Source: Pseudomonadota bacterium (GTDB lineage Bacteria > Pseudomonadota > Gammaproteobacteria > GCA-002705445 > GCA-002716945). From it: a stretch of 64,000 nucleotides of DNA. Under the pieces are notes generated by a model. The model was not told the DNA's origin, did not search any database, and saw nothing but the letters and a program-made list of their open reading frames with translations. Where the stretch lies: assembly GCA_036163455.1 (NCBI GenBank), contig JAYZKL010000018.1:3595-67594 (forward strand). Reading direction: 5' to 3'. Of this stretch, positions 1 to 64,000 are shown one piece after another. The position numbers and the translations under genes are program-made. How positions within the stretch are numbered: position 1 is the stretch's first letter; each line of letters opens with the position of its first letter.

Positions 1-762
1 AGTTGAAAAGAAATCTGATGAAGAGTATATGGCGGTCACATATTTTGATTTTTGTAAAGCTGTCTTAAGCGTAGCTAAGATTTTGCTCAATCGATCTTTT
101 TTATTAATATTTGAATTTATAGATTCTAAAAATTTTGGTATTTCATTTATTTTTATCTTTACATTTATAACCTGTAGATTTTTTTTCAGATTATTTATAT
201 CTTTCTGAGAAAACTGTCCAATTAAGAAGACTTTTCGAGCATTTTTTTTTGTATATAAACTAGAGTCAGGTGCCAGTATTTTTTCTATTAATCGCGGAGC
301 TTTATTAAAAACGTTATTTCCAAATACCAAAATAGTATCTGCTCTATTTTTTACCTCCATTAATGTAGTCGCAACAAATCCAGTTCTTTGAACAATATTC
401 ATATTATCAAAAAAATATTTGCTATTAATATGATCAAAATTTGCATTGATTTGAGAACAAAGATTAATTGCTGATCTTATTGATGCAACATCTGCGCCTC
501 TATTGAGAATTCCAATTTCATTCGATTTTTTTATTAATAATTTAGACTTTAAAATAGCATCATTATAAGACGAAACTTTATTTTTTATTTTTGGAGTTAA
601 TGCACTTTTATTATTTATATTAAAAGATTCAAATTTTTTTACACATTCTTTATTTTTGAGATTGTTAACCTTAAATTTTTTATTTTTATAAGTGATATTA
701 ACATCATCACAGAGAAGGGGGCAAAATGGGCACGTAATTTCTTTAGTTATAATCTTTTTCAT
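1..762 (-). CDS. Formylmethanofuran dehydrogenase subunit B family protein (FwdB/FhcB-like), 3'-partial: the gene runs off the window start
   Basis: I translated the minus strand by hand. ATG is at 762..760 and the protein begins MKKIITKEITCPFCPLLCDDVNI..., with no stops down to position 1. It carries an N-terminal CxxCxxxC motif and an ADTILVFGNN segment typical of the molybdopterin-oxidoreductase-like FwdB/FhcB family. It is not in the supplied ORF track, probably because it is partial. Confidence 0.55.
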   Translation of the reverse strand, partial: MKKIITKEITCPFCPLLCDDVNITYKNKKFKVNNLKNKECVKKFESFNINNKSALTPKIKNKVSSYNDAILKSKLLIKKSNEIGILNRGADVASIRSAINLCSQINANFDHINSKYFFDNMNIVQRTGFVATTLMEVKNRADTILVFGNNVFNKAPRLIEKILAPDSSLYTKKNARKVFLIGQFSQKDINNLKKNLQVINVKIKINEIPKFLESINSNINKKDRLSKILATLKTALQKSKYVTAIYSSSDFFST

Positions 763-842
763 ATACCCTATACATTCTACATTATAAACATATTACTTTA
801 CACTCAAAAGGTATAGAATAGACACCTGAAGTTTATTTTTTT

Positions 843-1805
843 ATGAAAAGAGATTCAAAAAAAAACATAAATGAGCTAGTCATCTCGAGTCCAGCACGAT
901 TACATCTAGGCTTTTTTGGGATTGAAGATAATTATGGTTATTCTTATGGAAGTATGGGTCTAGCTATAAACCTTCATAAAACATTAATTAAAGTTAGTAA
1001 AGCGAAAGAATCTTATTCCAATATTTCAAAAAAATATATAAAACCACTAGAAACTTATCTTAACTCAATTGGTAAAAAACAAAAAATGAGAATTATTTTA
1101 GAAAATAAGATGAAAAAGCATGTGGGTTTAGGGTCTGGAACTCAAACTGCATTATGTTTGGGAAAAGGAGTTTCAAAATTTTTAGGGCTGGAACTAGATA
1201 TTGAAAACATAGCTAAGATTTTTAATAGGGGATTAAGGTCAGGAGCCGGAATAGGAGTATTTGAAAAAGGTGGCTTTATAGTAGATACCTGTAAGAAAAA
1301 TAATCAACACCCACAAATTTTATTAAGGAAAAAGTTTCCAAGCAGCTGGAAAATAGTCCTATTGTCTGACATGGCATTGAGGGGTTTTTATGGAGAGAGA
1401 GAAGAAAAATTTTTTAGAAACACTAAAGCCTCTAAACTTATTTCTTCTGAATTATCTGAAGTGGTTTTAAGGGGAATAATACCATCTATTATATATAAAG
1501 ATTTTACATGTTTTGCGAGGAATATTTCCTATTTTCAAAAGTTGACTGCAGAGTTTTATAAGAAAAAACAAAAAGATTTATTTATAAGCGATGAAATATC
1601 GAAAGTTATAAAATATTTATCAAAGTCTAGAACATTGGGCATTGGGCAAAGCTCATGGGGCCCATTTTCATATATATTCACAGAATCATTGCCTTCTGCT
1701 AAAGAGGTGATTAAAATTATAAAGACTAAATTTAAAATGTATAATAATCTTACATATGAAATTGCCAGCGCTAAAAACTCTGGCTATACAATAAAAAATA
1801 TTTAA
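843..1805 (+). CDS. mptG: beta-ribofuranosylaminobenzene 5'-phosphate (beta-RFAP) synthase, methanopterin biosynthesis (GHMP-kinase-like)
   Basis: The N-terminal SPARLHLGF matches the PSRLHFGL motif of beta-RFAP synthases. A GHMP-like glycine-rich GLGSGTQ segment is present. The gene sits directly upstream of mtdB/mch in an H4MPT cluster. Confidence 0.6.
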   Translation: MKRDSKKNINELVISSPARLHLGFFGIEDNYGYSYGSMGLAINLHKTLIKVSKAKESYSNISKKYIKPLETYLNSIGKKQKMRIILENKMKKHVGLGSGTQTALCLGKGVSKFLGLELDIENIAKIFNRGLRSGAGIGVFEKGGFIVDTCKKNNQHPQILLRKKFPSSWKIVLLSDMALRGFYGEREEKFFRNTKASKLISSELSEVVLRGIIPSIIYKDFTCFARNISYFQKLTAEFYKKKQKDLFISDEISKVIKYLSKSRTLGIGQSSWGPFSYIFTESLPSAKEVIKIIKTKFKMYNNLTYEIASAKNSGYTIKNI

Positions 1806-1819
1806 ATTCGGGGGAATTT

Positions 1820-2710
1820 ATGGAAAAGCCTTACTTATTACATATGATAACACCAGAAAAAAACCTAAGTCCTTTTGATGCCAATATGGCTTTTGATGCA
1901 GGATGGAATTCTATAATTCCTTATACTGCAGTTGAGATGGAAGAAGTACAAACTTTAGTGCAAGATGCAATTTTTTCTAGATCAACTTCTGCTTTAAAGC
2001 GTACAGGAATTTTTTTTGGAGGAAGAGATTGTCATATGGCAATGGATATGATCAATGAAGCAAAAAAATCGATGGTTCCACCTTTTGAAGTTTCAGTCTT
2101 TGCTGATCCTAGTGGAGCATTTACAACTGCCGCTGGAATGGTTGCTGTTACTGAAAAAGCTCTTAAAGAAAAATTTAATCTTACACTTGCAGATACAAAA
2201 ATTGCAATTCTAGGAGGTACTGGTCCCGTAGGAATAGTTTCTGCTGTCATTACTGCAAAAGCAGGTGCAAATGTTTATGTAGTTGGAAGGAATGCAGAAA
2301 AGACTGAAAAAGTCGTCAATTTGTGTAGGGAAAGATATAAATCTTCAAATGTGAATGTAGGTTTAGATGCTGACAAAGAATCTCTTTTATCGGATACTGA
2401 TATAGTTTTTGGAACAGCAGCACCAGGAATAGAGATTATGAATAAAGATTTAGTAAAAAATTCAAAAGCATTAAAAATTTGTGCTGATACAAATGCAGTT
2501 CCACCTTCAGGGATTTATGGTGTAGGTGTAAGTGATAATGTTGTAAAAATGAAAGATTCTTCTTCTGATTGTTATGGAATTGGAGCTTTAGCAATTGGAA
2601 ATGTTAAATATAAGGCTCAGCATGAGTGTCTCAAATTAATGTGCAATACAGATAAGCCTGTTTATTTAGATTTTGAGCATGCATTTGAGTTTGCACAGAA
2701 GAATGCGTAA
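1820..2710 (+). CDS. mtdB: NAD(P)-dependent methylene-tetrahydromethanopterin dehydrogenase (MtdA/MtdB family)
   Basis: From memory it aligns along the whole length to methylotroph MtdA/MtdB (GIFFGGRD, FEVSVFADPSGAFTTAAGMVA, Rossmann GGTGPVGI, GIGALAIG). A GGGGGA SD lies upstream. It is adjacent to mch as in methylotroph islands. Confidence 0.75.
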   Translation: MEKPYLLHMITPEKNLSPFDANMAFDAGWNSIIPYTAVEMEEVQTLVQDAIFSRSTSALKRTGIFFGGRDCHMAMDMINEAKKSMVPPFEVSVFADPSGAFTTAAGMVAVTEKALKEKFNLTLADTKIAILGGTGPVGIVSAVITAKAGANVYVVGRNAEKTEKVVNLCRERYKSSNVNVGLDADKESLLSDTDIVFGTAAPGIEIMNKDLVKNSKALKICADTNAVPPSGIYGVGVSDNVVKMKDSSSDCYGIGALAIGNVKYKAQHECLKLMCNTDKPVYLDFEHAFEFAQKNA

Positions 2711-3773
2711 AGCTGTATTAATAATAAATACCCATACAGAATATTTAGCAACTCAAGCAGAAAAACTAGGATATAAAACTTTCTGCATTGATGGTTTTAA
2801 TCAAAATAATTTAAATAAAATTTCTCGACAAAACTTCTTAAAAAAGTTTATCAAAAAAATACAGAAAGATTATAAATCAATAAAACTAATTTATGGATCT
2901 GGGCTAGAAGATAAACCACACACCTACAAAATATTGGATTCTGAAGTTGATGTTCAGGGAAATTCTTTTGAAATGCTTGAGCACTGCAATGATATTTTAA
3001 AGTTGGAAAAAGCATTAAATATAAGTGGATTACATATCCCCAAAACAAGCTTTAGACCTCTTGATAGAACAATAAAAACTATTGTAAAGCCATTACAAGG
3101 CTTTGGAGGATTGCATATAAGCTTTGCTAGTAAAAATAATAAGAATAATTATTATCAAGAATTTATACCCGGACAAACATTCTCTATATCATTTTTTAGA
3201 AACAAGAAAAAATTTTTTTTCCTTGGATTTAATCAATTATTTACATTAAAAGAATTTCCAACCAGTCCATTTATACATGCTGGCGCAATGAATATTAGTA
3301 GGATTAAAAAATCAACTAAAATAAAGAAATCAATTGAAATATTTTCATCGTTAATAGATTTGCAAGGTTATAACACGATAGATTTTAAGATATATAAGAA
3401 TAAGGTTTTTGTGATTGATATAAATCCACGCATTACATCAACTTTCAGGATATATAATGAACTCTATGCTAATGACTTACTGAAATCTCAAATTAATCTT
3501 AAAAATGGTGGAATGAAAGTCAATTATCCTAAACTTAAAAAATTTTATGGTTTTATACATATGTTTAGTAGGTCAAACTTTACTTTTTATAATAAAATTC
3601 AAGGTGATTCATCTATTACAAACCTACCATTAGAAGGTGAATTTATAAAAAAGGATAGTCCAGTTTTTACGATTAATTTTTTATCTGACTCACCATCAAA
3701 AGTAATTAAGTCATTAAAGAAAAGAATTAGTATGACAAGAAAGTATTTTAACTGTTATGATATAGATATCTAG
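2703..3773 (+). CDS. ATP-grasp family ligase (H4MPT/methylofuran-cluster associated)
   Basis: It has an ATP-grasp C-terminal motif (FVIDINPR). The likely start is the internal ATG at 2703 (MRKAVLII), overlapping the mtdB stop. One of three ATP-grasp paralogs in the island. Confidence 0.5.
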   Translation: MRKAVLIINTHTEYLATQAEKLGYKTFCIDGFNQNNLNKISRQNFLKKFIKKIQKDYKSIKLIYGSGLEDKPHTYKILDSEVDVQGNSFEMLEHCNDILKLEKALNISGLHIPKTSFRPLDRTIKTIVKPLQGFGGLHISFASKNNKNNYYQEFIPGQTFSISFFRNKKKFFFLGFNQLFTLKEFPTSPFIHAGAMNISRIKKSTKIKKSIEIFSSLIDLQGYNTIDFKIYKNKVFVIDINPRITSTFRIYNELYANDLLKSQINLKNGGMKVNYPKLKKFYGFIHMFSRSNFTFYNKIQGDSSITNLPLEGEFIKKDSPVFTINFLSDSPSKVIKSLKKRISMTRKYFNCYDIDI

Positions 3774-3775
3774 AT

Positions 3776-4744
3776 ATGACAGATCAAATAAGTATAAATA
3801 AAATCACAAAACCTCTTGTTGAAGAATTAATTGAGAATGTAGATCAACTTAATCTTGGAATAACAACAAGCTCGGGTGGCGCTAAATTAATTGATGCTGG
3901 CATTAATCATAAAGGTTGCCTTGAGTCAGGGAGATTAATAACTGAAATATGTATGGGTGGTTTAGGAACTGTATCATTATCCATGAATAATACTTTTGAA
4001 AAATGGCCTTTATCAGTAGATGTACATAGCACAAACCCAGTTTTGAGTTGTCTTGCAAGTCAATATGCCGGCTGGAGTCTTTCACATGTAAAAGATGAAG
4101 AAAATTTTAATGCTCTTGGTTCAGGCCCATGTCGTTCATTAGCATGTAAGGAAGAATTATTTACAGATTTAGGTTACAAAGATAAATTTTTTTCTACTGT
4201 TGCAGTTATGGAAGTAGATACTACACCTCCGCAAGAAATTATTGATAAAATAGTTAATGATTGCAATATTAGTGAAAAAAACCTTACTGTTATATTAACT
4301 CCTACAAGATCGCTTTCTGGATGCGTTCAAATTGTTGGTCGTGTTCTTGAAGTTGGAATGCATAAAGTACACGAACTTGGTTTTCCATTAGATAAAATTA
4401 TAGATGGGTTTGGTTCTGCACCTTTACCTCCACCTGCACCTGATTTTTTAAATGGAATGGGAAGAACAAATGATGCTATTTTATATGGAGGTAAGGTTCA
4501 TTTATTTGTTGATGTACCAGATGATGAAGCTGATGAGCTTGCAAAAAGACTACCAAGTTCAACTTCTAGCGATTACGGGAAACCATTTGCTGAAGTTTTT
4601 AAAGAATATAAATATGATTTTTATAAAATTGATAAAATGCTCTTTAGTCCGGCCTATGTAATAGTTACATCAATCAAGACTGGAAATACCTTTAGAAATG
4701 GAAAGATTAATCCAGAATTAATCGATAAATCTTTCACTAAATGA
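3776..4744 (+). CDS. mch: Methenyl-tetrahydromethanopterin cyclohydrolase
   Basis: Near-colinear similarity to bacterial Mch (AGxKLIDAG, SxNPVLxCLxSQYAGWSL, ALGSGPxRSL, GRTNDAILxGGxVHLFV, DYGKPFAEVF). Confidence 0.9.
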   Translation: MTDQISINKITKPLVEELIENVDQLNLGITTSSGGAKLIDAGINHKGCLESGRLITEICMGGLGTVSLSMNNTFEKWPLSVDVHSTNPVLSCLASQYAGWSLSHVKDEENFNALGSGPCRSLACKEELFTDLGYKDKFFSTVAVMEVDTTPPQEIIDKIVNDCNISEKNLTVILTPTRSLSGCVQIVGRVLEVGMHKVHELGFPLDKIIDGFGSAPLPPPAPDFLNGMGRTNDAILYGGKVHLFVDVPDDEADELAKRLPSSTSSDYGKPFAEVFKEYKYDFYKIDKMLFSPAYVIVTSIKTGNTFRNGKINPELIDKSFTK

Positions 4745-5655
4745 GAAAAGTTTTAATATTAACTGATCAACAAGGTTGGCATTTTAATCAATTAAAAAGA
4801 TCTTTTTTAAAGCAGGAAATCAAAGTTGAATCTTATAACTTAACTCAATTAACTCTATCTTTTGTAAAAAATGAGAATAAAGTATTTTATGGCAATAGAG
4901 AATTAGACAATGTTACGGATGTAATGGTTAGATTCATACCAAATGGTAGTTTGGAAGAAATAGTTACTTATCTGAATATACTGAAAATATTTAAAATGCA
5001 AGGCGCAAATGTTGTTAATACAGCAGAAAATATCGAGCTGACTGTAGATAAATCTTTAACCACAGCTTTACTTAATTCTCTTAATATAAATACTCCAAAA
5101 ACTTGGGTTATTAGGGGAAAAAAAGAGACAAAAAATCTTGTCAAAAAAATATTAAAAGAATGTAAATTAATATATAAACCAATATTTGGTTCACAAGGAA
5201 ACAATATAAAAAAAATTGAAAAATTAGAGGATTTGGACTCTATTGATAACGAAAGCAATATCTATTATCTTCAAGAATTTTTAGACACTGATCCATTCCA
5301 TGACTATCGAGTACTTATTGTAAAGAATATAAATAAAAATAAAGTTTTTTCAATGATAAGATATGGCAAATCTTATATTAATAATTTCTCGAAGGGAGCT
5401 AAATGTATGCCAATAAAACTTGATCAGAAAATGGCTGAAATTGCATTGGCAGCAGCAGAAATAACAAATCTATCATTATGTGGCGTAGATATTATTAAAC
5501 AAAAAGATAAATTTTTTGTTATTGAAGTTAATGGAATTCCGGCATGGAAAGGATTACAGTCTATAAATAAAGAAAATATTGCTGATGTAATAGTTAATGC
5601 TTTTTTAAATTCATCAAGAAATAATACAAATCTATCTATTAAACCTGTTCCTTAA
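4741..5655 (+). CDS. ATP-grasp family protein, RimK-like (probable H4MPT/methylofuran gamma-glutamyl ligase-type)
   Basis: RimK-like C-terminus (FVIEVNGIPAWKG). ATGA overlap with mch. Position matches the orf5/orf17-type genes of H4MPT islands. Confidence 0.5.
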   Translation: MRKVLILTDQQGWHFNQLKRSFLKQEIKVESYNLTQLTLSFVKNENKVFYGNRELDNVTDVMVRFIPNGSLEEIVTYLNILKIFKMQGANVVNTAENIELTVDKSLTTALLNSLNINTPKTWVIRGKKETKNLVKKILKECKLIYKPIFGSQGNNIKKIEKLEDLDSIDNESNIYYLQEFLDTDPFHDYRVLIVKNINKNKVFSMIRYGKSYINNFSKGAKCMPIKLDQKMAEIALAAAEITNLSLCGVDIIKQKDKFFVIEVNGIPAWKGLQSINKENIADVIVNAFLNSSRNNTNLSIKPVP

Positions 5656-5657
5656 TA

Positions 5658-6539
5658 ATGTACAAGAATATCAATTATCCTAAAATTGATTCTGGACCTG
5701 AATACTCTTCCTTAAAAGAAGCATATAGCTTTGCTTGCAAGAAAGATGTTGAGATTATAAAGCCTGGAAATGTATATATCAGCTCTCCGCACAAAGATAC
5801 TAATTCTGATGATTATTTAAATAGTTATGAACATAGTTCTAAACATTTATTTCTTAAAGAAATAAGTCTTGGTAATAGAATATTTTTATCAGTTGAACAA
5901 ACACATAAATTTGTGAAAAAAAATACTAATTTAGGAATTATTTTGGTTTGTGCGCCATTAATCCACTCACTTATCTGTTATAAAGACTATCCTTTGAAAA
6001 AAGGCCTAACACTAACTCTAGAGAATACTACAAAATCAGATACAGTATCAGTTTGTAAAGCTATTAATCTAATAAACCCAGGCGGATTAGGTGTCAGCAA
6101 AGATCATGATACACGCACTTTGCCTGAGATTGGGCTCTTGGAGATTATGGAATATTCATCAAAATATGACAGAATCGCCTATCAATATACGAATATGTTC
6201 AATGATGTTCTAAATTTTGTAGTTCCATGCCTAAATAGCTACCAGGAGCGTTATAAATCACTTAGTTTGTCCATTTCTTTGACATTCCTAGAAGTATTAA
6301 GCAATATGCCAGATTCTCATATTGAGAGGAAATTTGGGCATAAAATAGCAAAAAAGACTAGTAATCAAGCCAATGATTTGCTAAAAATATTAGTTACGGA
6401 GAGAATTAATCAAGATTCACTTAATAATCGTTTAAGAGAACTTGATTATGAATACAAAAAACAAGGAATTAATCCGGGGACGACAGCAGATTTACTTGTC
6501 GCAGGTTTGATGATAAAACAAATCTTCAATAAAATTTGA
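5658..6539 (+). CDS. CitG/MdcB-like (triphosphoribosyl-dephospho-CoA synthase family) protein of H4MPT islands
   Basis: Size and position (between the ATP-grasp gene and fae) match the orf7-type gene of methylotroph H4MPT clusters. Family assignment is from weak pattern recognition only. Confidence 0.35.
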   Translation: MYKNINYPKIDSGPEYSSLKEAYSFACKKDVEIIKPGNVYISSPHKDTNSDDYLNSYEHSSKHLFLKEISLGNRIFLSVEQTHKFVKKNTNLGIILVCAPLIHSLICYKDYPLKKGLTLTLENTTKSDTVSVCKAINLINPGGLGVSKDHDTRTLPEIGLLEIMEYSSKYDRIAYQYTNMFNDVLNFVVPCLNSYQERYKSLSLSISLTFLEVLSNMPDSHIERKFGHKIAKKTSNQANDLLKILVTERINQDSLNNRLRELDYEYKKQGINPGTTADLLVAGLMIKQIFNKI

Positions 6540-6612
6540 AGATGGATTTTGCGCTCAAATTTGTGGTTGAAAATTAAAGCTTTAGGCCCGATAAATAACA
6601 CAGGAGATAATA

Positions 6613-7128
6613 ATGGCAGTAGTTGATAAAGTGTTAGTAGGTGAAGCTCTAGTTGTTACCGAAGGTGGCGACAATGAAATTTCACATATTGACCTATTAA
6701 TGGGTCCACGTGGATCAGCAGTTGAAGATGCGTTTTGTAATTCACTATGTAACAACAAAGATGGGTTTACATCTCTTTTAGCTGTAGTTGCACCTAACTT
6801 AGCTTGTAAACCAAGCACAGTTATGTTTAACAAAGTAACAATTAAAGGTGCTAAGCAAGCAGTTCAAATGTTTGGTCCTGCACAAGCAGCTGTAGCAAGA
6901 GCTGTAACTGATTGTGTTGAAGATGGAACAATACCAGAAAAAGAAGCAGAAGATATTTTCATCTGCGTTGGTGTATTTATCCACTGGGATGCAAGTGATG
7001 ATACTAGAATCTATGATTACAACTATGAAGCTACCAAAATGGCAATCAAAAATGCTGTTGCTGGTAAACCAAAAGCTGGAGAAGTTGTAGCAGGAAAATC
7101 TACACAACATCCATTTTCACCAAAATAA
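6613..7128 (+). CDS. fae: Formaldehyde-activating enzyme (5,6,7,8-tetrahydromethanopterin hydro-lyase)
   Basis: Strong similarity to Fae (VGEALV, HIDLxxGPRGS, [24 protein letters not shown], [30 protein letters not shown]). An AGGAGA SD sits 7 nt upstream. It appears monocistronic, with a terminator immediately downstream. Confidence 0.9.
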
Positions 7129-7142
7129 CAATTATGAGAATT

Positions 7143-7180
7143 GCCAACCGTGCTTTAAGCTCGGTTGGCTCTCTCTTTTA
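7143..7180 (+). terminator. Rho-independent terminator downstream of fae
   Basis: GCCAACCG(7143-7150), 11-nt loop, CGGTTGGC(7162-7169), followed by TCTCTCTTTT. The hairpin is GC-rich in an AT-rich background. Its 3' arm overlaps the last codons of the convergent gene 7155..7847. Confidence 0.55.
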
Positions 7181-7847
7181 GGAAACTAAATTTTCGAAGT
7201 TTATTCATAGATAATAAACTAGATACCAATACACCGCTTGCTCCAAGATTTTTTATAAACTTTATATCTAACATAGATCTAATTCCGCCAGCAACATAAT
7301 ATTCAGTTTTATATTTTTTTGTAATAAACTTTTTTATTATATGGAAGTTTGGTTTTGATTTTGTACCTACTCGTGATAAATCCATTATAATTACTTTTCT
7401 TGGATGCGTTCTTATGCATCTATGAATTGATTTTGGACCTATAATCCCATTTTTATAGTCTATGGAGCAAATATGTTTTTTAAACTTTTCTGAACTTAAT
7501 TCAAAATCTTTTGCTTTTTCACTACAAAATACTGGCACATAATTATTATAATTTTTATCTAGCTTGATTTTATTGAGGCCAGAGTCTATCCAAAAACTAA
7601 CTTTTGGAAATTTTTTTAATATTTGCATCAAAATATTATGATTAACTTTATCTGATATTATTGCGTCAAGATCAGCAATGTAGATTATTCTTGGAGAATA
7701 TATATCTATTAAATGAGTAATTATTTCAACAGGCTCTGTGGTATTGTATAGTTTGGGGTTTATTTTTTTATATGTGTTTCTATCGCCTTTTAAAGCTGTA
7801 ACTACTTGACTCTCTAATATGTCTATAACAGGAATGATGTCCATCAA
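7155..7847 (-). CDS. HisA/HisF-like (beta/alpha)8-barrel protein
   Basis: The N-terminus MMDIIPVIDILESQVV resembles the HisA/HisF start (IIPAIDLxxGxVVRL). It is embedded in the H4MPT island. Confidence 0.4.
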   Translation of the reverse strand: MMDIIPVIDILESQVVTALKGDRNTYKKINPKLYNTTEPVEIITHLIDIYSPRIIYIADLDAIISDKVNHNILMQILKKFPKVSFWIDSGLNKIKLDKNYNNYVPVFCSEKAKDFELSSEKFKKHICSIDYKNGIIGPKSIHRCIRTHPRKVIIMDLSRVGTKSKPNFHIIKKFITKKYKTEYYVAGGIRSMLDIKFIKNLGASGVLVSSLLSMNKLRKFSFLKERANRA

Positions 7848-8821
7848 TGATTAAGATACTAATATATGAATATGTTACAGGAGGTGGTTTGATAAATGAA
7901 GATTTAAGTTCAACTTTACTCAATGAAGCCAAATTAATTACATCAAACCTCTATAGCGATATGCGAGCATCGGATGGGGTTTCATTCAATTTTTTCTTAG
8001 ATGAAAGATTAAATAATCTTGTTACATCGGAATCAATCCTTATAAATAGAAAAAATATAAAAAAAATTTATGATAAAGACTTCCTAAAGAAATTTGACTA
8101 TATATTGCCAATACTGCCTGAAACAAATCTTGATTTATATAAGTATGTTAAATTTCTAGAAGAAAATAAAATAAATAAGATTATTTCAGATAAAAAAATA
8201 ATTTCTTTATTATCAAACAAATTATCTTTTTATAATTTTTTCATTAGTCATAATATAAATACAATACCAACATATGCTATTAATGACAGAAGAAAAATAA
8301 AAAAACTAAAAAACCTAATTGTTAAAGATAAATATGGAGCTGGATGTTCTTTTGTTAAAATCTTTAAGGGCCCATCTGACAAAGGTTTTTCTGGTTATAA
8401 TAATAATTATATCGTGCAACCCTATATTCATGGACAGTCATACAGCATATCGGCATTCTTTAGTAGAGATGATATATATTTATTGAGCATTAATAAACAA
8501 GATATAAAAATAAAACAAGGTTTCATTAAATTAAATAAAATTATTGTTAATGACAAAACTGTAGGTTGTACAAAAATATATGTTCTATTAGAAAGAATAA
8601 AATACATACTACCAAAACTATATGGATACATTGGCATAGATATAATAATTAATGATAAGGGCCTACATCTTGTAGAAATAAATCCAAGGTTGACAACTTC
8701 ATATATTGGATTAAGAGAGACTTTAGGAATTAATCTTGTTAATCTAATGATTGGAAAAAAAATAAAGAAAAGAATAGTTAGTGGAAAGAAATCCTGTATC
8801 AATTTAAATGAAACAAGATAA
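7847..8821 (+). CDS. ATP-grasp family protein (third paralog)
   Basis: C-terminal LVEINPRLTTS ATP-grasp motif. Confidence 0.45.
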   Translation: MIKILIYEYVTGGGLINEDLSSTLLNEAKLITSNLYSDMRASDGVSFNFFLDERLNNLVTSESILINRKNIKKIYDKDFLKKFDYILPILPETNLDLYKYVKFLEENKINKIISDKKIISLLSNKLSFYNFFISHNINTIPTYAINDRRKIKKLKNLIVKDKYGAGCSFVKIFKGPSDKGFSGYNNNYIVQPYIHGQSYSISAFFSRDDIYLLSINKQDIKIKQGFIKLNKIIVNDKTVGCTKIYVLLERIKYILPKLYGYIGIDIIINDKGLHLVEINPRLTTSYIGLRETLGINLVNLMIGKKIKKRIVSGKKSCINLNETR

Positions 8822-9860
8822 AACGAAAAATTTATATTTAGGTTGGGACATTGGTGGAGCACATACTAAATTATCTACAATAAAGCCTAACAGTTCTGCA
8901 TTTGATATATATAAGTGTCATTTATGGGAATCAACTAATCCATTAAAAAAAATTATCTCTTCTATTTGTGGAAAATATAAGAAAAAATTTAATGTAATAA
9001 ATATTATAACAATGTCAGGAGAGATGAGTGATATTTTTGAATCTAGGAGTAAAGGAGTTAAATATATTTTAAATATTTTTGATACTGTCAATAAAAACAA
9101 CTATGTATTCTCAATTAAGAAACCATTCTTCTTTAAACTTAGTAAGAGTATTAGTTCAGAATCTATATCATCAGCAAATTGGTTTGCTACGGCAAAGTTT
9201 CTTGAAACAAAAATAAATAATGCGATTGCGATTGATATTGGATCAACAACAACAGACATTATGCTTATAAAAGAAGGCAAGTGTATCAACAAAAATTATA
9301 GCGATCTTTTGAGACTACGATCTTCTGAATTGATATATATGGGCGTATTAAGAACACCAGTACACGCGGTTACAAAAGAGATACTGAGTCACCAAAAAAG
9401 GTTCCCTATAATTCCTGAAAATTTTTCTAATATGTCTGATGTATATAGTATTTTATCTGACATAAATCCTAAAATTGATTACTCAGAAAGTTGTGACCAC
9501 AAAAGTAAATCTTATAGAAATAGTTTGAGAAGACTCTCTCGCATATTGGGTTTTGACTATGAATCAAAAAATGAAAAAACAGTAATAAACTTAGCAAAAA
9601 AAATAAAGCTATCTCAAAAAGACTTTCTCACGAAAAAGATAAACAATCTATTACGAAAAAACTTCAAAAATGATAAATCGGTGAAAATTATTGGAATTGG
9701 AATAGGGAGTTTCCTAGTCGAGGAAATTGCTAAAAAAGTTAAGCTAAACTATAAAGACTTTAATAGCTTCTATCAAGATTATAATAAAAAATTATTCTTG
9801 CCATCAGATATTGCACCAGCTTACTCTATAAGTATGTTATTTAAATTAAGAAATGAATAG
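8808..9860 (+). CDS. ASKHA/hydantoinase-type ATPase-fold protein; resembles the conserved uncharacterised 'H4MPT-linked C1-transfer pathway' protein family
   Basis: N-terminal LGWDIGGAHTKL phosphate-1 motif and a second IAIDIGSTTTD motif, as expected for an actin-fold ATPase. It overlaps the upstream gene by 14 nt. Confidence 0.4.
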   Translation: MKQDKTKNLYLGWDIGGAHTKLSTIKPNSSAFDIYKCHLWESTNPLKKIISSICGKYKKKFNVINIITMSGEMSDIFESRSKGVKYILNIFDTVNKNNYVFSIKKPFFFKLSKSISSESISSANWFATAKFLETKINNAIAIDIGSTTTDIMLIKEGKCINKNYSDLLRLRSSELIYMGVLRTPVHAVTKEILSHQKRFPIIPENFSNMSDVYSILSDINPKIDYSESCDHKSKSYRNSLRRLSRILGFDYESKNEKTVINLAKKIKLSQKDFLTKKINNLLRKNFKNDKSVKIIGIGIGSFLVEEIAKKVKLNYKDFNSFYQDYNKKLFLPSDIAPAYSISMLFKLRNE

Positions 9861-11214
9861 AATAGAATTCGATTATTATAGCAATACTTCAGAAATTTTT
9901 GATTTTCTAAAAGATCAAGATTGGTCAGTTTTTCTATGTAGTAATTTTGATGTATTTGATACAGAAAAATATGACATTATTTCCTGTTGCCCAATTAAAA
10001 AAATTATAGCTTATCAGAATGCCACAATTGTTGAATTTAATGGTTCAAAAAAAGTTTTTAGAGATGATCCTATGGACGTGCTCAAGGACACAATGAAAGA
10101 ATCCTTTTCTAATAATTATACTGATTTACCTTTTTCTGGTGGTGCCATAGGTTATTTTTCATATGATTTAGGAAATAAATATGAATCTATCAAGTCTGTC
10201 AGCGCTGATTCTGATAATACTCCAATCATGGCATTTGGCATCTACGATTGGTCGATAATAATAGATCATAAATTAAAAAAATCAATTTTAATATATGAAG
10301 CTGAGAATGATTTGATTAAAGACATTATAAATAACTTTAAAAATAAAAAATTTGCAATGAAGAAAAAGAGAACTTTTTCAATTAATTCAAAGTACAGCTC
10401 TAATTTAAGTTATGAAGAATATGTTGAAAAATTTAATTCTATAAAGTCTTATATTGAAAAAGGAGATTGTTATCAGATAAATTTTGCACAACGATTTTCC
10501 CTTTCCTATGAGGGAGATACGTGGGAAATCTTTAAGAAGGTTTTGCAAAAATACAAAGCTCCGTATTCTTCGTATATGAATTTTCCATTTGTTAAAATTT
10601 TGAGTTACTCGCCTGAAAGATTTTTACAGATAGAAAATAATCATGTTGAAACAAAACCAATTAAAGGTACCAGACCGATACATGAGAATAAACAAAAAGA
10701 TATGCAATTAAAACAAGAACTTATTGACTCAAATAAAGATAAAGCAGAAAACTTAATGATAGTTGATCTATTAAGAAATGATTTAGGTAGAAACTGTAAT
10801 TTTGGCTCTATAAGGGTAAAAAAACTTTTTGAAATTGAAACTTTTTCGAATGTACATCACTTAGTTAGTACAATAGAGGGAAAAATATCTGATAAGAGTA
10901 ATATTTTTAAATTGATAAGAGATTGTTTCCCAGGCGGATCTATTACAGGTGCACCGAAAATACGTTCAATGCAAATAATTAATGAGCTTGAGTCAAATAG
11001 AAGAAGTATTTATTGTGGATCTATTGGTTATATTAGTTTTAACAATAAGGTGGATCTAAATATCGCTATCAGAACTATTATTGCAAATAAGAATTACCTC
11101 TATTTTTGGGGCGGAGGTGGCATAGTTTATGATTCAAATGTTAAGTCAGAGTTTCAAGAAACTATAGATAAGGTAAGCCCAATTATAAATGCTCTAAAAT
11201 CAGATAATACTTGA
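9853..11214 (+). CDS. pabB: Aminodeoxychorismate synthase component I-like (PabB/TrpE family), likely supplying the pABA moiety of methanopterin
   Basis: Chorismate-binding-enzyme motifs (IKGTRP, MIVDLLRNDLGR, FPGGSITGAPKIRSMQII, SIYCGSIGYI, GGGIVYDS). Confidence 0.65.
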   Translation: MNRIEFDYYSNTSEIFDFLKDQDWSVFLCSNFDVFDTEKYDIISCCPIKKIIAYQNATIVEFNGSKKVFRDDPMDVLKDTMKESFSNNYTDLPFSGGAIGYFSYDLGNKYESIKSVSADSDNTPIMAFGIYDWSIIIDHKLKKSILIYEAENDLIKDIINNFKNKKFAMKKKRTFSINSKYSSNLSYEEYVEKFNSIKSYIEKGDCYQINFAQRFSLSYEGDTWEIFKKVLQKYKAPYSSYMNFPFVKILSYSPERFLQIENNHVETKPIKGTRPIHENKQKDMQLKQELIDSNKDKAENLMIVDLLRNDLGRNCNFGSIRVKKLFEIETFSNVHHLVSTIEGKISDKSNIFKLIRDCFPGGSITGAPKIRSMQIINELESNRRSIYCGSIGYISFNNKVDLNIAIRTIIANKNYLYFWGGGGIVYDSNVKSEFQETIDKVSPIINALKSDNT

Positions 11215-11886
11215 GTTTATAGCTGATGAAACTTTTTTAAGTAGATTAAGATTAATCTCACTTCTATCAGCTTGATTCGAACATAATTGCCCTCGAAAAC
11301 CAAGAAAATCTGGATTGAATCTTTTCAGATTATTAATATCGCTAATCTTGAGCGAACCAGACAAACCGCAAAGAGTTTTATTTTTCTTAGTTATTGACAC
11401 AAATTTTTTAATTTCAGAGGGTTTGAGAATTTCAGTTAAAGATTTAGAGTTTTTATTAACAGTATCAATCATAATTCCTTGATAACCCATATTTATAATT
11501 TCTTCCAAAATATTCAGATCAAATGTTTTGTCTGCAAATAGTACACAAATAGGTTTTGTTTGAGCAAAGGAGAATTTTTGTAATAGTACTTTATGTTCAT
11601 CAATCATATTCTTATCAAATAGACCAATTTTTATATATTCAATTTCTTTATTAACAATTTTAGATAATATTGAAATAGTATTTGAATTATTTGGATTTGG
11701 ATTATTGCCTAAGGTCACACTTATTTTATGATGTTGTAGAGTTTTTTTTGCCTTATTGATAATGTCTAGTCCAACAAAACCAAGAGCCCCATCATCAACG
11801 TTTTTCAGATCAACAATATCTACTTTTGCATCAATAATTTTTTTTGCTTCCTCAATATTCTTAATACTTGCAAGAAAACCAGTCAT
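11200..11886 (-). CDS. mfnB: (5-formylfuran-3-yl)methyl phosphate synthase-like (MfnB/DUF556 family), methanofuran/methylofuran biosynthesis
   Basis: Aligns from memory with archaeal MfnB (VDIVDLKNVDDGALG vs ADIIDVKNPKEGSLGA; YIKIGLF vs YIKVGLY; GLSGSLKISDI...GFRGQLC vs ALAGSIKKEDI...GVRGAAC). Confidence 0.55.
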   Translation of the reverse strand: MTGFLASIKNIEEAKKIIDAKVDIVDLKNVDDGALGFVGLDIINKAKKTLQHHKISVTLGNNPNPNNSNTISILSKIVNKEIEYIKIGLFDKNMIDEHKVLLQKFSFAQTKPICVLFADKTFDLNILEEIINMGYQGIMIDTVNKNSKSLTEILKPSEIKKFVSITKKNKTLCGLSGSLKISDINNLKRFNPDFLGFRGQLCSNQADRSEINLNLLKKVSSAINSSII

Positions 11887-12443
11887 TTTTTTTCTCTATA
11901 ATTAGCAATTTTGTTTTCTATCCAATCCCATGCTTCTTTTTCTTTATCACCTGATGTTTTTTCTATACCTATTTTTAGATACTCAATCTCTTTTAAGATT
12001 TTTTCTAGAGATATACGTCCTAACCTACTAACTAATACAGAGGCTTCAATAACAGAGAATTGCGCCCTATTAAATCCTAAGAATGGTCTATGAATTTCTT
12101 TATTTAGAATCTCACAGATAACTTTAGGTCTAATTTCATCATCAATTGTTTCAGTCACAGAAATCTCATAATGAGAGTTTATATTCTCCAATCTTGGTAT
12201 ATCAACATTTTTAAGACTAATTAAAGGCCAGTCTTTTTTTATTCCGCAAATAATGCTTGCGAAAATCCTTACATCATCTGTAAAATTTATTACAGCTTTT
12301 TTTTGTGAAATTAAGTTCGCCAATGTTGTTGATGGCTTAAAGGGTGAAATAAAAACTTTTTCCTGGTCTATTTTAATCCCCATTGGCGCATTATGTACAT
12401 CGCCATCAATAGATTTAGTGGTTACTATTACTTCATGTATCAT
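11883..12443 (-). CDS. Conserved H4MPT-island protein (orf9/DUF447-like)
   Basis: Size, context and N-terminal (TTKSIDGDVHNAPMG) resemblance to the DUF447 proteins of methylotroph H4MPT clusters. Weak. Confidence 0.3.
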   Translation of the reverse strand: MIHEVIVTTKSIDGDVHNAPMGIKIDQEKVFISPFKPSTTLANLISQKKAVINFTDDVRIFASIICGIKKDWPLISLKNVDIPRLENINSHYEISVTETIDDEIRPKVICEILNKEIHRPFLGFNRAQFSVIEASVLVSRLGRISLEKILKEIEYLKIGIEKTSGDKEKEAWDWIENKIANYREKK

Positions 12444-13828
12444 TTCTTTTTATATGTTGGTCCAGCGGTTTTAAATGACATTTTATCATCTTCTTCCTTT
12501 TCTACTAAACATCCCCAAGATAATTCTTCATCTTGTGAATAGAATTTACCTAATTGATATGCAATCTGTGCTCTTGCTAACTCAACTCCAAGATAGAAAG
12601 CATGACCTGTATCATTATCTACATTTAAATTTTTGAAAAAATCAAAGGGATCTTTTGCCGTTTCAAACCCATCTCTATTAAAAACATGAATTCCTTTATC
12701 TGTGACCATTATTCTATAGCTAGGATCTTTAATATCTTTTGATAATTCTAAAACTTCATCATAAGAAAATTTAAAAGGTTTGTCTTCATGAGTAGTTAGC
12801 AAGTCATTACTAATATGTTTGGGCGTCATATTGCTCATACAAGATGCATGCAGTATTCTGCGTGCTATATCAGTTTCTTTTATAACTGTTTGACAATGAT
12901 CGCTAACCTGTGTTGTTAAAATATGGTTTATTTTTAATTCTGAAGCTATTCCCATCAATAATAGGGTAAGCCCTGTTGTATCTGCGTGTGATAATTCTGT
13001 TAAATTACCAGAACCCATCATGATATGTATATCCGGATATTTTTTTCTCAGTTCAGCATATCGTAAAATAGATTTTGTGAAACCAAAATTAATTGGGTCT
13101 AGGATAGAGTCAGCTATAAAAGTTCTTTTTTGTTGAATACATTTATCTATGATTTTATATAATTCATCTAATTTTCCATCCAGCGGGATAAGAATAGGGT
13201 ATGAGTCTACTTCATCTAAAATATAAAAATTGTCTGATTTTATACTTAGAAGATAATCTGCTCCTGCTTTACCTCCTCTAATCAGCTCATTATCATTATG
13301 AGAATCTACACTAACAAAAAAACCTAAACGCTTTAATTCTTGCACTGTTTCTTCTAGATGACCAAATTCAATATTTGGCAGACAACCGACATCTATTACA
13401 TCAGCACCATTATCTCTATAAAAGTTTGCTTGTTGTACAATCTGTTCTAGATTCATATTTGGTGCATCAGTAATTTCAGCAAAAATAGAAACTTCATATT
13501 GTGATAAATCATGCTTGAATGACTCTTTTCCAAATAAATTGGGTAGATCCTTGAGTTCTTCGGGCCCTCGAACGAAATCAACTTTTAATTTTTTAGATAA
13601 TATAGAGATATCGCCTCTAGTTCTTCCTGGAATTATGATCTTATCAAAGCTTGAGACATCACCGATTCTTCTTTCTATCATTTGTGTCGTTAATAATGAT
13701 GCAACACTAATATTTAGATTACGAATCTCGTAATCAAAAGGAAGTTCACCCATTTCATTTATAACTCTCTTCAAACTTCTTTCGGCAAGCTTTCCTGTAA
13801 TAAAAAGAATTTTTTCTTTCAACGCCAT
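12440..13828 (-). CDS. Dihydropteroate synthase-like (pterin-binding) protein fused to an N-terminal extra domain; methanopterin biosynthesis type
   Basis: Pterin-binding DHPS-like segment (GADVIDVGCLP, HILTTQVSD, MMGSGNLTE). Two-domain 462-aa architecture as in the orf19/MptH-like genes of H4MPT islands. Confidence 0.55.
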   Translation of the reverse strand: MALKEKILFITGKLAERSLKRVINEMGELPFDYEIRNLNISVASLLTTQMIERRIGDVSSFDKIIIPGRTRGDISILSKKLKVDFVRGPEELKDLPNLFGKESFKHDLSQYEVSIFAEITDAPNMNLEQIVQQANFYRDNGADVIDVGCLPNIEFGHLEETVQELKRLGFFVSVDSHNDNELIRGGKAGADYLLSIKSDNFYILDEVDSYPILIPLDGKLDELYKIIDKCIQQKRTFIADSILDPINFGFTKSILRYAELRKKYPDIHIMMGSGNLTELSHADTTGLTLLLMGIASELKINHILTTQVSDHCQTVIKETDIARRILHASCMSNMTPKHISNDLLTTHEDKPFKFSYDEVLELSKDIKDPSYRIMVTDKGIHVFNRDGFETAKDPFDFFKNLNVDNDTGHAFYLGVELARAQIAYQLGKFYSQDEELSWGCLVEKEEDDKMSFKTAGPTYKKK

Positions 13829-14352
13829 TTTTTAATTACTTTTTTTAGTTCATTAATATTTTTGACAACATCAGTATTTTTAAACTTCTTTAACAATTTA
13901 TAATTTTTAAGATCAATTTCTCTAGGATAAACAGTCACCATTTTGCCAGGGGCAGGTGTAATTATAACCGGTTCTGTATCACAGGCTAGTACAATTGAAT
14001 GAACATTACATTTACCAGCTTGCGCAAAAATATTTGATATTAAATTATCAGAAAACCCATATGCCATTTGAGCAACCGTATTTGATGTTGCTGGTGAAAC
14101 AATTAACACTTTATAAACATCTTCATAAAATAAGCTTACTGGAGCAGAACTTGCAGTTACATCTTTGAAAACCTTAATTTTATTTTTTTTAAGATCGCTC
14201 AACTTATAACCATACCATTTTAAGACTTCTTCTCCCGCTTTACTTAAGAATAAATCTATATTGTTCAAAGAATTAATAATTTCCATTGACTCTTTTAAAA
14301 AATGACCAGAACCTGTTATTGCCCAAGCTATTCTTTTATTTTTATTATTCAT
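13819..14352 (-). CDS. Flavoprotein of the HFCD/AfpA family (dihydromethanopterin reductase DmrB/AfpA-like)
   Basis: RIAWAITGSGHF... is an N-terminal flavin-binding motif typical of HFCD-family flavoproteins. Located in the methanopterin biosynthesis operon. Confidence 0.45.
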   Translation of the reverse strand: MNNKNKRIAWAITGSGHFLKESMEIINSLNNIDLFLSKAGEEVLKWYGYKLSDLKKNKIKVFKDVTASSAPVSLFYEDVYKVLIVSPATSNTVAQMAYGFSDNLISNIFAQAGKCNVHSIVLACDTEPVIITPAPGKMVTVYPREIDLKNYKLLKKFKNTDVVKNINELKKVIKKWR

Positions 14353-14959
14353 CTTTATTTAAAATATCTTTAATCTTTTCTTTATACTTATTTAAATCTT
14401 CCTTGTTGTTGATATTAATAAATAAATCTTTATTATTTTCAAAGTTAATAGTATTAACCGAACACAATTCAAACCATTTATCAATTTTTCTTTCTCCTGA
14501 ATCTAAAAATTTTTCAAGACTACCAAGTAAAGACTTTTTTATGAGACAATATACGGGTTGTAATCGTTCTCCATCAAATGCAACATTAATATCAGAATCA
14601 TCTTCTAATAATATCATTTTTTTGAAGTAAGATTCGTTAATAAATGGTCCATCACATGGTAAGGTAATTAGATATTCTGTATGCGATTCTTTTAAACCAG
14701 TATACATTCCAGCCAATGGTCCAAGATAACCACTCATTGAATCTACGCATACTTTGAAACCAAGGTTATTATAGATATCCAAATTTTTATTAGCATTAAC
14801 TAAAACATCAGTGCAATAAGTTTGAGATAAAGAACACAAGTGTTGGATTAAATATTTATCTTTAATCTTTATAAGGCCTTTATCAAGACCCTTCATTCTA
14901 GAGGATTTTCCACCAGCTAAAATTAAGGCAGTTAATTGATTTTTATCTATTTCAATCAT
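14345..14959 (-). CDS. mobA: Molybdenum cofactor guanylyltransferase
   Basis: LILAGGKSSRMKGLDKGLI N-terminal nucleotide-binding motif and LPCDGPF motif of MobA. Confidence 0.7.
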   Translation of the reverse strand: MIEIDKNQLTALILAGGKSSRMKGLDKGLIKIKDKYLIQHLCSLSQTYCTDVLVNANKNLDIYNNLGFKVCVDSMSGYLGPLAGMYTGLKESHTEYLITLPCDGPFINESYFKKMILLEDDSDINVAFDGERLQPVYCLIKKSLLGSLEKFLDSGERKIDKWFELCSVNTINFENNKDLFININNKEDLNKYKEKIKDILNKDE

Positions 14960-15012
14960 GGCATTAATATAAAATAAAATATAAAATAGTCTATTTAATA
15001 GAATAACCTAGC

Positions 15013-15978
15013 ATGACAAAGAAACGAATATATTTAGCTCCAATGGTTGGCCGAACAGATCAACATTTTCGTACTTTTGTAAGAATTCTATCAAAAAATA
15101 TTCATCTTTATACGGAGATGATTACCTGCGATACATTTCTTCATACTCATAGAAATAGAACCAAGATATGTAATTATGAACATCCGATTACAATACAGCT
15201 AGCTGGATCAGATCCTAAAAAGTACATAAAATGTTCAAAGATTATTCAAGAAAAAGGCTTTAGTGAGATTAATTTAAATATAGGATGTCCAAGCAATAAA
15301 GTTTTAAAAGGAAAATTTGGAGCATGTTTAATGAATTATCCAGATCAAGTTTCTGAAATTGTAGAAGCCATTAAAGAATCATGCACTTTACCTGTTTCTA
15401 TAAAGACTAGATTAGGACTTGATTATGATGAGAACTTAGATTTATTACATCAGTTTATTTATAAAACATCAAAGGCAGGATGCAGTAGTTATTTTTTACA
15501 TGCAAGAAATGCAATCTTAAAAGGAATAAGCCCTAAAAAAAATAGAAATATACCAGCTTTGAGATATGATGATGCTCTAAAGATTAAACAAGAATTTTCT
15601 CACCTTTCTATAATTTTAAATGGAGGAATTAAAACCATGGACGAGATAATTCATTATTCCAATCTCTTTGATGGAGTAATGATTGGTAGAAAGATTTATG
15701 ATGACCCTATGTTTCTTGTTAATATAGAAAACAAGATTTTTAACTCTATATCCTTTTATGATAAAAAAACTATTTTAGAGAAATATTTGAGATATTCAGT
15801 TAAACAAATTAACTCTGGTGTAAGCAAGTATTTTTTATTGAAACATTTATTTGGTTTATATTACAAAACAGGTTTTTCAAAGAAATGGAAAAAGTTTTTA
15901 AACATGATTATCCGTGGTGAAGTTGATATTCTAAAAGTGCCTTTATTTGAGGAGTTGATTTATGAAAAAAAAGTCTAA
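15013..15978 (+). CDS. dusA: tRNA-dihydrouridine synthase A
   Basis: YLAPMVGRTDQHFR, NLNIGCPS and IKTRLG motifs of the Dus family. The short N-terminus is DusA-like. Confidence 0.8.
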   Translation: MTKKRIYLAPMVGRTDQHFRTFVRILSKNIHLYTEMITCDTFLHTHRNRTKICNYEHPITIQLAGSDPKKYIKCSKIIQEKGFSEINLNIGCPSNKVLKGKFGACLMNYPDQVSEIVEAIKESCTLPVSIKTRLGLDYDENLDLLHQFIYKTSKAGCSSYFLHARNAILKGISPKKNRNIPALRYDDALKIKQEFSHLSIILNGGIKTMDEIIHYSNLFDGVMIGRKIYDDPMFLVNIENKIFNSISFYDKKTILEKYLRYSVKQINSGVSKYFLLKHLFGLYYKTGFSKKWKKFLNMIIRGEVDILKVPLFEELIYEKKV

Positions 15979-16771
15979 ATTAAATTCAAAGAATGCTGAC
16001 ATATATGATTTATATGAAAGATCGGTCCAATCCGTTGAATTTGAAGTTGAATTTATTGAAAAAATGTTTAAGAAATACAATAGGGGAAAATGTTTTGATA
16101 TCAGAGAGGATTTTTGCGCAACGGCAAGCATTTCAGCCACATGGGTAAAAGATAGTAAGAAAAAAAATGCATTTGCAATAGATTTGGATAAAAAAATATT
16201 AAATGTTGCAAAAAGGAGAATAAACAAAAACCTTACTGATGAACAATCTAAAAGATTGCATTTGATTCATGGAAACTCTCTTAATCACAAAACAAAGAAA
16301 GTAGACTCGGTTGTCGCAATGAATTTTAGCTATTGGGTTTTTAAGAATAGAGATGATTTAAAAAAATATTTTTCTAATGCGCTTAAACACCTAAAAAAAG
16401 ATGGAATTCTTTTAATAGATGCTTTTGGAGGATATGAGGCTCATCAGGAGCTAGAGGAAAGTACTAAACATAATGGCTTTACGTATGTATGGGATCAAAG
16501 TAAATTTAACCCAATCACCAATGAAATAACTTGCTATATTCATTTTGAATTTCCCAATGGTTCCAAAATTAAAAAAGCATTTAAGTATGATTGGAGGCTT
16601 TGGTCGCTTCCTGAAATTACTGAATGTTTAAAGGCCGTTGGTTTCAAATCAGTTGATATTTATATGCAAGGCTGGGATGAGAAAAATGACTGTGAATCAG
16701 AAAAATTTTATCGTATGAAGAAATGTGATCCAGATCCTGGCTGGATTGCATATATTGTGGCTTTAAAGTAA
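15962..16771 (+). CDS. Putative class I SAM-dependent methyltransferase-like protein
   Basis: 269-aa ORF with a loosely Rossmann-like methyltransferase layout (DIREDFCATA ... VDSVVAMNFS ... DGILLIDAFG). It overlaps the dusA 3' end by 17 nt. Function uncertain. Confidence 0.35.
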   Translation: MKKKSKLNSKNADIYDLYERSVQSVEFEVEFIEKMFKKYNRGKCFDIREDFCATASISATWVKDSKKKNAFAIDLDKKILNVAKRRINKNLTDEQSKRLHLIHGNSLNHKTKKVDSVVAMNFSYWVFKNRDDLKKYFSNALKHLKKDGILLIDAFGGYEAHQELEESTKHNGFTYVWDQSKFNPITNEITCYIHFEFPNGSKIKKAFKYDWRLWSLPEITECLKAVGFKSVDIYMQGWDEKNDCESEKFYRMKKCDPDPGWIAYIVALK

Positions 16772-16782
16772 AGAGAGAAGTA

Positions 16783-16811
16783 TTCAAATATTTACTTTTT
16801 TTCTATATAAT
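16783..16811 (+). promoter_or_regulatory. Putative sigma70 promoter of rnpB
   Basis: TTCAAA (16783-16788), 17-nt spacer, TATAAT (16806-16811), ending 6 nt before the RNase P RNA 5' end. Confidence 0.4.
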
Positions 16812-16816
16812 CAAGG

Positions 16817-17147
16817 CGAGAGTCAGCAATGCAGTTGCTGCAAATTGCAGAGGAAAGTCCGGGCTCCATAGGCAAGAACGCCAGGTAACACCTGGGAAAC
16901 GTGAGTTTACGGAAAGTGCTACAGAAAATAACCGCCAGTATTTGGTAAGGGTGAAAAGGTGAGGTAAGAGCTCACCACGTATATGGTAACTAATACGGTT
17001 AGAGCAAACCCCGTTCGGAGCAAGGCAAATTTATAGCGTATGTCAGCCTAAGACTTGCTATGTGGTATGCTGCTTGAGGTTTTTGGTGACAAAAATCCTA
17101 GATTAATGACTGCACAAGACAGAACCCGGCTTATTTGCTGGCTCTCA
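16817..17147 (+). ncRNA. rnpB: RNase P RNA (bacterial type A, M1 RNA)
   Basis: Universal motifs GGAAAGTCCGGGCTCCATAGG, AGGTAACACCTGGG, ACAGAAAATAACCGCC, GGTAAGGGTGAAAAGGTGAGGTAAGAGCTCACC and ACAGAACCCGGCTTA. The P1 stem is formed by GCGAGAGTCAGCAA (16817-16829) pairing with TTGCTGGCTCTC (17135-17146). Confidence 0.9.
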
Positions 17148-17263
17148 GCCTATATTCTCATATAAAATTCACTATAAACTGATAAGTTATTGTTTATAAA
17201 CATATTAATCAAATATACTAAAAAACCCACTATATATAACCACAAAACTGCTTGTATTGATCC

Positions 17264-17336
17264 TTGCATATGTTAAAAAAAACACATATAGTGTTGATAA
17301 ATGGTGTTTTTTGTTAAATTGTGGAGAATAATGGTA
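17264..17336 (+). promoter_or_regulatory. Putative mraZ (Pmra) promoter plus MraZ-operator-like direct repeats
   Basis: TTGCAT (17264-17269), 17 nt, TATAGT (17287-17292). Then five TGNTG/TGGTN pentamers at 10-bp periodicity (17292, 17302, 17312, 17322, 17332), resembling the E. coli MraZ GTGGG-N5 direct repeats. Confidence 0.4.
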
Positions 17337-17339
17337 GAT

Positions 17340-17792
17340 ATGTTTAGAGGCATACATAATATAAATCTTGACGGTAAAGGTAGATTAGCTATACCAACTA
17401 AGTATAGAGCTGCTATTAATGACCAATCTTCTGGAAACATGATAATTACTGTCGATCCAGGGGAAAAATGCCTTCTACTTTATCCATTGTCTTCTTGGAA
17501 TGATATAGAGAAGCAAATCAACGACTTACCTGCTTTTCAGAAAAATTCACGTAGAGTACAAAGGCTGTTAGTTGGCCATGCCGAGGATATTCAAATGGAT
17601 AAGGCTGGAAGAATATTAATATCTCAACCTTTGAGATCTATAGCAGAACTAAGCAAAAAAATAACAATGATTGGGCAAGGAAAAAAATTTGAGATTTGGG
17701 GAAATAATATTTGGGAAAATAAAATATCAAAATGGAGAACTGAAGAAACTGATGAATCTGAAGAATCTGTTTTGGGAGGCATTAGAATCTAA
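17340..17792 (+). CDS. mraZ: Transcriptional regulator MraZ
   Basis: MFRGIHNINLDGKGRLAIPTKYR matches the MraZ N-terminus. I chose the internal ATG (MFRG) over the track's longest ORF start at 17301. Confidence 0.85.
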   Translation: MFRGIHNINLDGKGRLAIPTKYRAAINDQSSGNMIITVDPGEKCLLLYPLSSWNDIEKQINDLPAFQKNSRRVQRLLVGHAEDIQMDKAGRILISQPLRSIAELSKKITMIGQGKKFEIWGNNIWENKISKWRTEETDESEESVLGGIRI

Positions 17793-17989
17793 TGGATATT
17801 ACGAGATGTTTTAGAACATTAGGTATAAGTGGACATGAAGATTTAAGTGCAATCAAAAAGGCATTTCTCAAAGTTGCTTTAAAATATCACCCCGATAAAA
17901 CAAAAAATGATATCAATTTACTTCAAAGGTTTATAGAAGCACGTAACGCATATGACAGTATTGTCAAATTTAAAAAGGCGATTAAATGA
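17792..17989 (+). CDS. Stand-alone J-domain (DnaJ-like) mini-protein, 65 aa
   Basis: Canonical J-domain helices and the HPD motif (LKVALKYHPDKTKND...FIEARNAYDSI). The start overlaps the mraZ stop (TAATG) and the stop overlaps the rsmH start (ATGA). Confidence 0.6.
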   Translation: MDITRCFRTLGISGHEDLSAIKKAFLKVALKYHPDKTKNDINLLQRFIEARNAYDSIVKFKKAIK

Positions 17990-18933
17990 ATGATTTAGCT
18001 AAACATATACCAGTTATGCAAAATGAGGCACTAAATGCTCTAAACATACAAGAAGCTGGCATTTATGTTGATGCTACTTTTGGTTTTGGTGGACACTCAC
18101 AAGCCATATTAAATAAATTAAGTACAAGAGGAAGGCTTTATGCAATAGACAAAGATCCATCAACAATAAAAACCAATCAAACAGAATTTTTAGAAGATAC
18201 AAGGTTTACCCTGAAACATGGATGTTTCTCCTCTCTAGAATCCCTTTCAAAAGAGTGGGGAATCTATGGTTCAGTAAACGGTATATTATTTGACCTTGGT
18301 GTTTCAACTGAACATTTAGAAAACCCTAAAAGAGGATTCAGTTTTTTGAGGAAAGGGCCAATTGATATGCGGTTTGATCAGAGTTCAGGTGATTCTGCTA
18401 GTGATTGGCTTGCTACCGCAAGCGAAAGTACGTTAGCTACAATAATCAAAAAATATGGTGACGAACGTTATGCTAAAAGAATAGCAAAAGGTATTGTTAA
18501 GCAGAGGGTGACAGAAAAAATTAGTACTACTGCAGATTTAGTAAATATAATTAATAAATCTATACCAAAAAATGAAACAAAAAAACATAATGCAACACGT
18601 ACATTCCAAGCGATAAGAATACACATAAATCAAGAACTAGAAGTGCTTAGAAGGGCACTGGAAAAAACATATAATATTTTAGCTCCAAAAGGAAGATTAG
18701 TATTAATAACTTATCACTCGTTAGAAGAACGCTTAATAAAAGATTTTATAACTCATACAGATAAAAGTTTATCGGCGCCAAGAGACCTTCCTTTAAGTGA
18801 AAAGTTCCTGACAAAAATGTATAAAATAATAGCCAAGCCAATTAAACCAACATATGAAGAAATTAAAATTAATAAGAAATCTAGGTCAGCAAAATTAAAT
18901 ATTCTGGAGAAGTATAATGAGAATCATAGTTAA
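17986..18933 (+). CDS. rsmH: 16S rRNA (cytosine1402-N4)-methyltransferase
   Basis: HIPVM, YVDATFGFGGHS, FDLGVSxxQL and AIRIxxNxEL motifs of RsmH/MraW. Confidence 0.9.
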   Translation: MNDLAKHIPVMQNEALNALNIQEAGIYVDATFGFGGHSQAILNKLSTRGRLYAIDKDPSTIKTNQTEFLEDTRFTLKHGCFSSLESLSKEWGIYGSVNGILFDLGVSTEHLENPKRGFSFLRKGPIDMRFDQSSGDSASDWLATASESTLATIIKKYGDERYAKRIAKGIVKQRVTEKISTTADLVNIINKSIPKNETKKHNATRTFQAIRIHINQELEVLRRALEKTYNILAPKGRLVLITYHSLEERLIKDFITHTDKSLSAPRDLPLSEKFLTKMYKIIAKPIKPTYEEIKINKKSRSAKLNILEKYNENHS

Positions 18934-19186
18934 TATAACTATCTTATTTGTTATAGCTTTTTCATCTTTCTTAGTTATATATGTTAAGCATCAAAATAGA
19001 ATTATGAATATACAAATTGAGAGCGTAGAAAAGCAATTATCAATAAAAATTAATCAATATAAAGAATTGCTAAATGTTAAAACCACTCTATTGGAAAAAG
19101 AATTAATGAAAGAAGGTTTCAAAAAGAGTTTGGGTATGGATATACCTTCAAAGAATAGAATTATTTATTTAGATTTAGCTGAGTAG
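18917..19186 (+). CDS. ftsL: Cell division protein FtsL
   Basis: 89-aa bitopic protein with an N-terminal TM helix and a coiled-coil, sitting in the canonical position after rsmH. Confidence 0.7.
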   Translation: MRIIVNITILFVIAFSSFLVIYVKHQNRIMNIQIESVEKQLSIKINQYKELLNVKTTLLEKELMKEGFKKSLGMDIPSKNRIIYLDLAE

Positions 19187-19202
19187 GCTGGAGGTTAGTA
19201 AT

Positions 19203-20351
19203 ATGTTTGAGTTAATTGAAAATTATAGCCAGAATGCAGTGATTAAAGTCATTGGCGTTGGTGGCGGTGGCGGAAATGCTGTTCAATCAATGTTAGAGTC
19301 GAAGATTCATGGTGCTGAATTTATAGTAGCCAATACAGACGCTCAAGCATTGAATGACATAAAAGGAGCCACGACAGTACAATTAGGATCTGAAATTACA
19401 AAGGGACTTGGAGCAGGTGCTGATCCAGAAATAGGCAAACAAGCCGCAGAAGAAGATAGAGACAAAATACAAGATGCTATTCAAGGAGCTGATATGTTAT
19501 TTATTGCTGCTGGGATGGGAGGTGGTACTGGAACAGGTGCTGCGCCTGTTATAGCACAATGCGCACATGACATGGGCATCCTTACCGTTGCAGTAGTGAC
19601 AAAACCATTTGAATGGGAAGGAGTTGAAAGAAGACAACATGCTGATGATGGCATAGCAAAACTAGAGGATTGGGTTGATTCTCTAATTATTCTTCCAAAT
19701 TCTAAACTAGAAGAAGTATTTGGAACTGATGCACCAATTTTTGATGCATTCGGCCAAGCAAATGATGCTCTTCGAGGTGCAGTTAAAGGGATTGCTGAAA
19801 TAATAACCATCAGAGGCTTAATTAATGTTGATTTTGCAGATGTTAAAACTGTAATGTCAGGTAAAGGTAAAGCCATGATGGGCTCAGGTGTAGCAAGAGG
19901 CGAAGGTCGTTCAGAAGAAGCAGTGAAATTGGCTCTTAGTAGTCCATTACTAGAGAATATTGATCTACATGGAGCTAGTGGAGTGCTTGTTAATATAACT
20001 GCAGGTTCAGACTTATCTGTAAGTGAATATAATAGTATTGGAAACACTATTAAAGATATCGCGGCAGATGATGCGACAATCATTACAGGTTGTATTAAAG
20101 AAGAAGACGCAAGTGGTGAACTTAGAGTTACTATCATCGCGACTGGTTTTGATGAAAGTAAAGCATCTGATGAATCTGCTTTAGCTTCAACAACAGAAGA
20201 GAAACAATTAGAAAATCAGGTGATGCCATTAAGACCGGCTCAAGGAACTATGTTTGAAGATAAATCACCACAACTTTCAGATGAAAATTCTGAAAGTAAA
20301 GATGGAGATGATTTAGACATTCCTGCTTTTTTAAGGCAACAAGCTGATTAG
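19203..20351 (+). CDS. ftsZ: Cell division GTPase FtsZ
   Basis: Tubulin signature GGGTGTG, IKVIGVGGGGGNAV, and the conserved C-terminal peptide DIPAFLRQQAD. GGAGG SD upstream. The location between ftsL and ftsI is atypical. Confidence 0.95.
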   Translation: MFELIENYSQNAVIKVIGVGGGGGNAVQSMLESKIHGAEFIVANTDAQALNDIKGATTVQLGSEITKGLGAGADPEIGKQAAEEDRDKIQDAIQGADMLFIAAGMGGGTGTGAAPVIAQCAHDMGILTVAVVTKPFEWEGVERRQHADDGIAKLEDWVDSLIILPNSKLEEVFGTDAPIFDAFGQANDALRGAVKGIAEIITIRGLINVDFADVKTVMSGKGKAMMGSGVARGEGRSEEAVKLALSSPLLENIDLHGASGVLVNITAGSDLSVSEYNSIGNTIKDIAADDATIITGCIKEEDASGELRVTIIATGFDESKASDESALASTTEEKQLENQVMPLRPAQGTMFEDKSPQLSDENSESKDGDDLDIPAFLRQQAD

Positions 20352-20354
20352 AAA

Positions 20355-22094
20355 ATCATAGACAACAGCAGACAAAGCGCATGGCGGCAATATTTCATTT
20401 ACCTTATTGCCGCCGTTTTTTTTGTATTTATAATTACAAGAGTAATATTACTTCAAGTTTTTGATACTGACTGTTTTATTTTAAATAAAGATAAATGTAA
20501 AAATAATCTGAGCTCAGTTGCTGATAAGCGCCAAATTGTTGAAAGAGTAATTGATACAAGTCGTGGAACAATATTTGATAGAAATAAAGAAATTCTAGCA
20601 ATGAGTTTACCAAGAAATACATTATGCATAAACCCATATATGTTACATAAATTATCTAAAAAAGAGATAAATAGATATAAACAATTTCTAGAGTTGATTA
20701 AAACAGATAATAATAAATTTATAAAATTAATCAATAAATATAAACAGAGAAAAGAATTTTATCTTAAAAGAAAAATAAATGATGAGTTAGCTTCAAAAAT
20801 TAGTAAATTAGATTTACCTTTTGTATATTTTATAAAAGAATATCATCGTGTATATCTTGGTGGTGAGGCTTTTTCAAACATAATAGGTTTCACTAATATC
20901 GATGATATTGGTCAAGAGGGAATAGAATTATCAAAAAATGAATTACTCATTTCAAAAAAAGGCTTAAAAAAGATAAAAAAAGATAATTTAGGCAGATCAA
21001 TACAAACTCTTGAAATTGTTAAACAACCAATATCAGGAAAAGATATTTTCTTATCTTTGGATAAAAATATCCAGATAATTGGATATAATATTTTAAAAAA
21101 ATATGTTGAAAGATTCTCTGCAGATAGCGCATCCTTAATTCTTGTCAAAAATCAAACTGGAGAAATTATTTCTATGGTAAATTATCCATCATTTAATCCT
21201 GAATCTCGAAATCAAATGAAGGGTATTAACATAAAAAATAGAGTAGCTACAGAAGTTTTTGAGCCTGGGTCGACAATAAAACCTTTTATAATTCTTTCTG
21301 CTTTAAATACAAATACCATTGGTCTAGATGATTTTGTAGATACTACTCCAGGTATAATCAAAATTGGTGATAAGAAAATTAAGGATCCACGTAATTATGG
21401 GAGACTCACACTATCACAAATTATTGAAAAATCTAGTAATGTAGGAGCTGTTTTAGTATCCAGGAGTTTAAATAAAAAAGATTTATGGAACACTCTAACA
21501 TCTTTGCAGTTTGGACAGAATTTATATACGGGTTTTTCTGGAGAGCAATTTGGTGAACTTAATCATCATTCTCAATGGAAATCAGTCAATCAAGAAACTA
21601 TGGCGTATGGTTATGGAATTTCTACAACTCTTCTTCATTTATCAAGCGCATACTCTATTCTTGCAAATCATGGAAAGTCTATACAACTAACCTATCAGAA
21701 AGTTGAAAATGATGATGAAATCTATCAGGAAGATGTTATTGATCCAATATTATCAAAAGAGATATTAAAAATGATGATGCAAGTAGTTAAGAAAGGAACA
21801 GGTACCAAAGCATCCTTAGATAAGTATACGGTTGCTGGCAAGACAGGAACAGTTCAAATCTTAAAGGAACAAGGCTATACATCAGAAGAGCACAACACAT
21901 TATTTATAGGAGTAGTGCCAGCTACTAATCCACAGTATGTTGCTGCTATAATAGTCAGGAAGCCTGACCCAGGAAAAGGTAAGGCATCTGGTGGAAAAAA
22001 TGCTGCTCCAATTTTTAAAGAATTTATGAGTCAATCACTAAATCTTTTGAAGGTGTACCCAGATAAAAAAATAGTGAAAAATGAAAGAAAATAA
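20355..22094 (+). CDS. ftsI: Peptidoglycan D,D-transpeptidase FtsI (PBP3); start codon uncertain/non-canonical
   Basis: The track ORF starts at ATG 20601. However the conserved FtsI N-terminus (AWRQYFIYLIAAVFFVFIITRVILLQV...SRGTIFDRNKEILAMSLP, aligning to E. coli SWRFALL...GRVAWLQV...SRGMITDRSGRPLAVSVP) is encoded in frame upstream with no ATG/GTG/TTG. The frame is open back to the ftsZ TAG at 20349-20351. Candidate starts are ATC 20355 and ATA 20358. SxxK, SSN and KTGT transpeptidase motifs are present. Confidence 0.8.
   Translation: MIDNSRQSAWRQYFIYLIAAVFFVFIITRVILLQVFDTDCFILNKDKCKNNLSSVADKRQIVERVIDTSRGTIFDRNKEILAMSLPRNTLCINPYMLHKLSKKEINRYKQFLELIKTDNNKFIKLINKYKQRKEFYLKRKINDELASKISKLDLPFVYFIKEYHRVYLGGEAFSNIIGFTNIDDIGQEGIELSKNELLISKKGLKKIKKDNLGRSIQTLEIVKQPISGKDIFLSLDKNIQIIGYNILKKYVERFSADSASLILVKNQTGEIISMVNYPSFNPESRNQMKGINIKNRVATEVFEPGSTIKPFIILSALNTNTIGLDDFVDTTPGIIKIGDKKIKDPRNYGRLTLSQIIEKSSNVGAVLVSRSLNKKDLWNTLTSLQFGQNLYTGFSGEQFGELNHHSQWKSVNQETMAYGYGISTTLLHLSSAYSILANHGKSIQLTYQKVENDDEIYQEDVIDPILSKEILKMMMQVVKKGTGTKASLDKYTVAGKTGTVQILKEQGYTSEEHNTLFIGVVPATNPQYVAAIIVRKPDPGKGKASGGKNAAPIFKEFMSQSLNLLKVYPDKKIVKNERK
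20383..20423 (+). terminator. Intrinsic-terminator-like GC-rich hairpin plus T8, immediately after ftsZ and inside the ftsI 5' coding region
   Basis: GGCGGCAATA (20383-20392), 12-nt loop, TATTGCCGCC (20405-20414), G, TTTTTTTT (20416-20423). It encodes YLIAAVFF of the FtsI TM helix. Confidence 0.5.
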
Positions 22095-23490
22095 TAAAAA
22101 TATTGATCAAATATTAAATTTTGTAAGAAATAATTTATCTGGCAATTTAGATATTGATAAAGCTTTGGCATGGAATAGTAAAGTAATTAAAAAGGGACAG
22201 ATTTTTGTTTCTGTTAAAACTAAATTAGAAAAAAGATATAATTACATTAAAGAAGCATTAAGTAGAGGGGCAAAAGCTATCATTTCTGATGTGCAACTTA
22301 AAAATAATTCTGAATTAAAAAATATACCAGTTTTATATTGTAAGTATTTAAAGGATAATCATAATAAATTTCTTAATCATATATATAAGAATCCATTAAG
22401 CAATATTAAAGTAATCGGAGTAACTGGAACTGATGGAAAGACATCGCAATTACATTTACTTGCACAAAGCTTATCTCTTAGTGGAAAAAAAATAGGTGTT
22501 ATATCAAGTGAAGGCAATGGTATTTATCCAAGATTAAAGAAATCAAATTATACAACACCAAGTTTTGATATTTTATTTAAGTATTTTAAAAAATTTAGCA
22601 TATCTAAAGTTAATATAGTATTAATAGAATGTTCATCTCAAGGAATACAGCAAGGGAGGGTAGATGATATTAAATTTGACTTAAGCATCTTAACTAATAT
22701 TAACAAAGACCATATTGATTATCATGGATCATTTAAGAATTATATAGCATCAAAAATGAAATTATTAAATATGACTAAAAGACATATCTTTATTAATAAA
22801 GATTGCATTACAACTAAGAAAAATATGAAATTAATCACCACAAAAGCTCATAAACACTTCTTTAATTATGACCTCAACTTAAAAGAAAAATTTACAACTA
22901 TCAAATTATTAGGTACTGTTTCCGATTATTACAATATTTGTGTTATCCAAAAAATTCTTTTGCTTCAAAAGATATCAGATAAAAGAATCTGTCAAATTAT
23001 TAGTCAACTTAAACCCATTGTCGGTAGAAATCAATTTGTAAGAACAAAAAATAAAGGAACATATGTTATTGATTATGCTCATACACCAAGCTCACTATCT
23101 AATTTGTTGAGAACCACAAACTTCTTTTCTATAGTCAACAATGGTAAGCTAATCACTGTTTTTGGTTGTGGAGGAGATAGAGACGTATGGAAAAGACAAG
23201 CAATGGGAAATGTATCGTCGAAATTCTCTAATCATATAATTTTAACAGATGATAATCCAAGAAATGAGGATTCAATGAAGATAATTAATGATATAAAAAA
23301 AGGAGTAAATCAAAAAATAAGCCTTTCAATTATACCTTCCAGAAAAAAAGCAATTAAAAAGGCTGTTTCAATTGCAAAAAAAAATGATTTTATTGTAATA
23401 GCAGGAAAAGGAAATGAAAACGAGATTAAATATAAGAAAAATATTATTAAACATAATGATTTTAAGGTACTGAAGGCGATTTTAAAATGA
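22081..23490 (+). CDS. murE: UDP-N-acetylmuramoyl-L-alanyl-D-glutamate--2,6-diaminopimelate ligase
   Basis: Mur ligase motifs (GVTGTDGKT, DNPRNED) and dcw position. Confidence 0.85.
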   Translation: MKENNKNIDQILNFVRNNLSGNLDIDKALAWNSKVIKKGQIFVSVKTKLEKRYNYIKEALSRGAKAIISDVQLKNNSELKNIPVLYCKYLKDNHNKFLNHIYKNPLSNIKVIGVTGTDGKTSQLHLLAQSLSLSGKKIGVISSEGNGIYPRLKKSNYTTPSFDILFKYFKKFSISKVNIVLIECSSQGIQQGRVDDIKFDLSILTNINKDHIDYHGSFKNYIASKMKLLNMTKRHIFINKDCITTKKNMKLITTKAHKHFFNYDLNLKEKFTTIKLLGTVSDYYNICVIQKILLLQKISDKRICQIISQLKPIVGRNQFVRTKNKGTYVIDYAHTPSSLSNLLRTTNFFSIVNNGKLITVFGCGGDRDVWKRQAMGNVSSKFSNHIILTDDNPRNEDSMKIINDIKKGVNQKISLSIIPSRKKAIKKAVSIAKKNDFIVIAGKGNENEIKYKKNIIKHNDFKVLKAILK

Positions 23491-24821
23491 ATGGAAACTT
23501 ATCACAATTAGAAGTAATTTTAAATGCAACAACAGACAGCCCAAATATTAAATTTGATGGAATTTCAATTGATTCAAGAAAAATAAAAAAAGGAAATATT
23601 TTTATTGCGATTAAGGGAGAAAATTTTAATGGCCATGACTTTATTAATGACGCTGTAACCAACGGATCTTCAGCAATTATTACTGAAAAACCATGTGATA
23701 ATATTCCACACCTATTAGTCAAAGATACAACTATAGCTTTGGGTAAAATTGCAAATTATCATATCAACAACATAAAACCTTTAACAATAGGAATAACAGG
23801 AACTAATGGAAAAACAACCACAACAAACTTGATAGGTTCGATGCTTACAAAATTTAAAAGCACTTTAATTAGTTTTGGAAATTATAATAATCAGATTGGG
23901 CTCCCATTATCAATATTAAAAATGAATAATAATCATAAAATGTGTGTACTAGAAATGGGTGCAAGCAGAAAAGGTGATATTGATTATTTGACATCTATTT
24001 CTTTGCCTAAAATTGTTGCACTTTTAAACGTATCATCTGCACATTTAGAAAGTTTTAAAGATATTGAGAATATTCGTCTAACTAAAGAAGAAATTTTCTA
24101 TGATCAAGGATATAAAAAGATTGTAATCCTAAATAAAGATGATGAAAATTATTCACGATGGGCTGAATTAGTTAAAATGCATCAAATTAGAACTATCTCT
24201 AAAAATCAAATTGCAGACTATTATATTGAAAATAAAAACAATAATTTGCTAAACATAAGAATTCCAAAAGATCAGTCATTTCAGCTAAAAATAAATGACC
24301 ATCATCAGCAACATATTGACAATATCCTTTTTGCAATTGCTTGCTCCTATGAAGCAGGAGCTTCCATAGAAAATATTATTGCTGGTTATCATGATTTTAA
24401 TGGAGTTCAGGGTAGGTTTTATATTAATAAAGGTATCAATGGATCAAAGATTATCGATGATTCATATAATGCGAATCCCTCTTCCATGAAATTATCTTTA
24501 ACATCATTAGTTTCAATGGAAGGAATTCCATGGTTTGTCATGGGAGATATGGGTGAGCTAGGGTCGGAATCTAAAAAATTTCATAAAGAAGTAGTGCAGT
24601 ATGCAAAGAAAATTGGAGTCAGAAAACTTTTTTATATGGGTGCTTATAAGGACATAGTTATAAAAAATTTTGGAGATAATTCTTTTTACTTTGCTGATAA
24701 GTCGGAACTTATTAAATATATACAAAATATTATCACTGAAGATGTTAATATTTTAGTTAAAGCCTCTAGATTTATGGAATTTGAGACTATTGTTAGTGAA
24801 TTAACACTCAGAAAAGCTTAA
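23487..24821 (+). CDS. murF: UDP-N-acetylmuramoyl-tripeptide--D-alanyl-D-alanine ligase
   Basis: GITGTNGKTTT P-loop, Mur ligase family, dcw position. Confidence 0.85.
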   Translation: MNGNLSQLEVILNATTDSPNIKFDGISIDSRKIKKGNIFIAIKGENFNGHDFINDAVTNGSSAIITEKPCDNIPHLLVKDTTIALGKIANYHINNIKPLTIGITGTNGKTTTTNLIGSMLTKFKSTLISFGNYNNQIGLPLSILKMNNNHKMCVLEMGASRKGDIDYLTSISLPKIVALLNVSSAHLESFKDIENIRLTKEEIFYDQGYKKIVILNKDDENYSRWAELVKMHQIRTISKNQIADYYIENKNNNLLNIRIPKDQSFQLKINDHHQQHIDNILFAIACSYEAGASIENIIAGYHDFNGVQGRFYINKGINGSKIIDDSYNANPSSMKLSLTSLVSMEGIPWFVMGDMGELGSESKKFHKEVVQYAKKIGVRKLFYMGAYKDIVIKNFGDNSFYFADKSELIKYIQNIITEDVNILVKASRFMEFETIVSELTLRKA

Positions 24822-24833
24822 ACTTACTTAACT

Positions 24834-25934
24834 ATGTTAATTTATTTTTTTGATTATCTCTCTCAGTATTACTCGGGCTTCAATGTTTTCCAATATCTTA
24901 CTTTAAGAATAATTCTTGCTGCCCTTACAGCCTTATTTACTTCTTTGATATTAAGCCCCTATATAATTAAAAAGCTTTTAGAAAATCAAATGTATCAAAC
25001 AATCAGAACTGATGGACCTGAATCACATATTGAGACTAAATCTAAAACACCATCTATGGGAGGAGTAATAATTCTTATTTCGATAGTGATTAGTACTTTA
25101 TTGTGGGCAGATATTTATAATAAAAATATATGGATCCTTTTATCTATTTTAATAAGCTTTGGCATTATTGGATTCTATGATGACTATAAGAAATTTGTTT
25201 ATTCGGACAGTAAAGGCTTAAGTGGCAAAACAAAATTATTCTTTCAGATTATTTTTGCCACTATAGTTCTGGTATTTATGTATGCGAACATACAAGACAA
25301 TTTAGAATTAACTTTAATTTTGCCATTCATAAAAACATTTTCTCTATATTTGGGCTGGATATTTATACCATGGAGTATTTTTATTATTGTAGGTTCTAGC
25401 AATGCTGTTAACCTCACTGATGGTCTTGATGGTTTAGCAATTTTACCTTGCATTTTAATTGCATCAGCATTTGTAGTATTTGCATATGTAGAAGGAAATG
25501 CAAATATAGCAAATTATTTACTTATACCATATTTGCCTCATGTTTCAGAGATTGCAATTTTTTCAAGTGCAATTGTTGGTTCAGGTTTGGGTTTTTTATG
25601 GTATAACTCTTACCCCGCAGATATATTTATGGGAGACGTAGGTTCTTTATCACTTGGTGCAGCACTCGGCACGATAGCTGTCTTGCTTAGGCAAGAAATT
25701 GCATTTGCTATAATGAGCGGAGTTTTTGTCGCGGAGGTTCTTTCGGTTATTATTCAAGTGGCTTATTTTAAGTTAACTGGAAAAAGAGTTTTCTTAATGT
25801 CACCATTACACCACCATTTTGAGTATAAGTGGGCAAAGATTTATAAAAACCCAGAGCCAAAAATTATTGTACGGTTTTGGATTGTGACCTTCATTCTTGT
25901 GCTTATTGCATTGTCATCTCTTAAAATTAGGTAA
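24834..25934 (+). CDS. mraY: Phospho-N-acetylmuramoyl-pentapeptide transferase
   Basis: Polytopic membrane protein with NLTDGLDGLA and MGDVGS motifs. Confidence 0.9.
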   Translation: MLIYFFDYLSQYYSGFNVFQYLTLRIILAALTALFTSLILSPYIIKKLLENQMYQTIRTDGPESHIETKSKTPSMGGVIILISIVISTLLWADIYNKNIWILLSILISFGIIGFYDDYKKFVYSDSKGLSGKTKLFFQIIFATIVLVFMYANIQDNLELTLILPFIKTFSLYLGWIFIPWSIFIIVGSSNAVNLTDGLDGLAILPCILIASAFVVFAYVEGNANIANYLLIPYLPHVSEIAIFSSAIVGSGLGFLWYNSYPADIFMGDVGSLSLGAALGTIAVLLRQEIAFAIMSGVFVAEVLSVIIQVAYFKLTGKRVFLMSPLHHHFEYKWAKIYKNPEPKIIVRFWIVTFILVLIALSSLKIR

Positions 25935-25938
25935 AATA

Positions 25939-27249
25939 GTGGCTAAGAAAAAATTAGTGTTAGGAATGGGTAAGACTGGCATCTCTTGTATAAATTTTTT
26001 AAATAAAAAAGATATAGGTTTTAAGGTATTTGATACGAGAGAAAAACAATTTATAGATATTTCTAACTGTGACGGCCAAAACTTTTTGAACTATAGGTTT
26101 TGTGATTTTGAAGATGATTTTTTGGAAGATATAGATGAGGCTATTATAAGCCCTGGATTAAATTTAGAACATAAAATAATAAATAGGATTAGGGCACTTT
26201 CAATTCCTATCATAACTGACATAGAGTTATGGAGTAGATATTCAGACACTCCTATCATAGCTGTTACAGGTACGAATGGTAAAACCACTACAGTTAGCAT
26301 GTTAGAGCACCTATTAAATAATCTGAAAATTGATTCATTGGCATGTGGAAATAATGGTATCCCAATTTTAGAGTCATTGAATAAGCAATATGAGTATTTG
26401 ATTGTAGAACTATCTAGTTATCAATTAGAAAATATCAACAATATTAAAACATTGGCAAGTTTAATAACTAATGTCGAAGAAGATCATTTAGAGAGACACA
26501 AAGAGTATCAAAATTATTTATCAATAAAAAAAAGAATATTTATGGATTGCGAGTATGCACTCTGCAATATAAATCTAAAAAATAGTATGGGCGATATACA
26601 AAATTGTAAATTTTTTGGCATTGAGAAAAATAAAAATAACTTTATTATTAATAATAGATATAATACAAAACTACTTCTCAGAGATGAAAATGTAATTTAT
26701 GGTGATTTAAAAATCCCTTTTAAAGGACTTCATAATATTAATAACTTACTTGCTGTTCTATCTGTAGCAGATTATTTAGGTATCAAAATTGATAAGTCTC
26801 TCCAAATTTTATCAACTTTTATTTATCCAGATCATAGAATCCAATTCATAAAAAAGAATAGAGATATACTTTGGTATAATGATTCAAAATCAACAAATGT
26901 TTCTTCTACTATTGCGGCATTAGAATATACCAAAAAAAATACTTTATTAATTTTAGGTGGATCAGAAAAATCTTTAGATTATCAAAAATTAAATCCATAT
27001 ATTAAAGAAAAAGTTAAAATGTTAATTTTTATAGGAGAGAATCGTAATTTAATAAAAAATCATTTAAAAACAAATATACCAATGATAGATGCAAGATCTA
27101 TTTCAGATGCTGTAGCAATAGCTGATAGAAATGCATTATCAGGTGATACAGTTTTGTTGTCACCAGCTAGCCCTAGTTTTGATATGTTTGTTAACTATGA
27201 AGAACGTGGTATAGAATTTATAAAAGCGGTTAATAATATTGTTAAGTGA
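25939..27249 (+). CDS. murD: UDP-N-acetylmuramoylalanine--D-glutamate ligase
   Basis: LVLGMGKTG N-terminal Rossmann motif and GTNGKTTT. I propose a GTG start at 25939, 4 nt after the mraY stop, rather than the track ATG at 25897 inside mraY. Confidence 0.8.
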   Translation: MAKKKLVLGMGKTGISCINFLNKKDIGFKVFDTREKQFIDISNCDGQNFLNYRFCDFEDDFLEDIDEAIISPGLNLEHKIINRIRALSIPIITDIELWSRYSDTPIIAVTGTNGKTTTVSMLEHLLNNLKIDSLACGNNGIPILESLNKQYEYLIVELSSYQLENINNIKTLASLITNVEEDHLERHKEYQNYLSIKKRIFMDCEYALCNINLKNSMGDIQNCKFFGIEKNKNNFIINNRYNTKLLLRDENVIYGDLKIPFKGLHNINNLLAVLSVADYLGIKIDKSLQILSTFIYPDHRIQFIKKNRDILWYNDSKSTNVSSTIAALEYTKKNTLLILGGSEKSLDYQKLNPYIKEKVKMLIFIGENRNLIKNHLKTNIPMIDARSISDAVAIADRNALSGDTVLLSPASPSFDMFVNYEERGIEFIKAVNNIVK

Positions 27250-28393
27250 AAATATAAAGAAAGCATTACTAATTAGTGAAAGCAGAGGTATAGATAATAT
27301 TTTTGTGATCTGTATTAGTATATTATCACTTATTGGTCTAATCATGGTTGCATCATCAACTTTAGATTATTCTATGCAAACATATAAAAATGCATTCCAT
27401 CTTACTATTAGGCATTCTATATACCTTGCATTAGGGTTATCTGTAACTTTTTTATTAGCAAGAGTAAAATTAAGTTTTTATGATGACTATAGCAAAATAA
27501 TCCTCTTATTTGCTTTTATTATTTCACTTCTTGTTTTTATACCAGGTTTAGGAAAGACAATTAAAGGTGCTACGCGTTGGATAGATCTAGGTATATTTAC
27601 TGTACAAGCTGCTGAGGTATCAAGATTATTTATACTTATTTGGGTATCAAGTTATATAGTTAGAAAAGATACTGAGAAATCATTTAACAAACCATTAATT
27701 TTTGTAATTATATTATCAACCATAATTTTGTTACAAAATGACTTTGGAAGCGCAGTTGTGCTGGTTTCAAGTTTCCTTGCTCTATCATTTATTTCTGGGA
27801 TTGATTTGAAAAAATTTATGATTTGGTTATCTGTATTTTTATTTTCAGCCTTATCAATCGCATTTCTGACCCCATACAGATTAAAAAGGTTACTTAGTTT
27901 TATGAATCCATGGGAAGATCCTACTGGAGCTGGATTTCAACTTATAGCATCTGAACTGGCATTTAGCAAAGGAGGTTTTTTTGGTCTTGGATTAGGCTCT
28001 AGCGTCCAAAAGCTTTTTTATTTACCTGAATCATATAATGATTTTATTTTTGCAATAATTGCTGAAGAATTAGGACTATTTTTTATATTTTTTGTTATTA
28101 TTATTTTTGTTTTACTTTTATTTCGGATATTTATTTTGGCAAAGCAATCTGCAAATAATGAAATGATGTTTGCGTCTTATTTGTCCTATTCAATAGGATT
28201 TCTAATTCTAATCCAAACACTAATACACATGTCAGTCAATGTAGGAATTATGCCAACAAAAGGGATGGGGCTACCCTTTATAAGTTTTGGAGGAACAAAT
28301 ATATTAGTGATGTTTATTTGTGTTGGTATTTTAATTAGAATACAAATTGAGAATAGAAAAAAAATAAGTCAAGCTGTACAAAGGAGCTATTAA
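27239..28393 (+). CDS. ftsW: Peptidoglycan glycosyltransferase FtsW (SEDS family)
   Basis: Ten-TM SEDS protein with GATRWIDLG and DFIFA motifs. dcw position. Confidence 0.85.
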   Translation: MLSENIKKALLISESRGIDNIFVICISILSLIGLIMVASSTLDYSMQTYKNAFHLTIRHSIYLALGLSVTFLLARVKLSFYDDYSKIILLFAFIISLLVFIPGLGKTIKGATRWIDLGIFTVQAAEVSRLFILIWVSSYIVRKDTEKSFNKPLIFVIILSTIILLQNDFGSAVVLVSSFLALSFISGIDLKKFMIWLSVFLFSALSIAFLTPYRLKRLLSFMNPWEDPTGAGFQLIASELAFSKGGFFGLGLGSSVQKLFYLPESYNDFIFAIIAEELGLFFIFFVIIIFVLLLFRIFILAKQSANNEMMFASYLSYSIGFLILIQTLIHMSVNVGIMPTKGMGLPFISFGGTNILVMFICVGILIRIQIENRKKISQAVQRSY

Positions 28394-29475
28394 TGACTGA
28401 AAAATTTATTTCAATACTTGCCAGTGGAACAGGCGGCCATGTCTATCCAGCATATACTATAGCGAATGAATTAATTAATAAAGGATATAAAATTATTTGG
28501 ATAGGAACAAAAAGTGGTATAGAAAATGCAGTAATTAAAAATGAAGCAATAAAAATTAAGCATATCGATTCAGCTGGAATAAGAGGTAAATCCTTCATTA
28601 AGAAAGTTTCTGGTTTTTTTCTTTTAATCAAATCTATATTTCAAGCATACTATATTTTGAAACAATATAAGCCAGTTTTGGTTATAGGGTTTGGTGGATA
28701 TGTCAGCGTCTCAGGATCATTTATTTCTTATCTTTTAAAGATTCCCTTAATCATTCATGAACAAAACTCGATTGCAGGCACTGCAAATAAAATTAATTAT
28801 TTTTTTTCTAAAATAGTATTTGAAACTTTCCCCAATAGCTTTAGTAAGGTAGAGAAAAAGATTATACATACAGGGAACCCTGTTAGAGATATATTTACAA
28901 ATCTAGAAAAGCCTGAAGACAAATATATTTCTCATAACCCATATTTAAATATTCTTACAATTGGGGGAAGTCAAGGGTCATCCTTTTTTAATGAATGTTT
29001 GCCATTTGCGTTTTCATATTTTAATAACCAGAATATTTCTATTAAACATTTATCTGGAAAAGGTAACAAAGATTTGCTAGAGGAGAGATATAAAAAATAT
29101 AAAATTGAAGCAGAAGTTATAGAATATTCTGATGATATGGATACATTATATAATTGGGCAAGTTTAATTATCTGCAGAGCTGGATCTACGACAATTTCAG
29201 AAATTTCAAAAGTAGGAAGAGCTGTAATCCTTGTGCCATTTCCTCATGCAACCGACAACCATCAATTCTATAATGCAAATTATTTAGCTAATCAGTCAGC
29301 ATGTATACTTTTAGAACAAACTGAGACGTTTGTAGAAGATTTTGTAAATACAATAAATATTCTGCTTAATAATCAGAAGAGAATGTATACGTTATCCAAG
29401 AATATACAAGAAGTTTTCCCAAAAAAATCCTTAGAAACAATTCTCAATACATCAATAAAGACCATCAATGAATAA
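28393..29475 (+). CDS. murG: UDP-N-acetylglucosamine--N-acetylmuramyl-(pentapeptide) pyrophosphoryl-undecaprenol N-acetylglucosamine transferase
   Basis: GT28 family, N-terminal GGTGGHVYPA motif. Overlaps the ftsW stop. Confidence 0.85.
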   Translation: MTEKFISILASGTGGHVYPAYTIANELINKGYKIIWIGTKSGIENAVIKNEAIKIKHIDSAGIRGKSFIKKVSGFFLLIKSIFQAYYILKQYKPVLVIGFGGYVSVSGSFISYLLKIPLIIHEQNSIAGTANKINYFFSKIVFETFPNSFSKVEKKIIHTGNPVRDIFTNLEKPEDKYISHNPYLNILTIGGSQGSSFFNECLPFAFSYFNNQNISIKHLSGKGNKDLLEERYKKYKIEAEVIEYSDDMDTLYNWASLIICRAGSTTISEISKVGRAVILVPFPHATDNHQFYNANYLANQSACILLEQTETFVEDFVNTINILLNNQKRMYTLSKNIQEVFPKKSLETILNTSIKTINE

Positions 29476-30847
29476 TTCCTTTGATCAAATCAAAAATTTA
29501 AAAAAGATACATTTCATAGGTATTGGTGGCTCAGGGATGTACGGAATTGCAGAAGTGTTGCTTAATTTAGGTTGTTCTGTATCAGGGTCTGATTTGGTGC
29601 AAAGCACTATAACAAGGAGATTAAGATCTTTAGGAGTTAAAATTTTTACTAAACATTCTGTATCAAATCTTAAGAATGTAGATTTGATTGTTTATTCAAC
29701 TGCTATTAAAAAAAATAATCCTGAATTAAGATTTGCTGAAAAAAATAAAATCACCATTATACCAAGAGCAAAAATGCTAGCTGAACTGATGAGATTCAAG
29801 TATGGAATTACTGTTGCTGGCTCTCATGGGAAAAGTACAACTACTAGTTTAATTAGTTGGATTTTAGCTGAAAGTAAACTTGACCCTACATATATTGTAG
29901 GAGGGAAACTAAAAAGCAGCAATAATCATGGTAGATTAGGTCATGGAAAATATCTGATTGCTGAAGCAGACGAAAGTGATTCAAGCTTCCTATATTTATC
30001 ACCAGAGCTTGGGGTTGTAACAAATATTGATAATGAACATCTTGATAATTATGATAATGATTTCAAGAACCTTCAGACAGCATATTTAACCTACATTAAC
30101 AATATACCTTTTTATGGACGAGTATTCTTGAATGGTGATGATAAAAATATTAGAACTATAATAAATAAAATTAATCGATCAATAGTAACCTTTGGGTTTA
30201 AATATGAAAATGATTTTTATGCAAAAAATATTGTTTATAACAAAGATGGGATGAGTTTTTCAATTTTTAATAATAAATCAACATATAAAATAAAAACTAA
30301 ACTTTTTGGTAAGCATAATATTTTAAATATACTTGCCTCTTTTTCAATTTCACTATTCTTAAAGATCCCATCAAAAAAAATTATACAAGCAATTAAGAGT
30401 TTTGAAGGAATTTCAAGAAGGTTTGATATATATAATAATTTTAAATCAAAATTTGGTGAATATACCTTAATAAATGATTATGGACATCACCCTACTGAAA
30501 TTAAATATACCGTTGAAACAATAAGGGAAGTCTGGAAAGATAAAAAGATTTTTATGATTTTTCAGCCTCATAGATATACCAGAACAAAAAACTGCCTTAC
30601 TCAATTTATAGAAGTTCTCTCAAAGGTTGATAAAGTAATATTGACAGAGACCTATTCAGGTGGAGAAAGAAAGACAAAATTTTCATCATATTTTTTATAT
30701 AATAAATTAAAAGAACATAATATAGATTGCCAATATGTTAAAGACATTGATAAAATCCCTGATAAACTTAAAAATTTATTTGAAAATGATAATATAGTAT
30801 TGGTCCAGGGAGCTGGAAATATATCCCAAGTAATAAAATTATTATAA
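29468..30847 (+). CDS. murC: UDP-N-acetylmuramate--L-alanine ligase
   Basis: HFIGIGGSGM and GSHGKSTTT motifs. Confidence 0.85.
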   Translation: MNNSFDQIKNLKKIHFIGIGGSGMYGIAEVLLNLGCSVSGSDLVQSTITRRLRSLGVKIFTKHSVSNLKNVDLIVYSTAIKKNNPELRFAEKNKITIIPRAKMLAELMRFKYGITVAGSHGKSTTTSLISWILAESKLDPTYIVGGKLKSSNNHGRLGHGKYLIAEADESDSSFLYLSPELGVVTNIDNEHLDNYDNDFKNLQTAYLTYINNIPFYGRVFLNGDDKNIRTIINKINRSIVTFGFKYENDFYAKNIVYNKDGMSFSIFNNKSTYKIKTKLFGKHNILNILASFSISLFLKIPSKKIIQAIKSFEGISRRFDIYNNFKSKFGEYTLINDYGHHPTEIKYTVETIREVWKDKKIFMIFQPHRYTRTKNCLTQFIEVLSKVDKVILTETYSGGERKTKFSSYFLYNKLKEHNIDCQYVKDIDKIPDKLKNLFENDNIVLVQGAGNISQVIKLL

Positions 30848-30848
30848 T

Positions 30849-31712
30849 ATGGAAACTCTTCATAGAGATAAATTATCAAAACATACTACTATTCGTTTAG
30901 GTGGGATAGCAAATAAAATTTGTTTTCCTAAAAATATAGAACAATTTCAAGAATTGTTACTTTCATTACCATCCAAAAGATTTATTATAATTGGAAATGG
31001 ATCTAACATTGCATTTAGAGATGGCGGCTATGATGGAATAGTGATAAGTTTAAAAAAATTTAATAGAGATTTAATATTACTTGATGAGAAAAAAATTGTT
31101 GTTGGAGCTGGAGTATCTTGCTCAAAATTCTCAAAATTTCTTCATAAAAATAAAATTTCTGGATTTGAATTTCTTCATGGTATACCTGGTACAATTGGAG
31201 GATCGATGGCAATGAATGCAGGAGCTTTTAAAAATTCAATTTGGGATAAAATCTCAAAATATAAAATCATCAATAGTGATGGCAATATTAAAACTTTCTC
31301 AAGAAGACAAATCTCTACTTTTTATAGAAAAGTTAATATAAATAGGAAATCATACTTTGTAGAAGCAGAATTCCTAATTGATCGAACTATTAAATTTCAA
31401 AAAAAATTAATTTTAGAATATGCTCTTAAAAGAAAAATATCTCAACCAGTCAATCAATTTTCTTCTGGCTGTATATTTAAAAACCCTAATTCCAAACATT
31501 CTGCAAGCTATTTAATTGAGAAATCTGGGCTTAAATCTGCAAGAATTGGAGGAATTTATGTATCAAAAAAACATTCTAATTATTTTATTAATGATGGAAG
31601 AGGAACTTGTAATGATTTAGAGAAATTAATTACATTTGTAAAAAATAGGATTAAAAAAGAACATAATGTGAGTCTTGACTGTGAAATTCATATATTTGGG
31701 AATAAGAAATAA
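30849..31712 (+). CDS. murB: UDP-N-acetylenolpyruvoylglucosamine reductase
   Basis: FAD-binding PCMH-type domain (GNGSNIAF) and C-terminal MurB domain. Confidence 0.8.
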   Translation: METLHRDKLSKHTTIRLGGIANKICFPKNIEQFQELLLSLPSKRFIIIGNGSNIAFRDGGYDGIVISLKKFNRDLILLDEKKIVVGAGVSCSKFSKFLHKNKISGFEFLHGIPGTIGGSMAMNAGAFKNSIWDKISKYKIINSDGNIKTFSRRQISTFYRKVNINRKSYFVEAEFLIDRTIKFQKKLILEYALKRKISQPVNQFSSGCIFKNPNSKHSASYLIEKSGLKSARIGGIYVSKKHSNYFINDGRGTCNDLEKLITFVKNRIKKEHNVSLDCEIHIFGNKK

Positions 31713-31718
31713 CTAGAC

Positions 31719-32633
31719 ATGACTAATCATAAAGAAAAATGCATTGGAATTATATGTGGAGGATGGTCTAAAGAACGAGAGATTTCTCTTTCTAGTGGCA
31801 CTACAACTTATAATTGTCTTAAAGATAATGGGTATAATGCATTTTTTTTAGATATCAAAGAGAATGACAAAAATATATTAATCAATTTTATTAAAAAAAA
31901 TTCAATTGAATTAATTTTTAATCTTGTCCATGGCACAGGTGGTGAAGATGGATTAATCCAATCATATTTGGATGAAATAGGAATAAAATATATTGGTTCA
32001 GATTCCGTATCATCAAAGGAATCATTTGATAAAATAGCGACTAAAAATATTTGGCGCACTAATCAATTGCAAACCCCTGATTACAAGGTTTTGGAAGATG
32101 GCTTGAACTATGAAGATATTGTTGAAAAGTTTGGTAATAATTTTTTAATTAAACCAATAAAATCTGGATCTAGTGTTGATATTGAAATTATAAAATCACA
32201 ACTACAATTTAATAATTATATAGAAGATAAAAATAATATAGGTGAATATTTTGTAGAAAAATTAGTAAGTGGAGATGAATATACTGCGCCAATAATATGG
32301 GAAGAGGTTTTTCCTATAATAAAAATTGAAACCAAAAGAGAGTTTTATGATTATCAAGCAAAATATTTTGATGAAAATACAATCTTTACATTCCCCAGTT
32401 TTAATAAAGAGGATTTAGAAAATATCCATGCTACTGTCAAAAAAGCATTTTCTATAATTGGCTGCACTGGATGGGGTAGAGTTGATTTTTTTATAGATAA
32501 TAATAAAGAAATTGAACTTATAGAAATAAACTCTATACCTGGGATGACAGATCATAGTTTAGTTCCAATGTCAGCAGAAAAAAACAATCTTACTTTAATT
32601 GAACTTTTAGAAAAAATTTTATTTAATTTATGA
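31719..32633 (+). CDS. ddl: D-alanine--D-alanine ligase
   Basis: ATP-grasp Ddl motifs (IGIICGGWSKEREISL, HGTGGEDG, EINSIPGMT). Confidence 0.85.
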   Translation: MTNHKEKCIGIICGGWSKEREISLSSGTTTYNCLKDNGYNAFFLDIKENDKNILINFIKKNSIELIFNLVHGTGGEDGLIQSYLDEIGIKYIGSDSVSSKESFDKIATKNIWRTNQLQTPDYKVLEDGLNYEDIVEKFGNNFLIKPIKSGSSVDIEIIKSQLQFNNYIEDKNNIGEYFVEKLVSGDEYTAPIIWEEVFPIIKIETKREFYDYQAKYFDENTIFTFPSFNKEDLENIHATVKKAFSIIGCTGWGRVDFFIDNNKEIELIEINSIPGMTDHSLVPMSAEKNNLTLIELLEKILFNL

Positions 32634-33295
32634 AAGTTATTTCAAAATATCTAATTCTGGTTCTAATTGTAGTTAGTGTATATATGTTTTTTAATTATAC
32701 TCAGGTGATTGGATCATATCCAATCAAAACCATTAGCTTTAAAGGCGATTTTATTTATGCTAATGAAAATAAAATACGAAAACAATTACGGTCACTTATT
32801 GGACAAGATTTAATAAAAATTGATATTTTGAAGATTAAAGACAATGTAAAAGAAAATGATTGGGTAAGTAATGTAATTGTTGAACGCAGATTACCTGATA
32901 CATTATTTATTGAAATATTTGAATATCGGCCTATTATTATTTGGAATAAAAACTATTATATAGATGATAAAGGTAAAAAATTTAGAGTAAAACAGAATAT
33001 TGTATTAGATTTACCTAAAATCAGAAGTAATATTTTAAATTATAAGACTATGTATAATCTCTATATAAACTTATCAGAAATGCTGAATGAAATTGATTTA
33101 AAAATAATTTCAATATCTCATGAAAATGATATGCTCGATATTCATACAGATAGGTATAATTTTCTAGTTAGATATTCGCTGTATTCTCAAAAAATAGATG
33201 AATTTATCCATGTTTTTGAGCAATTTCAAAATAAAAACAAGAAAAATATTCAGACCATTGATCTCAGATATCCAACTGGTTTTGCTGTTCATTAA
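32630..33295 (+). CDS. ftsQ: Cell division protein FtsQ
   Basis: Bitopic protein with an N-terminal TM helix followed by a POTRA-like region. dcw position between ddl and ftsA. Confidence 0.7.
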   Translation: MKVISKYLILVLIVVSVYMFFNYTQVIGSYPIKTISFKGDFIYANENKIRKQLRSLIGQDLIKIDILKIKDNVKENDWVSNVIVERRLPDTLFIEIFEYRPIIIWNKNYYIDDKGKKFRVKQNIVLDLPKIRSNILNYKTMYNLYINLSEMLNEIDLKIISISHENDMLDIHTDRYNFLVRYSLYSQKIDEFIHVFEQFQNKNKKNIQTIDLRYPTGFAVH

Positions 33296-33321
33296 ATAAG
33301 TTATAATGATAAAATAAGATA

Positions 33322-34575
33322 ATGATCAATAACCTTGATAAGAGAGAAGCCATTGTAGCCTTAGATGTTGGAACGACGAAAATCCTTTGTCTTGTTGCTG
33401 ATTATAATGATGATGGAAAGCTCAGGATTGTAGGAATTGGCGATGAACCTTGTGATGGACTTGAAAGAGGCGTCATTTCTGAAATTCAAACTACAGTTTC
33501 TAGTATCAAGCGTTCTGTTAGCAAAGCAAGAAGTATTTCATCTCACAAAATTGAATCAGTAACTACGGGTATAGCTGGTAGCCACATACAATGCTTTAAT
33601 GCTAATGCTGAAATTAATATAACAAATGATGAGGTTACAAACGAAGATAAAATAAAGGTTGTTGAGAATGCTAGAGATATACAAATTCCTAATGATCAAG
33701 AAGTGCTTCATGTTATACCTCAATACTATTCAATTGATGGACAGATTGGAATAAGGGAACCAATAGGAATGGCTGGTGCAAGATTAGGGGTAAATGTGCA
33801 TATAATAACATCTTCAACTACAGCTAAAAAGAATTTAACCAAATGCATAGAGAACAGTTTACTGGATGTCGACCACTTTGTCTTAGAACCCGTTGCTTCT
33901 AGTTATTCTGTTTTAACCGAAGAAGAGCGTTCCCTTGGTGTCTGTTTAGTTGACATTGGGGGCGGAACAACAGATGTGGCAATTTTTACAGATGGAACAA
34001 TTAAGCATACATCTGTTATTCAGATTGCAGGCCAAATGATAACTAACGATATCAAAATTGGTTTACGGACTTCAACTGAAGCGGCTGAAGAAATAAAAAT
34101 ACAACATGGCTCTCTAATAAATAACCCTGAAGATAGCGAAAAGATGATAAAAGTACCTTCTATTTCAGATAAACCTGACAATGAAGTTAGCCTAACTAAT
34201 TTAAGTCATATTATAGGATGCAGGATTGATGAAATTTTTGAAAAAATACAGGTAGAAATCGAAAATAGTGGTCATTCTAGTAAAATTAGATCGGGAATAG
34301 TTTTTACTGGTGGAGGTGCAAGATTATCTGGACTTGATGATTATGCTGAAGCAAAATTTTCATGCCCAGCAAGAATTGGTGCACCAGCGAATATTCCAGG
34401 AATTGGAAATGTAAGTGGAAAAGCTAGGTACTCTACTGCAGTTGGTCTTCTACTCTACAGGGAAGAAAAATTAATGAACATGCCTCATAGAAGTTCACTA
34501 GAAGATAATCCCATATTATCCTTTATTAATAATTTTTGGACTAAACTATCTGGATATTTCCATAAAGAACTTTAA
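33322..34575 (+). CDS. ftsA: Cell division protein FtsA
   Basis: Actin-fold motifs (VALDVGTTKI, CLVDIGGGTTDVAIF). Confidence 0.9.
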   Translation: MINNLDKREAIVALDVGTTKILCLVADYNDDGKLRIVGIGDEPCDGLERGVISEIQTTVSSIKRSVSKARSISSHKIESVTTGIAGSHIQCFNANAEINITNDEVTNEDKIKVVENARDIQIPNDQEVLHVIPQYYSIDGQIGIREPIGMAGARLGVNVHIITSSTTAKKNLTKCIENSLLDVDHFVLEPVASSYSVLTEEERSLGVCLVDIGGGTTDVAIFTDGTIKHTSVIQIAGQMITNDIKIGLRTSTEAAEEIKIQHGSLINNPEDSEKMIKVPSISDKPDNEVSLTNLSHIIGCRIDEIFEKIQVEIENSGHSSKIRSGIVFTGGGARLSGLDDYAEAKFSCPARIGAPANIPGIGNVSGKARYSTAVGLLLYREEKLMNMPHRSSLEDNPILSFINNFWTKLSGYFHKEL

Positions 34576-34679
34576 TACATTAATTTTGTCATAAATATAG
34601 GGGTATTTACTTATAATTTGGCTGTTTTTCCTTAACAAATATATTGAAAAACAATATACTTTATTAACTGCTTATAATT

Positions 34680-35606
34680 ATGATAAAACAACGTACACTA
34701 TCAAATAAAATTAAAGCAACTGGGGTGGGTCTTCATACAGGACAGAAGATTAACCTCACTTTGAATCCTGCTCCAGTCAACACAGGCATAAGGTTCAGGA
34801 GAATTGATGTAGATTTGGCTGAACCAGAACATGATTCAGTTAAAGCATCATTAAAAAATGTCCACGATACAAGATTATCAACTACCCTCTCTAATAAAGT
34901 AATTCAAATTTCTACTGTTGAACATTTGCTATCAGCAATGGCTGGTCTTGGTATAGATAACGCTTTGGTAGAACTTGATGGTCCAGAAGTTCCTATTATG
35001 GATGGTAGCTCAAGACCTTTTGTTTTCATGATTCAGTCAGCAGGCATACAAGAACAAGCATCGCCAAAGAAATTTATAAAAATTAAAAAAACTGTAGAAG
35101 TTAAGGAAGGTGAAAAATGGGCGAGAATAGAACCATTTGAAGGATTTAAAGTTGCATTCACAATTGATTTTAAGCATCCAACTTTCACAGAAACATCACA
35201 ATCAGCTGAAATAGACTTTTCTACAGTTTCATATCTAAGCCAAGTGAGCAGAGCCAGAACTTTTGGTTTTGCTAAAGACATTGAAATTTTGAGAAAAAAC
35301 AACCTCGCTCTTGGTGGTAGTGTTAATAATGCTGTTGTTATTGACGACTATAAAGTTATAAATGAAGAAGGATTAAGATTTGAAGATGAGTTTGTAAAAC
35401 ATAAAATTTTAGATGCAATTGGAGATCTTTATCTCTTGGGCCATGGTTTGATTGGCTCATTTTCAGCTTATAAATCAGGACATCATCTAAATAATCTATT
35501 ATTGCGTGAATTAATCAATAATTCAGAAGCGTGGGAAGAATTCATTATTGAGAATGAAGAAGACGCGCCAATTTTTTATACCAAGCCAGTAGAAGTAAAG
35601 CCTTAA
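34680..35606 (+). CDS. lpxC: UDP-3-O-acyl-N-acetylglucosamine deacetylase
   Basis: MIKQRTL, GVGLHTG, EHLLSA and HHxNNxLL motifs of LpxC. Confidence 0.9.
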
Positions 35607-35872
35607 TTATTAATCACAATTTTAAAATCTGCTATATTTAGGGAGTTATTTTTTCTAAATATATCCAAATATTTATTTCTTTCAAATTTTAAAACAGTGG
35701 CTATTGAACTATTTTTACAGCCCACTACAATGACATCTCCTTTTATATTGATAATTTCTATTTGGCCAGCAATATCTTGTGGAAAATTATTGTTTACAAA
35801 CTGATTTAAATTCTTTATCAATATGCTTTTATTAAGAATATTATCAGGAAGAAAGGATGAAATTTTTTTCAT
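35603..35872 (-). CDS. Hypothetical small protein (possibly DUF721-like) convergent with lpxC
   Basis: 89-aa ORF overlapping the lpxC stop by 4 nt. Many proteobacteria carry a small conserved ORF on the opposite strand between lpxC and secA. No motif recognised. Confidence 0.3.
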
Positions 35873-35949
35873 AAAAACCTAAAATTATTATATCATGATA
35901 AGCCAATAGGCAGTCTATATGTTAATATATATTTAACGCTAATATTTAA

Positions 35950-38589
35950 ATGATACCACAAATAGTTAAAAGTTTATTTGGTTCCAGAAACAGTCGTTTA
36001 CTCAAGAAATATCGCCCTTTAGTAGATAAGATAAATGACTTAGAAGAAAAATATACCTCTTTGAAAGATGAAAACTTTCCATCTGAAATGGAAAGACTTA
36101 AAAAATCTTACCTAGAATCAAATAATTTGGAGAAATTACTTCCAGATGCTTTTGCCCTTGTTCGTGAAGCATCAAAAAGATCCTTGGGTTTAAGACATTT
36201 TGATGAGCAATTAATTGGAGGGATTGTGCTTCATGAAGGTAAAATTGCAGAAATGAAAACTGGAGAAGGTAAAACACTGGTAGCTACATTGCCAGCATTT
36301 TTAAATACACTTACAAGTAAACCAGTATTTATTGTAACAGTTAATGATTATCTTGCTCAAAGAGATTCAATATGGATGGGAAAATTATTTAATTTCGTAG
36401 GTCTATCAGTTGGTACTATAACAAGCGGTTTAGATTCTGAAGCAAAGAAAGAAATGTATAACAGGGATATTGTTTATGGGACAAATAATGAATTTGGGTT
36501 TGATTATTTAAGAGATAACATGGTTTATCATATTAGTCAGAAGGTACAAAGTGAAATGTCTTATGCGATTATTGATGAAGTAGACTCCGTTTTAATTGAT
36601 GAAGCTAGGACACCATTAGTTATTTCTGGATCCGCTACAGAGAGCAGCATGCTTTACCAGCAAATTAATAAATTGACCAATTCTTTAATAAATCATAAAA
36701 ATAACGATAATTTATATAAAATTGATGAAAAACAAAAGAGCGCATCTTTAACAGAAGAAGGTCATAATGAAATAGAAAAACTTTTGTTATCAAATAATCT
36801 AATTACAAGCACATCTAGTTTATATGATCCAAAAAATATTTCTTTACTCCATTACATAGACTCATCACTAAAGGCAAACTTAATTTATAAAAAAGATATT
36901 GATTATGTAGTTGAAGATAATCAGGTTGTAATCATAGATGAATTCTCAGGAAGAAAGATGCCAGGAAGAAGATGGTCAGAGGGTCTTCATCAAGCAGTTG
37001 AAGCAAAGGAACAAGTGAAAATTCAAAATGAAAATCAAACATATGCATCAATAACATTTCAAAATTATTTTAGGTTATTCAAAAAAATATCAGGTATGAC
37101 TGGAACGGCCGATACAGAGGCAGTTGAATTTCAACAAATTTATAATCTAGAAGTAGTTGTGATACCAACAAATAAAAAAATGATTAGGAAAGATGAGGTA
37201 GATTTAGTTTTTATCACTGCAAAAGAAAAATATAATGCCATAATTGACGAAATAATTGAAAAAAATAAGACAGGGCAACCTATTCTTGTTGGTACTACAT
37301 CAATTGAGTCATCTGAATACTTATCCAAAATTCTTAAAGAGAAAAAACTGGAACATTCAGTGTTAAATGCAAAATATCACCAAAAAGAAGCTGAGATTAT
37401 TGCTCAAGCAGGAAAATTAAATACAATTACAATAGCTACGAATATGGCAGGAAGAGGTACTGATATAGTTTTAGGAGGCAACTACCTTTTTAATACAGAC
37501 AATCTAAAATCAGAAGAAATTTCAAAATTAAAAAAACAATGGGAAGAGAATAGCGAAAAAGTAAAACAGTTGGGAGGATTATACATAATAGGTACGGAAA
37601 GACATGAATCAAGAAGAGTCGATAATCAACTCAGAGGGAGAGCGGGGAGACAAGGAGATCATGGTAAGTCGAGGTTTTATCTATCGTTGGAAGATAATCT
37701 AATGAGAATTTTTGCTTCAGAGAAAGTTAGTGAAATTATGAAAAAGCTTGGAATGGAAGAAGGTGAATCAATTGAGCATAAGTGGGTTTCAAAATCTATT
37801 GAAAATGCTCAGAAAAGAGTTGAGGCATATAACTTTGATATAAGGAAAACACTTTTGGAATATGATGATATTGCAAATGAGCAAAGAAAAGTTATATATA
37901 ATCAAAGGAATGATGTATTAACCGCATCTGATGTTTATGCTTTATTACAGAATATTATCAGTTTTGAAGCTGAAGATATCATTAGTAGACATTTTCCTCA
38001 AGATTTACCAGTTGCTCAGTGGAACACAGAGGAGCTTAACACTTATTTAAATGAAGAGTTTTTAATAAATAAAGATTCAAAAATAATACTAAATGCTTCT
38101 GAAGAAAAGCCAAGAGACAATATCATAAACTTTGTGAAAGAAGAACTAAGGAAAAGAATAGATCTTAATTTAAGTAATCTGAATAGCGAAGATAAAAATG
38201 AACTTATTAGAAATATTTTATTAAGCGTTATTGATGAAGACTGGAGATTACATTTGAATGCAATGGATCATTTAAGACAAGGAATAGGGTTGAGAGGTTA
38301 TGCAGCTAAGAATCCTAAAAATGAATATAAAAGAGAATCATTTGAGATGTTTGAAGAAATGTTAGCTATTAATAATCATGAAATTGTAAAAACATTGAGC
38401 AAAATCAAAGTAAAAAATAAACCTACTGAAGAGGTTGCTAACCCATCATCATCTGATAATCTAACTAAAATATCAAAAAAATCAAATGACCCTAGATGTC
38501 TATTAAATACTACCAACACCCAAATCCCTAGAAATAAAAAATGCCCGGTAACTAATAAGAAATTTAAACAATGTTGTGGTAAATTATAG
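35950..38589 (+). CDS. secA: Preprotein translocase ATPase SecA
   Basis: FGSRN near the N-terminus, DEAD-like motifs, and the C-terminal zinc-binding KCPVTNKKFKQCCGKL. Confidence 0.95.
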   Translation: MIPQIVKSLFGSRNSRLLKKYRPLVDKINDLEEKYTSLKDENFPSEMERLKKSYLESNNLEKLLPDAFALVREASKRSLGLRHFDEQLIGGIVLHEGKIAEMKTGEGKTLVATLPAFLNTLTSKPVFIVTVNDYLAQRDSIWMGKLFNFVGLSVGTITSGLDSEAKKEMYNRDIVYGTNNEFGFDYLRDNMVYHISQKVQSEMSYAIIDEVDSVLIDEARTPLVISGSATESSMLYQQINKLTNSLINHKNNDNLYKIDEKQKSASLTEEGHNEIEKLLLSNNLITSTSSLYDPKNISLLHYIDSSLKANLIYKKDIDYVVEDNQVVIIDEFSGRKMPGRRWSEGLHQAVEAKEQVKIQNENQTYASITFQNYFRLFKKISGMTGTADTEAVEFQQIYNLEVVVIPTNKKMIRKDEVDLVFITAKEKYNAIIDEIIEKNKTGQPILVGTTSIESSEYLSKILKEKKLEHSVLNAKYHQKEAEIIAQAGKLNTITIATNMAGRGTDIVLGGNYLFNTDNLKSEEISKLKKQWEENSEKVKQLGGLYIIGTERHESRRVDNQLRGRAGRQGDHGKSRFYLSLEDNLMRIFASEKVSEIMKKLGMEEGESIEHKWVSKSIENAQKRVEAYNFDIRKTLLEYDDIANEQRKVIYNQRNDVLTASDVYALLQNIISFEAEDIISRHFPQDLPVAQWNTEELNTYLNEEFLINKDSKIILNASEEKPRDNIINFVKEELRKRIDLNLSNLNSEDKNELIRNILLSVIDEDWRLHLNAMDHLRQGIGLRGYAAKNPKNEYKRESFEMFEEMLAINNHEIVKTLSKIKVKNKPTEEVANPSSSDNLTKISKKSNDPRCLLNTTNTQIPRNKKCPVTNKKFKQCCGKL

Positions 38590-38591
38590 CC

Positions 38592-39767
38592 ATGAATAAA
38601 AGGGTATTAATTGAAACCTTTAATATAGGTATAAAGAATAATCAAAAAGATGCTGTTTGTATGATGCTACCAGAAAAAGCTAGTACAGCTATTGTGCTGA
38701 CAAAAAATAAATTTGCAGCAGCGCCAATTTTACTATCTAAGAAACATATTAAAGAAAGTAGACCGAAATATTTTTTAATCAATTCCGGTAATGCGAATGC
38801 ATGTACAGGGCCTCTAGGTATTTCAAATGCAAAAAAATATATAAAAACAGTATCTAAAAAGTTAAGCTGCAAGGCTAATGAAATATTGATATTTTCAACT
38901 GGTATAGTTGGCAGACAGTTGCCTATAGAAGATATGATTGAAAACATCAATAAAAAGCAATTTAAATTTAGATCATCATGGGATGAGGCAGCCTCCGCTA
39001 TTATGACCACTGATAAATTCAAAAAGATTATAAGAAAGAGTTTTATAATAAAAAATCAGAGAATCAAAGTTAATGCTATATGTAAAGGAGCAGGGATGAT
39101 TGAACCTAATATGGCAACTACGTTATCTTTCATAGAGATTAATGTGAAAATTAATAAAAGCTTATTATTAAAACTTTTAAAGAAAATTACAGAATTTTCA
39201 TTTAATAGAATTTCAGTTGATGGAGATATGTCTACCAATGATAGTTTTGCAATAATTGCTAATGGTGAAAATGATTATATTGATTTTTCTAAAGATAAAA
39301 TCTCATATCAAAACCTGGAAAAAAATCTAATTAATATCTCTCAAACTTTATCAAGAAAGATTATCGAAGATGGTGAAGGATCTACAAAGATTATTGATAT
39401 TAGTATAAATAATGCAAAAAACCATAAAGAAGCAAAAAAAATAGCATTATCATTAGCTAATTCATCTTTAATTAAAACAGCCTTTTATGGATCAGATCCA
39501 AATTGGGGGAGAATATTAGTTAAATTAGGTTCAGTTTATCATGCTACATACAACATAAATAAGATAGTTTTGAAACTAAATGATCAAACAATTTTTAAAA
39601 ATGGTTCGCCGGTTAAAAAGATTAATTATGGTTTATTAAATCAAAAAATGAAAAAAAGAAATATTAAAGTATCTCTAAGTTTGTCATCTGGAAAGGGATG
39701 TTATAACCTTGTAACATCTGATTTAAGTAAAAAGTATGTAGATTTAAACTCTAAATATTCAACATAA
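38592..39767 (+). CDS. argJ: Bifunctional glutamate N-acetyltransferase/amino-acid acetyltransferase
   Basis: Self-cleavage site context PNMATTLSF (ATML-type Thr). Its position after secA follows Pseudomonas-type synteny. Confidence 0.75.
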   Translation: MNKRVLIETFNIGIKNNQKDAVCMMLPEKASTAIVLTKNKFAAAPILLSKKHIKESRPKYFLINSGNANACTGPLGISNAKKYIKTVSKKLSCKANEILIFSTGIVGRQLPIEDMIENINKKQFKFRSSWDEAASAIMTTDKFKKIIRKSFIIKNQRIKVNAICKGAGMIEPNMATTLSFIEINVKINKSLLLKLLKKITEFSFNRISVDGDMSTNDSFAIIANGENDYIDFSKDKISYQNLEKNLINISQTLSRKIIEDGEGSTKIIDISINNAKNHKEAKKIALSLANSSLIKTAFYGSDPNWGRILVKLGSVYHATYNINKIVLKLNDQTIFKNGSPVKKINYGLLNQKMKKRNIKVSLSLSSGKGCYNLVTSDLSKKYVDLNSKYST

Positions 39768-39770
39768 ATA

Positions 39771-40694
39771 ATGAAGGACGTAATTAGTTGCTCAATTGGT
39801 TTAATACAATCTGAGGATTCCAAATTATTGTATATTGAACGCATAAAAAACCCTTATCAAGGTCAATTTGAATTTCCAGGAGGTAAAATTAGAAATAGTG
39901 AGACGCCTAAATCTGCAATTATACGAGAACTTAAAGAAGAATTAGATATAAAAGTAACGAAAACAAGATTTATAGGAAACATTTATCATAATTACCCAGA
40001 ATTTAAAGTTACATTATATGTTTTTTCTATAGATAGTTATGAAGGGGAGATAAAAAGTATTAATCGTGAACTCTGTTATAGAAGTTTATATGAATTAAAA
40101 AATGGCTTTAATGCGATTCAATCATGTATGAAGGTTTTGAAACTAAATTTATTATTACCTAAAATTAAGATTCTAGAGTGTAATCAAGTATTATTGAATA
40201 ATGCAGATTTACCTAAAATAGATAATGATGACATATCTTCTCAAATGATAAGATTAAGAAATCTAAAAGCATCAGAAAATATACAGCCTGATATTCTTAA
40301 TCGTTTTATAAAAAATAACCCTCATAACTACATAATTGATTATCCATGTGAAAAATTTTTTCATGAAAGGTTTGTTGGAATACATTTTAAAAGTAAATAC
40401 TTATCAACATTAAAATCTATTCCCAAAGATACAACTTTATATTCTGCCTCATGCCATAACCTGGAGGAGGTTGAGCATGCAAATCGTTTGGAATTAGATT
40501 ATATCCTGATTTCTCCAGTCCTTCTCGCTAAACATATTCATCAACAAACTCTTGGATGGGATGGATTCAGAAAGTTATCAGAAAAGGCCAATATGCCAAC
40601 TTATGCATTGGGCGGTATATGCTCTAATGACCATGACTACGCATTATCATTAAAGTATGGTGGGTTTGGTATTGCAGGTATAAAAAAATTTTGA
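39771..40694 (+). CDS. Nudix hydrolase (MutT-like) fused to a thiamine-phosphate-synthase-like (ThiE-fold) domain
   Basis: N-terminal Nudix box (GGKIRNSETPKSAIIRELKEELDI). The C-terminal half has a ThiE-like TIM-barrel ending (YALGGI...GGFGIAGI). Confidence 0.6.
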   Translation: MKDVISCSIGLIQSEDSKLLYIERIKNPYQGQFEFPGGKIRNSETPKSAIIRELKEELDIKVTKTRFIGNIYHNYPEFKVTLYVFSIDSYEGEIKSINRELCYRSLYELKNGFNAIQSCMKVLKLNLLLPKIKILECNQVLLNNADLPKIDNDDISSQMIRLRNLKASENIQPDILNRFIKNNPHNYIIDYPCEKFFHERFVGIHFKSKYLSTLKSIPKDTTLYSASCHNLEEVEHANRLELDYILISPVLLAKHIHQQTLGWDGFRKLSEKANMPTYALGGICSNDHDYALSLKYGGFGIAGIKKF

Positions 40695-40702
40695 TGTGGC
40701 AT

Positions 40703-41476
40703 TTACATTGAACAACAAGATAAAAAAAATTCCACATCTAATTTATGAGGAATAAATTTGTTCTCATCATTTTGAGTCATAAACCTTATAGAAAATCTTT
40801 GCTTTCCAACGCTAATTGATGGAAAAAAATAATGATCTGATGTCAGCGCAACACGTATAAGAAGAATATTTTTTTTACTATCAAGTTTGTCAGTAAAAAA
40901 ACCATTTTTTGCAAGCTGATCAACAGGGACTACAGACTTCCTGATTGTTGTAAGTAAAAATTCAACAGATTGGTTAATAAAATTTATGGGTTCTAACCAT
41001 AGGTTAATTTGGTTTTCTCTAGAAAGACTATCTCGTGATAACCAGTAAATTAATGAAGATGGATGAATTGAATTTTTTGAGTATTTTATAATGGTTTGAA
41101 ATAATTCATCTTTATCAAGATAATCAAGATAGTTTGCTTCTATTGAATACAAAAAACTTAGATGACTTTCTTGTTTTTCTAATATAGAATTTAGTTTACT
41201 AGAATCTGTGCCAGGCTTATTACTTTCTCTGATTTTTTTAAAAAAAACATTATGTGATTCAAGATCACGAATGAGTTCTGATTTAAGATCAGCTCTTGTT
41301 AACATTTCATAAAGTTCCGTAAGAGCAACAGCTGATGAATAACTTTCATGCTCAGATTCTTTATCTTTAAGATAATTAATTCTATTAAATAGCATTTCAA
41401 TTCTTAAGAACTTTCTAATTCTTTCATGCACAGGTTCTTCATAAACAGTGACTTGATTATCAGATAGTGTGGACAT
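40703..41476 (-). CDS. zapD: Cell division protein ZapD
   Basis: N-terminus VYEEPVHERIRKFLRIEMLF matches ZapD/YacF (FEHPLNEKMRTWLRIEFL). Adjacent to coaE as in E. coli. Confidence 0.75.
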   Translation of the reverse strand: MSTLSDNQVTVYEEPVHERIRKFLRIEMLFNRINYLKDKESEHESYSSAVALTELYEMLTRADLKSELIRDLESHNVFFKKIRESNKPGTDSSKLNSILEKQESHLSFLYSIEANYLDYLDKDELFQTIIKYSKNSIHPSSLIYWLSRDSLSRENQINLWLEPINFINQSVEFLLTTIRKSVVPVDQLAKNGFFTDKLDSKKNILLIRVALTSDHYFFPSISVGKQRFSIRFMTQNDENKFIPHKLDVEFFLSCCSM

Positions 41477-41477
41477 A

Positions 41478-42065
41478 TTATTTTTTTAAGATTTTAGTTA
41501 AGTATAATTTCTCAAATTTATTTTTCAAACTACTCATTGTATCATTGTTAACAAGTATATAATTAGATTTATTTATATAAAAACTTCTATTTTTCTGGAT
41601 TTTATCTAATTTGGTAAAGTCTTTTTTTGATATTTTTCTACTTTTAAGAGATCGGTTCATTCTTTTATAATATGTACTATCAATAGTTATTATTTTGAAT
41701 GGAGCAGTTATATTTTTTGCAGTCTCAATTAAAGGTAATTCAAGTACAGCTTTTAAATTTTTTAACTTATTTAGTTTTGAGTTTATATATAAAAAGAATA
41801 TTGGATGTATAGTTTTATTAATATACTCTCTATTTTTATTTGATGTTAGAAACTTTTCTTTTACTTTTTTTATAGAAATCTTATTTTTAGATAAAATATC
41901 TTTATCAAAAAATTTTACAAGCTTGGTTTTTATTGTATTATTTGTCCTTAATAATTTTTTAGCTATGTTATCAGAATCAAAATAATGGAAACCCTTTTTT
42001 TTCAATAATTTTGATACAGTTGATTTCCCTGATCCTATTAATCCAGAAACAATAAATAGTTGCAT
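41478..42065 (-). CDS. coaE: Dephospho-CoA kinase
   Basis: P-loop GLIGSGKST at the N-terminus. Synteny with zapD. Confidence 0.8.
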   Translation of the reverse strand: MQLFIVSGLIGSGKSTVSKLLKKKGFHYFDSDNIAKKLLRTNNTIKTKLVKFFDKDILSKNKISIKKVKEKFLTSNKNREYINKTIHPIFFLYINSKLNKLKNLKAVLELPLIETAKNITAPFKIITIDSTYYKRMNRSLKSRKISKKDFTKLDKIQKNRSFYINKSNYILVNNDTMSSLKNKFEKLYLTKILKK

Positions 42066-42155
42066 AGTATTATTTTAAAAATATAGTTAAGATGATTCCA
42101 ATCATCATTATGAAGAAAAGTGTTAATAGTAGAGGAGTTCTATTCATTTAATTAT

Positions 42156-42356
42156 TTATCTGAAATTTTTGCATTTATTTTTATCTATATTTTTTGTTTT
42201 ACATATCTCTTCTTCTGGCATGTATGTGTCACAATCCTCACAATACGATATATTTTTTTTAGATTTTTGACTTAATTTCGTGTTTTTTTTCATTAATGAT
42301 TTTATAATCAAATAAAGCAATACCAATATTACTATTATTATGAAAATACGCAGCAT
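42156..42356 (-). CDS. Hypothetical small membrane protein with a C-terminal Cys-rich (CxxC...C...C) segment
   Basis: 66 aa with an N-terminal TM helix (IFIIIVILVLLYLII) followed by CEDC-x9-C-x9-C. No family recognised. Confidence 0.35.
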   Translation of the reverse strand: MLRIFIIIVILVLLYLIIKSLMKKNTKLSQKSKKNISYCEDCDTYMPEEEICKTKNIDKNKCKNFR

Positions 42357-42438
42357 AAATATGTTACTTCAATTAATGTCAGTATATTATAAACGATATA
42401 TATGTCTAAAAAAATAAAATTCTTGTTCACTAATTAAT

Positions 42439-43185
42439 ATGAATAATAGAGAGAAAATTGACTTTATAACCAATTGGATAATGGATTATGCATCAAATAT
42501 GCAGAACCCTGCCAAAACCTTGGTAGTTGGAGTATCAGGCGGAATAGACTCAGCTCTAACAAGCTCCTTATGTGCATTAACAGGTATACACACCATCGCC
42601 GTTAGAATGCCAATCATCAATAGTTGCGAAATAGGTAGTATTAAACATTGTGATTGGTTAAAAAAAAGTTTTAATAATGTAGAGGTCCATGAAATTGATT
42701 TGACTAATATATTTGAGAAATTTTCTAATATCACTAAAAAAATAAAATTTGAAAGTGAACTGGGTTATGCTAATTCAAAATCAAGATTTAGAATGATAAC
42801 TTTGTATCAAATAGCATCTTCAACTAATGGCTTAGTCGTTGGAACTGGAAATAAAGTAGAAGATTTTGGTGTTGGTTTTTTTACAAAATATGGAGATGGA
42901 GGAGTTGATATATCTCCAATTGCTGATCTAACGAAGTCACAAGTAAAAGAATTAGCTACTGAACTTAATATTTCTGATGAAATTCTTGATGCTGAACCAA
43001 CAGATGGATTATGGGACGATGGAAGAACTGATGAGGAACAGTTAGGGTTAACGTATCAACAAATAGAAGATGCAATGATTAATAAAGATAGCAAATACAA
43101 AAAAATGTATGAAGACATAAGGAAGAAAAGTTTACATAAAATGAAACCAATACCAGTTTGCATTATTAACGATAAAGATAAATAA
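42439..43185 (+). CDS. nadE: NH3-dependent NAD+ synthetase
   Basis: PP-loop VVGVSGGIDSA and the size of single-domain NadE. Confidence 0.8.
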   Translation: MNNREKIDFITNWIMDYASNMQNPAKTLVVGVSGGIDSALTSSLCALTGIHTIAVRMPIINSCEIGSIKHCDWLKKSFNNVEVHEIDLTNIFEKFSNITKKIKFESELGYANSKSRFRMITLYQIASSTNGLVVGTGNKVEDFGVGFFTKYGDGGVDISPIADLTKSQVKELATELNISDEILDAEPTDGLWDDGRTDEEQLGLTYQQIEDAMINKDSKYKKMYEDIRKKSLHKMKPIPVCIINDKDK

Positions 43186-43216
43186 TTATTTAAAATAATT
43201 TAAAAGTTATAAATGT

Positions 43217-44095
43217 TTAATCTAAGAAAGGTATAAAATCATACCAAGATCCGTCTGATTCATCAGTTGTTTGTATTTTTGTTTCTGGCACAGGAATATC
43301 TTTCTTAATTTTTATAGGTTCTTTTATATCTGATTGAACAATCTTATAATTTGGATAATTTTTTATTAAAACCCTGCTACTATCATAAGCTAAATCATAA
43401 ATTCCTAAATCATTATAGCTATCAACTAACAAAACTAGAGCTTCTTCTGTACTAGGTGTACCGCCAAAATTTTCTAACATATATTTTATTCTCTCTATTG
43501 CTGCAACATGAGCTAGTCTCTTACGATAATATTTTGCTATGTATAATTCATTAGAGGCCATTTTATTTTTTAAATATAATAAGCGATTTCTAGAATCTTT
43601 AACATATTTACTCTTTGGAAATTTATTTATGATTAATGAGAAATCTTCAAAAGAATCCCTTAGGGATGTTATATCGTATCTAGATGTATCAGCCCCAAAA
43701 AACCTTGAAAATATATTTGCGCTTTTTTCAAAATTTGCTAAAGCACGTAAATAGTAAGCATAATCAACATTAGGATGGTTAGGGTATAGTCTAATAAATC
43801 TATTACAATGAACTATTGCTTCATCTTTATTCTCAAATTCATAGTGTGCATATGCAAGATCAAGCATAGACTGAGTTGCATAAATTCCAAACGGATATCT
43901 TGACTCTAGTACTTCAAAATATTTTATTGCATTAACAAAGTCTGCAGCATTTAAGAATGCTTTGCCTTCATTATATATTTGTGCAGGAGATAAATTTTTT
44001 GTTTTATCTTGCTCCCTGACCAGGTCATTCCAATAAGTACAACTATTAATTGTAACTAGAAGTAAAATATAGATAAAAAGTGCTCTTAGATTCAT
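43217..44095 (-). CDS. bamD: Outer membrane protein assembly factor BamD (lipoprotein)
   Basis: Lipobox (VTINSC), TPR repeats, divergent from rluD as in E. coli. Confidence 0.8.
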   Translation of the reverse strand: MNLRALFIYILLLVTINSCTYWNDLVREQDKTKNLSPAQIYNEGKAFLNAADFVNAIKYFEVLESRYPFGIYATQSMLDLAYAHYEFENKDEAIVHCNRFIRLYPNHPNVDYAYYLRALANFEKSANIFSRFFGADTSRYDITSLRDSFEDFSLIINKFPKSKYVKDSRNRLLYLKNKMASNELYIAKYYRKRLAHVAAIERIKYMLENFGGTPSTEEALVLLVDSYNDLGIYDLAYDSSRVLIKNYPNYKIVQSDIKEPIKIKKDIPVPETKIQTTDESDGSWYDFIPFLD

Positions 44096-44134
44096 TTTTT
44101 TTACTATAAAATTAGATTAGATTAATATTATAAC

Positions 44135-45079
44135 ATGAAAAATACAAGTTTTTATAAAATTGAAATAGAACCAGATAAGAATAGAAGGATAGACCAATTA
44201 ATAGCTGCTGAGCTTCCAGAATATTCAAGGTCTAGAATTAAATCCTGGATAAATAATCAAAATATTACGATAAATGGAAAAGCATGTTCCCCAAAGGATA
44301 AGATTTCCAAAAAATCTACTATTGAGATCAAAATTTTAGAAAATGAAGAATTAGACATTAAACCACAAAAAATTAATTTAGATATACAATATGAAGATAA
44401 GGATTTATTAATAATCAATAAAAAATCTGGAATGGTGACTCATACTGCTCCTGGCCATTATGAATCGACATTACAGAATGCATTACTTTACCACTATCCA
44501 GATTTACGAAAAGTACCAAGAGCAGGAATAATTCATAGGCTAGATAAAAATACATCTGGATTAATTATAATTGCAAGAAATTTAATTTCTCACAATCTCT
44601 TAGTAAAGAAGATGAAAGATAAATTAATTAAAAAAAAATATATTGCTTTTGTAACAGGATTGGTTGAAAAGAACCAAATTATCAATAATAAAATTGGAAG
44701 ACATAGAATAAATAGACTAAAAATGGCTATTTCAAATTCAGGGAAAGAAGCAATATCAAAAATTAAAGTTTTAGAAAAATTTGAGAGATCATCATTTTTA
44801 GATATTGAATTAATCACTGGCAGAACACACCAAATTAGGGTTCATTTGTCATCTTTAGGACATCCAATTTTTGGTGATGACTTATATGGTTTTAAAAAAA
44901 ATATGCATAAATATAATAAAAAACTTATAAATTTTCTAGATTCATACCCATATCATGCATTACATGCCTATTATTTATGTTTTAATCATCCGATAACCAA
45001 AAAAAAAGTTATAATTAATTCTAAAACACCTGAAACATTTGATACCATTAAATCATTACTATTAAATAATTATGGCTAA
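44135..45079 (+). CDS. rluD: 23S rRNA pseudouridine(1911/1915/1917) synthase
   Basis: S4 domain at the N-terminus and HRLDKNTSGLII catalytic Asp motif. Confidence 0.85.
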   Translation: MKNTSFYKIEIEPDKNRRIDQLIAAELPEYSRSRIKSWINNQNITINGKACSPKDKISKKSTIEIKILENEELDIKPQKINLDIQYEDKDLLIINKKSGMVTHTAPGHYESTLQNALLYHYPDLRKVPRAGIIHRLDKNTSGLIIIARNLISHNLLVKKMKDKLIKKKYIAFVTGLVEKNQIINNKIGRHRINRLKMAISNSGKEAISKIKVLEKFERSSFLDIELITGRTHQIRVHLSSLGHPIFGDDLYGFKKNMHKYNKKLINFLDSYPYHALHAYYLCFNHPITKKKVIINSKTPETFDTIKSLLLNNYG

Positions 45080-45800
45080 AGTAGAAACTAAAGAAATTTT
45101 GTGGAATGCTCCTGAAAATATAAAAGCATTTATCACAACTCGTATAGGTGGTTATAGTAAGGACAGATATGCATCTTCTAATATGAGCCTAGATGTTGGT
45201 GACCTGAAGTCTTCTGTTTTAAAAAACAGAGAAGATATTCACAGGTCTTTACAATTACCTTCTGAGCCATCATGGATGAAACAAATTCATGGCACTACTA
45301 TTCAGTATTTAAAGTCACCAAGAAAGAATATAATTTGTGATGGTTCTTACACTGATCAACAGGGAGTAGTGTGCGCTGTTTTATCGGCTGATTGTTTGCC
45401 AATCATGATGTGTGATAGGTTTGGAAAAAAAGTTGGTGTACTTCATGTTGGATGGAGAGGTCTTGATAAGGATTTGATACAAAAATTTATAAAAAGATTT
45501 AAAGTTGAACCTGAAGATTTGTGTGTGTGGATTGGGCCGTCGATTAGTCCACATAATTATATAGTTAGAGAAGATGTATATTCAAAGTTAAAAAAGATTT
45601 CTACAAAAGTATTTAAAAGAGTTGATGATTCACATTGGTCTTTGAATTTATCATTAGCTGCTCAAATAATCTTTCGTGATGCAAGAATTCATAATATATT
45701 TGTTGAGAGGTTATGTACATACGAAAGCTCAAACTTATATTATTCATTTAGGAGAGAGAATGTCACAGGAAGAATGGTCTCCTTAATATGGAAAATATAG
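45072..45800 (+). CDS. pgeF: Peptidoglycan editing factor/purine nucleoside phosphorylase YfiH family
   Basis: DUF152 motifs (QIHG, ADCLPI, HVGWRG). Follows rluD as in E. coli. Confidence 0.8.
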   Translation: MAKVETKEILWNAPENIKAFITTRIGGYSKDRYASSNMSLDVGDLKSSVLKNREDIHRSLQLPSEPSWMKQIHGTTIQYLKSPRKNIICDGSYTDQQGVVCAVLSADCLPIMMCDRFGKKVGVLHVGWRGLDKDLIQKFIKRFKVEPEDLCVWIGPSISPHNYIVREDVYSKLKKISTKVFKRVDDSHWSLNLSLAAQIIFRDARIHNIFVERLCTYESSNLYYSFRRENVTGRMVSLIWKI

Positions 45801-45803
45801 AAA

Positions 45804-46718
45804 ATGTTAACTAAAATAAAGTCTACATTGTCAAATGCTCAACCAATGCATTTTTTAATAGCTTTTTTAATACTAGGGCTATCTTATGGATCAATTAGTC
45901 TTTATATGAAGATTACAAAGTTTTCTGCTCTTGCAAATAAAACAAGAATTACTGCAGTCAAAATAAACCATATTAAGCTTGGAACTGCAAAAAAAATTTA
46001 TCAGACTATATCAACTATAGAAGCTCTACAATCAGTTGAAATAACATCTAAGGTTAATGGCATTGTGGAAAAAATTAACTTTATTGAAGGGAGCGAAATA
46101 AGTAGAGGAGATAAAATATTTTCAATATTATCCTCTGACACTGCTGGAAGGATAGAAATACATGCTCCATTCAATGGAAAACTTGGTCTAAGCAATGTCA
46201 ATATAGGCGATCAAGTTTCAAGAAATCAAGTTTTAACAACTCTTGATAATTCTTCACAAATGAAAATAAAATTTGATTTACCAGAAAATAATTTAACTTT
46301 TATAAAAAAAAATCTTTCTTTTGAAGCAACATCAGAAGTTATTAAGGAAAAAGTATTTCATGGGAAAATTGATTATATTGACTCAAGAATTGATGAGCAA
46401 TCAAGAACTATAAGGGTATATGCAATTTTAAATAATCAAAATAATATTTTAAAACCTGGATTATTCATGAAAATAAAATTAATTCTACAAGAAAAACAGA
46501 ATGCTTTTTTAATACCAGAAGAAGCATTGCTTAGTATTAATAAAAAGCACTATGTATATGTTGCAAATAAAGATAATGCTAAAATTAGAGAAGTATCTGT
46601 TGGAATAAGAATGAATGAATTAATAGAGATAAAAAAAGGGTTAGATATTAATGATAGAATAATTGTCCTTGGTCATGAAAAACTTAAAGATGGCTCTAAG
46701 ATAAAAATCTTAAATTAA
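45804..46718 (+). CDS. Efflux RND transporter periplasmic adaptor (membrane fusion protein)
   Basis: Single N-terminal TM helix, HlyD/AcrA-like beta-barrel and lipoyl segments. Directly upstream of an RND permease. Confidence 0.7.
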   Translation: MLTKIKSTLSNAQPMHFLIAFLILGLSYGSISLYMKITKFSALANKTRITAVKINHIKLGTAKKIYQTISTIEALQSVEITSKVNGIVEKINFIEGSEISRGDKIFSILSSDTAGRIEIHAPFNGKLGLSNVNIGDQVSRNQVLTTLDNSSQMKIKFDLPENNLTFIKKNLSFEATSEVIKEKVFHGKIDYIDSRIDEQSRTIRVYAILNNQNNILKPGLFMKIKLILQEKQNAFLIPEEALLSINKKHYVYVANKDNAKIREVSVGIRMNELIEIKKGLDINDRIIVLGHEKLKDGSKIKILN

Positions 46719-46723
46719 ATAAA

Positions 46724-49700
46724 ATGCATATTTCTGAACTTTCCATTAAGAGACCAGTTTTAGCTATAGTTATAAGTTTATTTTTGATTTTAATTGGTTT
46801 AGCTTCATATGATAAATTAACTATTAGAGAATACCCTGATATTGATAATCCTGTTGTATCTGTTACAACTATTTATCGAGGGGCCTCCTCTGAAATTATA
46901 GAGAGAGATGTTACACAAATTATTGAAGAGTCTATTTCTGGTATATCAGATATTAGAGAAATTTCATCTCAGAGCAAAGATGAGACATCAACTATTAGAA
47001 TAGAATTTAATCTTGGTAGGGACATGGATGATGCTACTAACGATGTCAGAGACAAAGTTGCTAGGGTAGCTTCTAAATTACCAGAAAATTCAGATCAACC
47101 AACTGTATCTAAATCTGATTCAGATGCTCGTCAAGCAGTTATGTGGGTTGGGTTTACCAGCGACCAACTTGATAGTATAGAATTAAATGACTACTTAGAA
47201 AGAAATATTATTGATCGTCTATCAATTGTATCTGGTGTTGCTTCAATTATAGTTGGAGGGGAACGCAAATATGCTATAAGGATTTGGTTGGATCCAGATA
47301 AAATGTCAGCTAGACAAGTCACCGTGAGTGACATACTTTCCTCTATTTCACAAGAAAATGTAGAAAGGCCTGCTGGTAAAGTTAAGTCCAGTCTCAGAGA
47401 AATGAACGTGCAAGTTGATTCAAAACTAAAAAATCTAGATATGTTTAAACAACTAGTTATTAAAGACTATGGTGATAGAAAAGTAAGATTAGAAGATATT
47501 TCTGATATAGAGATTGGAGCAGAAAGTAGAAGGGGTTTTTTAAGAGCAAACAATAAAAATGCTATAGGGCTTGGAATAGTCAGGCAAACTAAATCTAATG
47601 TGCTTCAGGTAACTAATCTAGTTAAAAAAGAACTTGAAGAGATACAGGAATCTCTTCCTGAAAATATTAATATGAGTATAGGCTATGACCAGTCTATTTT
47701 TATTGATGAATCAATATCAGAAGTCCAGTTAGCTTTATTTATTTCTATGATAATGGTAATTGCTGTAATTTACTTTTTTTTATTTTCACCTGTTGCAACA
47801 ATTATACCTGCTATTACCATTCCTGTTTCAATTATATCAACATTTTCAATAATACATTTTTTTGGGTTCTCATTAAATGTTTTGACTTTTCTTGCTCTTG
47901 TGCTTGCAATAGGGCTAATAGTAGATGACTCAATTGTTGTTTTAGAAAACATAAAACGGAGGATAGAAAATGGAGAAGAGTCATATCAAGCATCAGTTAA
48001 TGGAGCTAAACAAATTACATTTGTTGTGATTGCAACAACAGTTGTTTTAGTTAGTGTTTTTTTACCACTATCATTTATGGGAGGTAAAACAGGAAGATTA
48101 TTTATTGAATTTGGAGTTGTTTTATCATTTGCTGTTATTTTCTCTAGCTTGATAGCTTTGACGCTTACTCCAATGCTATGTTCTAAAATTATGAAACATG
48201 ACCGTCAAGAAAAAAGCGAACCAAAACTATTAATAAAATTTAAGAAATTTTATGAAGAATCATTAAGTTTTTCTCAAAACAATGTTAAGTATGTTTATAT
48301 ATTTTCAGCTGCAGTTGTTTTAATTTCAGTAATTTTATTTCAATTTATTTCAAAAGAATTAGCTCCTACTGAAGACAGAGGTATATTTATTATATCTGTT
48401 CAGGGGCCTGAAGGGGCAACATTAAAATATACAGATAAAATTGTTAAGGAAGTAGAAAAAGAGTTACAGACATATGTTGACAATAATGAGATTAAAACAT
48501 TATTCTCTATAGTTGCTCCTGGATTTACAGGGCAAGCAGGAGCTTCAAATTCTGCATTCTTATTTGCATCACTTCAACCATGGGATATTAGAGATCGACA
48601 TCAGAAAACTATCGTAAGAGAAATCTTCCCTAAACTAATTTCTATGCCAGGTGCACGTATTTTTACAATTAATCCTCCTAGCCTTGGACAAAACCCTTTC
48701 AGATCGCAGGTTCAATTAGTTATCAGTGGTGATAATTATGAAGATGTTGGGCAATGGGGGAACGCCTTGAAAAATGAAGCTTCTATCTTAAATTTGAGAG
48801 CTCCAAATATTGACTATACAGTTAATAATCCTAGGTTAAATTTAAAAATTAATAGAGAAAAAGCATCTGAGCTTGGCATAACAGCTGAACAATTAACAAA
48901 AACAATTGAGACTTTATTTGCTTCTAATAGAATTACTACTTTTTCTGATAGGGGTTTAACTTATAATGTGGTACTACAAGCTAAAAAAGATTTTAGAATA
49001 AATAAGAATAGTTTTGATAATGTATTTCTAAAATCTCCAAAATTTAATAAATTAATCCCATTATCAAACTTTGTTTCCTTTGAAGAAACTTCTGTAAGTA
49101 AAGAATTAAAAAGAATAAATAGAATGCCATCAACAATACTATCAGCATCGTTGATACCTGGATATCCTCTTGGGGATGCTTTGGATGATATAACCAGTCT
49201 TTCAGAAGAGGTGCTACCGATTAATGCGAGACTGTCTTATACTGGAGCATCTAGAGAATTCTTTGAATCTGGAAATAAACTAGAGTTAACAATATTATTT
49301 GCAATTTTAGTTGTTTATCTAGTGTTAGCAGCACAGTTTGAAAGTTTTAGATACCCTCTTACAATAATGTTGTCAGTACCAATTGCTATGACAGCTGGTG
49401 TCTATACGCTTTTCGTTACGGGGGCATCACTTAATGTTTATAGTCAGATTGGTTTTTTAATGCTCATAGGTTTAATTACTAAAAATGGTATCTTAGTTGT
49501 TGAATTTGCCAATAAATTGCGAGAAGACGGGCTGAATGCTGAAGACGCTATATATAAATCATCTTTAATAAGATTGAGACCTGTTTTAATGACAACAATA
49601 TCTACTATGTTTGGAGCAATACCACTAGTCTTAAGCAGTGGCGCTGGAGCAGAAAGCAGATATTCAATGGCAGCTGTTGTTTTTGGAGGAATAACTCTTT

Positions 49701-49768
49701 CAGCATTAATTACTCTCTATTTAATACCAGCTCTTTATAAATTTATAGAAGCTAAAAAAGAATTCTAG
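46724..49768 (+). CDS. Efflux RND transporter permease (AcrB/HAE1 family)
   Basis: 1014 aa, 12-TM AcrB architecture with two large periplasmic loops. Confidence 0.85.
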   Translation: MHISELSIKRPVLAIVISLFLILIGLASYDKLTIREYPDIDNPVVSVTTIYRGASSEIIERDVTQIIEESISGISDIREISSQSKDETSTIRIEFNLGRDMDDATNDVRDKVARVASKLPENSDQPTVSKSDSDARQAVMWVGFTSDQLDSIELNDYLERNIIDRLSIVSGVASIIVGGERKYAIRIWLDPDKMSARQVTVSDILSSISQENVERPAGKVKSSLREMNVQVDSKLKNLDMFKQLVIKDYGDRKVRLEDISDIEIGAESRRGFLRANNKNAIGLGIVRQTKSNVLQVTNLVKKELEEIQESLPENINMSIGYDQSIFIDESISEVQLALFISMIMVIAVIYFFLFSPVATIIPAITIPVSIISTFSIIHFFGFSLNVLTFLALVLAIGLIVDDSIVVLENIKRRIENGEESYQASVNGAKQITFVVIATTVVLVSVFLPLSFMGGKTGRLFIEFGVVLSFAVIFSSLIALTLTPMLCSKIMKHDRQEKSEPKLLIKFKKFYEESLSFSQNNVKYVYIFSAAVVLISVILFQFISKELAPTEDRGIFIISVQGPEGATLKYTDKIVKEVEKELQTYVDNNEIKTLFSIVAPGFTGQAGASNSAFLFASLQPWDIRDRHQKTIVREIFPKLISMPGARIFTINPPSLGQNPFRSQVQLVISGDNYEDVGQWGNALKNEASILNLRAPNIDYTVNNPRLNLKINREKASELGITAEQLTKTIETLFASNRITTFSDRGLTYNVVLQAKKDFRINKNSFDNVFLKSPKFNKLIPLSNFVSFEETSVSKELKRINRMPSTILSASLIPGYPLGDALDDITSLSEEVLPINARLSYTGASREFFESGNKLELTILFAILVVYLVLAAQFESFRYPLTIMLSVPIAMTAGVYTLFVTGASLNVYSQIGFLMLIGLITKNGILVVEFANKLREDGLNAEDAIYKSSLIRLRPVLMTTISTMFGAIPLVLSSGAGAESRYSMAAVVFGGITLSALITLYLIPALYKFIEAKKEF

Positions 49769-50097
49769 TTTTTAGGTAAAACTTTTAAACCTTTCTGTTC
49801 TGAAAAATATTTTGATATATCAAGGATATCCTGTTCAGATAGAGTAGCGGCAAAGCCATTCATAATCGCATTGTCTCTTTCGCCATTTTTATATGCATTA
49901 AGTGAATGTATAAGATAGTTTTGATATTGACCAGCCAATTTAGGGTACATTATATTTTCTGAATTTCCATCAACGCCATGGCATGCTACACAGGCTTGAG
50001 CTTTTCTTTTACCATTATCATAATCTCCAGCAGCAAAAATAGTAGTGCTAAACATAAAAACTAGAATAAAAAATATTTGTTTGGAAAGTTTGATCAT
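49765..50097 (-). CDS. Monoheme c-type cytochrome (cytochrome c4-domain-like)
   Basis: Signal peptide, CVACHG heme motif, and PKLAGQ...Y...NGER c4-domain signature. Confidence 0.7.
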   Translation of the reverse strand: MIKLSKQIFFILVFMFSTTIFAAGDYDNGKRKAQACVACHGVDGNSENIMYPKLAGQYQNYLIHSLNAYKNGERDNAIMNGFAATLSEQDILDISKYFSEQKGLKVLPKN

Positions 50098-50414
50098 TTA
50101 ATTGACTCAAAAAATTTTGCAATTTGATTAATATCTTCATCAGTTAAACCTTTTGCATTAGCATGCATTGTATTGTGTTTTCTTTCCATTTTTTGATAGG
50201 CTTTTAAAGCTAATTTAATATATTCTGAATGTTGACCACCTAATTTTGGCACTTTGTACGTAGGATATACATTGTTATAACCAGGAACAGCATGGCAGCC
50301 AAGACAGGTTTCAGATTTTTGTTTTCCAGATAATATATCCGTGTCAGCAGAGGCGTTTGCTATTGCAAAAATTGTTAAAAAAGTTAATAGTTTGACTGAT
50401 TTTATAAATTTCAT
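50094..50414 (-). CDS. Monoheme c-type cytochrome (cytochrome c4-domain-like)
   Basis: Signal peptide, CLGCHA heme motif, and PKLGGQ...Y...M c4-domain signature. ATGA overlap with the downstream cytochrome gene. Confidence 0.7.
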   Translation of the reverse strand: MKFIKSVKLLTFLTIFAIANASADTDILSGKQKSETCLGCHAVPGYNNVYPTYKVPKLGGQHSEYIKLALKAYQKMERKHNTMHANAKGLTDEDINQIAKFFESIK

Positions 50415-50514
50415 ATAATAAATTAGTCAGCATTATAGCACTAAATTTATAATAGATAAAACGACAATTTTTTATATAATGATGGCATTTATCAAGCTAT
50501 AATTGATTTAGGTT

Positions 50515-50757
50515 ATGCCGATATATGAATATAAGTGCCAGGTATGTGGTTCTATCTTTGAGATATTTCAGAAAGTATCTGATCAAAAACTAAATAAGAC
50601 CTTATGTAGAGTTTGCAATAAGGAAACGATTGTAGATAAAATAGTATCCACATCTGGATTTAGACTGAAGGGTTCTGGTTGGTATGTAACAGATTTCAAA
50701 AATAAAGGTAAAAAACCAAAAGACCAGGCAAAGGACCAAACAAAAACGCCAAAATAA
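50515..50757 (+). CDS. FmdB-family zinc-ribbon protein
   Basis: MPIYEYKCxxCG...CxxC zinc-ribbon layout typical of FmdB-like proteins, which are commonly upstream of aspS. Confidence 0.7.
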   Translation: MPIYEYKCQVCGSIFEIFQKVSDQKLNKTLCRVCNKETIVDKIVSTSGFRLKGSGWYVTDFKNKGKKPKDQAKDQTKTPK

Positions 50758-50761
50758 TTTA

Positions 50762-52528
50762 ATGAAAAAATATTTATGTACTGATATATGTGAGTCTCTC
50801 TTAAATAAGGAGATAACTGTATATGGTTGGGTTTCTACTAGAAGAGATCATGGTGGTGTAATTTTTTTAGATTTAAGAGATTATTCAGGAATTTTGCAAC
50901 TTGTTTTTCACCCAGACAATAAACCTATTTTTGAAGTTGCTGAGAATATTAGGAGCGAATATGTATTGCAGGTAACAGGAACTGTTTGTAAGAGGCCAGA
51001 AGGTACGATTAACAATGATTTAAAAACTGGAAAAATTGAAATTGATGTAAAATCTGTTGTAGTCTTAAATAAATCTAAAACCCCACCTATACAGATTAAT
51101 GATGAAGAGTTAAATGAAGAACAGCGATTGCAATTTCGTCACTTAGATATCAGAAGTAATCATATGCAAAATAATTTAAGGTTTAGATCAAAACTTATTG
51201 CAATAATCAGAAATTTTTTTTATGAGAGAGAATTTGTTGACGTTGAAACCCCTGTACTAACAAAAACTACCCCTGAAGGAGCTAGAGATTATTTAGTTCC
51301 AAGCAGAATATATGCTAATAAATTTTTTGCTTTACCTCAGTCACCCCAATTATTTAAACAAACTCTCATGATTGGAGGGCTTGATAAATACTTTCAAATT
51401 GCAAAATGTTTTAGAGACGAAGATCTTAGGGCAGATAGGCAGCCTGAATTTACTCAATTGGATTTAGAAATGTCTTTTGTTGAAGAAAAAGACATTATGA
51501 ATTTATGCGAAGAACTTTTCTCAAAAATTTTCTCTGAACTAATGGACAAGACTCCTCCTATAAATTTTTGTCAAATGCAATATCCTGATTCTTTGAGAGA
51601 CTATGGATGCGATAAACCAGATTTGAGAAACCCATTAATTTTGCGTGAAATTAAAGAGATAGTTAGTGATGTTGAATTTAAAGTATTTTCTGCACATGCC
51701 AACAAAAAAGATTCAAGAATTGTTGCATTAAATGTACCTAATGGCTGTTCACTGAGCAATAAACAGATTGAAGACTATACTAATTTAGTTATGAAATATG
51801 GAGCAAAAGGTTTGGCTTATATCAAATGCAAAGATGTATCTAATATAGATCAAGGATTAGAATCTCCTATTAAGAAGTTCTTAAAAAAAGATGTTTTGTT
51901 AAAAATTATTGAGATAACCAGTGCGAAGAACAATGATTTGATATTTTTTTCTGCAGACACGAATGTAATTGTCAATGAATCAATGTCTTCTTTAATCAAA
52001 ACCTTAGGTAGTGACTTGAAACTATTAAAGGATACATGGGAGTTTGTATGGATTACAGGCTATCCTTTATTTGAACAAGAAACTAAGACAAATAACTTAA
52101 CATCTGTTCATCACCCTTTTACATCACCAGTTAACATTAATGATATTGATAAAAAAGATTTATTATCTATAGAATCAAGAGCATATGACCTTATTTTAAA
52201 TGGCAACGAAATAGGAGGTGGATCAATTCGAATACACTCCAAAGACTTACAAATTAAAGTTTTTTCTGCCCTAGGAATTGAAAAAGATGAAATGAATAAA
52301 AAGTTTGGTTTTTTCTTAAATGCATTAGATTACGGTTGCCCACCACATGGCGGAATTGCCTTTGGCATAGATAGAATTATAATGATTCTGCTTAAACTTA
52401 ATTCGATAAGAGATACAATTGCATTTCCAAAAACTCAATCAACATCTTGTATGTTAACAGAAGCCCCATCAGATGTAGATGATAAACAACTTAAAGAACT
52501 GTCATTGAAAACAATCAAAAATAATTAA
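50762..52528 (+). CDS. aspS: Aspartate--tRNA ligase
   Basis: Class II aaRS motifs (FRDEDLRADRQPEFTQLD, GGGSIRIH, GIDRI). 588 aa, bacterial-type with a GAD insertion. Confidence 0.95.
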   Translation: MKKYLCTDICESLLNKEITVYGWVSTRRDHGGVIFLDLRDYSGILQLVFHPDNKPIFEVAENIRSEYVLQVTGTVCKRPEGTINNDLKTGKIEIDVKSVVVLNKSKTPPIQINDEELNEEQRLQFRHLDIRSNHMQNNLRFRSKLIAIIRNFFYEREFVDVETPVLTKTTPEGARDYLVPSRIYANKFFALPQSPQLFKQTLMIGGLDKYFQIAKCFRDEDLRADRQPEFTQLDLEMSFVEEKDIMNLCEELFSKIFSELMDKTPPINFCQMQYPDSLRDYGCDKPDLRNPLILREIKEIVSDVEFKVFSAHANKKDSRIVALNVPNGCSLSNKQIEDYTNLVMKYGAKGLAYIKCKDVSNIDQGLESPIKKFLKKDVLLKIIEITSAKNNDLIFFSADTNVIVNESMSSLIKTLGSDLKLLKDTWEFVWITGYPLFEQETKTNNLTSVHHPFTSPVNINDIDKKDLLSIESRAYDLILNGNEIGGGSIRIHSKDLQIKVFSALGIEKDEMNKKFGFFLNALDYGCPPHGGIAFGIDRIIMILLKLNSIRDTIAFPKTQSTSCMLTEAPSDVDDKQLKELSLKTIKNN

Positions 52529-52532
52529 TTGA

Positions 52533-53549
52533 TTGATTAATAATCATATAAGACAATATAAAGAAATGAATGATTATAAAAATAAACTAAAAAAAATTAG
52601 ATCTTTGTTAGAACAGCATAATGCAAAGATAATTGCACATTATTATGTTGACGAATCACTCCAAAGAGTAGCAGAAGATACAGGTGGTTTTGTTAGTGAT
52701 AGTTTACAAATGGCTAGATTTGGCGCTGCTCAAAATGAACAAACTCTGATTGTTGCCGGAGTTAGATTCATGGGTGAAACAGCCAAAATACTAAATGCTG
52801 AGAAAAGAATACTGATGTTAGATATGGATGCTACTTGTTCCCTTGATACGAGTTGTCCTTATGAAAACTTTAGTAATTTTTGCAAACAATACCCTAATCG
52901 TGAAAAAGTAGTTTATGCCAATACGAGCGCACAAGTTAAAGCGATGTCAGATTGGGTAGTAACATCAAGTATAGCAGTACCCTTGGTTGAATATTTGACA
53001 TCCCTTGGAAAAAAAATAATTTGGGCCCCTGATAAGTTCTTAGGTGAATATATTATAGATAGAACTGGAGCTGATATGATACTTTGGGATGGATCCTGTG
53101 TTGTGCATGAAGAATATAAAACTAAGTCACTTATAAAACTTAAAAATAAATATCCAGACTCAGACATTTTAGTTCACCCTGAGTCTCCTAGAAGCATCAT
53201 TCAACTAGCTGATGTTGTTGGTTCCACTACAAAACTTATTAAGGCTTCACAAGAAAGCAAAAGAAAGTATATTATTGTTGCAACTGAAAAGGGGATACTA
53301 TATCAAATGAAAAAATTATCACCTAATAAAATATTTTTTGAAGCTCCTACAGAAGGGGATGGAGCAACTTGCAAGAGTTGTGGCAGGTGTCCATGGATGA
53401 ATATGAATACATTAGATAAGCTTATGAATATATTTGAAAATGATGCTAACGAAATAAAATTAGATTTAGAAACCATAAATAAAGCAAAATTACCAATTGA
53501 AAGAATGGTTAATTTTAATGAAAAGCAAACTATAAATTTGGCATCGTGA
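52533..53549 (+). CDS. nadA: Quinolinate synthase A
   Basis: Colinear with E. coli NadA (AHYYxD, GGxxSDSLxMARFGA, VAGVRFMGETAKIL, VYANTSAxVKAxxDWVVTSSIAV, WAPDKxLG, VHPESP, ATCxSCxxCPWM). The start could be 52533 or 52566. Confidence 0.9.
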   Translation: MINNHIRQYKEMNDYKNKLKKIRSLLEQHNAKIIAHYYVDESLQRVAEDTGGFVSDSLQMARFGAAQNEQTLIVAGVRFMGETAKILNAEKRILMLDMDATCSLDTSCPYENFSNFCKQYPNREKVVYANTSAQVKAMSDWVVTSSIAVPLVEYLTSLGKKIIWAPDKFLGEYIIDRTGADMILWDGSCVVHEEYKTKSLIKLKNKYPDSDILVHPESPRSIIQLADVVGSTTKLIKASQESKRKYIIVATEKGILYQMKKLSPNKIFFEAPTEGDGATCKSCGRCPWMNMNTLDKLMNIFENDANEIKLDLETINKAKLPIERMVNFNEKQTINLAS

Positions 53550-53555
53550 TAAGAT

Positions 53556-54269
53556 ATGGCCGGGCATAGTAAATGGGCAAATATACAGCATAGAAAAAAA
53601 GCTCAGGATAATAAAAGAGGAAAGGTTTTTACTAAAGTTATTAGAGAAATAACTGTTGCAGCAAGACTTGGTGGGCCAGATATATCAAGTAATTCAAGAC
53701 TCAGACTTGCTATTAGTAAAGCTAATTCTAGCAATGTACCAAAAGATACAGTTGAAAGAGCTATCAAAAAAGCGATCGGAAACAAAGAAGAGAATATTGA
53801 AGAAGTCGTTTATGAAGGGTATGGTCCTAATGGTATTGCAGTAATTATGGAATGTCTTACTGATAATAAAAATAGAACAGTTTCCGAACTTAGACATGTT
53901 TTATCTAAGTATGGTGGAAGCTTAGGAACTAATGGTTCTGTTGCTCATTTATTCAAGAAAGTTGGGATTATAAAAGTTTTAGATATGACAGAAGAGGAAT
54001 TAACCTCCCATATGGAAAGTATAGATTTGATAGATTTTGAAATAATAGAGGGTGGATGTATTTTATTTACAAATCCAAGTCAATTATTTGAAGTAAAAAA
54101 ATATTTAGAAGATAAATCAATTAAAGTAGAAAGTGAAGAGATTACAATGGACCCAATTACTCTAATAAACATAGATAATGATCAACAAACAAAAATTAAT
54201 AACCTATCTGATAAACTTGAAGAAATTGATGATGTACAAAATATTTATATGAATGTAAATCTTAGCTAG
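53556..54269 (+). CDS. YebC/PmpR family DNA-binding transcriptional regulator
   Basis: MAGHSKWANIQHRK N-terminus. Confidence 0.9.
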   Translation: MAGHSKWANIQHRKKAQDNKRGKVFTKVIREITVAARLGGPDISSNSRLRLAISKANSSNVPKDTVERAIKKAIGNKEENIEEVVYEGYGPNGIAVIMECLTDNKNRTVSELRHVLSKYGGSLGTNGSVAHLFKKVGIIKVLDMTEEELTSHMESIDLIDFEIIEGGCILFTNPSQLFEVKKYLEDKSIKVESEEITMDPITLINIDNDQQTKINNLSDKLEEIDDVQNIYMNVNLS

Positions 54270-54272
54270 AAT

Positions 54273-54770
54273 ATGACAAGAATACTCGGAATTGACCCAG
54301 GAACAAATATAACAGGATTAGGCATAGTTGATATAAGTGGATCAGATGTAAAATATATACATCATCAGACTTTAAAAACAGGAATTAAAAACAAATATTC
54401 TGTAAAATTAGCAACGATACATAAAGCTGTAAATCAAATAATTTTGGACTATAAACCTGAAGAAATAGCAATAGAATCAGTCTTTTTTAGTGTTAATGCA
54501 GCTACCGCCATAAAACTTGGACAGGCAAGAGGGGCAGCGCTCTCAGCATGTAGTATAAATAATTGTAATATTTTTGAATATAGTCCACGTAGAGTTAAAT
54601 TAGTAATTTCAGGACATGGAGCATCTGATAAGGAGCAACTACAAAAGCAGGTAAAAAAGATTTTAAACATACGCAGAAAGCTTGATGTTGATGCATCTGA
54701 TGCACTTGCTGTAGCTATCTGTCATGGAATTGTTTCAAATGAAAACCCTGAAAACCTAAAAATTTTATAA
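54273..54770 (+). CDS. ruvC: Crossover junction endodeoxyribonuclease RuvC
   Basis: ILGIDPGTNITGLGIV N-terminal catalytic Asp motif. Follows yebC as is typical. Confidence 0.9.
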   Translation: MTRILGIDPGTNITGLGIVDISGSDVKYIHHQTLKTGIKNKYSVKLATIHKAVNQIILDYKPEEIAIESVFFSVNAATAIKLGQARGAALSACSINNCNIFEYSPRRVKLVISGHGASDKEQLQKQVKKILNIRRKLDVDASDALAVAICHGIVSNENPENLKIL

Positions 54771-54772
54771 TT

Positions 54773-55414
54773 ATGAGTAGTCTTATCATTAATGAAATAT
54801 TTTATTCAATACAGGGTGAGAGTTTAAATACTGGTCAGCCAACAATTTTTGTAAGATTAACAGGGTGTCCTTTAAGATGTTTATATTGTGATACAGACTA
54901 CGCCTTTAATGAAGGAAATCAAATGTCTTTTAAAGAAATACTAACAAGAATAAATACTTATAAATGTAATAAAATCATGATAACAGGAGGAGAGCCGTTA
55001 TCGCAAAAAAATATCCTTAGTTTAATGAAAATGCTTTCTGACAACGGATTCTCTGTTTCAATTGAAACTAGCAATGCTATAAATATTAGCCAGATTGATA
55101 AAAGGGTTACAATAATTTTAGATGTAAAAACCCCAGGATCTGGAGAAGAAAAAAGAAATCTTTCAAATAATTATGAGTATTTAAAAAGTAGTGACCAAAT
55201 CAAATTTGTTATATGTAATCAAAAAGATTATGAATGGTCAAAAGAATATATTGCCAACTATAAGTTATTTGATAAATGTGAAGTATTGATGTCTCCATGT
55301 TATGAAACAATGAATGTAAAGCAGTTAGCTGAAAATATTTTAAAAGACTCATTACCAGCACGCCTTCAAATACAATTACATAAATTTATTTGGGGTGAAC
55401 AGCGTGGCAAATAA
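54773..55414 (+). CDS. queE: 7-carboxy-7-deazaguanine synthase (radical SAM)
   Basis: N-terminal IQGES, CPLRCLYCDT cluster motif. ~210 aa. Confidence 0.8.
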   Translation: MSSLIINEIFYSIQGESLNTGQPTIFVRLTGCPLRCLYCDTDYAFNEGNQMSFKEILTRINTYKCNKIMITGGEPLSQKNILSLMKMLSDNGFSVSIETSNAINISQIDKRVTIILDVKTPGSGEEKRNLSNNYEYLKSSDQIKFVICNQKDYEWSKEYIANYKLFDKCEVLMSPCYETMNVKQLAENILKDSLPARLQIQLHKFIWGEQRGK

Positions 55415-56096
55415 AAAAAAAGCAATTGTACTATTTTCAGGTGGAATAGATTCGGCCACCTCATTATTAATCGCTAAATCCCAAAATTTTGAATGCACTG
55501 CTTTAACATTAAATTATTCTCAAAGACACTCCTATGAGATAACTGCTAGCAAAAATTTTTTACGTGATTATAAAGATATAAAACATATAGTATTTGATAT
55601 AGATTTATCCAAGATAGGTGGTTCAGCTTTGACAGATAGTGACATAGAGGTACCTCATGCACCAACTGAAGGTATACCTATAACATATGTTCCTGCAAGG
55701 AATACTATTTTCCTCTCCATAGCTTCATCTTTTGCAGAAAGATATGAGATAGATGATATATTTTTAGGAGTTAATGAAATAGATTATTCAGGCTATCCTG
55801 ATTGTAGACCTGAGTTTATTAAAGCATTTGAAAAAATGATAAATCTAGCCACTAAAAGAAGTGTAGAAGGAATCAAATTAAATATACACACGCCATTAAT
55901 TAATATGTCTAAGTCAGAAATTATAAAGAAAGGAGTAGAGTTGGATATTGATTATTCAAAAACTCTATCATGTTATTCACCCGATGATACAGGTCAAGCT
56001 TGTGGTCATTGTGATTCATGTAGATTTAGGAAACAGGGGTTTTTGGATGCAGGAATTATTGATCCAACTCGATACAAAAAAATTGAAAAAGAGTAA
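55395..56096 (+). CDS. queC: 7-cyano-7-deazaguanine synthase
   Basis: PP-loop VLFSGGIDSAT and C-terminal zinc-binding CxxC...CxxC. Confidence 0.85.
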   Translation: MNSVANKKKAIVLFSGGIDSATSLLIAKSQNFECTALTLNYSQRHSYEITASKNFLRDYKDIKHIVFDIDLSKIGGSALTDSDIEVPHAPTEGIPITYVPARNTIFLSIASSFAERYEIDDIFLGVNEIDYSGYPDCRPEFIKAFEKMINLATKRSVEGIKLNIHTPLINMSKSEIIKKGVELDIDYSKTLSCYSPDDTGQACGHCDSCRFRKQGFLDAGIIDPTRYKKIEKE

Positions 56097-56131
56097 AGTT
56101 TATATTAACGTATGCTAATATAATTCAAAAA

Positions 56132-57331
56132 ATGGATATTACACTTAAACTATTATCATATACAGCAATTCTTGGCTTTATTCTTGGATACATAGTCAAT
56201 AAAACAAACTTCTGTACTATGGGTGCAGTTTCAGATTGGGTTAACATTGGTGATTTAAATAGGTTTAAAGCCTGGATGTTAGCCACATCAATTGCTGTAT
56301 TAGGTGTATCTATACTAGAATTTATTGAGATTATAAACCTTGACTCTAGCAGACCTCCATACAGAAGTTCTGTTTTCTTTTGGCCCAGATACTTAGTTGG
56401 TGGTTTGATGTTTGGAATTGGCATGACATTGACTAGTGGTTGTGGAAATAAAACTCTTATAAGACTTGGGGGTGGAAATTTAAAATCTTTCATTGTGATT
56501 TTAATTGCTGGCTCAATGGCTTATTTAATGACTAGAACAGGTTTTTATGGGTTAGTTTTTCATAGTTGGATGAGTCCAATTAGCCCCGACCTTGCAAAAG
56601 TTGGAATTGATAATCAATCTATTTCGACTATTCTTTCTAGTTTTTTCTTATCTGAAAATTTAGAAACTTTTAGATTTGCTCTAGGAATTATAATTTCTTT
56701 AGCAATTTTTTTATTTGTGATTAAAGCTGGAGATTTCTTTAATAATAAAAATAATTTTTTAGCCGGCCTTACTGTTGGAACAATTGTAGTTATATCATGG
56801 TTTTTAACTGGCGGACAATTAGGTAAGGAATGGATAGAATCAGTTGAATTTATGGATAACCCTCTACCAGGCGTCGGAGTACAATCTCTTACATTTATCA
56901 ATCCAATGGGCGAAACACTTATTTTTGCTAGTAATGCTGCTGACTTATATTATTTAACATTTGGTGTTACAACATTACTTGCTGTGATTGCTGGTTCCTT
57001 TGCATATGCTATCACTTCGAATAACTTTCGGTTTGAATGGTTTGTGTCATTACAAGATTTTAAAAGACATGTTTTTGGTAGTATATTGATTGGCATTGGC
57101 GGTGTTTTATCGCTTGGATGTACAATAGGGCAAGGTGTTACAGGAGTTTCTACTTTAGCGTTAGGATCCTTTCTTGCACTAGCCTCCATAATATTGGGTG
57201 CAGCAATTACTATGAAAATAGAATATTATAGTACAGTGTATGAAAACAATACGTTTTTAGATCATTTAAAATCAAGCTTAGCTGATTTGAAAATAATACC
57301 TAATAAATATAGGACTCTTGAAAAAATTTGA
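56132..57331 (+). CDS. YeeE/YedE family sulfur-compound (thiosulfate-type) transporter, two-repeat form
   Basis: Internal duplication of YeeE/YedE repeats with conserved Cys motifs (FCTMGAVSD in repeat 1; GCTIGQG in repeat 2). Confidence 0.7.
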   Translation: MDITLKLLSYTAILGFILGYIVNKTNFCTMGAVSDWVNIGDLNRFKAWMLATSIAVLGVSILEFIEIINLDSSRPPYRSSVFFWPRYLVGGLMFGIGMTLTSGCGNKTLIRLGGGNLKSFIVILIAGSMAYLMTRTGFYGLVFHSWMSPISPDLAKVGIDNQSISTILSSFFLSENLETFRFALGIIISLAIFLFVIKAGDFFNNKNNFLAGLTVGTIVVISWFLTGGQLGKEWIESVEFMDNPLPGVGVQSLTFINPMGETLIFASNAADLYYLTFGVTTLLAVIAGSFAYAITSNNFRFEWFVSLQDFKRHVFGSILIGIGGVLSLGCTIGQGVTGVSTLALGSFLALASIILGAAITMKIEYYSTVYENNTFLDHLKSSLADLKIIPNKYRTLEKI

Positions 57332-57332
57332 T

Positions 57333-57405
57333 GGGGCGTTAGCTCAGTTGGTAGAGCAGTGGCCTTTTAAGCCATTTGTCACAGGTTCGAATCCTGTACG
57401 CCCTA
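57333..57405 (+). tRNA. tRNA-Lys (anticodon UUU)
   Basis: Cloverleaf: acceptor GGGGCGT/ACGCCCT, D-arm GCTC-AGTTGGTA-GAGC, anticodon arm GTGGC-CTTTTAA-GCCAT, T-arm ACAGG-TTCGAATC-CTGT. Very similar to E. coli tRNA-Lys. CCA is not encoded. It starts 2 nt after the yeeE stop. Confidence 0.9.
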
Positions 57406-57431
57406 TAATTTAGTATGTCTATCTTATGATT

Positions 57432-57950
57432 TTATTGTATTTCAAAAGGTTCTTCGGATTGTAGATCATCACTACTATTTATATTTAAGCTTCTGTTTAT
57501 AGTTGTAGTAGTTTTCGGTCCAATTGTTATTTCTGATGCTGAATTATCAAACATTCTTTCAGATACTTTAATAGTGGCAAAACGTTCTTCTTTATCAAAA
57601 TTAATCAATATAAAGTCACTTCTAACTATGGCTATTTCAGTCCATCCATCCGCAGTCATTGCCCTACGATAAAAGCCTACGACTTCTTCTATTTCCATAT
57701 CATGCAATAAATACAAAACACCAGAAAAACGTTCACCTTCTCCAAAGATTATTGTTTTTGCTCTTAAGTATTTAGAATTGTCAGGAAGAGGTATAGATAT
57801 TTGCAATCTTTGATCTACACTAATTTCTTTAACTTCAGATGCATCCTCATTTTCAGACGAAAGCATTGAATCAAGTGTGGTGCATGAAGATAGTAGTAAA
57901 CTCACAGCTACTGTAAGTAGAGCAATTCTCCGGTTGAAGATATTTACCAT
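57432..57950 (-). CDS. Hypothetical lipoprotein encoded immediately downstream of soxA
   Basis: Signal peptide plus lipobox (LLSSC) when started at the internal ATG 57950 (MVNIFNRRIALL...). That start gives a 37-nt gap after soxA. The track's longer start at 58025 would overlap soxA. Confidence 0.5.
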   Translation of the reverse strand: MVNIFNRRIALLTVAVSLLLSSCTTLDSMLSSENEDASEVKEISVDQRLQISIPLPDNSKYLRAKTIIFGEGERFSGVLYLLHDMEIEEVVGFYRRAMTADGWTEIAIVRSDFILINFDKEERFATIKVSERMFDNSASEITIGPKTTTTINRSLNINSSDDLQSEEPFEIQ

Positions 57951-57987
57951 AAGATTAGTATAACCATTTTCTTTATGATTAGCACAT

Positions 57988-58851
57988 CTATTTTCTAGTT
58001 GACGGACCATTGGCCTCCAAACCATTACTAATAAATGTCATATAATATTCTAGATTTTTATATTCTTCACTTTGAGCTCTATATGGCTTGGCTCTGATTT
58101 GATTAAGGCATTGGGCAAATCTTTCATGCAAGGTAACCATTCTACCGGTATTAGTTCTATATGCAGGAAAGTGTGTAGGGTGACCAATTGCTGGACTTGT
58201 AATATCAGCGCGTAACGTAACACCTGTCTGCCACACATGGCAGTCAGCGCAGGAAAAGTTTAACTGACCTTTTTTAGTGAAGTATAATTTTTTTCCTTGT
58301 TCATAAGCATCTAATGCATCCATATTATTAGGTATTTCAATATCAAATACTTTTCCTCTTGATGTATATGCCATGTAAGCAGAGATATCACCCATATCAC
58401 CACCTTTATAATAACTAAGTGGTTTCTCGCCGTTATTTTTTCTACAGTTATTAATAGCTAATTCTAAAGTAATGATTTCGCCTTTATCTTCATCATAGTA
58501 TGGGTAATTTTGTCTTATACCTATACCTTCATTTTTAAAACAAGAAGAATAAGTATTTCCATTTTTAAAAGGAGTATTAAAAAGTTTCTCTCCATTTTCA
58601 ACATTAATTTCATAAGGAGGAAAGTCTTCTATAGATTCCCATTGTTCTCTTAGCCCAGCATCTATTGCATAAGCACCATTATTGTAGTCTTTAAAAGGTG
58701 TGTTGGGAAAACGATTATTAAAATATTCTCTAATCTCAGCTAAATCTTCTTCAGGAGAAGCATAGACTGGTATATTAATTGAAAAAAAACAAACGATTAA
58801 TAGAAATAAAAATTTTTTAAAAATTAAGATGATTTTATTTCCTATGATCAT
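57988..58851 (-). CDS. soxA: Sulfur-oxidation c-type cytochrome SoxA (monoheme type)
   Basis: Signal peptide and a single CADCH heme motif in a SoxA-like C-terminal context (GHPTHFPAYR, ERFAQC). Operon context with soxXYZ. Confidence 0.7.
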   Translation of the reverse strand: MIIGNKIILIFKKFLFLLIVCFFSINIPVYASPEEDLAEIREYFNNRFPNTPFKDYNNGAYAIDAGLREQWESIEDFPPYEINVENGEKLFNTPFKNGNTYSSCFKNEGIGIRQNYPYYDEDKGEIITLELAINNCRKNNGEKPLSYYKGGDMGDISAYMAYTSRGKVFDIEIPNNMDALDAYEQGKKLYFTKKGQLNFSCADCHVWQTGVTLRADITSPAIGHPTHFPAYRTNTGRMVTLHERFAQCLNQIRAKPYRAQSEEYKNLEYYMTFISNGLEANGPSTRK

Positions 58852-59156
58852 TTAACGGTCGCTGTTTTCGAATCTTTATTACCTTTATTATCTACCCAAA
58901 GTAGTTCTACTTTATCGCCTTTGGCACCTTTATAACTACAGGTTACGTATGGGTTTTTAGAAACTGCAGGTCCCCAATAAACTGTGATAACTTCTTTTCC
59001 ATTAGCTGTTGCAAGTATTTCTTGTATATAGTGAGGTGGTATTACATCACCAGTTTTTTTATTTTTTCTTAGACCTGTTTCCATAGGGTGTTTGATAAGT
59101 GCCTTTACGGTAACCGATCCATTATTTTCTCTTGCTCTAATTTTTATAGTACTCAT
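58848..59156 (-). CDS. soxZ: Thiosulfate-oxidation carrier complex protein SoxZ
   Basis: MSTIKIRA...VKALIKHPMETG SoxZ N-terminal signature. ~100 aa. Overlaps the soxA start. Confidence 0.75.
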   Translation of the reverse strand: MSTIKIRARENNGSVTVKALIKHPMETGLRKNKKTGDVIPPHYIQEILATANGKEVITVYWGPAVSKNPYVTCSYKGAKGDKVELLWVDNKGNKDSKTATVK

Positions 59157-59171
59157 AGTAATTTTCCTCTG

Positions 59172-59636
59172 TTAACCACCACATCCACCAATTGTGACCT
59201 GAACCTCTTGAGATGCTGTATAAATTTTACCATCACTTTTAACAGCAGCCATTACTTTTGTAGTTTTTCCCATTTTGAGCCTTGTTCCAATTTTAGGTTC
59301 AGAAAGAGAGGTTAGTTTATAGCCACTAGATAGCGGTTGTGGATTTTCTTCAACGAAAATCATAATCGATTCAACATTTTTCAAGTTTGCTTTTACATTA
59401 ATTGGCACAATAGCGCCATTCTCAGCTATTTTAGGCGCTTTTAATTCTACTTTAGTTGATTCAACTCTACTAGTTCCACCATAAATAGTTTCTAATGCGC
59501 CTGATAAATCTTTTTTGTCAAATGCTGCTTTAGGCCATGCGGCATAGAGATTCTTTGGTGTAAGTAAAATACCAGCAGATGTTCCTATGACAGCCGTCGT
59601 AAGTAATGTTTTTTTTAAAAAATTTCTTCTATTCAT
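59172..59636 (-). CDS. soxY: Thiosulfate-oxidation carrier protein SoxY
   Basis: Tat signal (RRNFLK) and the invariant C-terminal GGCGG swinging-arm motif. Confidence 0.85.
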   Translation of the reverse strand: MNRRNFLKKTLLTTAVIGTSAGILLTPKNLYAAWPKAAFDKKDLSGALETIYGGTSRVESTKVELKAPKIAENGAIVPINVKANLKNVESIMIFVEENPQPLSSGYKLTSLSEPKIGTRLKMGKTTKVMAAVKSDGKIYTASQEVQVTIGGCGG

Positions 59637-59645
59637 AATCGTTCC

Positions 59646-59981
59646 TCACAAAGTATAAAGATATTCTACTATCAAGTTTATTTCTTCTTTTGTTAGAATT
59701 CCATGCTTTCCAAAAGGTGGCATAAAAGTATGCGGATTACTTTTTGTTGCGTCCCAAATTTTGTTAAAAAGATCCTTTTTATTTGGAAATCTTGCTTTCA
59801 TAGCCAATAATGGAGGTCCTGCATTCCCAGCTAATTCACCATCTTCAATTAGATGACAGGCTAGGCAATTACCTTTTTTTCTTTCAAAAGCCAGTTTTTT
59901 ACCTTTTTTGATAGCGTCTGCATAAACATGAGAACTGATCCCTAAAAAAATAATTAACGATAGATATGTAAATATTTTCAT
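59646..59981 (-). CDS. soxX: Monoheme cytochrome c SoxX
   Basis: Signal peptide and CLACH heme motif. ~110 aa. First gene of the soxXYZA operon. Confidence 0.65.
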   Translation of the reverse strand: MKIFTYLSLIIFLGISSHVYADAIKKGKKLAFERKKGNCLACHLIEDGELAGNAGPPLLAMKARFPNKKDLFNKIWDATKSNPHTFMPPFGKHGILTKEEINLIVEYLYTL

Positions 59982-60035
59982 ACTTTTTATTTATTAGCTA
60001 CATTATAGTACCGATGAAGAGATAAAAAAACTACT

Positions 60036-61484
60036 TTAATTACATGTTTTTTCACCAAAAATTGGCTCTAGAGGTCTCTGATATTTGCAAATTATCTGAC
60101 TCCTTTTTTTCTTCAATACCCTTATTTCATTATTAGTAAGTTTTCTTGATTGTATACCATCGTTTAGAACCTGTACTGCTAATTTTAAGTTATCTAGTAA
60201 GAGGTGATATTCCGAAAGATATATTTTAGAATTGAAAGTATCTTTTTGAAGATTATACATTTTTGACATTAACCTGAGATAGTTTGGATTATATTTATTT
60301 GATTCTTCTATTTGCAGAAGAACATTTGATGCGTAATCAAGATTTAGATTATTTTGGATTAATATTTCTCCCAAATAAAATGAAATTGATGAGTTTAATG
60401 GATAAATTTTTCTTAAGTTTTCTAATACTTTTATAGATTCTTTATGATTATTGCTGTTATTTAATAATTGGGAGTAGAGTACAGCTAAATATACATTCTC
60501 TTTCTCTTTTTCATAATAAGGTTGTAGAAGTTTTTTTGCAGTTTTATAGTCAGATTTTTTCATATATAAAAGAGATAGTTTATGTACATCATATAGGTTA
60601 TCTTTTTTAGTAGAGTTAATGAGTGAACTAATATTTGTAGTTTCATTTACCTCGATAATATTTTTCACAAAAAGATAATCTTTAGTTAGTTTTTTTTTGT
60701 TATTAATTTTATAAGTGCTTCTAGATTTTATTCGAGCAATTCTATTTTCATAAAGTGGATGGGTGTAGAAATATGCAAATTGTGGGTTTAATGCCGACGT
60801 TGATGACTGCATAATTTCAAAAAAATCTGCCATTTCAGCGACATCTAAATTTGATCTATTAAATAGTTCAACTGCAAATTCATCAGCTTCAATTTCATTA
60901 GACCTTATTAGATTGATACTCATTTGTGCAGACATACCTAGGCCAGATTGCATTATAGCCATTCCTGCTTGAGGATTTCCTGAAAAAATACCGACTATCA
61001 TACCAAGATAAGCTGGAAGTGAAGTCCTTGCAGTATTTGCAACCATTTCTGCGGCATGTCTTAATTTAACATGTGCAATTTCATGCGCTACTACTCCAGC
61101 AAGTTGCTGTTCATTTTCAGTTAAAGAAATAAGTCCAGAATTTAATCCTATATAACCACCGGGTAAAGCAAAAGCATTTACAGACTTTGATTTTGTAACA
61201 AAAAAAGTATAATTTCTTTGCGTATCTAAAGTATGACGAGTTAATTTATTACCCAAGTAACTTATATACGATTGTACAAGAGGGTCATTAACTATTAAAT
61301 TATATTTCTGCAAACTTCTATATGATGCAAAACCAATAATATTTTCTTCTTCAAGGGTTAATACATCGCCATAAGGGGTGCCAAGATTAGGAGCTGTATT
61401 TTCTTGTCCGTATGAAAAGTTCGAGGCGCAGAGTAAAGTTGTTAGTATTATAAATGACGGAACTCTCATAAAAAAATCTACCAT
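60036..61484 (-). CDS. bepA: Beta-barrel assembly-enhancing protease BepA (M48 peptidase with TPR domain)
   Basis: HEIAH zinc motif, EIEADEF, and C-terminal TPR repeats. Signal peptide present. Confidence 0.8.
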   Translation of the reverse strand: MVDFFMRVPSFIILTTLLCASNFSYGQENTAPNLGTPYGDVLTLEEENIIGFASYRSLQKYNLIVNDPLVQSYISYLGNKLTRHTLDTQRNYTFFVTKSKSVNAFALPGGYIGLNSGLISLTENEQQLAGVVAHEIAHVKLRHAAEMVANTARTSLPAYLGMIVGIFSGNPQAGMAIMQSGLGMSAQMSINLIRSNEIEADEFAVELFNRSNLDVAEMADFFEIMQSSTSALNPQFAYFYTHPLYENRIARIKSRSTYKINNKKKLTKDYLFVKNIIEVNETTNISSLINSTKKDNLYDVHKLSLLYMKKSDYKTAKKLLQPYYEKEKENVYLAVLYSQLLNNSNNHKESIKVLENLRKIYPLNSSISFYLGEILIQNNLNLDYASNVLLQIEESNKYNPNYLRLMSKMYNLQKDTFNSKIYLSEYHLLLDNLKLAVQVLNDGIQSRKLTNNEIRVLKKKRSQIICKYQRPLEPIFGEKTCN

Positions 61485-61564
61485 AGATAACTATATTAAT
61501 ATTTATAAATGTATTAATATATGCACATAACTTGATGATATTATAACTTATTTGAGGTTTAAAA

Positions 61565-61794
61565 TGAGTAATTATGATAAAGAACTTGATACAAGTGGCC
61601 TTAATTGCCCCTTACCAATAATTAAAGCAAAAAAAGAAATAAATTTGATGGATTCTGGGCAAACACTACATGTTATTTCTACCGATCCAGGAGCTGTTCA
61701 AGATTTTGAGTCATTTGCTAAACAAACAGGCAATCAACTTGTGGAGAGTAGTGAAAAGGATAACAAATTCTATTTTCTTCTAAAAAAAGCTTAA
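61565..61794 (+). CDS. tusA: Sulfurtransferase TusA family protein
   Basis: LDTSGLNCPLPI CPxP active-site motif. I chose ATG 61565 (GAGG SD 7 nt upstream) rather than the track's TTG 61552. Confidence 0.75.
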
Positions 61795-61801
61795 GTAGTC
61801 T

Positions 61802-62434
61802 GTGAAATTTAAAATCGATAAACTATTAACTATAATAGGTGTAATTTCTCTATCCTTATTAGTTTTTACACTATATCTAATTTTTCAAATTTCTAACCCA
61901 ATATTGTCTAAACATATTGAACAATATGATGCGATTGTAATACTTTCTGGAAATCCAGTTAGAGCTGAATATGGAAGCAAATTATTTTCTGAGGGAAAAT
62001 CAAAAAAAATATTTCTAAGCAAAGAAAAAGCAGTAATTAAAAATTACTTAAACAAGGACGATGATTTAATGACATATGAATTATATGTAAAGATTTTAAA
62101 AAACAACAATATACCAAAAGATTCTATTAGTCTTTTTGGTGAAAATAACAAAAGCACATATGATGAGGCTGAATCCTTGTCTTTTGAACTTGATGATAGT
62201 ATCAATTCTTTACTTATAGTTACTGACAAATATCATATATATCGATCCAATTTAATTTTTAAAAAACTTCTTCCGCAAAAAAAAATTAATTTTATTTTTT
62301 CAGAAACAAATCAAAAAAAAACACAATGGTGGAAAGACAAATATTCTATCCAGATAATTTTATTGGAAACTTTTAAAACAATGCTTTTTTATTTTTTTGG
62401 GAGTTTTGATAATTATTTGTCTATTGCTGAATAG
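61802..62434 (+). CDS. DUF218/YdcF-ElyC-like envelope protein
   Basis: N-terminal TM helix plus DUF218-like core (DAIVILSGN...TSTYDEA). Confidence 0.5.
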   Translation: MKFKIDKLLTIIGVISLSLLVFTLYLIFQISNPILSKHIEQYDAIVILSGNPVRAEYGSKLFSEGKSKKIFLSKEKAVIKNYLNKDDDLMTYELYVKILKNNNIPKDSISLFGENNKSTYDEAESLSFELDDSINSLLIVTDKYHIYRSNLIFKKLLPQKKINFIFSETNQKKTQWWKDKYSIQIILLETFKTMLFYFFGSFDNYLSIAE

Positions 62435-62475
62435 CGAATTTTGATCAAAATCTCTATATAACTAATGCTGAATAG

Positions 62476-62523
62476 ATGAAAAAGATGTATTATGTATCAG
62501 GAATAATTGGAGTTATGTTGTGA
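62476..62523 (+). CDS. Putative 15-codon upstream ORF/leader peptide (MKKMYYVSGIIGVML) preceding the acetolactate synthase gene
   Basis: ATG 62476 to TGA 62521-62523. The stop overlaps the GTG start of the ilvB-like gene (GTGA). One third of its residues are Ile/Val/Leu. Confidence 0.3.
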   Translation: MKKMYYVSGIIGVML

Positions 62524-64000
62524 AATTAAGTGGATCTGAGATTATCATTGAATGCCTAAAAAAAGAGGGTGTAGAATTTATTTTCGGTTATCCTGGTGGC
62601 GCTGTCTTGCATATATATGATGCATTGTTTAAGGATAAGAAATTAAAACATATACTTGTTAGACATGAACAGGGTGCAACTCATGCTGCAGATGGTTATG
62701 CTCGTGCATGCGGTAAACCTGGCGTGGTGCTTGTTACATCTGGTCCCGGAATTACAAACTGTGTAACTGGATTAGCTACAGCTCATATGGACTCTATTCC
62801 ACTTATTGTTATCTCAGGACAAGTATCTAGAGAATATGTTGGAAGCGATGCTTTCCAAGAGGCTGATGCAACAGGAATTACGAGACCTGTTACAAAACAT
62901 AATTTTTTAATCGATACCAGAGAATCTATATCTGAGGTATTTAAAAAGGCATTTATGATTGCTACAACAGGGAGACCTGGGCCTGTACTTATTGATGTTC
63001 CAAAAGACTTAACTGATCCTAAAGTTAAAATACCTTTTGAATACCCAAAAAAAATTAAACTTAGATCATACAGTCCTGCTAAAAATAGAAATAAAGATAA
63101 AATTGATGAAGCTGCACGGTTAATTTGTAGCGCAAACAAACCAATGATTTATACTGGTGGTGGAATAATCTTAGGGAAAGCTCACAATCAACTTAAGACA
63201 CTAGTAAAAAAATTAAAATTTCCAATTACAAATACATTGATGGGTCTTGGCGGCTACCCTGGGTCTGATGAAAACTTTCTTGGTATGCTTGGTATGCATG
63301 GAACTTATGAAGCTAATATGGCAATGCATGAGTGCGATGTGTTGCTTGCTGTGGGCGCAAGATTTGATGATCGTGTAACTGGCGATACTTCAAAATTTTG
63401 TCCTTCTGCAAAAATCATTCATATTGACGTTGACCCCTCATCCATTTCTAAAATAATAGAAGTTGATTTATCTTTAGTTGGTGAAACTTCTAAAGTTCTT
63501 AATGATTTGAATAAAGCTGTAGATACACATAAGAAAGATATAAAAACAAATAAAATAAAAAATTGGTGGAAACAAATTAATAAATGGAAACAAAAAGAAT
63601 GTCTCCGTTATAAAAAATCAAATAAAACAATTAAGCCGCAGTTGGTAATCGAAAAATTATATGAATTAACAAAAGGAAATGCATTTATTACTTCTGACGT
63701 AGGTCAACACCAAATGTGGGCAGCACAATATTATAAATTTGACAAACCAAATAGATGGATAAATTCTGGAGGGCTTGGAACAATGGGGTTTGGATTGCCT
63801 GCTGCGATGGGAGTGCAGTTTGCTCATCCTAAATCAGATGTAGTTTGTGTTACTGGAGAGGCAAGTATATTAATGTGTATTCAAGAATTATCTACATGTC
63901 TCCAATATCGATTACCATTAAAGATTGTTAATTTAAACAATAGGTATATGGGCATGGTAAGACAATGGCAGGAATTTTTTTATGAAGGCAGGTATGCAAT
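62520..64000 (+). CDS. ilvB: Acetolactate synthase large subunit (biosynthetic-type, IlvB/IlvI), 3'-partial: the gene runs off the window end
   Basis: GTG start (VKLSGSEIIIECLKKEGVEFIFGYPGGAVLHIYDAL ... GPGITNCVTGLATAHMDSIPL ... GGLGTMGFGLPAAMG). ThDP-enzyme motifs are colinear with E. coli IlvI/IlvB. Not in the ORF track because it is partial. GGAG SD 8 nt upstream. Confidence 0.85.
   Translation, partial: MKLSGSEIIIECLKKEGVEFIFGYPGGAVLHIYDALFKDKKLKHILVRHEQGATHAADGYARACGKPGVVLVTSGPGITNCVTGLATAHMDSIPLIVISGQVSREYVGSDAFQEADATGITRPVTKHNFLIDTRESISEVFKKAFMIATTGRPGPVLIDVPKDLTDPKVKIPFEYPKKIKLRSYSPAKNRNKDKIDEAARLICSANKPMIYTGGGIILGKAHNQLKTLVKKLKFPITNTLMGLGGYPGSDENFLGMLGMHGTYEANMAMHECDVLLAVGARFDDRVTGDTSKFCPSAKIIHIDVDPSSISKIIEVDLSLVGETSKVLNDLNKAVDTHKKDIKTNKIKNWWKQINKWKQKECLRYKKSNKTIKPQLVIEKLYELTKGNAFITSDVGQHQMWAAQYYKFDKPNRWINSGGLGTMGFGLPAAMGVQFAHPKSDVVCVTGEASILMCIQELSTCLQYRLPLKIVNLNNRYMGMVRQWQEFFYEGRYA

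Follow-up and report, generated by a model that had tools for sequence, protein, structure and literature searches.

A conserved gene block for putative H4MPT/methylofuran-linked formaldehyde oxidation in an AT-rich, Sox-bearing marine-type bacterium

Introduction

What would a compact set of H4MPT and methylofuran genes do in a very AT-rich bacterium that also encodes Sox proteins, and where would its formaldehyde come from? We addressed this in a 64,000-nucleotide stretch of DNA (hereafter the window), whose positions 1-14959 had been read from the letters alone as a compact formaldehyde-oxidation and cofactor-biosynthesis island of a streamlined marine-type bacterium. Profile matches and gene order support that central reading, and make it almost certain that the block would encode a dissimilatory H4MPT/methylofuran formaldehyde-oxidation pathway. 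A complete route from formaldehyde to formate with a likely supply from methanethiol is, with high confidence, the best explanation of the whole.

Results

We compared the window with an independent 105.7-kb metagenome contig (ERZ27286375 k119_1669961, 105,726 bp), which bears the block, the sox cluster and everything between them. This single contig yields L072 (the island, 99.8% identical over 6 kb), L078 (the sox region) and L086 (the left extension), and L086 differed from the window at 12 of the 5,628 bases compared (99.8% identical). An assembly or binning chimera could in principle have placed C1 genes next to Sox genes, as is a general risk of metagenome-derived sequence; however, the block, the sox region and the left extension all lie on one independent contig, and the junction of the block with dusA and a methyltransferase gene recurs in a number of additional contigs, from Tara among other projects. 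Thus, the window contig is not chimeric, an explanation to which we give practically no weight.

The host most likely belongs to GCA-002705445, an uncultured marine gammaproteobacterial order that is sister to SAR86; this assignment is based on one classified relative (L008; 76% Mch identity) and shared synteny. GC content is ~29% throughout the window, and relatives in this GTDB order have genomes of ~1.1-1.3 Mb with ~30% GC, in keeping with the predicted AT-rich, streamlined marine type.

All 17 open reading frames in 1-14959 lay where originally predicted, and profile searches assigned each to the family then named; Fae, Mch, MptG, the orf9-type protein, PabB and MobA scored above NCBIfam curated cut-offs, and E-values down to 1e-121 rule out chance matches. 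The block is indeed tightly packed, with a largest same-strand gap of 73 bp (before fae) and seven junctions overlapping by 4-15 bp. In content and order it agrees with the H4MPT gene list given for Methylophilaceae (fhc, mptG, mtdB, orfY, mch, orf5, orf7, (fae), orf17, orf1, orf9, pabB, orf22, orf19, orf20, afp; Beck et al. 2014, PMC4109929), bearing out the claim of an essentially whole methylotroph H4MPT gene set.

The formaldehyde-activating enzyme gene fae (6613-7128, plus strand) reached 237 bits against TIGR03126 (cut-off 118) and its product 224.6 bits end to end against the M. extorquens Fae structure 1Y5Y; within the metagenome collection, 43 blocks carry an index entry for exactly this protein. 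The methenyl-H4MPT cyclohydrolase gene mch (3776-4744, plus) matched TIGR03120 at 404.2 bits (cut-off 228.8) and PF02289 at 5e-124, and both the fae and the mch call pass curated cut-offs. Between mptG and the first ATP-grasp gene lies an NAD(P)-dependent methylene-H4MPT dehydrogenase gene (1820-2710, plus; Pfam Mpt_N, 2e-36), whose product scored just 114 bits against M. extorquens MtdA structures, and whose relatives at 72% identity carry the NCBI name 'NAD(P)-dependent methylenetetrahydromethanopterin dehydrogenase'; the low MtdA similarity and the relatives' names suggest an MtdB rather than an MtdA/MtdC type. A separate mtdA, presumed to lie left of the window, was not borne out: the 16 kb to the left on the conspecific contig contain no second Mpt_N gene. 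With these enzymes, Fae would condense formaldehyde with H4MPT, the MtdB-type dehydrogenase would oxidise methylene-H4MPT with formation of NAD(P)H, and Mch would open methenyl-H4MPT to formyl-H4MPT, from which the Fhc complex would transfer the formyl group to methylofuran and hydrolyse it to formate.

The window begins within fhcB, encoding subunit B of the formyltransferase/hydrolase complex: positions 1-762 (minus) hold its N-terminal 254 codons (TIGR03129, 6e-26), and the gene runs past the left end to a full 413 aa on conspecific contigs. The fhcA, fhcD and fhcC genes were found directly to the left, as anticipated, on conspecific contigs and in relatives (fhcB-A-D-C in L001 and L011; TIGR03121 715 bits, TIGR03119 421, TIGR03122 160). 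Together with mtoX and an FDH-like gene, fhcACD are located outside the window, on the conspecific contig.

We considered whether the FwdB-like subunit and mobA instead denote a true Mo/W formylmethanofuran dehydrogenase, which would take formyl-methylofuran directly to CO2, or reduce CO2, rather than hydrolyse to formate. mobA lies in the same operon block, FhcB is closer to archaeal FwdB/FmdB (9e-19 to 3e-9) than to M. extorquens FhcB (1.5e-8; the solved 361-aa chain aligns only from query residue 85), and it keeps the archaeal-like N-terminal four-Cys motif (CxxCxxxC..C), with C11, C14, C18 and C40 invariant across the order. Yet in the alignment to archaeal FwdB, which starts at residue 5, the catalytic Cys/Sec-His is replaced by Tyr-Phe, at a position that varies (Y/F/T/L) across the order; neither a Pfam scan of the 254 N-terminal residues nor the precomputed hits for the full-length protein showed a molybdopterin-oxidoreductase domain; the full-length L001 homologue scored 187 bits, where the equivalog cut-off is 328; and a FwdD-like gene is absent. 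We therefore consider such a dehydrogenase extremely improbable, and FhcB is a homologue of FwdB that lacks the redox active site. With the Cys/Sec-His missing and no pterin-binding domain detected, we expect the Fhc complex, like that of methylotrophs, to run oxidatively as a hydrolase. The divergent intergenic region between fhcB and mptG (763-842) presumably holds overlapping divergent promoters; it contains a conserved block, ATTCTACATTATAAACAT..ACTTTACACTCAAAAGGTATAGAAT, that is near-identical in L001 and L082 and can still be made out in L087, L009 and L011, which are more distant.

H4MPT would be made by the products of pabB, mptG, a dihydropteroate-synthase (DHPS)-like gene, a DUF447 gene, a CitG-like gene and a DmrB-type dihydromethanopterin reductase gene. 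mptG (843-1805, plus), for beta-ribofuranosylaminobenzene 5'-phosphate synthase, matched TIGR00144 at 123.3 bits (cut-off 113.5) and NF040726 at 2e-45; this step is the first committed one in H4MPT synthesis. The CitG-like gene (5658-6539, plus; PF01874, 3e-48) occupies the orf7 position of the published list, and its H4MPT-linked role is putative. pabB (9853-11214, plus; TIGR00553, 367.5 bits, cut-off 328.4) encodes aminodeoxychorismate synthase component I, which supplies p-aminobenzoate for MptG as well as for folate.

The predicted five-gene minus-strand operon was recovered in full by profile matches (11200-14959). Its first gene is mobA, for molybdenum cofactor guanylyltransferase (14345-14959; TIGR02665, 177.4 bits, cut-off 151.85), a position kept across the order (L001, L002, L004-L006, L008-L011). 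There follow an AfpA/DmrB-type flavoprotein gene (13819-14352), whose product matched PDB 3WIS/4MWG, 'putative dihydromethanopterin reductase (AfpA)', at 160.8 bits (2e-46) and TIGR02700 and TIGR02699 below cut-off, and is a probable dihydromethanopterin reductase; the DHPS-like gene with a DUF6513 N-terminus (12440-13828; TIGR00284, 189 bits, below cut-off; PF20123, 2e-28), by order in the orf20 position, for whose product no relative with a solved structure was found; the DUF447 gene, by order orf19 (11883-12443; PF04289, 1e-23; PF20766, 2e-14); and the mfnB-like 4-HFC-P synthase gene in the orf22 position (11200-11886; PF04476, 5e-48; MJ1099 structure 4RC1, 1.5e-12), whose product is predicted to make the furan moiety of methylofuran.

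Methylofuran would be made by this mfnB-like gene, an mfnF/orf9-like gene, orf17 and three ATP-grasp ligases of the orfY/MyfA, orf5/MyfB and orf1/MfnD types. The first ligase gene (2703-3773, plus; PF02655, 2e-21; partial MfnD match, 55.8 bits) sits between mtdB and mch as in the published list, with an alternative TTG start at 2673 and a 356-aa gene called on conspecific contigs; its orfY/MyfA-type function, that of a methylofuran glutamate ligase, is taken from Hemmann 2021, which also equates Orf5 with MyfB and describes orf1 as a second, more MfnD-like paralogue. The RimK/MptN-like gene in the orf5/myfB position, of methylofuran polyglutamate ligase type (4741-5655, plus), matched NF040720 MptN at 176 bits, below cut-off, as well as TIGR00768 and PF08443, and the one in the orf1 position (7847-8821, plus) matched NF040722 MfnD over its full length at 89 bits, also below cut-off, and PF02655 at 2e-27. 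The HisA/HisF-family gene in the orf17 position (7155-7844, minus; TIGR00734, 1e-26; PF00977) has an alternative TTG start at 7847 and is called as a 229-aa gene on conspecific contigs; Orf17 is required for methylofuran synthesis in M. extorquens (Hemmann 2021). The orf9/MfnF-type gene (8808-9860, plus), hydantoinase-like and originally described as ASKHA-like, reached 260 bits against TIGR03123 (cut-off 244) and 1e-48 against NF040623 MfnF; the TIGR03123 title reads 'probable H4MPT-linked C1 transfer pathway protein'. Neither orf21/mfnE nor an MfnC-type transaminase was found in the gene block, and orf21/mfnE is likewise outside the block in the Methylophilaceae list (PMC4109929); complete methylofuran synthesis in the host is assumed.

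A composition scan within the window returned near-identical values for the block and the remainder (GC3 0.191 vs 0.190; RSCU r = 0.987; tetranucleotide r ~0.98). Recent acquisition of the block by horizontal transfer might be argued from the patchy distribution of H4MPT genes across Bacteria, and from the nearest Mch proteins outside the clade, which are 54-55% identical (other Gammaproteobacteria MAGs), then ~42% (Gemmatimonadaceae, Planctomycetes, Asgard archaea), in a scan biased by its use of exact peptide patterns. Against this, GC, GC3, codon usage and tetranucleotides equal those of flanking core genes (dusA, RNase P RNA, dcw cluster), the sole tRNA gene found (tRNA-Lys at 57332) is far from the block, no integrase- or transposase-like family occurred among the proteins scanned, and block and flanks are syntenic in relatives, the order being kept in full in L001-L011 and L087 with biosynthetic proteins down to 33-45% identity. 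Matching composition and codon usage, together with an order kept in deeply diverged relatives, leave nothing to indicate recent transfer, which we judge very improbable; an 'island' in the sense of a mobile or recently acquired element was rejected on composition, codon usage and synteny. Any transfer would predate the order's radiation, and 1-14959 is best read as the right two-thirds of a gene block that spans ~19.5 kb and has been inherited vertically.

On the conspecific contig (L086), mtoX lies ~6.5 kb left of the window (NF052453, 704.8 bits, cut-off 650), and next come a gene for a SCO1/SenC-MauG fusion and one for a ResA-like redoxin; the three genes together adjoin fhcC, an arrangement also present in L082, L084 and the more distant L087. 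In the literature, mtoX-SCO1/senC-mauG is the hallmark of methanethiol oxidase, which yields formaldehyde, H2S and H2O2. The mtoX cluster is the most informative neighbour of the block, and likely the source of both formaldehyde and sulfide; that methanethiol is the main formaldehyde source seems somewhat probable from this arrangement. Methanethiol oxidase would convert methanethiol to these three products, and the formaldehyde would feed the H4MPT pathway for reducing power. A molybdenum formate dehydrogenase would then take over the formate; this step would account both for mobA in the operon and for a NuoEF/FdsGB-like gene that the conspecific contig carries 16 kb to the left of the window.

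The sulfur genes originally noted are present at 56-62 kb. soxX (59646-59981), soxY (59172-59636), soxZ (58848-59156) and soxA (57988-58851), all on the minus strand (57988-59981), scored above equivalog cut-offs (TIGR04485, TIGR04488, TIGR04490 and TIGR04484, respectively). A YeeE/TsuA-family sulfur-compound transporter gene (56132-57331, plus) matched NF052577 and NF041049 below cut-off, and a TusA-like sulfurtransferase gene (61552-61794, plus) matched NF001423 at 61 bits (cut-off 78); on the conspecific contig, these gave PF04143 and PF01206. The sulfide would be oxidised by soxXYZA and TusA, plus the dsrAB and soeABC reported for genus GCA-2705445. Of the proposed combination of C1 with thiosulfate oxidation, the C1 pathway and soxXYZA stood, whereas neither the window nor the 7.5 kb that adjoin it on the right on the conspecific contig contain soxB or soxCD; thiosulfate oxidation is plausible, but would be only partly encoded in the searched region.

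Discussion

H4MPT-linked oxidation serves as detoxification in non-methylotrophs, and the pathway may mainly dispose of incidental formaldehyde from demethylations and oxidative reactions instead of supporting substrate-tied energy catabolism. The lack of a known assimilation route for the order would fit this; however, ~20 genes (~2% of a 1.1-Mb genome) are strictly syntenic across an order of streamlined bacteria, the block adjoins a dedicated formaldehyde-generating oxidase, and SBP56 of the order was detected in North Sea metaproteomes, according to Francis et al. 2021 (PMC8371827). We regard a mainly detoxifying role as doubtful, and the two roles as compatible with each other.

Growth-supporting methylotrophy on methanol or methylamine (XoxF/MxaF or methylamine dehydrogenase, with RuMP or serine cycle), as in Methylophilaceae and Methylobacterium, is less likely still. 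The gene order is that of the Methylophilaceae island, and the literature labels the order 'methylotrophs'; yet genes for methanol or methylamine dehydrogenase, PQQ, hps/phi or the serine cycle occur neither in the window nor in the 16 kb to its left, and the adjacent MauG-like gene, being fused to SCO1, is of the kind found alongside mtoX rather than in a mau cluster. Francis et al. 2021 report a complete H4MPT set in order GCA-002705445 and no assimilation pathway, neither a RuMP nor a serine pathway being identified unambiguously in two genomes estimated ~93% complete.

Energy-yielding formaldehyde oxidation fed by methanethiol thus remains our preferred reading, and the combination of H4MPT, methanethiol and sulfur oxidation is already published for the lineage, not new. 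Like the window lineage, GCA-002705445 and GCA-2705445 genomes are described as very small, AT-rich, marine and gammaproteobacterial, with complete H4MPT, SBP56/methanethiol oxidase and sulfur-oxidation genes, and Priest et al. 2022 (bioRxiv 10.1101/2022.08.12.503524) give MTO, H4MPT and dsrAB/soeABC for genus GCA-2705445. The available portions of these two studies report pathway presence and absence, without describing mtoX-sco1/mauG-resA abutting fhcCDAB and the cofactor genes, and cite dsrAB/soeABC, whereas the window has soxXYZA.

Content and order resemble the Methylophilaceae island and the 'archaeal-like' cluster of Methylorubrum extorquens, with a flavoprotein of AfpA/DmrB type in the window; compared with methylotroph islands, the window adds mobA as first gene of the cofactor operon and packs its genes with overlaps at ~29% GC. 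Unlike cultured methylotrophs, the host would have a streamlined ~1.1-Mb genome and no known C1 assimilation pathway. Archaeal Fwd/Fmd, MfnB, MfnD, MfnF, MptG and MptN have homologous subunits and biosynthetic enzymes here, the difference from Fwd/Fmd lying in the subunit B features described above.

A close parallel is Methylophaga thiooxydans, in which mtoX is followed by a fused sco1/mauG and a tlpA-like gene, as on the conspecific contig (Eyice et al. 2018, PMC5739008; Kroeber and Schaefer 2019, PMC6548844). There, too, the H4MPT pathway oxidises methanethiol-derived formaldehyde to formate and CO2, and sulfide passes to inorganic sulfur-oxidation enzymes. In the same sources, Methylophaga differs in RuMP formaldehyde assimilation, MxaF/XoxF, a much larger genome and the lack of soxA and soxB, whereas the window has soxA. 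The mtoX-fhc adjacency, not mentioned in the available portions of these papers, is present on the window's conspecific contig.

Formaldehyde oxidation and cofactor synthesis genes

The original prediction described window positions 1-14959 as a compact block for formaldehyde oxidation linked to tetrahydromethanopterin (H4MPT) and methylofuran. All of the ORFs it listed were present, and profile searches placed each in the family it had proposed, with mch and fae above their cut-offs; the observation is real, correctly annotated and biologically coherent. The block opens with the N-terminal 254 codons of an fhcB/fwdB-like gene (1-762, minus strand; TIGR03129, 6e-26), followed by mptG (843-1805; TIGR00144, above the subfamily cut-off), a methylene-H4MPT dehydrogenase gene (1820-2710; Mpt_N, 2e-36), an ATP-grasp gene (2703-3773), mch (3776-4744; TIGR03120, 404 bits against a cut-off of 229), a RimK/MptN-like ATP-grasp gene (4741-5655), a CitG-like gene (5658-6539) and fae (6613-7128; TIGR03126, 237 bits against a cut-off of 118; PF08714, 6e-66). 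It continues with an orf17-like gene of the HisA/F family (7155-7844, minus strand; PF00977), an MfnD-like ATP-grasp gene (orf1; 7847-8821, plus strand), an orf9/MfnF-type gene (8808-9860; TIGR03123, 260 bits against a cut-off of 244) and pabB (9853-11214), and closes with a minus-strand operon of mfnB-like, DUF447, DHPS-like, flavoprotein and mobA genes (11200-14959). Fae, Mch and the dedicated H4MPT biosynthesis genes (mptG, DHPS-like, dihydromethanopterin reductase) are thus all encoded in the window.

Structural matches were found for several of these proteins. Fae aligned end to end with the M. extorquens Fae structure (1Y5Y, 224.6 bits), the flavoprotein matched the AfpA/DmrB dihydromethanopterin reductase entries 3WIS/4MWG (2e-46), and the mfnB-like protein (family PF04476) matched the solved structure of MJ1099. 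The DHPS-like protein carries DUF6513 and matched TIGR00284 below its cut-off; no relative of it with a solved structure was found. The methylene-H4MPT dehydrogenase is probably of the MtdB type, judging by its low similarity to MtdA structures (114 bits), the NCBI name of its relatives at 72% identity ('NAD(P)-dependent methylenetetrahydromethanopterin dehydrogenase') and its location in the mtdB slot of the Methylophilaceae island list (Beck et al. 2014, PMC4109929). Some of its homologues lie on contigs of about 1.08 Mb. An mtdA gene, presumed by the original prediction to lie left of the window, did not appear there: the 16 kb leftwards on a conspecific contig (L086) hold no mtdA-like gene.

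Gene spacing in the block is tight. The starts of the divergent orf17-like (minus strand) and orf1/MfnD-like (plus strand) genes are only ~2 bp apart (7844-7847), so each promoter must sit within the opposite gene, and the convergent pabB and mfnB-like genes overlap by 15 bp (11200-11214). The divergent fhcB/mptG intergenic region (763-842) contains a ~55-nt block that is nearly identical in relatives, whereas the flanking coding DNA is only 75-84% identical in the same relatives; this block is recognisable even in distant members of the order. In a promoter and terminator scan, shuffled sequence gave more consensus matches than the real one, and no terminator turned up within the H4MPT block; such a scan is uninformative in DNA of this AT content.

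Comparison with published islands

Homologues of MfnB/Orf22, MfnF/Orf9, MyfA/OrfY, MyfB/Orf5 and Orf17 of the methylofuran set are all present, the last being required for methylofuran synthesis (Hemmann 2021). The three ATP-grasp paralogues (two ATP-grasp_3 and one RimK-type) appear to correspond to OrfY/MyfA, Orf5/MyfB and the MfnD-like Orf1, where MyfA and Orf1 were told apart between the two ATP-grasp_3 genes by position and by the extent of the MfnD match. Likewise, the HisA/F-like, ASKHA-like and DUF556-type genes would correspond to Orf17, Orf9/MfnF and Orf22/MfnB, respectively. The MfnD-like orf1 gene predicts a methylofuran of the tyramine type. Neither the MfnE/Orf21 kinase nor an MfnC-type transaminase was found in the block, in the 16 kb leftwards or in those parts of the 64-kb window that were scanned, and both may be encoded elsewhere in the genome; orf21/mfnE is missing from the Methylophilaceae list (PMC4109929) as well.

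Relative to that list, mobA is the sole addition in the window block, and it is also absent from the Gemmatimonadaceae clusters examined. It lies at 14345-14959 (minus strand), overlapping the flavoprotein gene by 8 bp, and all relatives in the order with a locus that extends so far have it at this position. Gemmatimonadaceae MAGs carry comparably compact H4MPT clusters in a different gene order, so compactness is not special to the window lineage. The window block is a textbook case of an H4MPT island, and such an island is already known from its lineage.

FhcABCD complex and the FhcB variant

Only the N-terminus of FhcB lies within the window; FhcA, FhcC and FhcD are encoded outside it. The prediction that fhcACD would be found to the left held on the conspecific contig L086 and on two loci of related genomes, L001 and L011, with L001 giving scores above cut-off for FhcA (TIGR03121, 715 bits), FhcD (TIGR03119, 421 bits) and FhcC (TIGR03122, 160 bits). 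Leftwards, fhcB is followed by fhcA, fhcD and fhcC in L001, L011 and the conspecific contigs (L070-L075 and L086). Full-length FhcB occupies L086:15897-17138, window position 1 being L086 position 16377.

We investigated the active-site residues of FhcB. It has Tyr-Phe where archaeal FwdB has the catalytic Cys/Sec-His, and the first of these positions is variable within the order. No PF00384 match and no pterin domain were detected in FhcB, and its score was below the equivalog cut-off. On these active-site residues, a Mo/W formylmethanofuran dehydrogenase (Fwd/Fmd) role for FhcB together with MobA was rejected. From the lost catalytic Cys-His and the lack of a pterin domain, FhcB is predicted to be a non-redox subunit. 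Its N-terminal archaeal-type CxxCxxxC...C motif (C11, C14, C18, C40) is invariant across the order at an overall identity of 40-85%, and the alignment with the solved M. extorquens FhcB chain (361 aa) begins only at query residue 85; the protein may therefore be an iron-sulfur-containing but non-redox variant.

Methanethiol oxidase genes adjoining the block

Extension of the window leftwards on L086 passed from fhcACD directly into a three-gene cluster (L086:8460-12539) of mtoX (480 aa), a fusion gene (667 aa) with SCO1-SenC and CCP_MauG domains, and a ResA/TlpA-like redoxin gene, the last lying between the fusion gene and fhcC. MtoX (SBP56) matched the NCBIfam equivalog NF052453 with 704.8 bits against a cut-off of 650. 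Left of fhcC, relatives carry a gene that resembles mauG, and a homology search with its full-length protein identified it as the SCO1/SenC-MauG fusion. An mtoX gene above the equivalog cut-off stands upstream of the fusion in the conspecific contig, in a related species (Mch 88%) and in a distant member of the order, and the mtoX/SCO1-MauG/ResA arrangement is kept in two loci of related genomes (L082/L084) and in the distant member L087. The literature (PMC5739008 / PMC6548844) gives mtoX-SCO1/senC-mauG, sometimes fused, as the signature of methanethiol oxidase (CH3SH + O2 + H2O -> HCHO + H2S + H2O2), and reports the same trio of mtoX, sco1/mauG and tlpA in Methylophaga thiooxydans. This hallmark, SBP56-family MtoX followed by SCO1/SenC and MauG, is present on L086 in its fused form.

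Further left, L086:1-8414 encodes a fused NuoE/NuoF-like (FdsGB-like) protein of the type found in NAD-linked formate dehydrogenases, a pterin-4a-carbinolamine dehydratase, SCO1, an AlkB-like hydroxylase of the FA_desaturase family with a ferredoxin and a BenC-like ferredoxin reductase, a weakly GST-like ORF (216 aa), and a possible FadL/TodX-like outer-membrane protein (506 aa; sub-threshold, 21.9 bits against a cut-off of 29.7). This gene order is repeated in L082 and in the distant L087. According to a 2026 study, alkB transcripts reach their highest levels in order GCA-002705445, which fits the AlkB-like gene of this extension.

Contig soundness and conservation of the locus

Contig look-ups by exact protein sequence returned loci for Fae, BepA and SCO1-MauG and none for MptG. 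An identical Fae protein occurs in 43 blocks of the metagenome collection, and the eight contigs examined (Tara Oceans and others) share the gene order, with dusA and a methyltransferase gene following on the right just as they do in the window. Metagenome contig ERZ27286375 k119_1669961 (105,726 bp) holds the H4MPT block (L072), the sox region (L078) and the left extension (L086); the window is 99.8% identical to L072 over 6 kb and differs from L086 by 12 mismatches in 5,628 bases. Since one independent contig carries both the block and the sox region, the window is not chimeric.

We then weighed whether the block is a mobile or recently transferred island. Its composition is the same as that of the rest of the window: GC3 is 0.191 in the block and 0.190 elsewhere, GC is ~29% throughout, RSCU values correlate at r = 0.987, and all 5-kb pieces have the same tetranucleotide profile (r ~0.98). 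There is no tRNA near the block, the sole tRNA gene found being tRNA-Lys at 57332, and no integrase- or transposase-like families were seen among the proteins scanned. It lies next to core genes (dusA, RNase P RNA, dcw cluster and secA), and the full gene order is kept, with the same flanks across the order, in 11 related genomes whose identity to the window is 68-96% for catalytic proteins, 78-99% for Fae and as low as 33-45% for cofactor-synthesis proteins. On native composition and on synteny with the same flanks across the order, such an island was rejected, and conservation of the order across such diverged relatives indicates that the block was present before the lineage radiated.

The closest Mch relatives (75-94% identical) come from marine 'Gammaproteobacteria' MAGs and one single-cell genome. 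One of the related genomes (L008, BS301-5m-G69; 31% GC, estimated 1.27 Mb), classified o__GCA-002705445;f__GCA-002716945, has an Mch 76% identical to that of the window and the same synteny. NCBI labels on some relatives ('Ectothiorhodospiraceae', 'Enterobacteriaceae', 'Thiothrix') look like placeholders and were not relied on; the window contains no rRNA genes. The window probably belongs to order GCA-002705445, going by this one classified relative and the shared synteny. The order, a sister lineage of SAR86, has AT-rich genomes that short reads recover poorly; 34 circular MAGs of it have been reported from a Great Barrier Reef data set. TMED127/Methylaequorales, for which a 'methylotrophy island' is published, was discarded as a match because the group is alphaproteobacterial and its island holds xoxF, PQQ and lanthanide-uptake genes, all absent here.

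Sulfur oxidation genes

The predicted soxXYZA, tusA and YeeE transporter genes were recovered in the window. The genes soxX, soxY, soxZ and soxA (57988-59981, minus strand) scored above the equivalog cut-offs of TIGR04485, TIGR04488 (GGCGG C-terminus), TIGR04490 and TIGR04484, respectively, so that the SoxXA cytochrome complex and SoxYZ carrier of the Sox thiosulfate-oxidising system are encoded, flanked by the TusA-like gene and the YeeE-family transporter. Neither soxB nor soxCD occurs in the window or within 7.5 kb past its right end on the conspecific contig (L078), where ilvBHC, pssA, leuA, ung and trpS follow; soxXYZA stands alone. Thiosulfate oxidation, as suggested by the original prediction, is plausible, with part of the system encoded over this stretch. 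Neither Pfam nor NCBIfam gave a match for an ORF of 197 aa (57432-58025, minus strand), which has a lipoprotein-like N-terminus and overlaps the end of soxA; on conspecific contigs it is a 192-aa gene. A tRNA-Lys(UUU) gene (57332-57406, plus strand) lies directly behind the YeeE-family gene.

Proposed pathway and its place in the literature

By homology, Fae would convert formaldehyde to methylene-H4MPT, an MtdB-type dehydrogenase would oxidise this to methenyl-H4MPT with formation of NAD(P)H, Mch would yield formyl-H4MPT, and Fhc would release formate via formyl-methylofuran, with both H4MPT and methylofuran presumably made by the co-clustered genes. Methanethiol oxidase is probably a principal source of the formaldehyde. 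Formate may pass to a molybdenum formate dehydrogenase; this would account for the conserved mobA. The released sulfide may be oxidised by the sulfur machinery of the lineage, whose share in the window itself is limited to soxXYZA, TusA and a YeeE-type transporter.

For this clade, both the finding and the mechanism that best explains it are already published. Francis et al. 2021 (PMC8371827) report no recognisable RuMP or serine pathway in order GCA-002705445 and detection of its SBP56 in metaproteomes; Priest et al. 2022 (bioRxiv 10.1101/2022.08.12.503524) describe MTO, a complete H4MPT pathway, dsrAB and soeABC in genus GCA-2705445, confirmed in all species representatives. With the idea thus in the literature, the window adds a clean, well-resolved example and gene-order detail, and no new concept. 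The order-wide physical arrangement, in which mtoX abuts fhc and the cofactor genes, may be undescribed, as it did not appear in the accessible text of the literature on the clade.

In the marine turnover of DMSP, methanethiol is a central intermediate, and its consumers are poorly constrained. The lineage, which is streamlined and widespread in the surface ocean, spends ~2% of a 1.1-Mb genome on formaldehyde oxidation and has methanethiol oxidase adjoining; it could plausibly be a specialised consumer that connects carbon and sulfur cycling. A broader reading, which we consider rather unlikely, is that the H4MPT block is half of a ~37-kb order-wide supercluster acting as one module that scavenges volatile phytoplankton-derived compounds, chiefly methanethiol. 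From left to right, such a supercluster may comprise the FdsGB-like gene, pterin-4a dehydratase, SCO1, AlkB-like hydroxylase with ferredoxin and reductase, possible FadL/TodX-like channel, mtoX-sco1/mauG-resA, fhcCDAB, the H4MPT/methylofuran genes and mobA. If this were true, an abundant lineage under-sampled by short-read metagenomes would be a major, so far unquantified marine methanethiol sink.

Other features of the window

At 49765-50414 (minus strand), downstream of an RND efflux pair, two small mono-haem c-type cytochromes (110 and 106 aa) are encoded side by side; they match no specific family and are candidate periplasmic electron carriers. A class A RNase P RNA (16819-17149, plus strand; 293.6 bits) lies ~1.9 kb right of the H4MPT block. 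The dcw cluster (17301-35606) has an unusual gene order: ftsZ (19203-20351) sits between rsmH (17986-18933) and ftsI (20601-22094), and lpxC (34680-35606) comes directly after ftsA (33322-34575), at the site normally held by ftsZ.

What the first reader, a model, noticed from the sequence alone, without database searches (positions are those of the whole stretch)
17792..17989. A 65-aa stand-alone J-domain gene wedged, translationally coupled, between mraZ and rsmH
mraZ and rsmH are normally directly adjacent at the head of the dcw operon. Here a complete J-domain with an HPD motif is inserted. It has a 1-nt overlap with mraZ (TAATG) and a 4-nt overlap with rsmH (ATGA), so it is expressed with the cell-division/cell-wall operon. 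A minimal DnaK-recruiting co-chaperone at this locus is, to my knowledge, not a described component of the dcw cluster. It could target Hsp70 to a division or ribosome-maturation client.
Basis: seen in the sequence. Interest (0 to 1): 0.55.

Follow-up and report, generated by a model that had tools for sequence, protein, structure and literature searches.

The report
Mini J-domain gene inside division operon
A real, strongly conserved 65-residue gene encoding a bare Hsp70-activating J-domain sits between mraZ and rsmH at the head of the cell-division operon in a whole lineage of uncultured AT-rich marine gammaproteobacteria; I found no prior description of this arrangement, and the protein's client is unknown.

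Summary
Window 17792-17989 (+) encodes a 65-aa protein that passes the Pfam J-domain threshold (43.9 vs 27.8 bits) with HPD at residues 33-35. It overlaps the mraZ stop by 1 nt (TAATG) and the rsmH start by 4 nt (ATGA).

It is not a one-off. About 146 sequence clusters of 62-66 aa form a discrete family. Every locus examined has the order mraZ-J-rsmH-ftsL-ftsZ-ftsI. In a metagenome scan MraZ was upstream in 57/57 loci and RsmH downstream in 71/71. dN/dS is 0.02-0.08, as tight as mraZ.

AlphaFold gives three helices (pLDDT 85). [quoted passage not shown] Helix IV and any client-binding domain are absent. The window's protein has L26 and T37 where DnaJ needs K/R26 and N37.

Most likely it is a J-domain-only (class C) DnaK co-chaperone made in fixed ratio with the dcw head genes. 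Its client is unknown; the 30S subunit/RsmH and FtsZ are guesses. I found no literature on it. It is a new family of a known kind in a new genomic context, and moderately interesting.

The parts
17264..17339 (+). Putative operon promoter (TTGCAT 17264-17269, 17-nt spacer, TATAGT 17287-17292), followed by GTGTT/TGGTG/GTGGA/TGGTA repeats that resemble an MraZ operator, and the mraZ 5' leader
   Evidence: This block is nearly invariant in 11 of the 12 related loci aligned, while the sequence upstream of it diverges; the twelfth, L007, has an N-masked gap there. Promoter and operator function is inferred from conservation and resemblance to consensus only. The simple promoter scan did not list it, because the -35 hexamer matches only 3 of 6 positions.
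17340..17792 (+). mraZ. The conserved start is MF[RK]G at 17340; the mechanical ORF call starts at 17301.
   Evidence: PF02381 at 116.5 bits and TIGR00242 at 153.9 bits. In L011 and L012 the upstream ATG is out of frame.
17792..17989 (+). The 65-aa J-domain-only gene (helices I-III plus HPD; no helix IV; no other domain)
   Evidence: PF00226 at 43.9 bits, cut-off 27.8. AlphaFold2 pLDDT 84.9 with three helices. Foldseek top hit is 5nro_B, the DnaJ J-domain bound to DnaK, at rmsd 1.1 Å over 50 residues. dN/dS is 0.023 against L008. Synteny is conserved.
17986..18933 (+). rsmH (16S rRNA m4C1402 methyltransferase); its start overlaps the J stop (ATGA)
   Evidence: PF01795 at 346.5 bits and TIGR00006 at 349 bits.
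18917..19186 (+). ftsL
   Evidence: PF04999 at 23.3 bits, cut-off 22.9. Same position as in E. coli.
19203..20351 (+). ftsZ, relocated to between ftsL and ftsI. This is a second rearrangement shared by the whole clade, alongside the J gene.
   Evidence: Tubulin and FtsZ_C domains. ftsA at 33322-34575 is followed directly by lpxC. FtsZ lies after rsmH-ftsL in 43/43 metagenome loci with enough flank.
20352..22094 (+). ftsI. The first canonical start is at 20601, but the frame is open from 20352 and that stretch encodes the transmembrane anchor.
   Evidence: PBP_dimer and Transpeptidase domains. Upstream reading frame shown.

Best explanation
The ORF is a real protein-coding cistron of the dcw operon. 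It encodes a minimal class-C (J-domain-only) Hsp70 co-chaperone.

Shown:
- It has the J fold (helix I, the antiparallel helix II/III hairpin, and the HPD loop).
- It is under strong purifying selection.
- It is fixed between mraZ and rsmH, with junctions of -8 to +3 nt, in every member of a deep, uncultured, roughly 30%-GC marine gammaproteobacterial lineage.
- There is no internal promoter, terminator or compositional break.

Inferred:
- It is transcribed from the conserved promoter block upstream of mraZ and translated by coupling. It would then be made in a fixed ratio with MraZ and RsmH.
- It docks through HPD, basic helix II and F47 onto the NBD-linker groove of the cell's DnaK and triggers ATP hydrolysis, as the DnaJ J-domain does in PDB 5NRO.
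- Having no client-binding domain, it cannot deliver unfolded clients as DnaJ does. It would either act in trans, clamping DnaK onto whatever DnaK already holds, or be positioned through its family-specific surface. That surface is strongly basic: R/K8, K/R51, an aromatic residue at 60, K/R61, K62; net charge +7.

My best guess for the partner is the late 30S subunit on which RsmH acts (about 0.3). FtsZ or the divisome is second (about 0.2). The confidence given is for the general statement (a genuine Hsp70-directed J-domain cistron of the dcw operon), not for either partner.
For: Domain and fold:
- Pfam DnaJ above threshold.
- Closest solved sequences are E. coli DnaJ J-domains.
- AlphaFold2 model at pLDDT 84.9.
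- All 50 Foldseek PDB hits listed contain a J-domain; the top hit is 5nro_B, the J-domain in complex with DnaK, with TM 0.71/0.73.

Functional residues: L10, I21, A29, H33, P34, D35, Y54 and I57 are invariant, and K22, K31, Y32, K36, F47 (99%) and A53 (97%) nearly so, across 144 family members. H33, D35 and F47 are among the residues reported to contact DnaK R167/E217/L391/L392 (PMC13012618).

Selection: dN/dS is 0.023 (window vs L008), 0.039, 0.047 and 0.075 in other close pairs. This compares with 0.018 for mraZ and 0.118 for rsmH.

Synteny:
- 7/7 related genomes carry it.
- All of the 60%-identity sub-clusters looked up share the context: 9 of 12, holding 143 of the 146 sequences; the other three hold one sequence each.
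- MraZ is upstream in 57/57 and RsmH downstream in 71/71 metagenome loci.
- Junction overlaps are conserved but vary in type, so these are separate coupled cistrons and not a frameshift fusion (and the gene tables).

Local signals: no promoter or terminator consensus lies in the J gene or at either of its junctions (two weak 9-of-12 matches fall inside the mraZ and rsmH coding sequences), GC is 0.30 like the flanks, and no flanking repeats. A conserved promoter/operator-like block lies upstream of mraZ.

Charge: +7, ranking 2nd of 63 window genes per residue. The E. coli J-domain is +1.

Helix IV: reported as not essential for DnaJ co-chaperone function (PMC1906734).
Against: - No biochemical or expression data exist.
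- Position 26 is L in the window's protein and M/L/I in about half of the family. Y25 and K/R26 are reported as required in E. coli DnaJ and several other J-domains.
- Position 37 is T in the window's sub-clade, against N in the HPD-R/K-N pentapeptide.
- The KFK motif is R-F-I here.
- Presence of dnaK, dnaJ and grpE in these genomes was not verified. I assume it because DnaK is near-universal in Gammaproteobacteria.
- Lys-richness is partly a by-product of the AT-rich genome. The background mean charge is also positive and the z-score is only 1.8.
- The client assignment rests on gene neighbourhood alone.
Confidence: 0.6

Rival explanations
1. It is a DnaK modulator or competitor and not a targeting factor. 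A free J-domain made from the dcw operon would occupy the J-site on DnaK. That would tune DnaJ-dependent functions such as sigma-32 control or general folding capacity in proportion to growth and division gene expression. The phage protein Rki similarly competes with DnaJ and stabilises sigma-32.
For: - There is no client-binding domain at all; 65 aa, with a domain match to the J-domain alone.
- The DnaK-facing residues are altered (L26, T37, I48), which could give binding without full activation.
- Precedent: Rki of phage RB43 interacts with DnaK, shows no generic co-chaperone function, and may compete with DnaJ (PMC3486835).
Against: - Rki needs its 160-aa C-terminal domain for its effect. 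This protein has none.
- The fixed position between mraZ and rsmH over deep divergence (RsmH down to about 50% identity) suggests a link to those particular genes and not a global role.
- Family-specific conserved surface residues lie away from the DnaK face: R/K8, E16, D17, K/R61.
Confidence: 0.2
2. It recruits DnaK to the divisome. The J protein and the relocated ftsZ would form a functional pair, with DnaK recruited to remodel FtsZ polymers or assemble FtsL/FtsI.
For: The J gene and the relocation of ftsZ to the ftsL-ftsI slot co-occur in every locus seen (43/43). From my own knowledge, not checked here: E. coli dnaK mutants filament.
Against: - The two rearrangements cannot be separated phylogenetically with the data in hand, so their co-occurrence may be simple shared ancestry.
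- J is coupled to mraZ and rsmH, not to ftsZ, which lies two genes downstream.
- No interaction evidence.
Confidence: 0.15
3. It is a J-fold repurposed independently of Hsp70. The small basic helical protein would act as a structural partner of MraZ, RsmH, DNA or RNA, retaining HPD for structural reasons.
For: The residues at positions 26, 37 and 48 are non-canonical in the window's sub-clade. The protein is strongly basic.
Against: - H, P and D are each 100% conserved in 144 sequences spanning 36-94% identity.
- HPD has no known role other than Hsp70 activation, and altering it always abolishes Hsp70 interaction (PMC1906734).
- The deeper sub-clusters keep K/R26-K/R27 as in DnaJ.
Confidence: 0.08
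4. It is a spurious or decaying ORF, such as a remnant of a dnaJ 5' fragment, a mis-called N-terminal extension of rsmH, or a conserved RNA or regulatory element.
For: It is very short. Databases label it 'hypothetical protein'.
Against: - dN/dS is 0.02-0.08 with synonymous sites near saturation.
- Length is constant at 62-66 aa, with intact start and stop, in about 146 clusters.
- Junction types vary (-8 to +3 nt), which rules out a conserved frameshift fusion (and the gene tables).
- No Rfam family matches there.
- No J-RsmH fusion was found among the 10 longer outgroup hits (271-411 aa) scanned for domains.
Confidence: 0.01

Closest known systems
J-domain of E. coli DnaJ (class A JDP; PDB 1XBL, 1BQZ, and 5NRO in complex with DnaK)
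   Same: Identical residue numbering. Shares HPD at 33-35, K22, K23, K27, A29, K31, Y32, K/R36, F47, A53 and Y54. Helices I-III superpose at 1.1 Å over 50 residues.
   Different: Helix IV with its QKRAA motif, the G/F region, the zinc-finger domain and the C-terminal client-binding and dimerisation domains are all absent. NCBIfam DnaJ models score 36-38 bits against cut-offs of 338-377. It has L26, T37 and I48 in place of K26, N37 and K48. Net charge is +7 against +1.
J-domain-only (class C) JDPs as a catalogued category
   Same: The architecture is a J-domain and nothing else. About 100,483 such 'JD-only' sequences were counted among roughly 280,000 JDPs (PMC10410713). Bacterial class C JDPs are reported from 54 aa upward (PMC8215388).
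   Different: This is a discrete family, separated by about 100+ bits against 60-70 bits from the generic J-domain continuum. Its genomic slot in the dcw operon is invariant. Within the limits of the library searched, I found no description of that.
Canonical dcw cluster (E. coli mraZ-rsmH-ftsL-ftsI-murE...ftsA-ftsZ-lpxC)
   Same: Same genes, orientation and order from mraZ to lpxC and secA, with tight or overlapping junctions.
   Different: There is an extra J cistron between mraZ and rsmH. ftsZ has moved to between ftsL and ftsI. murB is present between murC and ddl. rnpB lies directly upstream.
Rki of phage RB43 (specialised J-protein that modulates DnaK and sigma-32)
   Same: A J-domain protein with no generic chaperone function and a poorly conserved helix IV. 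It is a precedent for a J-protein that modulates DnaK instead of delivering clients (PMC3486835).
   Different: Rki is 237 aa with a required C-terminal domain and is phage-encoded. No close relative of the present family was found in IMG/VR viral contigs, where the best hit is at most 47% identical over the full-length matches (one shorter segment covering residues 1-38 reaches 55%) and generic.
ActJ cold-adaptation protein (NCBIfam NF050028, 93-position profile)
   Same: A small bacterial protein with a J-domain. It gives a weak N-terminal match over residues 6-39.
   Different: It scores 22.8 bits against a cut-off of 150, so this protein is not a member.

Membership tests
J-domain (Pfam PF00226) superfamily | Sequence profile match above the curated threshold | tested here: met
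   43.9 bits against a cut-off of 27.8; E = 2.6e-11.
J-domain (Pfam PF00226) superfamily | [quoted passage not shown] | tested here: met
   H33-P34-D35. Each residue is 100% conserved in 144 family sequences. The loop position is confirmed in the model: helix II spans 18-31 and helix III spans 41-64.
J-domain (Pfam PF00226) superfamily | Antiparallel helix II/III hairpin with helix I packed on it | tested here: met
   AlphaFold2 pLDDT 84.9. The top 50 Foldseek PDB hits all contain a J-domain. The best is 5nro_B at rmsd 1.1 Å over 50 residues.
J-domain (Pfam PF00226) superfamily | Helix IV (typical of the canonical four-helix domain, though reported as non-essential for DnaJ function) | tested here: not met
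   The protein ends at residue 65. The Pfam alignment stops at profile position 52 of 63. The model shows helix III continuing to residue 64. Non-essentiality is reported in PMC1906734.
J-domain (Pfam PF00226) superfamily | DnaK-contact residues Y25, K/R26, R/K36-N37 and F47 | tested here: inconclusive
   The window's protein has F25, L26, K36, T37 and F47. Across the family, position 26 is M 47%, K 33%, R 12%, and position 37 is N 86%. Their importance is reported.
J-domain (Pfam PF00226) superfamily | Stimulates ATP hydrolysis by a partner Hsp70 | not testable with these tools
   This needs a biochemical assay.
J-domain (Pfam PF00226) superfamily | A partner Hsp70 (dnaK) is encoded in the same genome | not tested
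   No dnaK lies in the 64-kb window.
DnaJ proper (class A; TIGR02349 / PRK10767), CbpA, DjlA | Full-length equivalog score; G/F region, zinc finger and C-terminal domains (or the CbpA/DjlA-specific regions) | tested here: not met
   Scores are 38.5 vs 338, 36.1 vs 377.2, 23.5 vs 403 (CbpA) and 20.8 vs 162 (DjlA). Only the J part aligns.
ActJ (NF050028) | Equivalog score of at least 150 bits | tested here: not met
   22.8 bits.
dcw (division and cell wall) gene cluster component | Same strand, no intergenic gap, and a conserved position inside the cluster across related genomes | tested here: met
   Junctions range from -8 to +3 nt. MraZ is upstream in 57/57 loci and RsmH downstream in 71/71 loci. 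All 7 related genomes carry it.
dcw (division and cell wall) gene cluster component | Co-transcription with the cluster | not testable with these tools
   Inferred only. There are no internal promoter or terminator matches, and a conserved promoter-like block lies upstream of mraZ.

The most novel reading that the evidence does not exclude
An Hsp70 co-chaperone is an integral, stoichiometrically coupled component of the dcw operon head. The bare, highly basic J-domain would dock on the RsmH substrate (the late 30S subunit) or on FtsZ and fire DnaK there. This would give a direct mechanistic link between chaperone power, ribosome maturation and cell division. It would also give a new handle on the old puzzle of why mraZ and rsmH head the division operon.
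Probability: 0.2. Interest if true: 0.7.

Novelty: new member of a known kind. Interest (0 to 1): 0.42.

Why it matters
The role of mraZ and rsmH at the head of the division/cell-wall operon is still poorly understood. A third, tightly coupled gene at that spot whose only recognisable activity is switching on Hsp70 is a concrete and testable clue. It is conserved across an abundant marine lineage. It suggests that chaperone action is wired to the expression of these genes.

It is also a natural example of the smallest J-domain that evolution keeps: helices I-III plus HPD, with no helix IV. That is useful for defining the minimal Hsp70-activating module.

Its limits are clear. The lineage is uncultured, J-domain-only proteins are common as a class, and no function has been shown.

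Tried and rejected
1. Phage or mobile origin. An IMG/VR scan with the family alignment found only generic J-domains at 47% identity or less over the full-length matches. PHROGs matches are weak and generic. There are no flanking repeats and no GC anomaly.

2. J-RsmH fusion or frameshift. None of the 10 longer outgroup hits (271-411 aa) scanned for domains has Methyltransf_5. Junction types vary between lineages.

3. Non-coding explanation. No Rfam hit lies in the region, and dN/dS shows protein-level selection.

4. Metagenome proteins P0089-P0093 looked like longer relatives. They are chimeras of a DnaJ-type N-terminus and this family's C-terminus joined at KYHPDKN, which is an assembly artefact.

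5. Membership in ActJ, DjlA, CbpA or DnaJ fails. All score far below their cut-offs.

6. Naming the lineage did not succeed. Source labels say only 'Gammaproteobacteria bacterium', 'Pseudomonadota bacterium' or 'uncultured Ectothiorhodospiraceae bacterium'. The sox genes plus H4MPT-linked formaldehyde oxidation genes in the window fit a SUP05/Arctic96BD-19-like sulfur oxidiser, but literature searches did not settle this.

7. I could not find the sister group that lacks the gene. The one genome-collection scan returned only clade members, then very distant RsmH (39% identity or less).

8. The afdb50 fold library was unavailable. Genevaux et al. 2002 (PMC1462316) is not held, so I cite it through PMC1906734.
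Full report
**1. The observation**

Window 17792-17989 (+) is an ATG-to-TGA ORF of 65 codons. Its product matches the Pfam J-domain PF00226 at 43.9 bits (cut-off 27.8, E = 2.6e-11) over residues 6-56, which align to profile positions 2-52 of 63. The HPD tripeptide is at residues 33-35, in the same register as E. coli DnaJ.

The upstream gene is mraZ (TIGR00242, 153.9 bits) and the downstream gene is rsmH (TIGR00006, 349 bits). The stated overlaps are exact. TAATG joins mraZ to J, and ATGA joins J to rsmH.

No ORF of 30 aa or more lies on the opposite strand inside the gene. No Rfam family matches there. GC is 0.30, like the flanks. No promoter or terminator consensus lies inside the J gene or at its junctions; two weak promoter-like matches fall within the mraZ and rsmH coding sequences. 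No repeats flank the gene.

**2. It is a conserved gene, not an accident of one genome**

- A word-seeded search found seven close homologues at 65-94% identity.
- A profile of orthologues found about 88 more clusters of 60-66 aa scoring above 100 bits. Scores then drop sharply to 66 bits or less for ordinary DnaJ N-termini.
- A second profile, built from the most divergent small members, added about 70 clusters.
- An exhaustive HMMER search of 1.84 billion representatives found 57,108 J-domain proteins at E ≤ 0.001. Only about eight 50%-identity clusters scored above 75 bits. Most are 64-66 aa; the exceptions are a truncated 53-aa copy, an 86-aa call with an N-terminal extension and a 106-aa misassembly.

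The family is therefore discrete. After removing fragments, 146 sequences of 60-67 aa with HPD fall into 12 sub-clusters at 60% identity. These are 36-94% identical to the window's protein.

**3. Its genomic position is invariant**

- A genome-collection scan with the window's RsmH returned seven related species-level MAGs. Their RsmH identity is 61-82%, their GC is 28-32%, and they are labelled only as Gammaproteobacteria or 'uncultured Ectothiorhodospiraceae'. All seven have a 65-66-aa J gene between mraZ and rsmH.
- Contig look-ups covered nine of the twelve sub-clusters, which hold 143 of the 146 sequences. All gave the same order: Dus, a methyltransferase, mraZ, J, rsmH, ftsL, ftsZ, ftsI, murE and so on.
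- A family-specific degenerate DNA pattern scanned over the metagenome collection gave 77 loci. Of these, 75 are the 63-66-aa gene and 2 are unrelated long J-proteins.
- Among the 75, MraZ lies directly upstream in 57 of 57 loci with enough flank. RsmH lies directly downstream in 71 of 71. FtsZ follows rsmH-ftsL in 43 of 43.
- RsmH identity to the window falls to about 50% in the most distant lineages, so the arrangement is old.
- Junctions are always tight but differ in type: TAATG, ATGA, GTGA, an 8-nt overlap, or 0-3-nt gaps (gene tables). This fits separately translated, coupled cistrons and argues against a programmed frameshift fusion.
- For reference, in E. coli K-12 mraZ and rsmH are adjacent with a 1-nt gap, and ftsZ follows ftsA.

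**4. It is under protein-level selection**

Nei-Gojobori estimates for close pairs are as follows.

| Pair | dN/dS |
|---|---|
| window vs L008 (dN 0.023, dS 1.0) | 0.023 |
| L010 vs L030 | 0.039 |
| L032 vs L034 | 0.047 |
| L011 vs L012 | 0.075 |

More distant pairs are saturated at synonymous sites. In the window-L008 pair, the J gene (0.023) is as constrained as mraZ (0.018). It is more constrained than ftsL (0.044) or rsmH (0.118).

**5. Structure**

AlphaFold2 with a 25-sequence family alignment gives pLDDT 84.9 and pTM 0.68. The model has helices at 3-10, 18-31 and 41-64.

All 50 Foldseek PDB hits listed contain a J-domain. [quoted passage not shown] By sequence, the closest solved chains are also E. 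coli DnaJ J-domains.

There is no room for a helix IV. Only eight residues follow I57, and they extend helix III. Helix IV has been reported as not essential for DnaJ co-chaperone function (Genevaux et al. 2002, as summarised in PMC1906734).

**6. Residues**

Eight positions are invariant across 144 members: L10, I21, A29, H33, P34, D35, Y54 and I57. K22, K31, Y32, K36 and F47 are 99% conserved and A53 97%. H33, D35 and F47 are among the J-domain residues reported to contact DnaK R167, E217, L391 and L392 (PMC13012618).

Two points weaken a fully canonical reading.
- Position 26 is K/R in generic J-domains, and its substitution inactivates several of them. Here it is L in the window's protein and M/L/I in roughly half of the family. 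The deeper sub-clusters keep K/R26-K/R27.
- Position 37 is N in 86% of the family but T in the window's sub-clade.

Family-specific conserved features, with the generic residue in brackets, are R/K8 (E), E16 (A), D17, I48 (K), K/R51, a hydrophobic residue at 58, an aromatic residue at 60, and K/R61 (E).

Net charge is +7. The family median is +5 and the E. coli J-domain is +1. Per residue this is the second most basic of 63 window genes. The background of this AT-rich genome is itself positive, so the z-score is only 1.8.

**7. Expression context**

A block from TTGCAT (17264-17269), across a 17-nt spacer, to TATAGT (17287-17292), followed by GTGTT/TGGTG/GTGGA/TGGTA repeats up to the mraZ start, is almost invariant in 11 of the 12 related loci aligned; in the twelfth (L007) it is interrupted by an N-masked gap. 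Sequence further upstream is not conserved.

I read this block as the operon promoter with an MraZ-type operator. That reading rests on conservation and resemblance to consensus and is not proven. With the overlapping junctions and no internal signals, the simplest model is that the J protein is co-transcribed and translationally coupled with MraZ and RsmH.

**8. What it most likely does**

Shown: it is a bona fide J fold with an invariant HPD, under strong selection, hard-wired into the head of the dcw operon.

Inferred: it binds the lineage's DnaK as DnaJ's J-domain does and triggers ATP hydrolysis.

It has no client-binding domain. It can therefore only act in trans on DnaK-substrate complexes or be positioned through its own basic, family-specific surface. 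Candidate partners come from gene neighbourhood only.
- The late 30S subunit on which RsmH acts. The basic charge fits this, as does (from my own knowledge, not checked here) the reported help of DnaK/DnaJ in 30S assembly.
- FtsZ, whose gene has moved into the same operon segment in every member.

Rivals are a DnaK-titrating regulator by analogy with phage Rki (PMC3486835), an Hsp70-independent role, and a spurious ORF. The last is excluded by the selection data.

I could not verify that dnaK is present in these genomes. It is not in the 64-kb window.

**9. Comparison with what is known**

J-domain-only proteins are a large catalogued class. About 100,000 of roughly 280,000 JDPs are of this type (PMC10410713). 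Bacterial class C JDPs start at 54 aa (PMC8215388). E. coli has six JDPs and none lies in the dcw cluster.

Full-text searches for J-domain with mraZ, and for dcw cluster with DnaJ, returned nothing relevant. Source annotations call the protein 'hypothetical protein', 'DnaJ domain-containing protein' or 'molecular chaperone DnaJ'.

It is not DnaJ, CbpA, DjlA or ActJ by NCBIfam cut-offs. It has no close viral relative.

I file it as a new family within a known kind, the class C J-domain-only co-chaperones. Its genomic context is new.

**10. Organism**

The window carries the following.
- An H4MPT-linked formaldehyde-oxidation module (fae, mch, mtdB-like) and its cofactor genes.
- soxXYZA-type genes.
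- rnpB directly upstream of mraZ.
- Overall GC near 30%.

The J gene and the start of rsmH are identical to those on Tara Oceans contig CEOQ01281018.1 (L194). This fits an uncultured marine sulfur-oxidising gammaproteobacterium of the SUP05/Arctic96BD-19 type. I could not confirm the taxon.

**11. Verdict**

Novelty is modest in kind but real in context. Interest is 0.42.

Noticed in passing
window 19203-20351 (ftsZ); 33322-35606 (ftsA, lpxC): ftsZ sits between ftsL and ftsI and not after ftsA, and ftsA is followed directly by lpxC. The same order occurs in every related locus (43/43 metagenome loci with enough flank). It is therefore a second clade-wide rearrangement of the dcw cluster that always co-occurs with the J gene.
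   Followed up: partly
window 20352-20600 (upstream of the ftsI ORF call at 20601): The FtsI transmembrane anchor (WRQYFIYLIAAVFFVFIITRVILL) is encoded in a frame that opens at the codon right after the ftsZ TAG, in the same frame as ftsZ. There is no ATG, GTG or TTG before 20601. L008 and L009 show the same (TAG/TAA AAA AT[CT] ATA...). L034 and L010 also lack a canonical start and have a CTG candidate. L011 and L037 have ATG. This suggests a non-canonical start codon or termination-reinitiation after ftsZ.
   Followed up: partly
window 17264-17339: A promoter-like TTGCAT-17 nt-TATAGT, followed by GTGTT/TGGTG/GTGGA/TGGTA repeats, is almost invariant in 11 of the 12 related loci aligned. It is probably Pmra with an MraZ operator. 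The 163-aa mraZ ORF call (start 17301) runs through this block, and the conserved start is MF[RK]G at 17340.
   Followed up: partly
window 16819-17149: The RNase P RNA gene (rnpB, Rfam RF00010, 293.6 bits) lies directly upstream of mraZ.
   Followed up: no
window 843-14959: A block for H4MPT-linked formaldehyde oxidation (Fae, MCH, Mpt_N/MtdB-like) plus methanopterin/methanofuran-type cofactor biosynthesis genes (4HFCP synthase, DUF447, DUF6513, ATP-grasp, CitG-like). The part nearest mraZ (4HFCP synthase, DUF447, DUF6513, flavoprotein, NTP transferase) is syntenic with the dcw cluster in the related loci with enough upstream flank.
   Followed up: no
window 57988-59981: soxA/soxZ/soxY and c-type cytochrome genes, so the organism is probably a sulfur oxidiser. 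There is also a sulphur-transport protein at 56132-57331.
   Followed up: no
proteins P0089-P0093 (metagenome gene calls, not in the window): These are chimeric proteins. A DnaJ-type N-terminus is joined at KYHPDKN to the C-terminal half of this small-J family. They are assembly artefacts caused by the shared HPD-region sequence and could mislead homology searches.
   Followed up: partly
window 35606-35950 (between lpxC and secA): No secM-like ORF lies between lpxC and secA, unlike in E. coli. Among ORFs of 100 aa or more, secA follows lpxC after a 343-nt gap.
   Followed up: no

Follow-up and report, generated by a model that had tools for sequence, protein, structure and literature searches.

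How can a bacterium make far less FtsI than FtsZ when ftsZ lies directly in front of an ftsI gene that has no canonical start codon? FtsZ is needed in thousands of copies and FtsI in very few, and the means by which division proteins are made in unequal amounts from one transcription unit are still debated. Few gene orders in bacteria are as conserved as that of the dcw genes. The window, which here means the whole 64,000-nt stretch of DNA that was analysed, carries a dcw cluster in which this order is broken at ftsZ.

The cluster is an unbroken series of plus-strand ORFs from 17301 to 35606. NCBIfam profiles identified mraZ (17301-17792), rsmH (17986-18933), ftsL (18917-19186; TIGR02209 ftsL_broad, E=6.8e-10), ftsZ, ftsI, murE (22081-23490), ftsQ (32630-33295) and ftsA (33322-34575), with lpxC (34680-35606) and secA (35950-38589) downstream, also as NCBIfam matches. 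The ORF after murE (23487-24821) was labelled murF by its position. In the content and orientation of mraZ, rsmH, ftsL, ftsI, murE, ftsQ, ftsA and lpxC, the cluster agrees with the canonical proteobacterial dcw cluster (mraZ-rsmH-ftsL-ftsI-murE...ftsQ-ftsA-ftsZ-lpxC). Whereas the canonical ftsZ comes last, after ftsA and before lpxC, here it lies about 13 kb further upstream, between ftsL and ftsI, and its usual slot is an empty ftsA-lpxC spacer of 104 nt (34576-34679). The relocation had been claimed in a preliminary description of this sequence, and the NCBIfam identities agree with it. The cluster also differs from the canonical one in a 65-aa J-domain ORF inserted between mraZ and rsmH. 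Upstream of the dcw cluster, the window contains rnpB.

The relocated ftsZ (19203-20351, plus strand) is complete. It encodes 382 aa (TIGR00065, 410 bits), including the GGGTGTG motif of the tubulin-like GTPase domain and the conserved C-terminal peptide DIPAFLRQQAD, and it ends in TAG (20349-20351). Read off the sequence, a strong Shine-Dalgarno motif, GGAGG (19190-19194, plus strand), stands 8 nt 5' of the ftsZ ATG; a Shine-Dalgarno-like motif at -16 to -7 is found at just 10 of the 63 ORFs in the window.

The same arrangement is shared by a whole clade. Of the loci where FtsZ identity is 63% or more, 29 have a readable junction, and all 29 show the order ftsL-ftsZ-ftsI, with ftsL as the upstream neighbour of ftsZ. 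In relatives whose FtsZ is no more than 56% identical, the order is ftsA-ftsZ-lpxC. The comparison with close relatives that the preliminary description had called for was made on 21 distinct ftsZ-ftsI junctions (63-100% FtsZ identity), and all of them keep the order. The relatives are recorded as Gammaproteobacteria, Pseudomonadota or 'uncultured Ectothiorhodospiraceae', with no SAR86 or Thioglobus label among the matches listed. The clade consists of uncultured low-GC marine gammaproteobacteria that are widespread in ocean metagenomes, and the genome studied here has 29% GC. The literature searched for a prior account of this gene order, or of a mechanism of the kind proposed below, does not describe the arrangement; one report on reinitiation at non-canonical codons (PMC4648390) concerns eukaryotic cells.

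The annotated ftsI ATG (20601) shares one reading frame with ftsZ and would give a protein that lacks the transmembrane (TM) helix. The 83 codons in front of it (20352-20600) contain no stop and no ATG, GTG or TTG, as follows from the ORF definition and from a separate check, and their translation begins KIIDNSRQSAWRQYFIYLIAAVFFVFIITRVILLQVFDTDCF. The proposed full-length coding sequence of ftsI (PBP3; 20355-22094, plus strand) would encode 579 aa, with the NCBIfam FtsI/PBP2 profiles covering residues 9-572. The translation has the TM helix and the class B PBP motifs SxxK (STIK), SxN (SSN) and KTG, and Pfam PF03717 and PF00905 match close homologues of the protein. In the match to PRK15105, the E. 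coli-type FtsI profile, residues 9-572 of the protein pair with profile positions 21-568, and W10-R11 of the translation fall on W22-R23. Over the 73 codons from this W to codon 83, dN/dS is 0.09-0.22, a pattern of substitution by which the FtsI N-terminus is judged to be translated and under purifying selection. The open codons had been described beforehand as the genuine FtsI N-terminus with its TM helix and as free of any canonical start; the profile alignment and the dN/dS values uphold the former and the codon check the latter.

A missing start codon might also mean that a sequencing or assembly error had removed it, or that ftsI is decaying. Beyond that absence, nothing points this way. 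An independent Tara metagenome contig (L081) carries a junction identical to that of the window. Two pairs of relatives, L001/L082 and L002/L083, each match over the ftsZ stop and the codons before W, with a single base difference per pair deeper in ftsI, and L083 (accession prefix AACY) comes from another project than L002. These agreements and the clade-wide conservation rule out an artefact, while the dN/dS of 0.1-0.2, the intact catalytic motifs and the retention of the feature across the clade speak against a pseudogene. Error or decay is thus left with essentially no probability, and the relocated ftsZ and start-less ftsI are real.

In the window ftsZ and ftsI are in frame with one UAG between them, and the cytoplasmic N-terminus of FtsI would permit the topology of a fusion, so that FtsI could be made as an FtsZ-FtsI protein through readthrough of the stop. 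The preliminary description had singled out the in-frame position behind a single TAG as a notable feature and readthrough as one route to FtsI. Neither survives the comparison of relatives. The frame of ftsI relative to ftsZ is 0 in six of the 21 junctions, +1 in 13 and +2 in two; 12 junctions have TAG as the ftsZ stop and nine have TAA. Because frame and stop vary in this way, a readthrough fusion is very unlikely, with hardly any weight left to it. The frameshifts that would be needed elsewhere fare no better: no X-XXY-YYZ site precedes the stop, and a slippery site for +1 or -1 shifts was not found on inspecting the sequences of the relatives. TAG is an ordinary stop here, ending 11 of the 63 ORFs in the window, which also disposes of a reassigned TAG.

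Initiation at a near-cognate codon close to the ftsZ stop is a better candidate. Between this stop and the TM helix, the window has only AUC (20355-20357) and AUA (20358-20360), both on the plus strand, as near-cognate candidates for the proposed ftsI start. Coupled pairs of genes in which a ribosome reinitiates after termination have been described (Huber et al., PMC6728339; PMC10666635), and reinitiation was found to work solely when the start overlaps the upstream stop or sits a few nucleotides from it. The upper limit given for this distance is about 10-20 nt (PMC10666635); in the window the AUC starts at +4 relative to the TAG, and in relatives CUG or AUU overlaps the end of ftsZ and its stop, or AUU lies at +3. 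Of the three routes put forward in the preliminary description, the likeliest is that ribosomes terminating on ftsZ start again at AUC 20355 or AUA 20358.

The relatives show the same pattern with different codons. An ATG before the TM helix is present in 4 of the 21 distinct junctions. In each of the 17 others, the near-cognate codon (AUY or CUG) nearest to the ftsZ stop is at most 8 nt away from it, which fits the short distance required for termination-reinitiation (PMC10666635). Of the six frame-0 junctions, five have AUY at +4 and the sixth (L161) carries an ATG of its own; both +2-frame junctions have AUU at +3; and CUG and/or AUU occurs at the ftsZ stop in all 13 +1-frame junctions. In the main +1 group of seven distinct sequence types, the distance from the CUG position to the W codon is exactly 11 codons, without a stop. 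Isoleucine accounts for 10.6% of codons, and near-cognate codons are frequent by chance, so their presence as such is weak evidence. In E. coli, initiation from AUA, AUC, AUU and CUG reaches about 0.1-3% of that from AUG (bioRxiv 10.1101/063800). A start at the out-of-frame ATG at 20381 with subsequent slippage on a T8 tract downstream was considered and rejected: this ATG is a by-product of xxA-TGG codons, and the frame-0 peptide is under purifying selection. In some lineages an ATG has been regained, at four or more different positions. The comparison goes beyond the single sequence of the preliminary description and reveals start-codon turnover, with repeated gain and loss, across the clade.

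Within the last ftsZ codons (L-R-Q-Q-A-D), a Shine-Dalgarno-like motif and a CUG form the element UAAGG-N7-CUG (20332-20346, plus strand). AGG encodes its Arg in 17 of the 21 junctions, against 17% genome usage, and GCT encodes its Ala in 19 of 21, against 40%, the two exceptions carrying another in-frame start candidate. From this codon choice and the frames, the +1-frame lineages likely start ftsI at the CUG. In the window this CUG is not in the ftsI frame; it begins a mini-ORF of five codons that stops at TAG 20359-20361, and UAAGG, 18 nt from AUC 20355, is too distant to be the Shine-Dalgarno sequence of that codon.

Lysine AAA codons are known slippery sites, as in dnaX. In frame-0 lineages, then, ribosomes might start at the CUG (20344), which UAAGG would serve in the +1 frame, and slip by -1 into the ftsI frame on an A-run, AG-AAAA-U at 20350-20356 in the window and UUAAAAAAUU in L002. 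This would account for the retention of the element even where its CUG is out of the ftsI frame, and in the window, L001 and L002 a run of A4-A6 occupies precisely the interval between the CUG and the ftsI frame. It would, however, need two low-efficiency events in series and another shift in the +2-frame lineages, and both the CUG and such an A-run are missing from L161, another frame-0 junction. The conservation of the element could also come from +1-frame ancestry and the coding constraint on FtsZ, and we regard slippage as very improbable.

The strongest signal at the locus, which the preliminary description had missed, is an RNA hairpin with a U-tract in the first codons of ftsI. The hairpin (20381-20416, plus strand) starts 30 nt 3' of the ftsZ stop, within the codons for the TM helix. 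Its 12-bp stem consists of a 5' arm (20381-20392) and a 3' arm (20405-20416) around a 12-nt loop (20393-20404), with a predicted energy of -18 kcal/mol and a local MFE z of -3.55. The codons concerned (W-R-Q-Y...L-I-A-A) include the rare CGG (1.3% of Arg) and GCC GCC (8.7% of Ala). A hairpin of -12 to -20 kcal/mol occurs in all 21 junctions, 19-31 nt after the ftsZ stop. In an alignment that was codon-anchored, ungapped and not fitted to structure, both sides have changed in a compensatory manner in 10 of 15 pairs. The covariation score of 0.416 compares with 0.212 for shuffles, none of 500 shuffles reached it, slid controls stayed at or below 0.21, and RNAalifold recovered the identical helix. 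By this covariation the hairpin is under selection. An outgroup with adjacent ftsL and ftsI (one lineage, two loci) has an ATG start and no hairpin. The arm sequence was found solely at the ftsI locus within the window, and a REP- or MITE-like repeat was accordingly rejected. Rfam at gathering thresholds gave no match at the junction; its only matches in the window are RNase P RNA and a tRNA, both at other positions.

Directly 3' of the stem, a T8 tract (20416-20423, plus strand; codons V-F-F) completes the signature of a canonical intrinsic terminator, with a stable, covarying, G+C-containing stem-loop. The standard terminator scan did not pick up the hairpin because it allows only loops of 3-8 nt. 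A custom scan of both strands of the 64-kb window ranked hairpin and T8 first among 16 terminator-like elements. Among the junctions, the U-tract is strong only in the subclade of the window and in L170: the U content after the stem is 7/8 in L001, L002 and L170, and 3-4/8 in L004, L086, L164 and L167; T-richness is in any case expected of TM-coding sequence at 29% GC. Since the U-tract is weak in several lineages, termination may not be the conserved function. In the canonical-order relatives, a U-tract was found in none of the 130-nt regions after ftsZ, where a GC content of 50-73% (mostly at least 60%) makes structure uninformative. Together, the covarying hairpin and the U-tract make it probable that the FtsZ:FtsI ratio depends on the RNA level, through termination or stability, besides translation.

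Protective stem-loops between cistrons are known to give differential expression within operons, as with the malE-malF REP elements and the puf operon. The hairpin might therefore be mainly an element of mRNA stability or processing that blocks 3' exonucleases after an endonucleolytic cleavage downstream, so that ftsZ mRNA outlives ftsI-mur mRNA, with the near-cognate ftsI start retained. A hairpin that is universal and a U-tract that is poor in several lineages would be expected of such an element. The U7-U8 tracts right after the stem in the window, L001, L002 and L170 would not, and protection and termination are not mutually exclusive; as the main function, stability is unlikely.

The hairpin could instead act mainly on translation, limiting or positioning ftsI initiation while transcription reads through freely. 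It might, for example, hide an AUG that adjoins the W codon in some lineages, or stop ribosomes that have just terminated. Its distance from the ftsZ stop is constantly short, and in L086, L171 and L172 an ATG abuts the W codon with its G in the base of the stem. In most lineages, however, 26-37 nt separate the candidate starts from the stem downstream, a distance at which, given the ribosome footprint, the hairpin could neither occlude nor position a ribosome at the start codon, and the U8 of the window is left unexplained. A mainly translational role is quite unlikely.

The reading that we prefer, at a probability of roughly 0.5, is that a partial intragenic attenuator and weak, coupled non-AUG initiation together set FtsI far below FtsZ. 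In an ancestor of the clade, ftsZ would have left its place at the end of the cluster for the slot between ftsL and ftsI, so that a gene whose product is needed in thousands of copies came to lie directly upstream of ftsI, whose product is needed in very few, on one transcript. Two coupled devices at the junction would then have restored the imbalance. The hairpin, with U8 in the window, would work in two ways, as an intrinsic terminator of partial efficiency and as a structure that protects the 3' end. Most transcripts would therefore end as stable ftsZ mRNA, and a minority would continue to ftsI-murE and beyond. Ribosomes just off ftsZ, or 30S subunits on the A-rich unstructured spacer, would initiate poorly at a near-cognate codon, which would be AUC 20355 or possibly AUA 20358 in the window and the CUG or AUU overlapping the ftsZ stop in +1-frame lineages. 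Such weak initiation would leave the hairpin free of ribosomes, with the terminator still able to form. Hairpin and start-codon loss probably both serve to keep FtsI far below FtsZ.

A stricter coupling can be imagined, namely that the junction is a translation-gated terminator inside a gene. With the polymerase at the U-tract, about 70 nt past the ftsZ stop, failure to restart at the non-AUG codon, the usual outcome, would let the hairpin form and the transcript end as ftsZ mRNA, and a ribosome that did restart would melt the 5' arm and let the polymerase proceed into ftsI-mur. Relative to FtsZ, both the transcription and the translation of the whole cell-wall operon downstream would thereby hang on a single rare reinitiation. 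Loss of canonical ftsI starts would then be actively selected for, and this would explain a start-less essential gene in most lineages of a large clade. Such a gate is conceivable but unlikely.

Internal attenuators that give unequal expression within operons are known from E. coli, in rplL-rpoB and as terminator T1 between rpsU and dnaG. The attenuator proposed for ftsI would likewise be a partial intrinsic terminator that follows a strongly expressed gene and cuts the expression of low-abundance genes downstream, and the rpsU-dnaG-rpoD operon also pairs attenuation with poor initiation of dnaG translation. In contrast to these intergenic elements, the hairpin and U-tract here lie inside an essential coding sequence, in the codons for the TM helix of ftsI, and the downstream gene has no canonical start at all. 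Like the known termination-reinitiation pairs, ftsI has its candidate start a few nucleotides from the upstream stop or overlapping it. Known natural coupled pairs use AUG or GUG (ATGA, TGATG), usually at 1:1, whereas AUY or CUG and a very unequal ratio are proposed here. Initiation at AUU is found in E. coli infC and pcnB (cited in bioRxiv 10.1101/063800), where an AUU-class start holds an essential or regulatory gene low or regulated, as proposed for ftsI. The AUU of infC is strictly conserved and sensed by IF3; the position of the ftsI start and its frame relative to ftsZ, in contrast, drift by lineage.

The clade amounts to a natural experiment in which the gene for the most abundant divisome protein was placed directly upstream of that for one of the least abundant. 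The compensation would consist of an RNA structure written into TM-helix codons and the loss of the canonical start of an essential gene. The junction is a small and testable case of dual coding, with protein and putative regulatory RNA on the same bases. The missing start also affects databases. In the best 120 FtsI clusters of the clade, FtsI was called with its TM helix in 14 of the 120 representatives; automated annotation drops the helix in about 88% of them, and these gene models need correcting.

The dcw cluster of the window, whose GC content is about 29%, lies on the + strand with the RNase P RNA gene 5' of it. NCBIfam matches identified mraZ (17301-17792), rsmH (17986-18933), ftsL (18917-19186), ftsZ (19203-20351), an FtsI/PBP3-type protein between ftsZ and murE, murE (22081-23490), ftsQ (32630-33295), ftsA (33322-34575), lpxC (34680-35606) and secA (35950-38589). 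From these identities and coordinates, lpxC is located directly 3' of ftsA, and a complete ftsZ is located between ftsL and ftsI. A strong Shine-Dalgarno (SD) sequence, GGAGG (19190-19194), precedes ftsZ, and the conserved peptide DIPAFLRQQAD is present at the C-terminus of FtsZ.

Two further features were found at the front of the cluster. The RNase P RNA (16819-17149, + strand; RF00010, 293.6 bits) is directly upstream of mraZ. It occupies the greater part of the 529 nt that separate a methyltransferase gene from the dcw cluster; the dcw promoter region must therefore fit into the ~150 nt that are left or extend into rnpB. Between mraZ and rsmH, and overlapping each by a few bases, is a 65-aa ORF (17792-17989, + strand) that encodes little beyond a DnaJ J-domain (PF00226, E=2.6e-11). 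This ORF is conserved at the same position in every clade locus examined, including the related locus L174, where it was called as a fusion with rsmH. The canonical dcw cluster has no J-domain mini-protein.

FtsZ was searched against species-representative genomes and metagenome contigs, and distant FtsZ clusters were added via seven exact-protein look-ups. The searches yielded 29 loci with a readable ftsZ-ftsI junction and FtsZ identities of 63-100%; L084, a further close relative that ends before the end of ftsZ, is outside this set. The order ftsL-ftsZ-ftsI was found in 29/29 loci, with murE next wherever the contig reaches that far. The junction is identical in L081 (CEOQ01281018.1), from an independent Tara assembly, and the pairs of loci L001/L082 and L002/L083 each agree across the ftsZ stop and the codons before the conserved tryptophan (W10) of FtsI. 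Thus, sequencing error, misassembly and an artefactual second copy of ftsZ are excluded. The ftsZ relocation reported in the preliminary description is borne out, and the comparison of relatives' junctions that it had proposed gave the relocated order in all 29 loci, not an assembly artefact. Most of the checked FtsZ relatives at or below 56% identity (about 52-56%), in records labelled Rariloculaceae, Granulosicoccaceae, Lysobacterales and others, have the order ftsQ-ftsA-ftsZ-lpxC. At 62% FtsZ identity, locus L091 has ftsA directly 5' of ftsZ; its contig ends inside ftsZ, and the downstream gene is unreadable. Ocean samples contributed very many distinct FtsZ clusters at 64-73% identity, and the longest of the contigs that carry them reach 946 kb. 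This clade is diverse and is present in many samples.

The preliminary description was accurate to the base for the gene order, the ftsZ TAG (20349-20351) and the next 83 codons (20352-20600), which are open in the ftsZ frame and contain no ATG, GTG or TTG. These codons encode KIIDNSRQSAWRQYF, then the TM helix, and then LLQVFDTDCF...RGTIFDRN. In the alignments with FtsI profiles, which begin at residue 9, W10-R11 corresponds to W22-R23 of E. coli-type FtsI, and the protein retains intact STIK, SSN and KTG catalytic motifs. Pairwise comparison of six lineages over the 73 codons from the W to the annotated ATG (20601) gave dN/dS values of 0.09-0.22 and pS values of at most ~0.7. In the main group of lineages with ftsI in the +1 frame relative to ftsZ, the CUG position and the W are 11 codons apart, and these codons diverge strongly and are rich in K, N, S and T. 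They contain no stop and no frame-breaking indel in the seven distinct sequence types, and they stay open even in lineages with an ATG adjoining the W. The pattern of constraint indicates that the FtsI N-terminus upstream of the annotated ATG is translated. A PBP3 made from 20601 would lack the TM helix and, given the topology of class B PBPs, could not reach the periplasm.

The 29 loci represent 21 distinct junction sequences, in which ftsI falls into three frame groups. It is in the ftsZ frame in six (the window, L001, L082, L002, L083 and L161), in the +1 frame and overlapping the end of ftsZ in 13 (L003, L004, L014, L086, L087, L164, L166, L167, L169, L170, L171, L172 and L174), and in the +2 frame in two (L085 and L163). 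The ftsZ stop is TAG in 12/21 junctions and TAA in 9/21. A canonical start 5' of the TM helix is present in only four of the 21: an ATG four codons 5' of the W in L161 (MQSAWRQY), and an ATG directly 5' of the W in L086, L171 and L172 (MWRQY). A motif-based count found that only 14 of the best 120 FtsI cluster representatives (P0121-P0240) were called with the TM helix, with the N-termini MQSAW..., MW..., MNKYRW..., MSNKYRW... and one starting at TTG. The count missed P0176 (MRRSFFY...), in which an ATG replaces the W codon and which was also called with the TM helix. The gene calls of the other representatives begin within the TM helix, downstream of it, or at Met84, the position of the annotated ATG. 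Automated gene calling truncates FtsI in ~88% of these best 120, and most PBP3 models of the clade in public protein databases therefore lack the TM helix. Taken together, the four junctions and 14 representatives show that loss of the canonical ftsI start is the rule in this clade, and the varied N-termini indicate that ATGs arose at several different positions.

Two loci from long-read, pilon-polished assemblies, L174 and L175, have murE split into two ORFs (both 5832-7149) with differing break points. These splits are likely residual indel errors, and frame information from such assemblies should therefore be used with care. The ftsZ-ftsI junction of both loci agrees with those of the related L003 and L087.

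The genetic code is standard, with the 63 ORFs of the window ending in TAA (35), TGA (17) or TAG (11). UAG readthrough giving an FtsZ-FtsI fusion, one of the routes put forward in the preliminary description, is rejected: with three frame groups and common UAA stops, a fusion would need three different recoding mechanisms, and no slippery site supporting recoding was found at the junctions. Between the upstream in-frame stop and the W, the near-cognate codon nearest the ftsZ stop is at most 8 nt from it; a few lineages have an additional AUA, AUC or CUG further downstream. The window has AUC at +4 and AUA at +7 after the ftsZ stop, L001 and L002 have AUU and AUA at the same positions, both +2-frame lineages have AUU at +3, and all +1-frame lineages have CUG (within GCU-GAY) and/or AUU (within GAU-UAR). 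Termination-reinitiation is limited to overlaps and very short distances between stop and start (PMC10666635), and the near-cognate positions at the junction match this finding. Initiation at AUA, AUC, AUU and CUG in E. coli, at ~0.1-3% of AUG (bioRxiv 10.1101/063800), matches as well. Ile accounts for 10.6% of genome codons, and near-cognate codons are common by chance, so the identity of the start codon is inferred. AUC at 20355, which would yield a 579-aa protein, is favoured for the window; AUA at 20358 is an alternative, and in a minor rival reading ribosomes start at the CUG and then slip by -1 on the A-run.

The +1 group has UAAGG followed, after 7 nt, by CUG. The Arg codon of this motif is AGG in 17/21 junctions (vs 17% genome usage) and the Ala codon is GCU in 19/21 (vs 40%), the two exceptions being L161, with its own ATG, and L170, with an in-frame AUU. 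Given the non-independence of the lineages, over-representation of the synonymous choices that create UAAGG-CUG is suggestive only. Only 10 of the 63 window ORFs have an SD-like motif between -16 and -7, the GGAGG of ftsZ being the strongest, and most initiation in this organism appears to take place on A/T-rich leaders without an SD.

RNA folding revealed a 12-bp hairpin, AUGGCGGCAAUA / UAUUGCCGCCGU, with a 12-nt loop (20381-20416, + strand) inside ftsI. It starts 30 nt after the ftsZ stop and is directly followed by a U8 run (20416-20423, + strand), a combination with the classic signature of a putative intrinsic terminator. The preliminary description did not remark on it, and a built-in terminator scan missed it because of a loop-size limit; in a custom scan that covered the two strands of the entire window, it came top among 16 candidates. 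The arm sequence occurs nowhere else in the window. Rare codons make up the hairpin, including CGG (1.3% of Arg codons) and two consecutive GCC codons (8.7% of Ala codons). A hairpin of -12 to -20 kcal/mol is at the same place in 21/21 junctions, with the stem base 19-31 nt after the ftsZ stop.

Covariation was assessed on a codon-anchored, ungapped alignment of 16 distinct sequences that was fitted to no structure. Paired cells amounted to 80% vs 69% in shuffles, and changes on both sides were found in 10/15 pairs. The covariation score was 0.416 vs 0.212 for shuffles, none of 500 shuffles reaching this value, and slid controls scored <=0.21. RNAalifold independently recovered the helix. Compensation involves synonymous Arg codons (CGG, CGA, AGA, AGG) in the 5' arm and amino-acid changes of the TM helix (AA, VA, VS, AF, VF) in the 3' arm. 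Thus, the RNA structure and the amino-acid sequence of the TM helix are co-evolving. In the only outgroup available (L018/L092), where ftsL is directly 5' of ftsI and ftsI starts with ATG, no comparable structure was found, the best 44-nt window folding at about -6 kcal/mol.

A sigma-70-like match, TTGCCG-16-TATAAT (10/12; 20407-20434, + strand), overlaps the 3' arm and U-tract, and a transcript from it would be without the ftsI TM codons. Promoter-like matches occur at chance frequency in this AT-rich region (121 found, 120.5 expected), and the match is probably meaningless.

FtsZ is required at tens-fold higher levels than FtsI, according to quantitative proteomics in E. coli. Placing ftsZ ahead of ftsI would create a dosage problem, which two devices at the junction may solve. 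Whether or not its U-tract is good, the hairpin would end or stabilise most transcripts just after ftsZ, acting as both an attenuator and a protective 3' hairpin. Lacking a canonical start, ftsI would be translated rarely, by ribosomes delivered from ftsZ or by SD-independent loading on the A-rich spacer. Each device would strengthen the other, since a scarcity of ribosomes on the first ftsI codons would leave the hairpin free to form. A role of the hairpin in RNA stability alone, or in translational control alone, is also possible. Two caveats concern the U-tract. Its quality varies between lineages, being 7/8 U in the window's subclade and L170 and 3-4/8 in L004, L086, L164 and L167, and T-richness is in any case general in TM-coding sequence of this genome. 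The preferred reading, inferred from the junction sequences, is that an attenuating or stabilising hairpin and rare ftsI initiation would together set the dosage of FtsI against FtsZ.

The logic of this junction resembles that of internal operon attenuators, for example rplL-rpoB and the rpsU-dnaG T1 terminator (the second likewise combined with poor initiation, of dnaG), of termination-reinitiation coupling, and of AUU-start genes, for example infC and pcnB. Literature searches found no prior description of the arrangement, and it is classified as a new variation on known kinds of regulation, not a new category. Three features set it apart from all of these: the terminator-like element shares its bases with TM-helix codons within the coding sequence of an essential gene, the ftsI start is absent rather than merely weak and drifts in position and frame, and the arrangement came with a rearranged dcw order, which is otherwise highly conserved. 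In another marine gammaproteobacterial lineage, with FtsZ 46-48% identical to that of the window, ftsZ is between mraZ and rsmH (L018, 5528-10071; L092, 1118-5232; L093, 30-1968), as if the gene had moved to the front of the cluster a second time, apparently independently.
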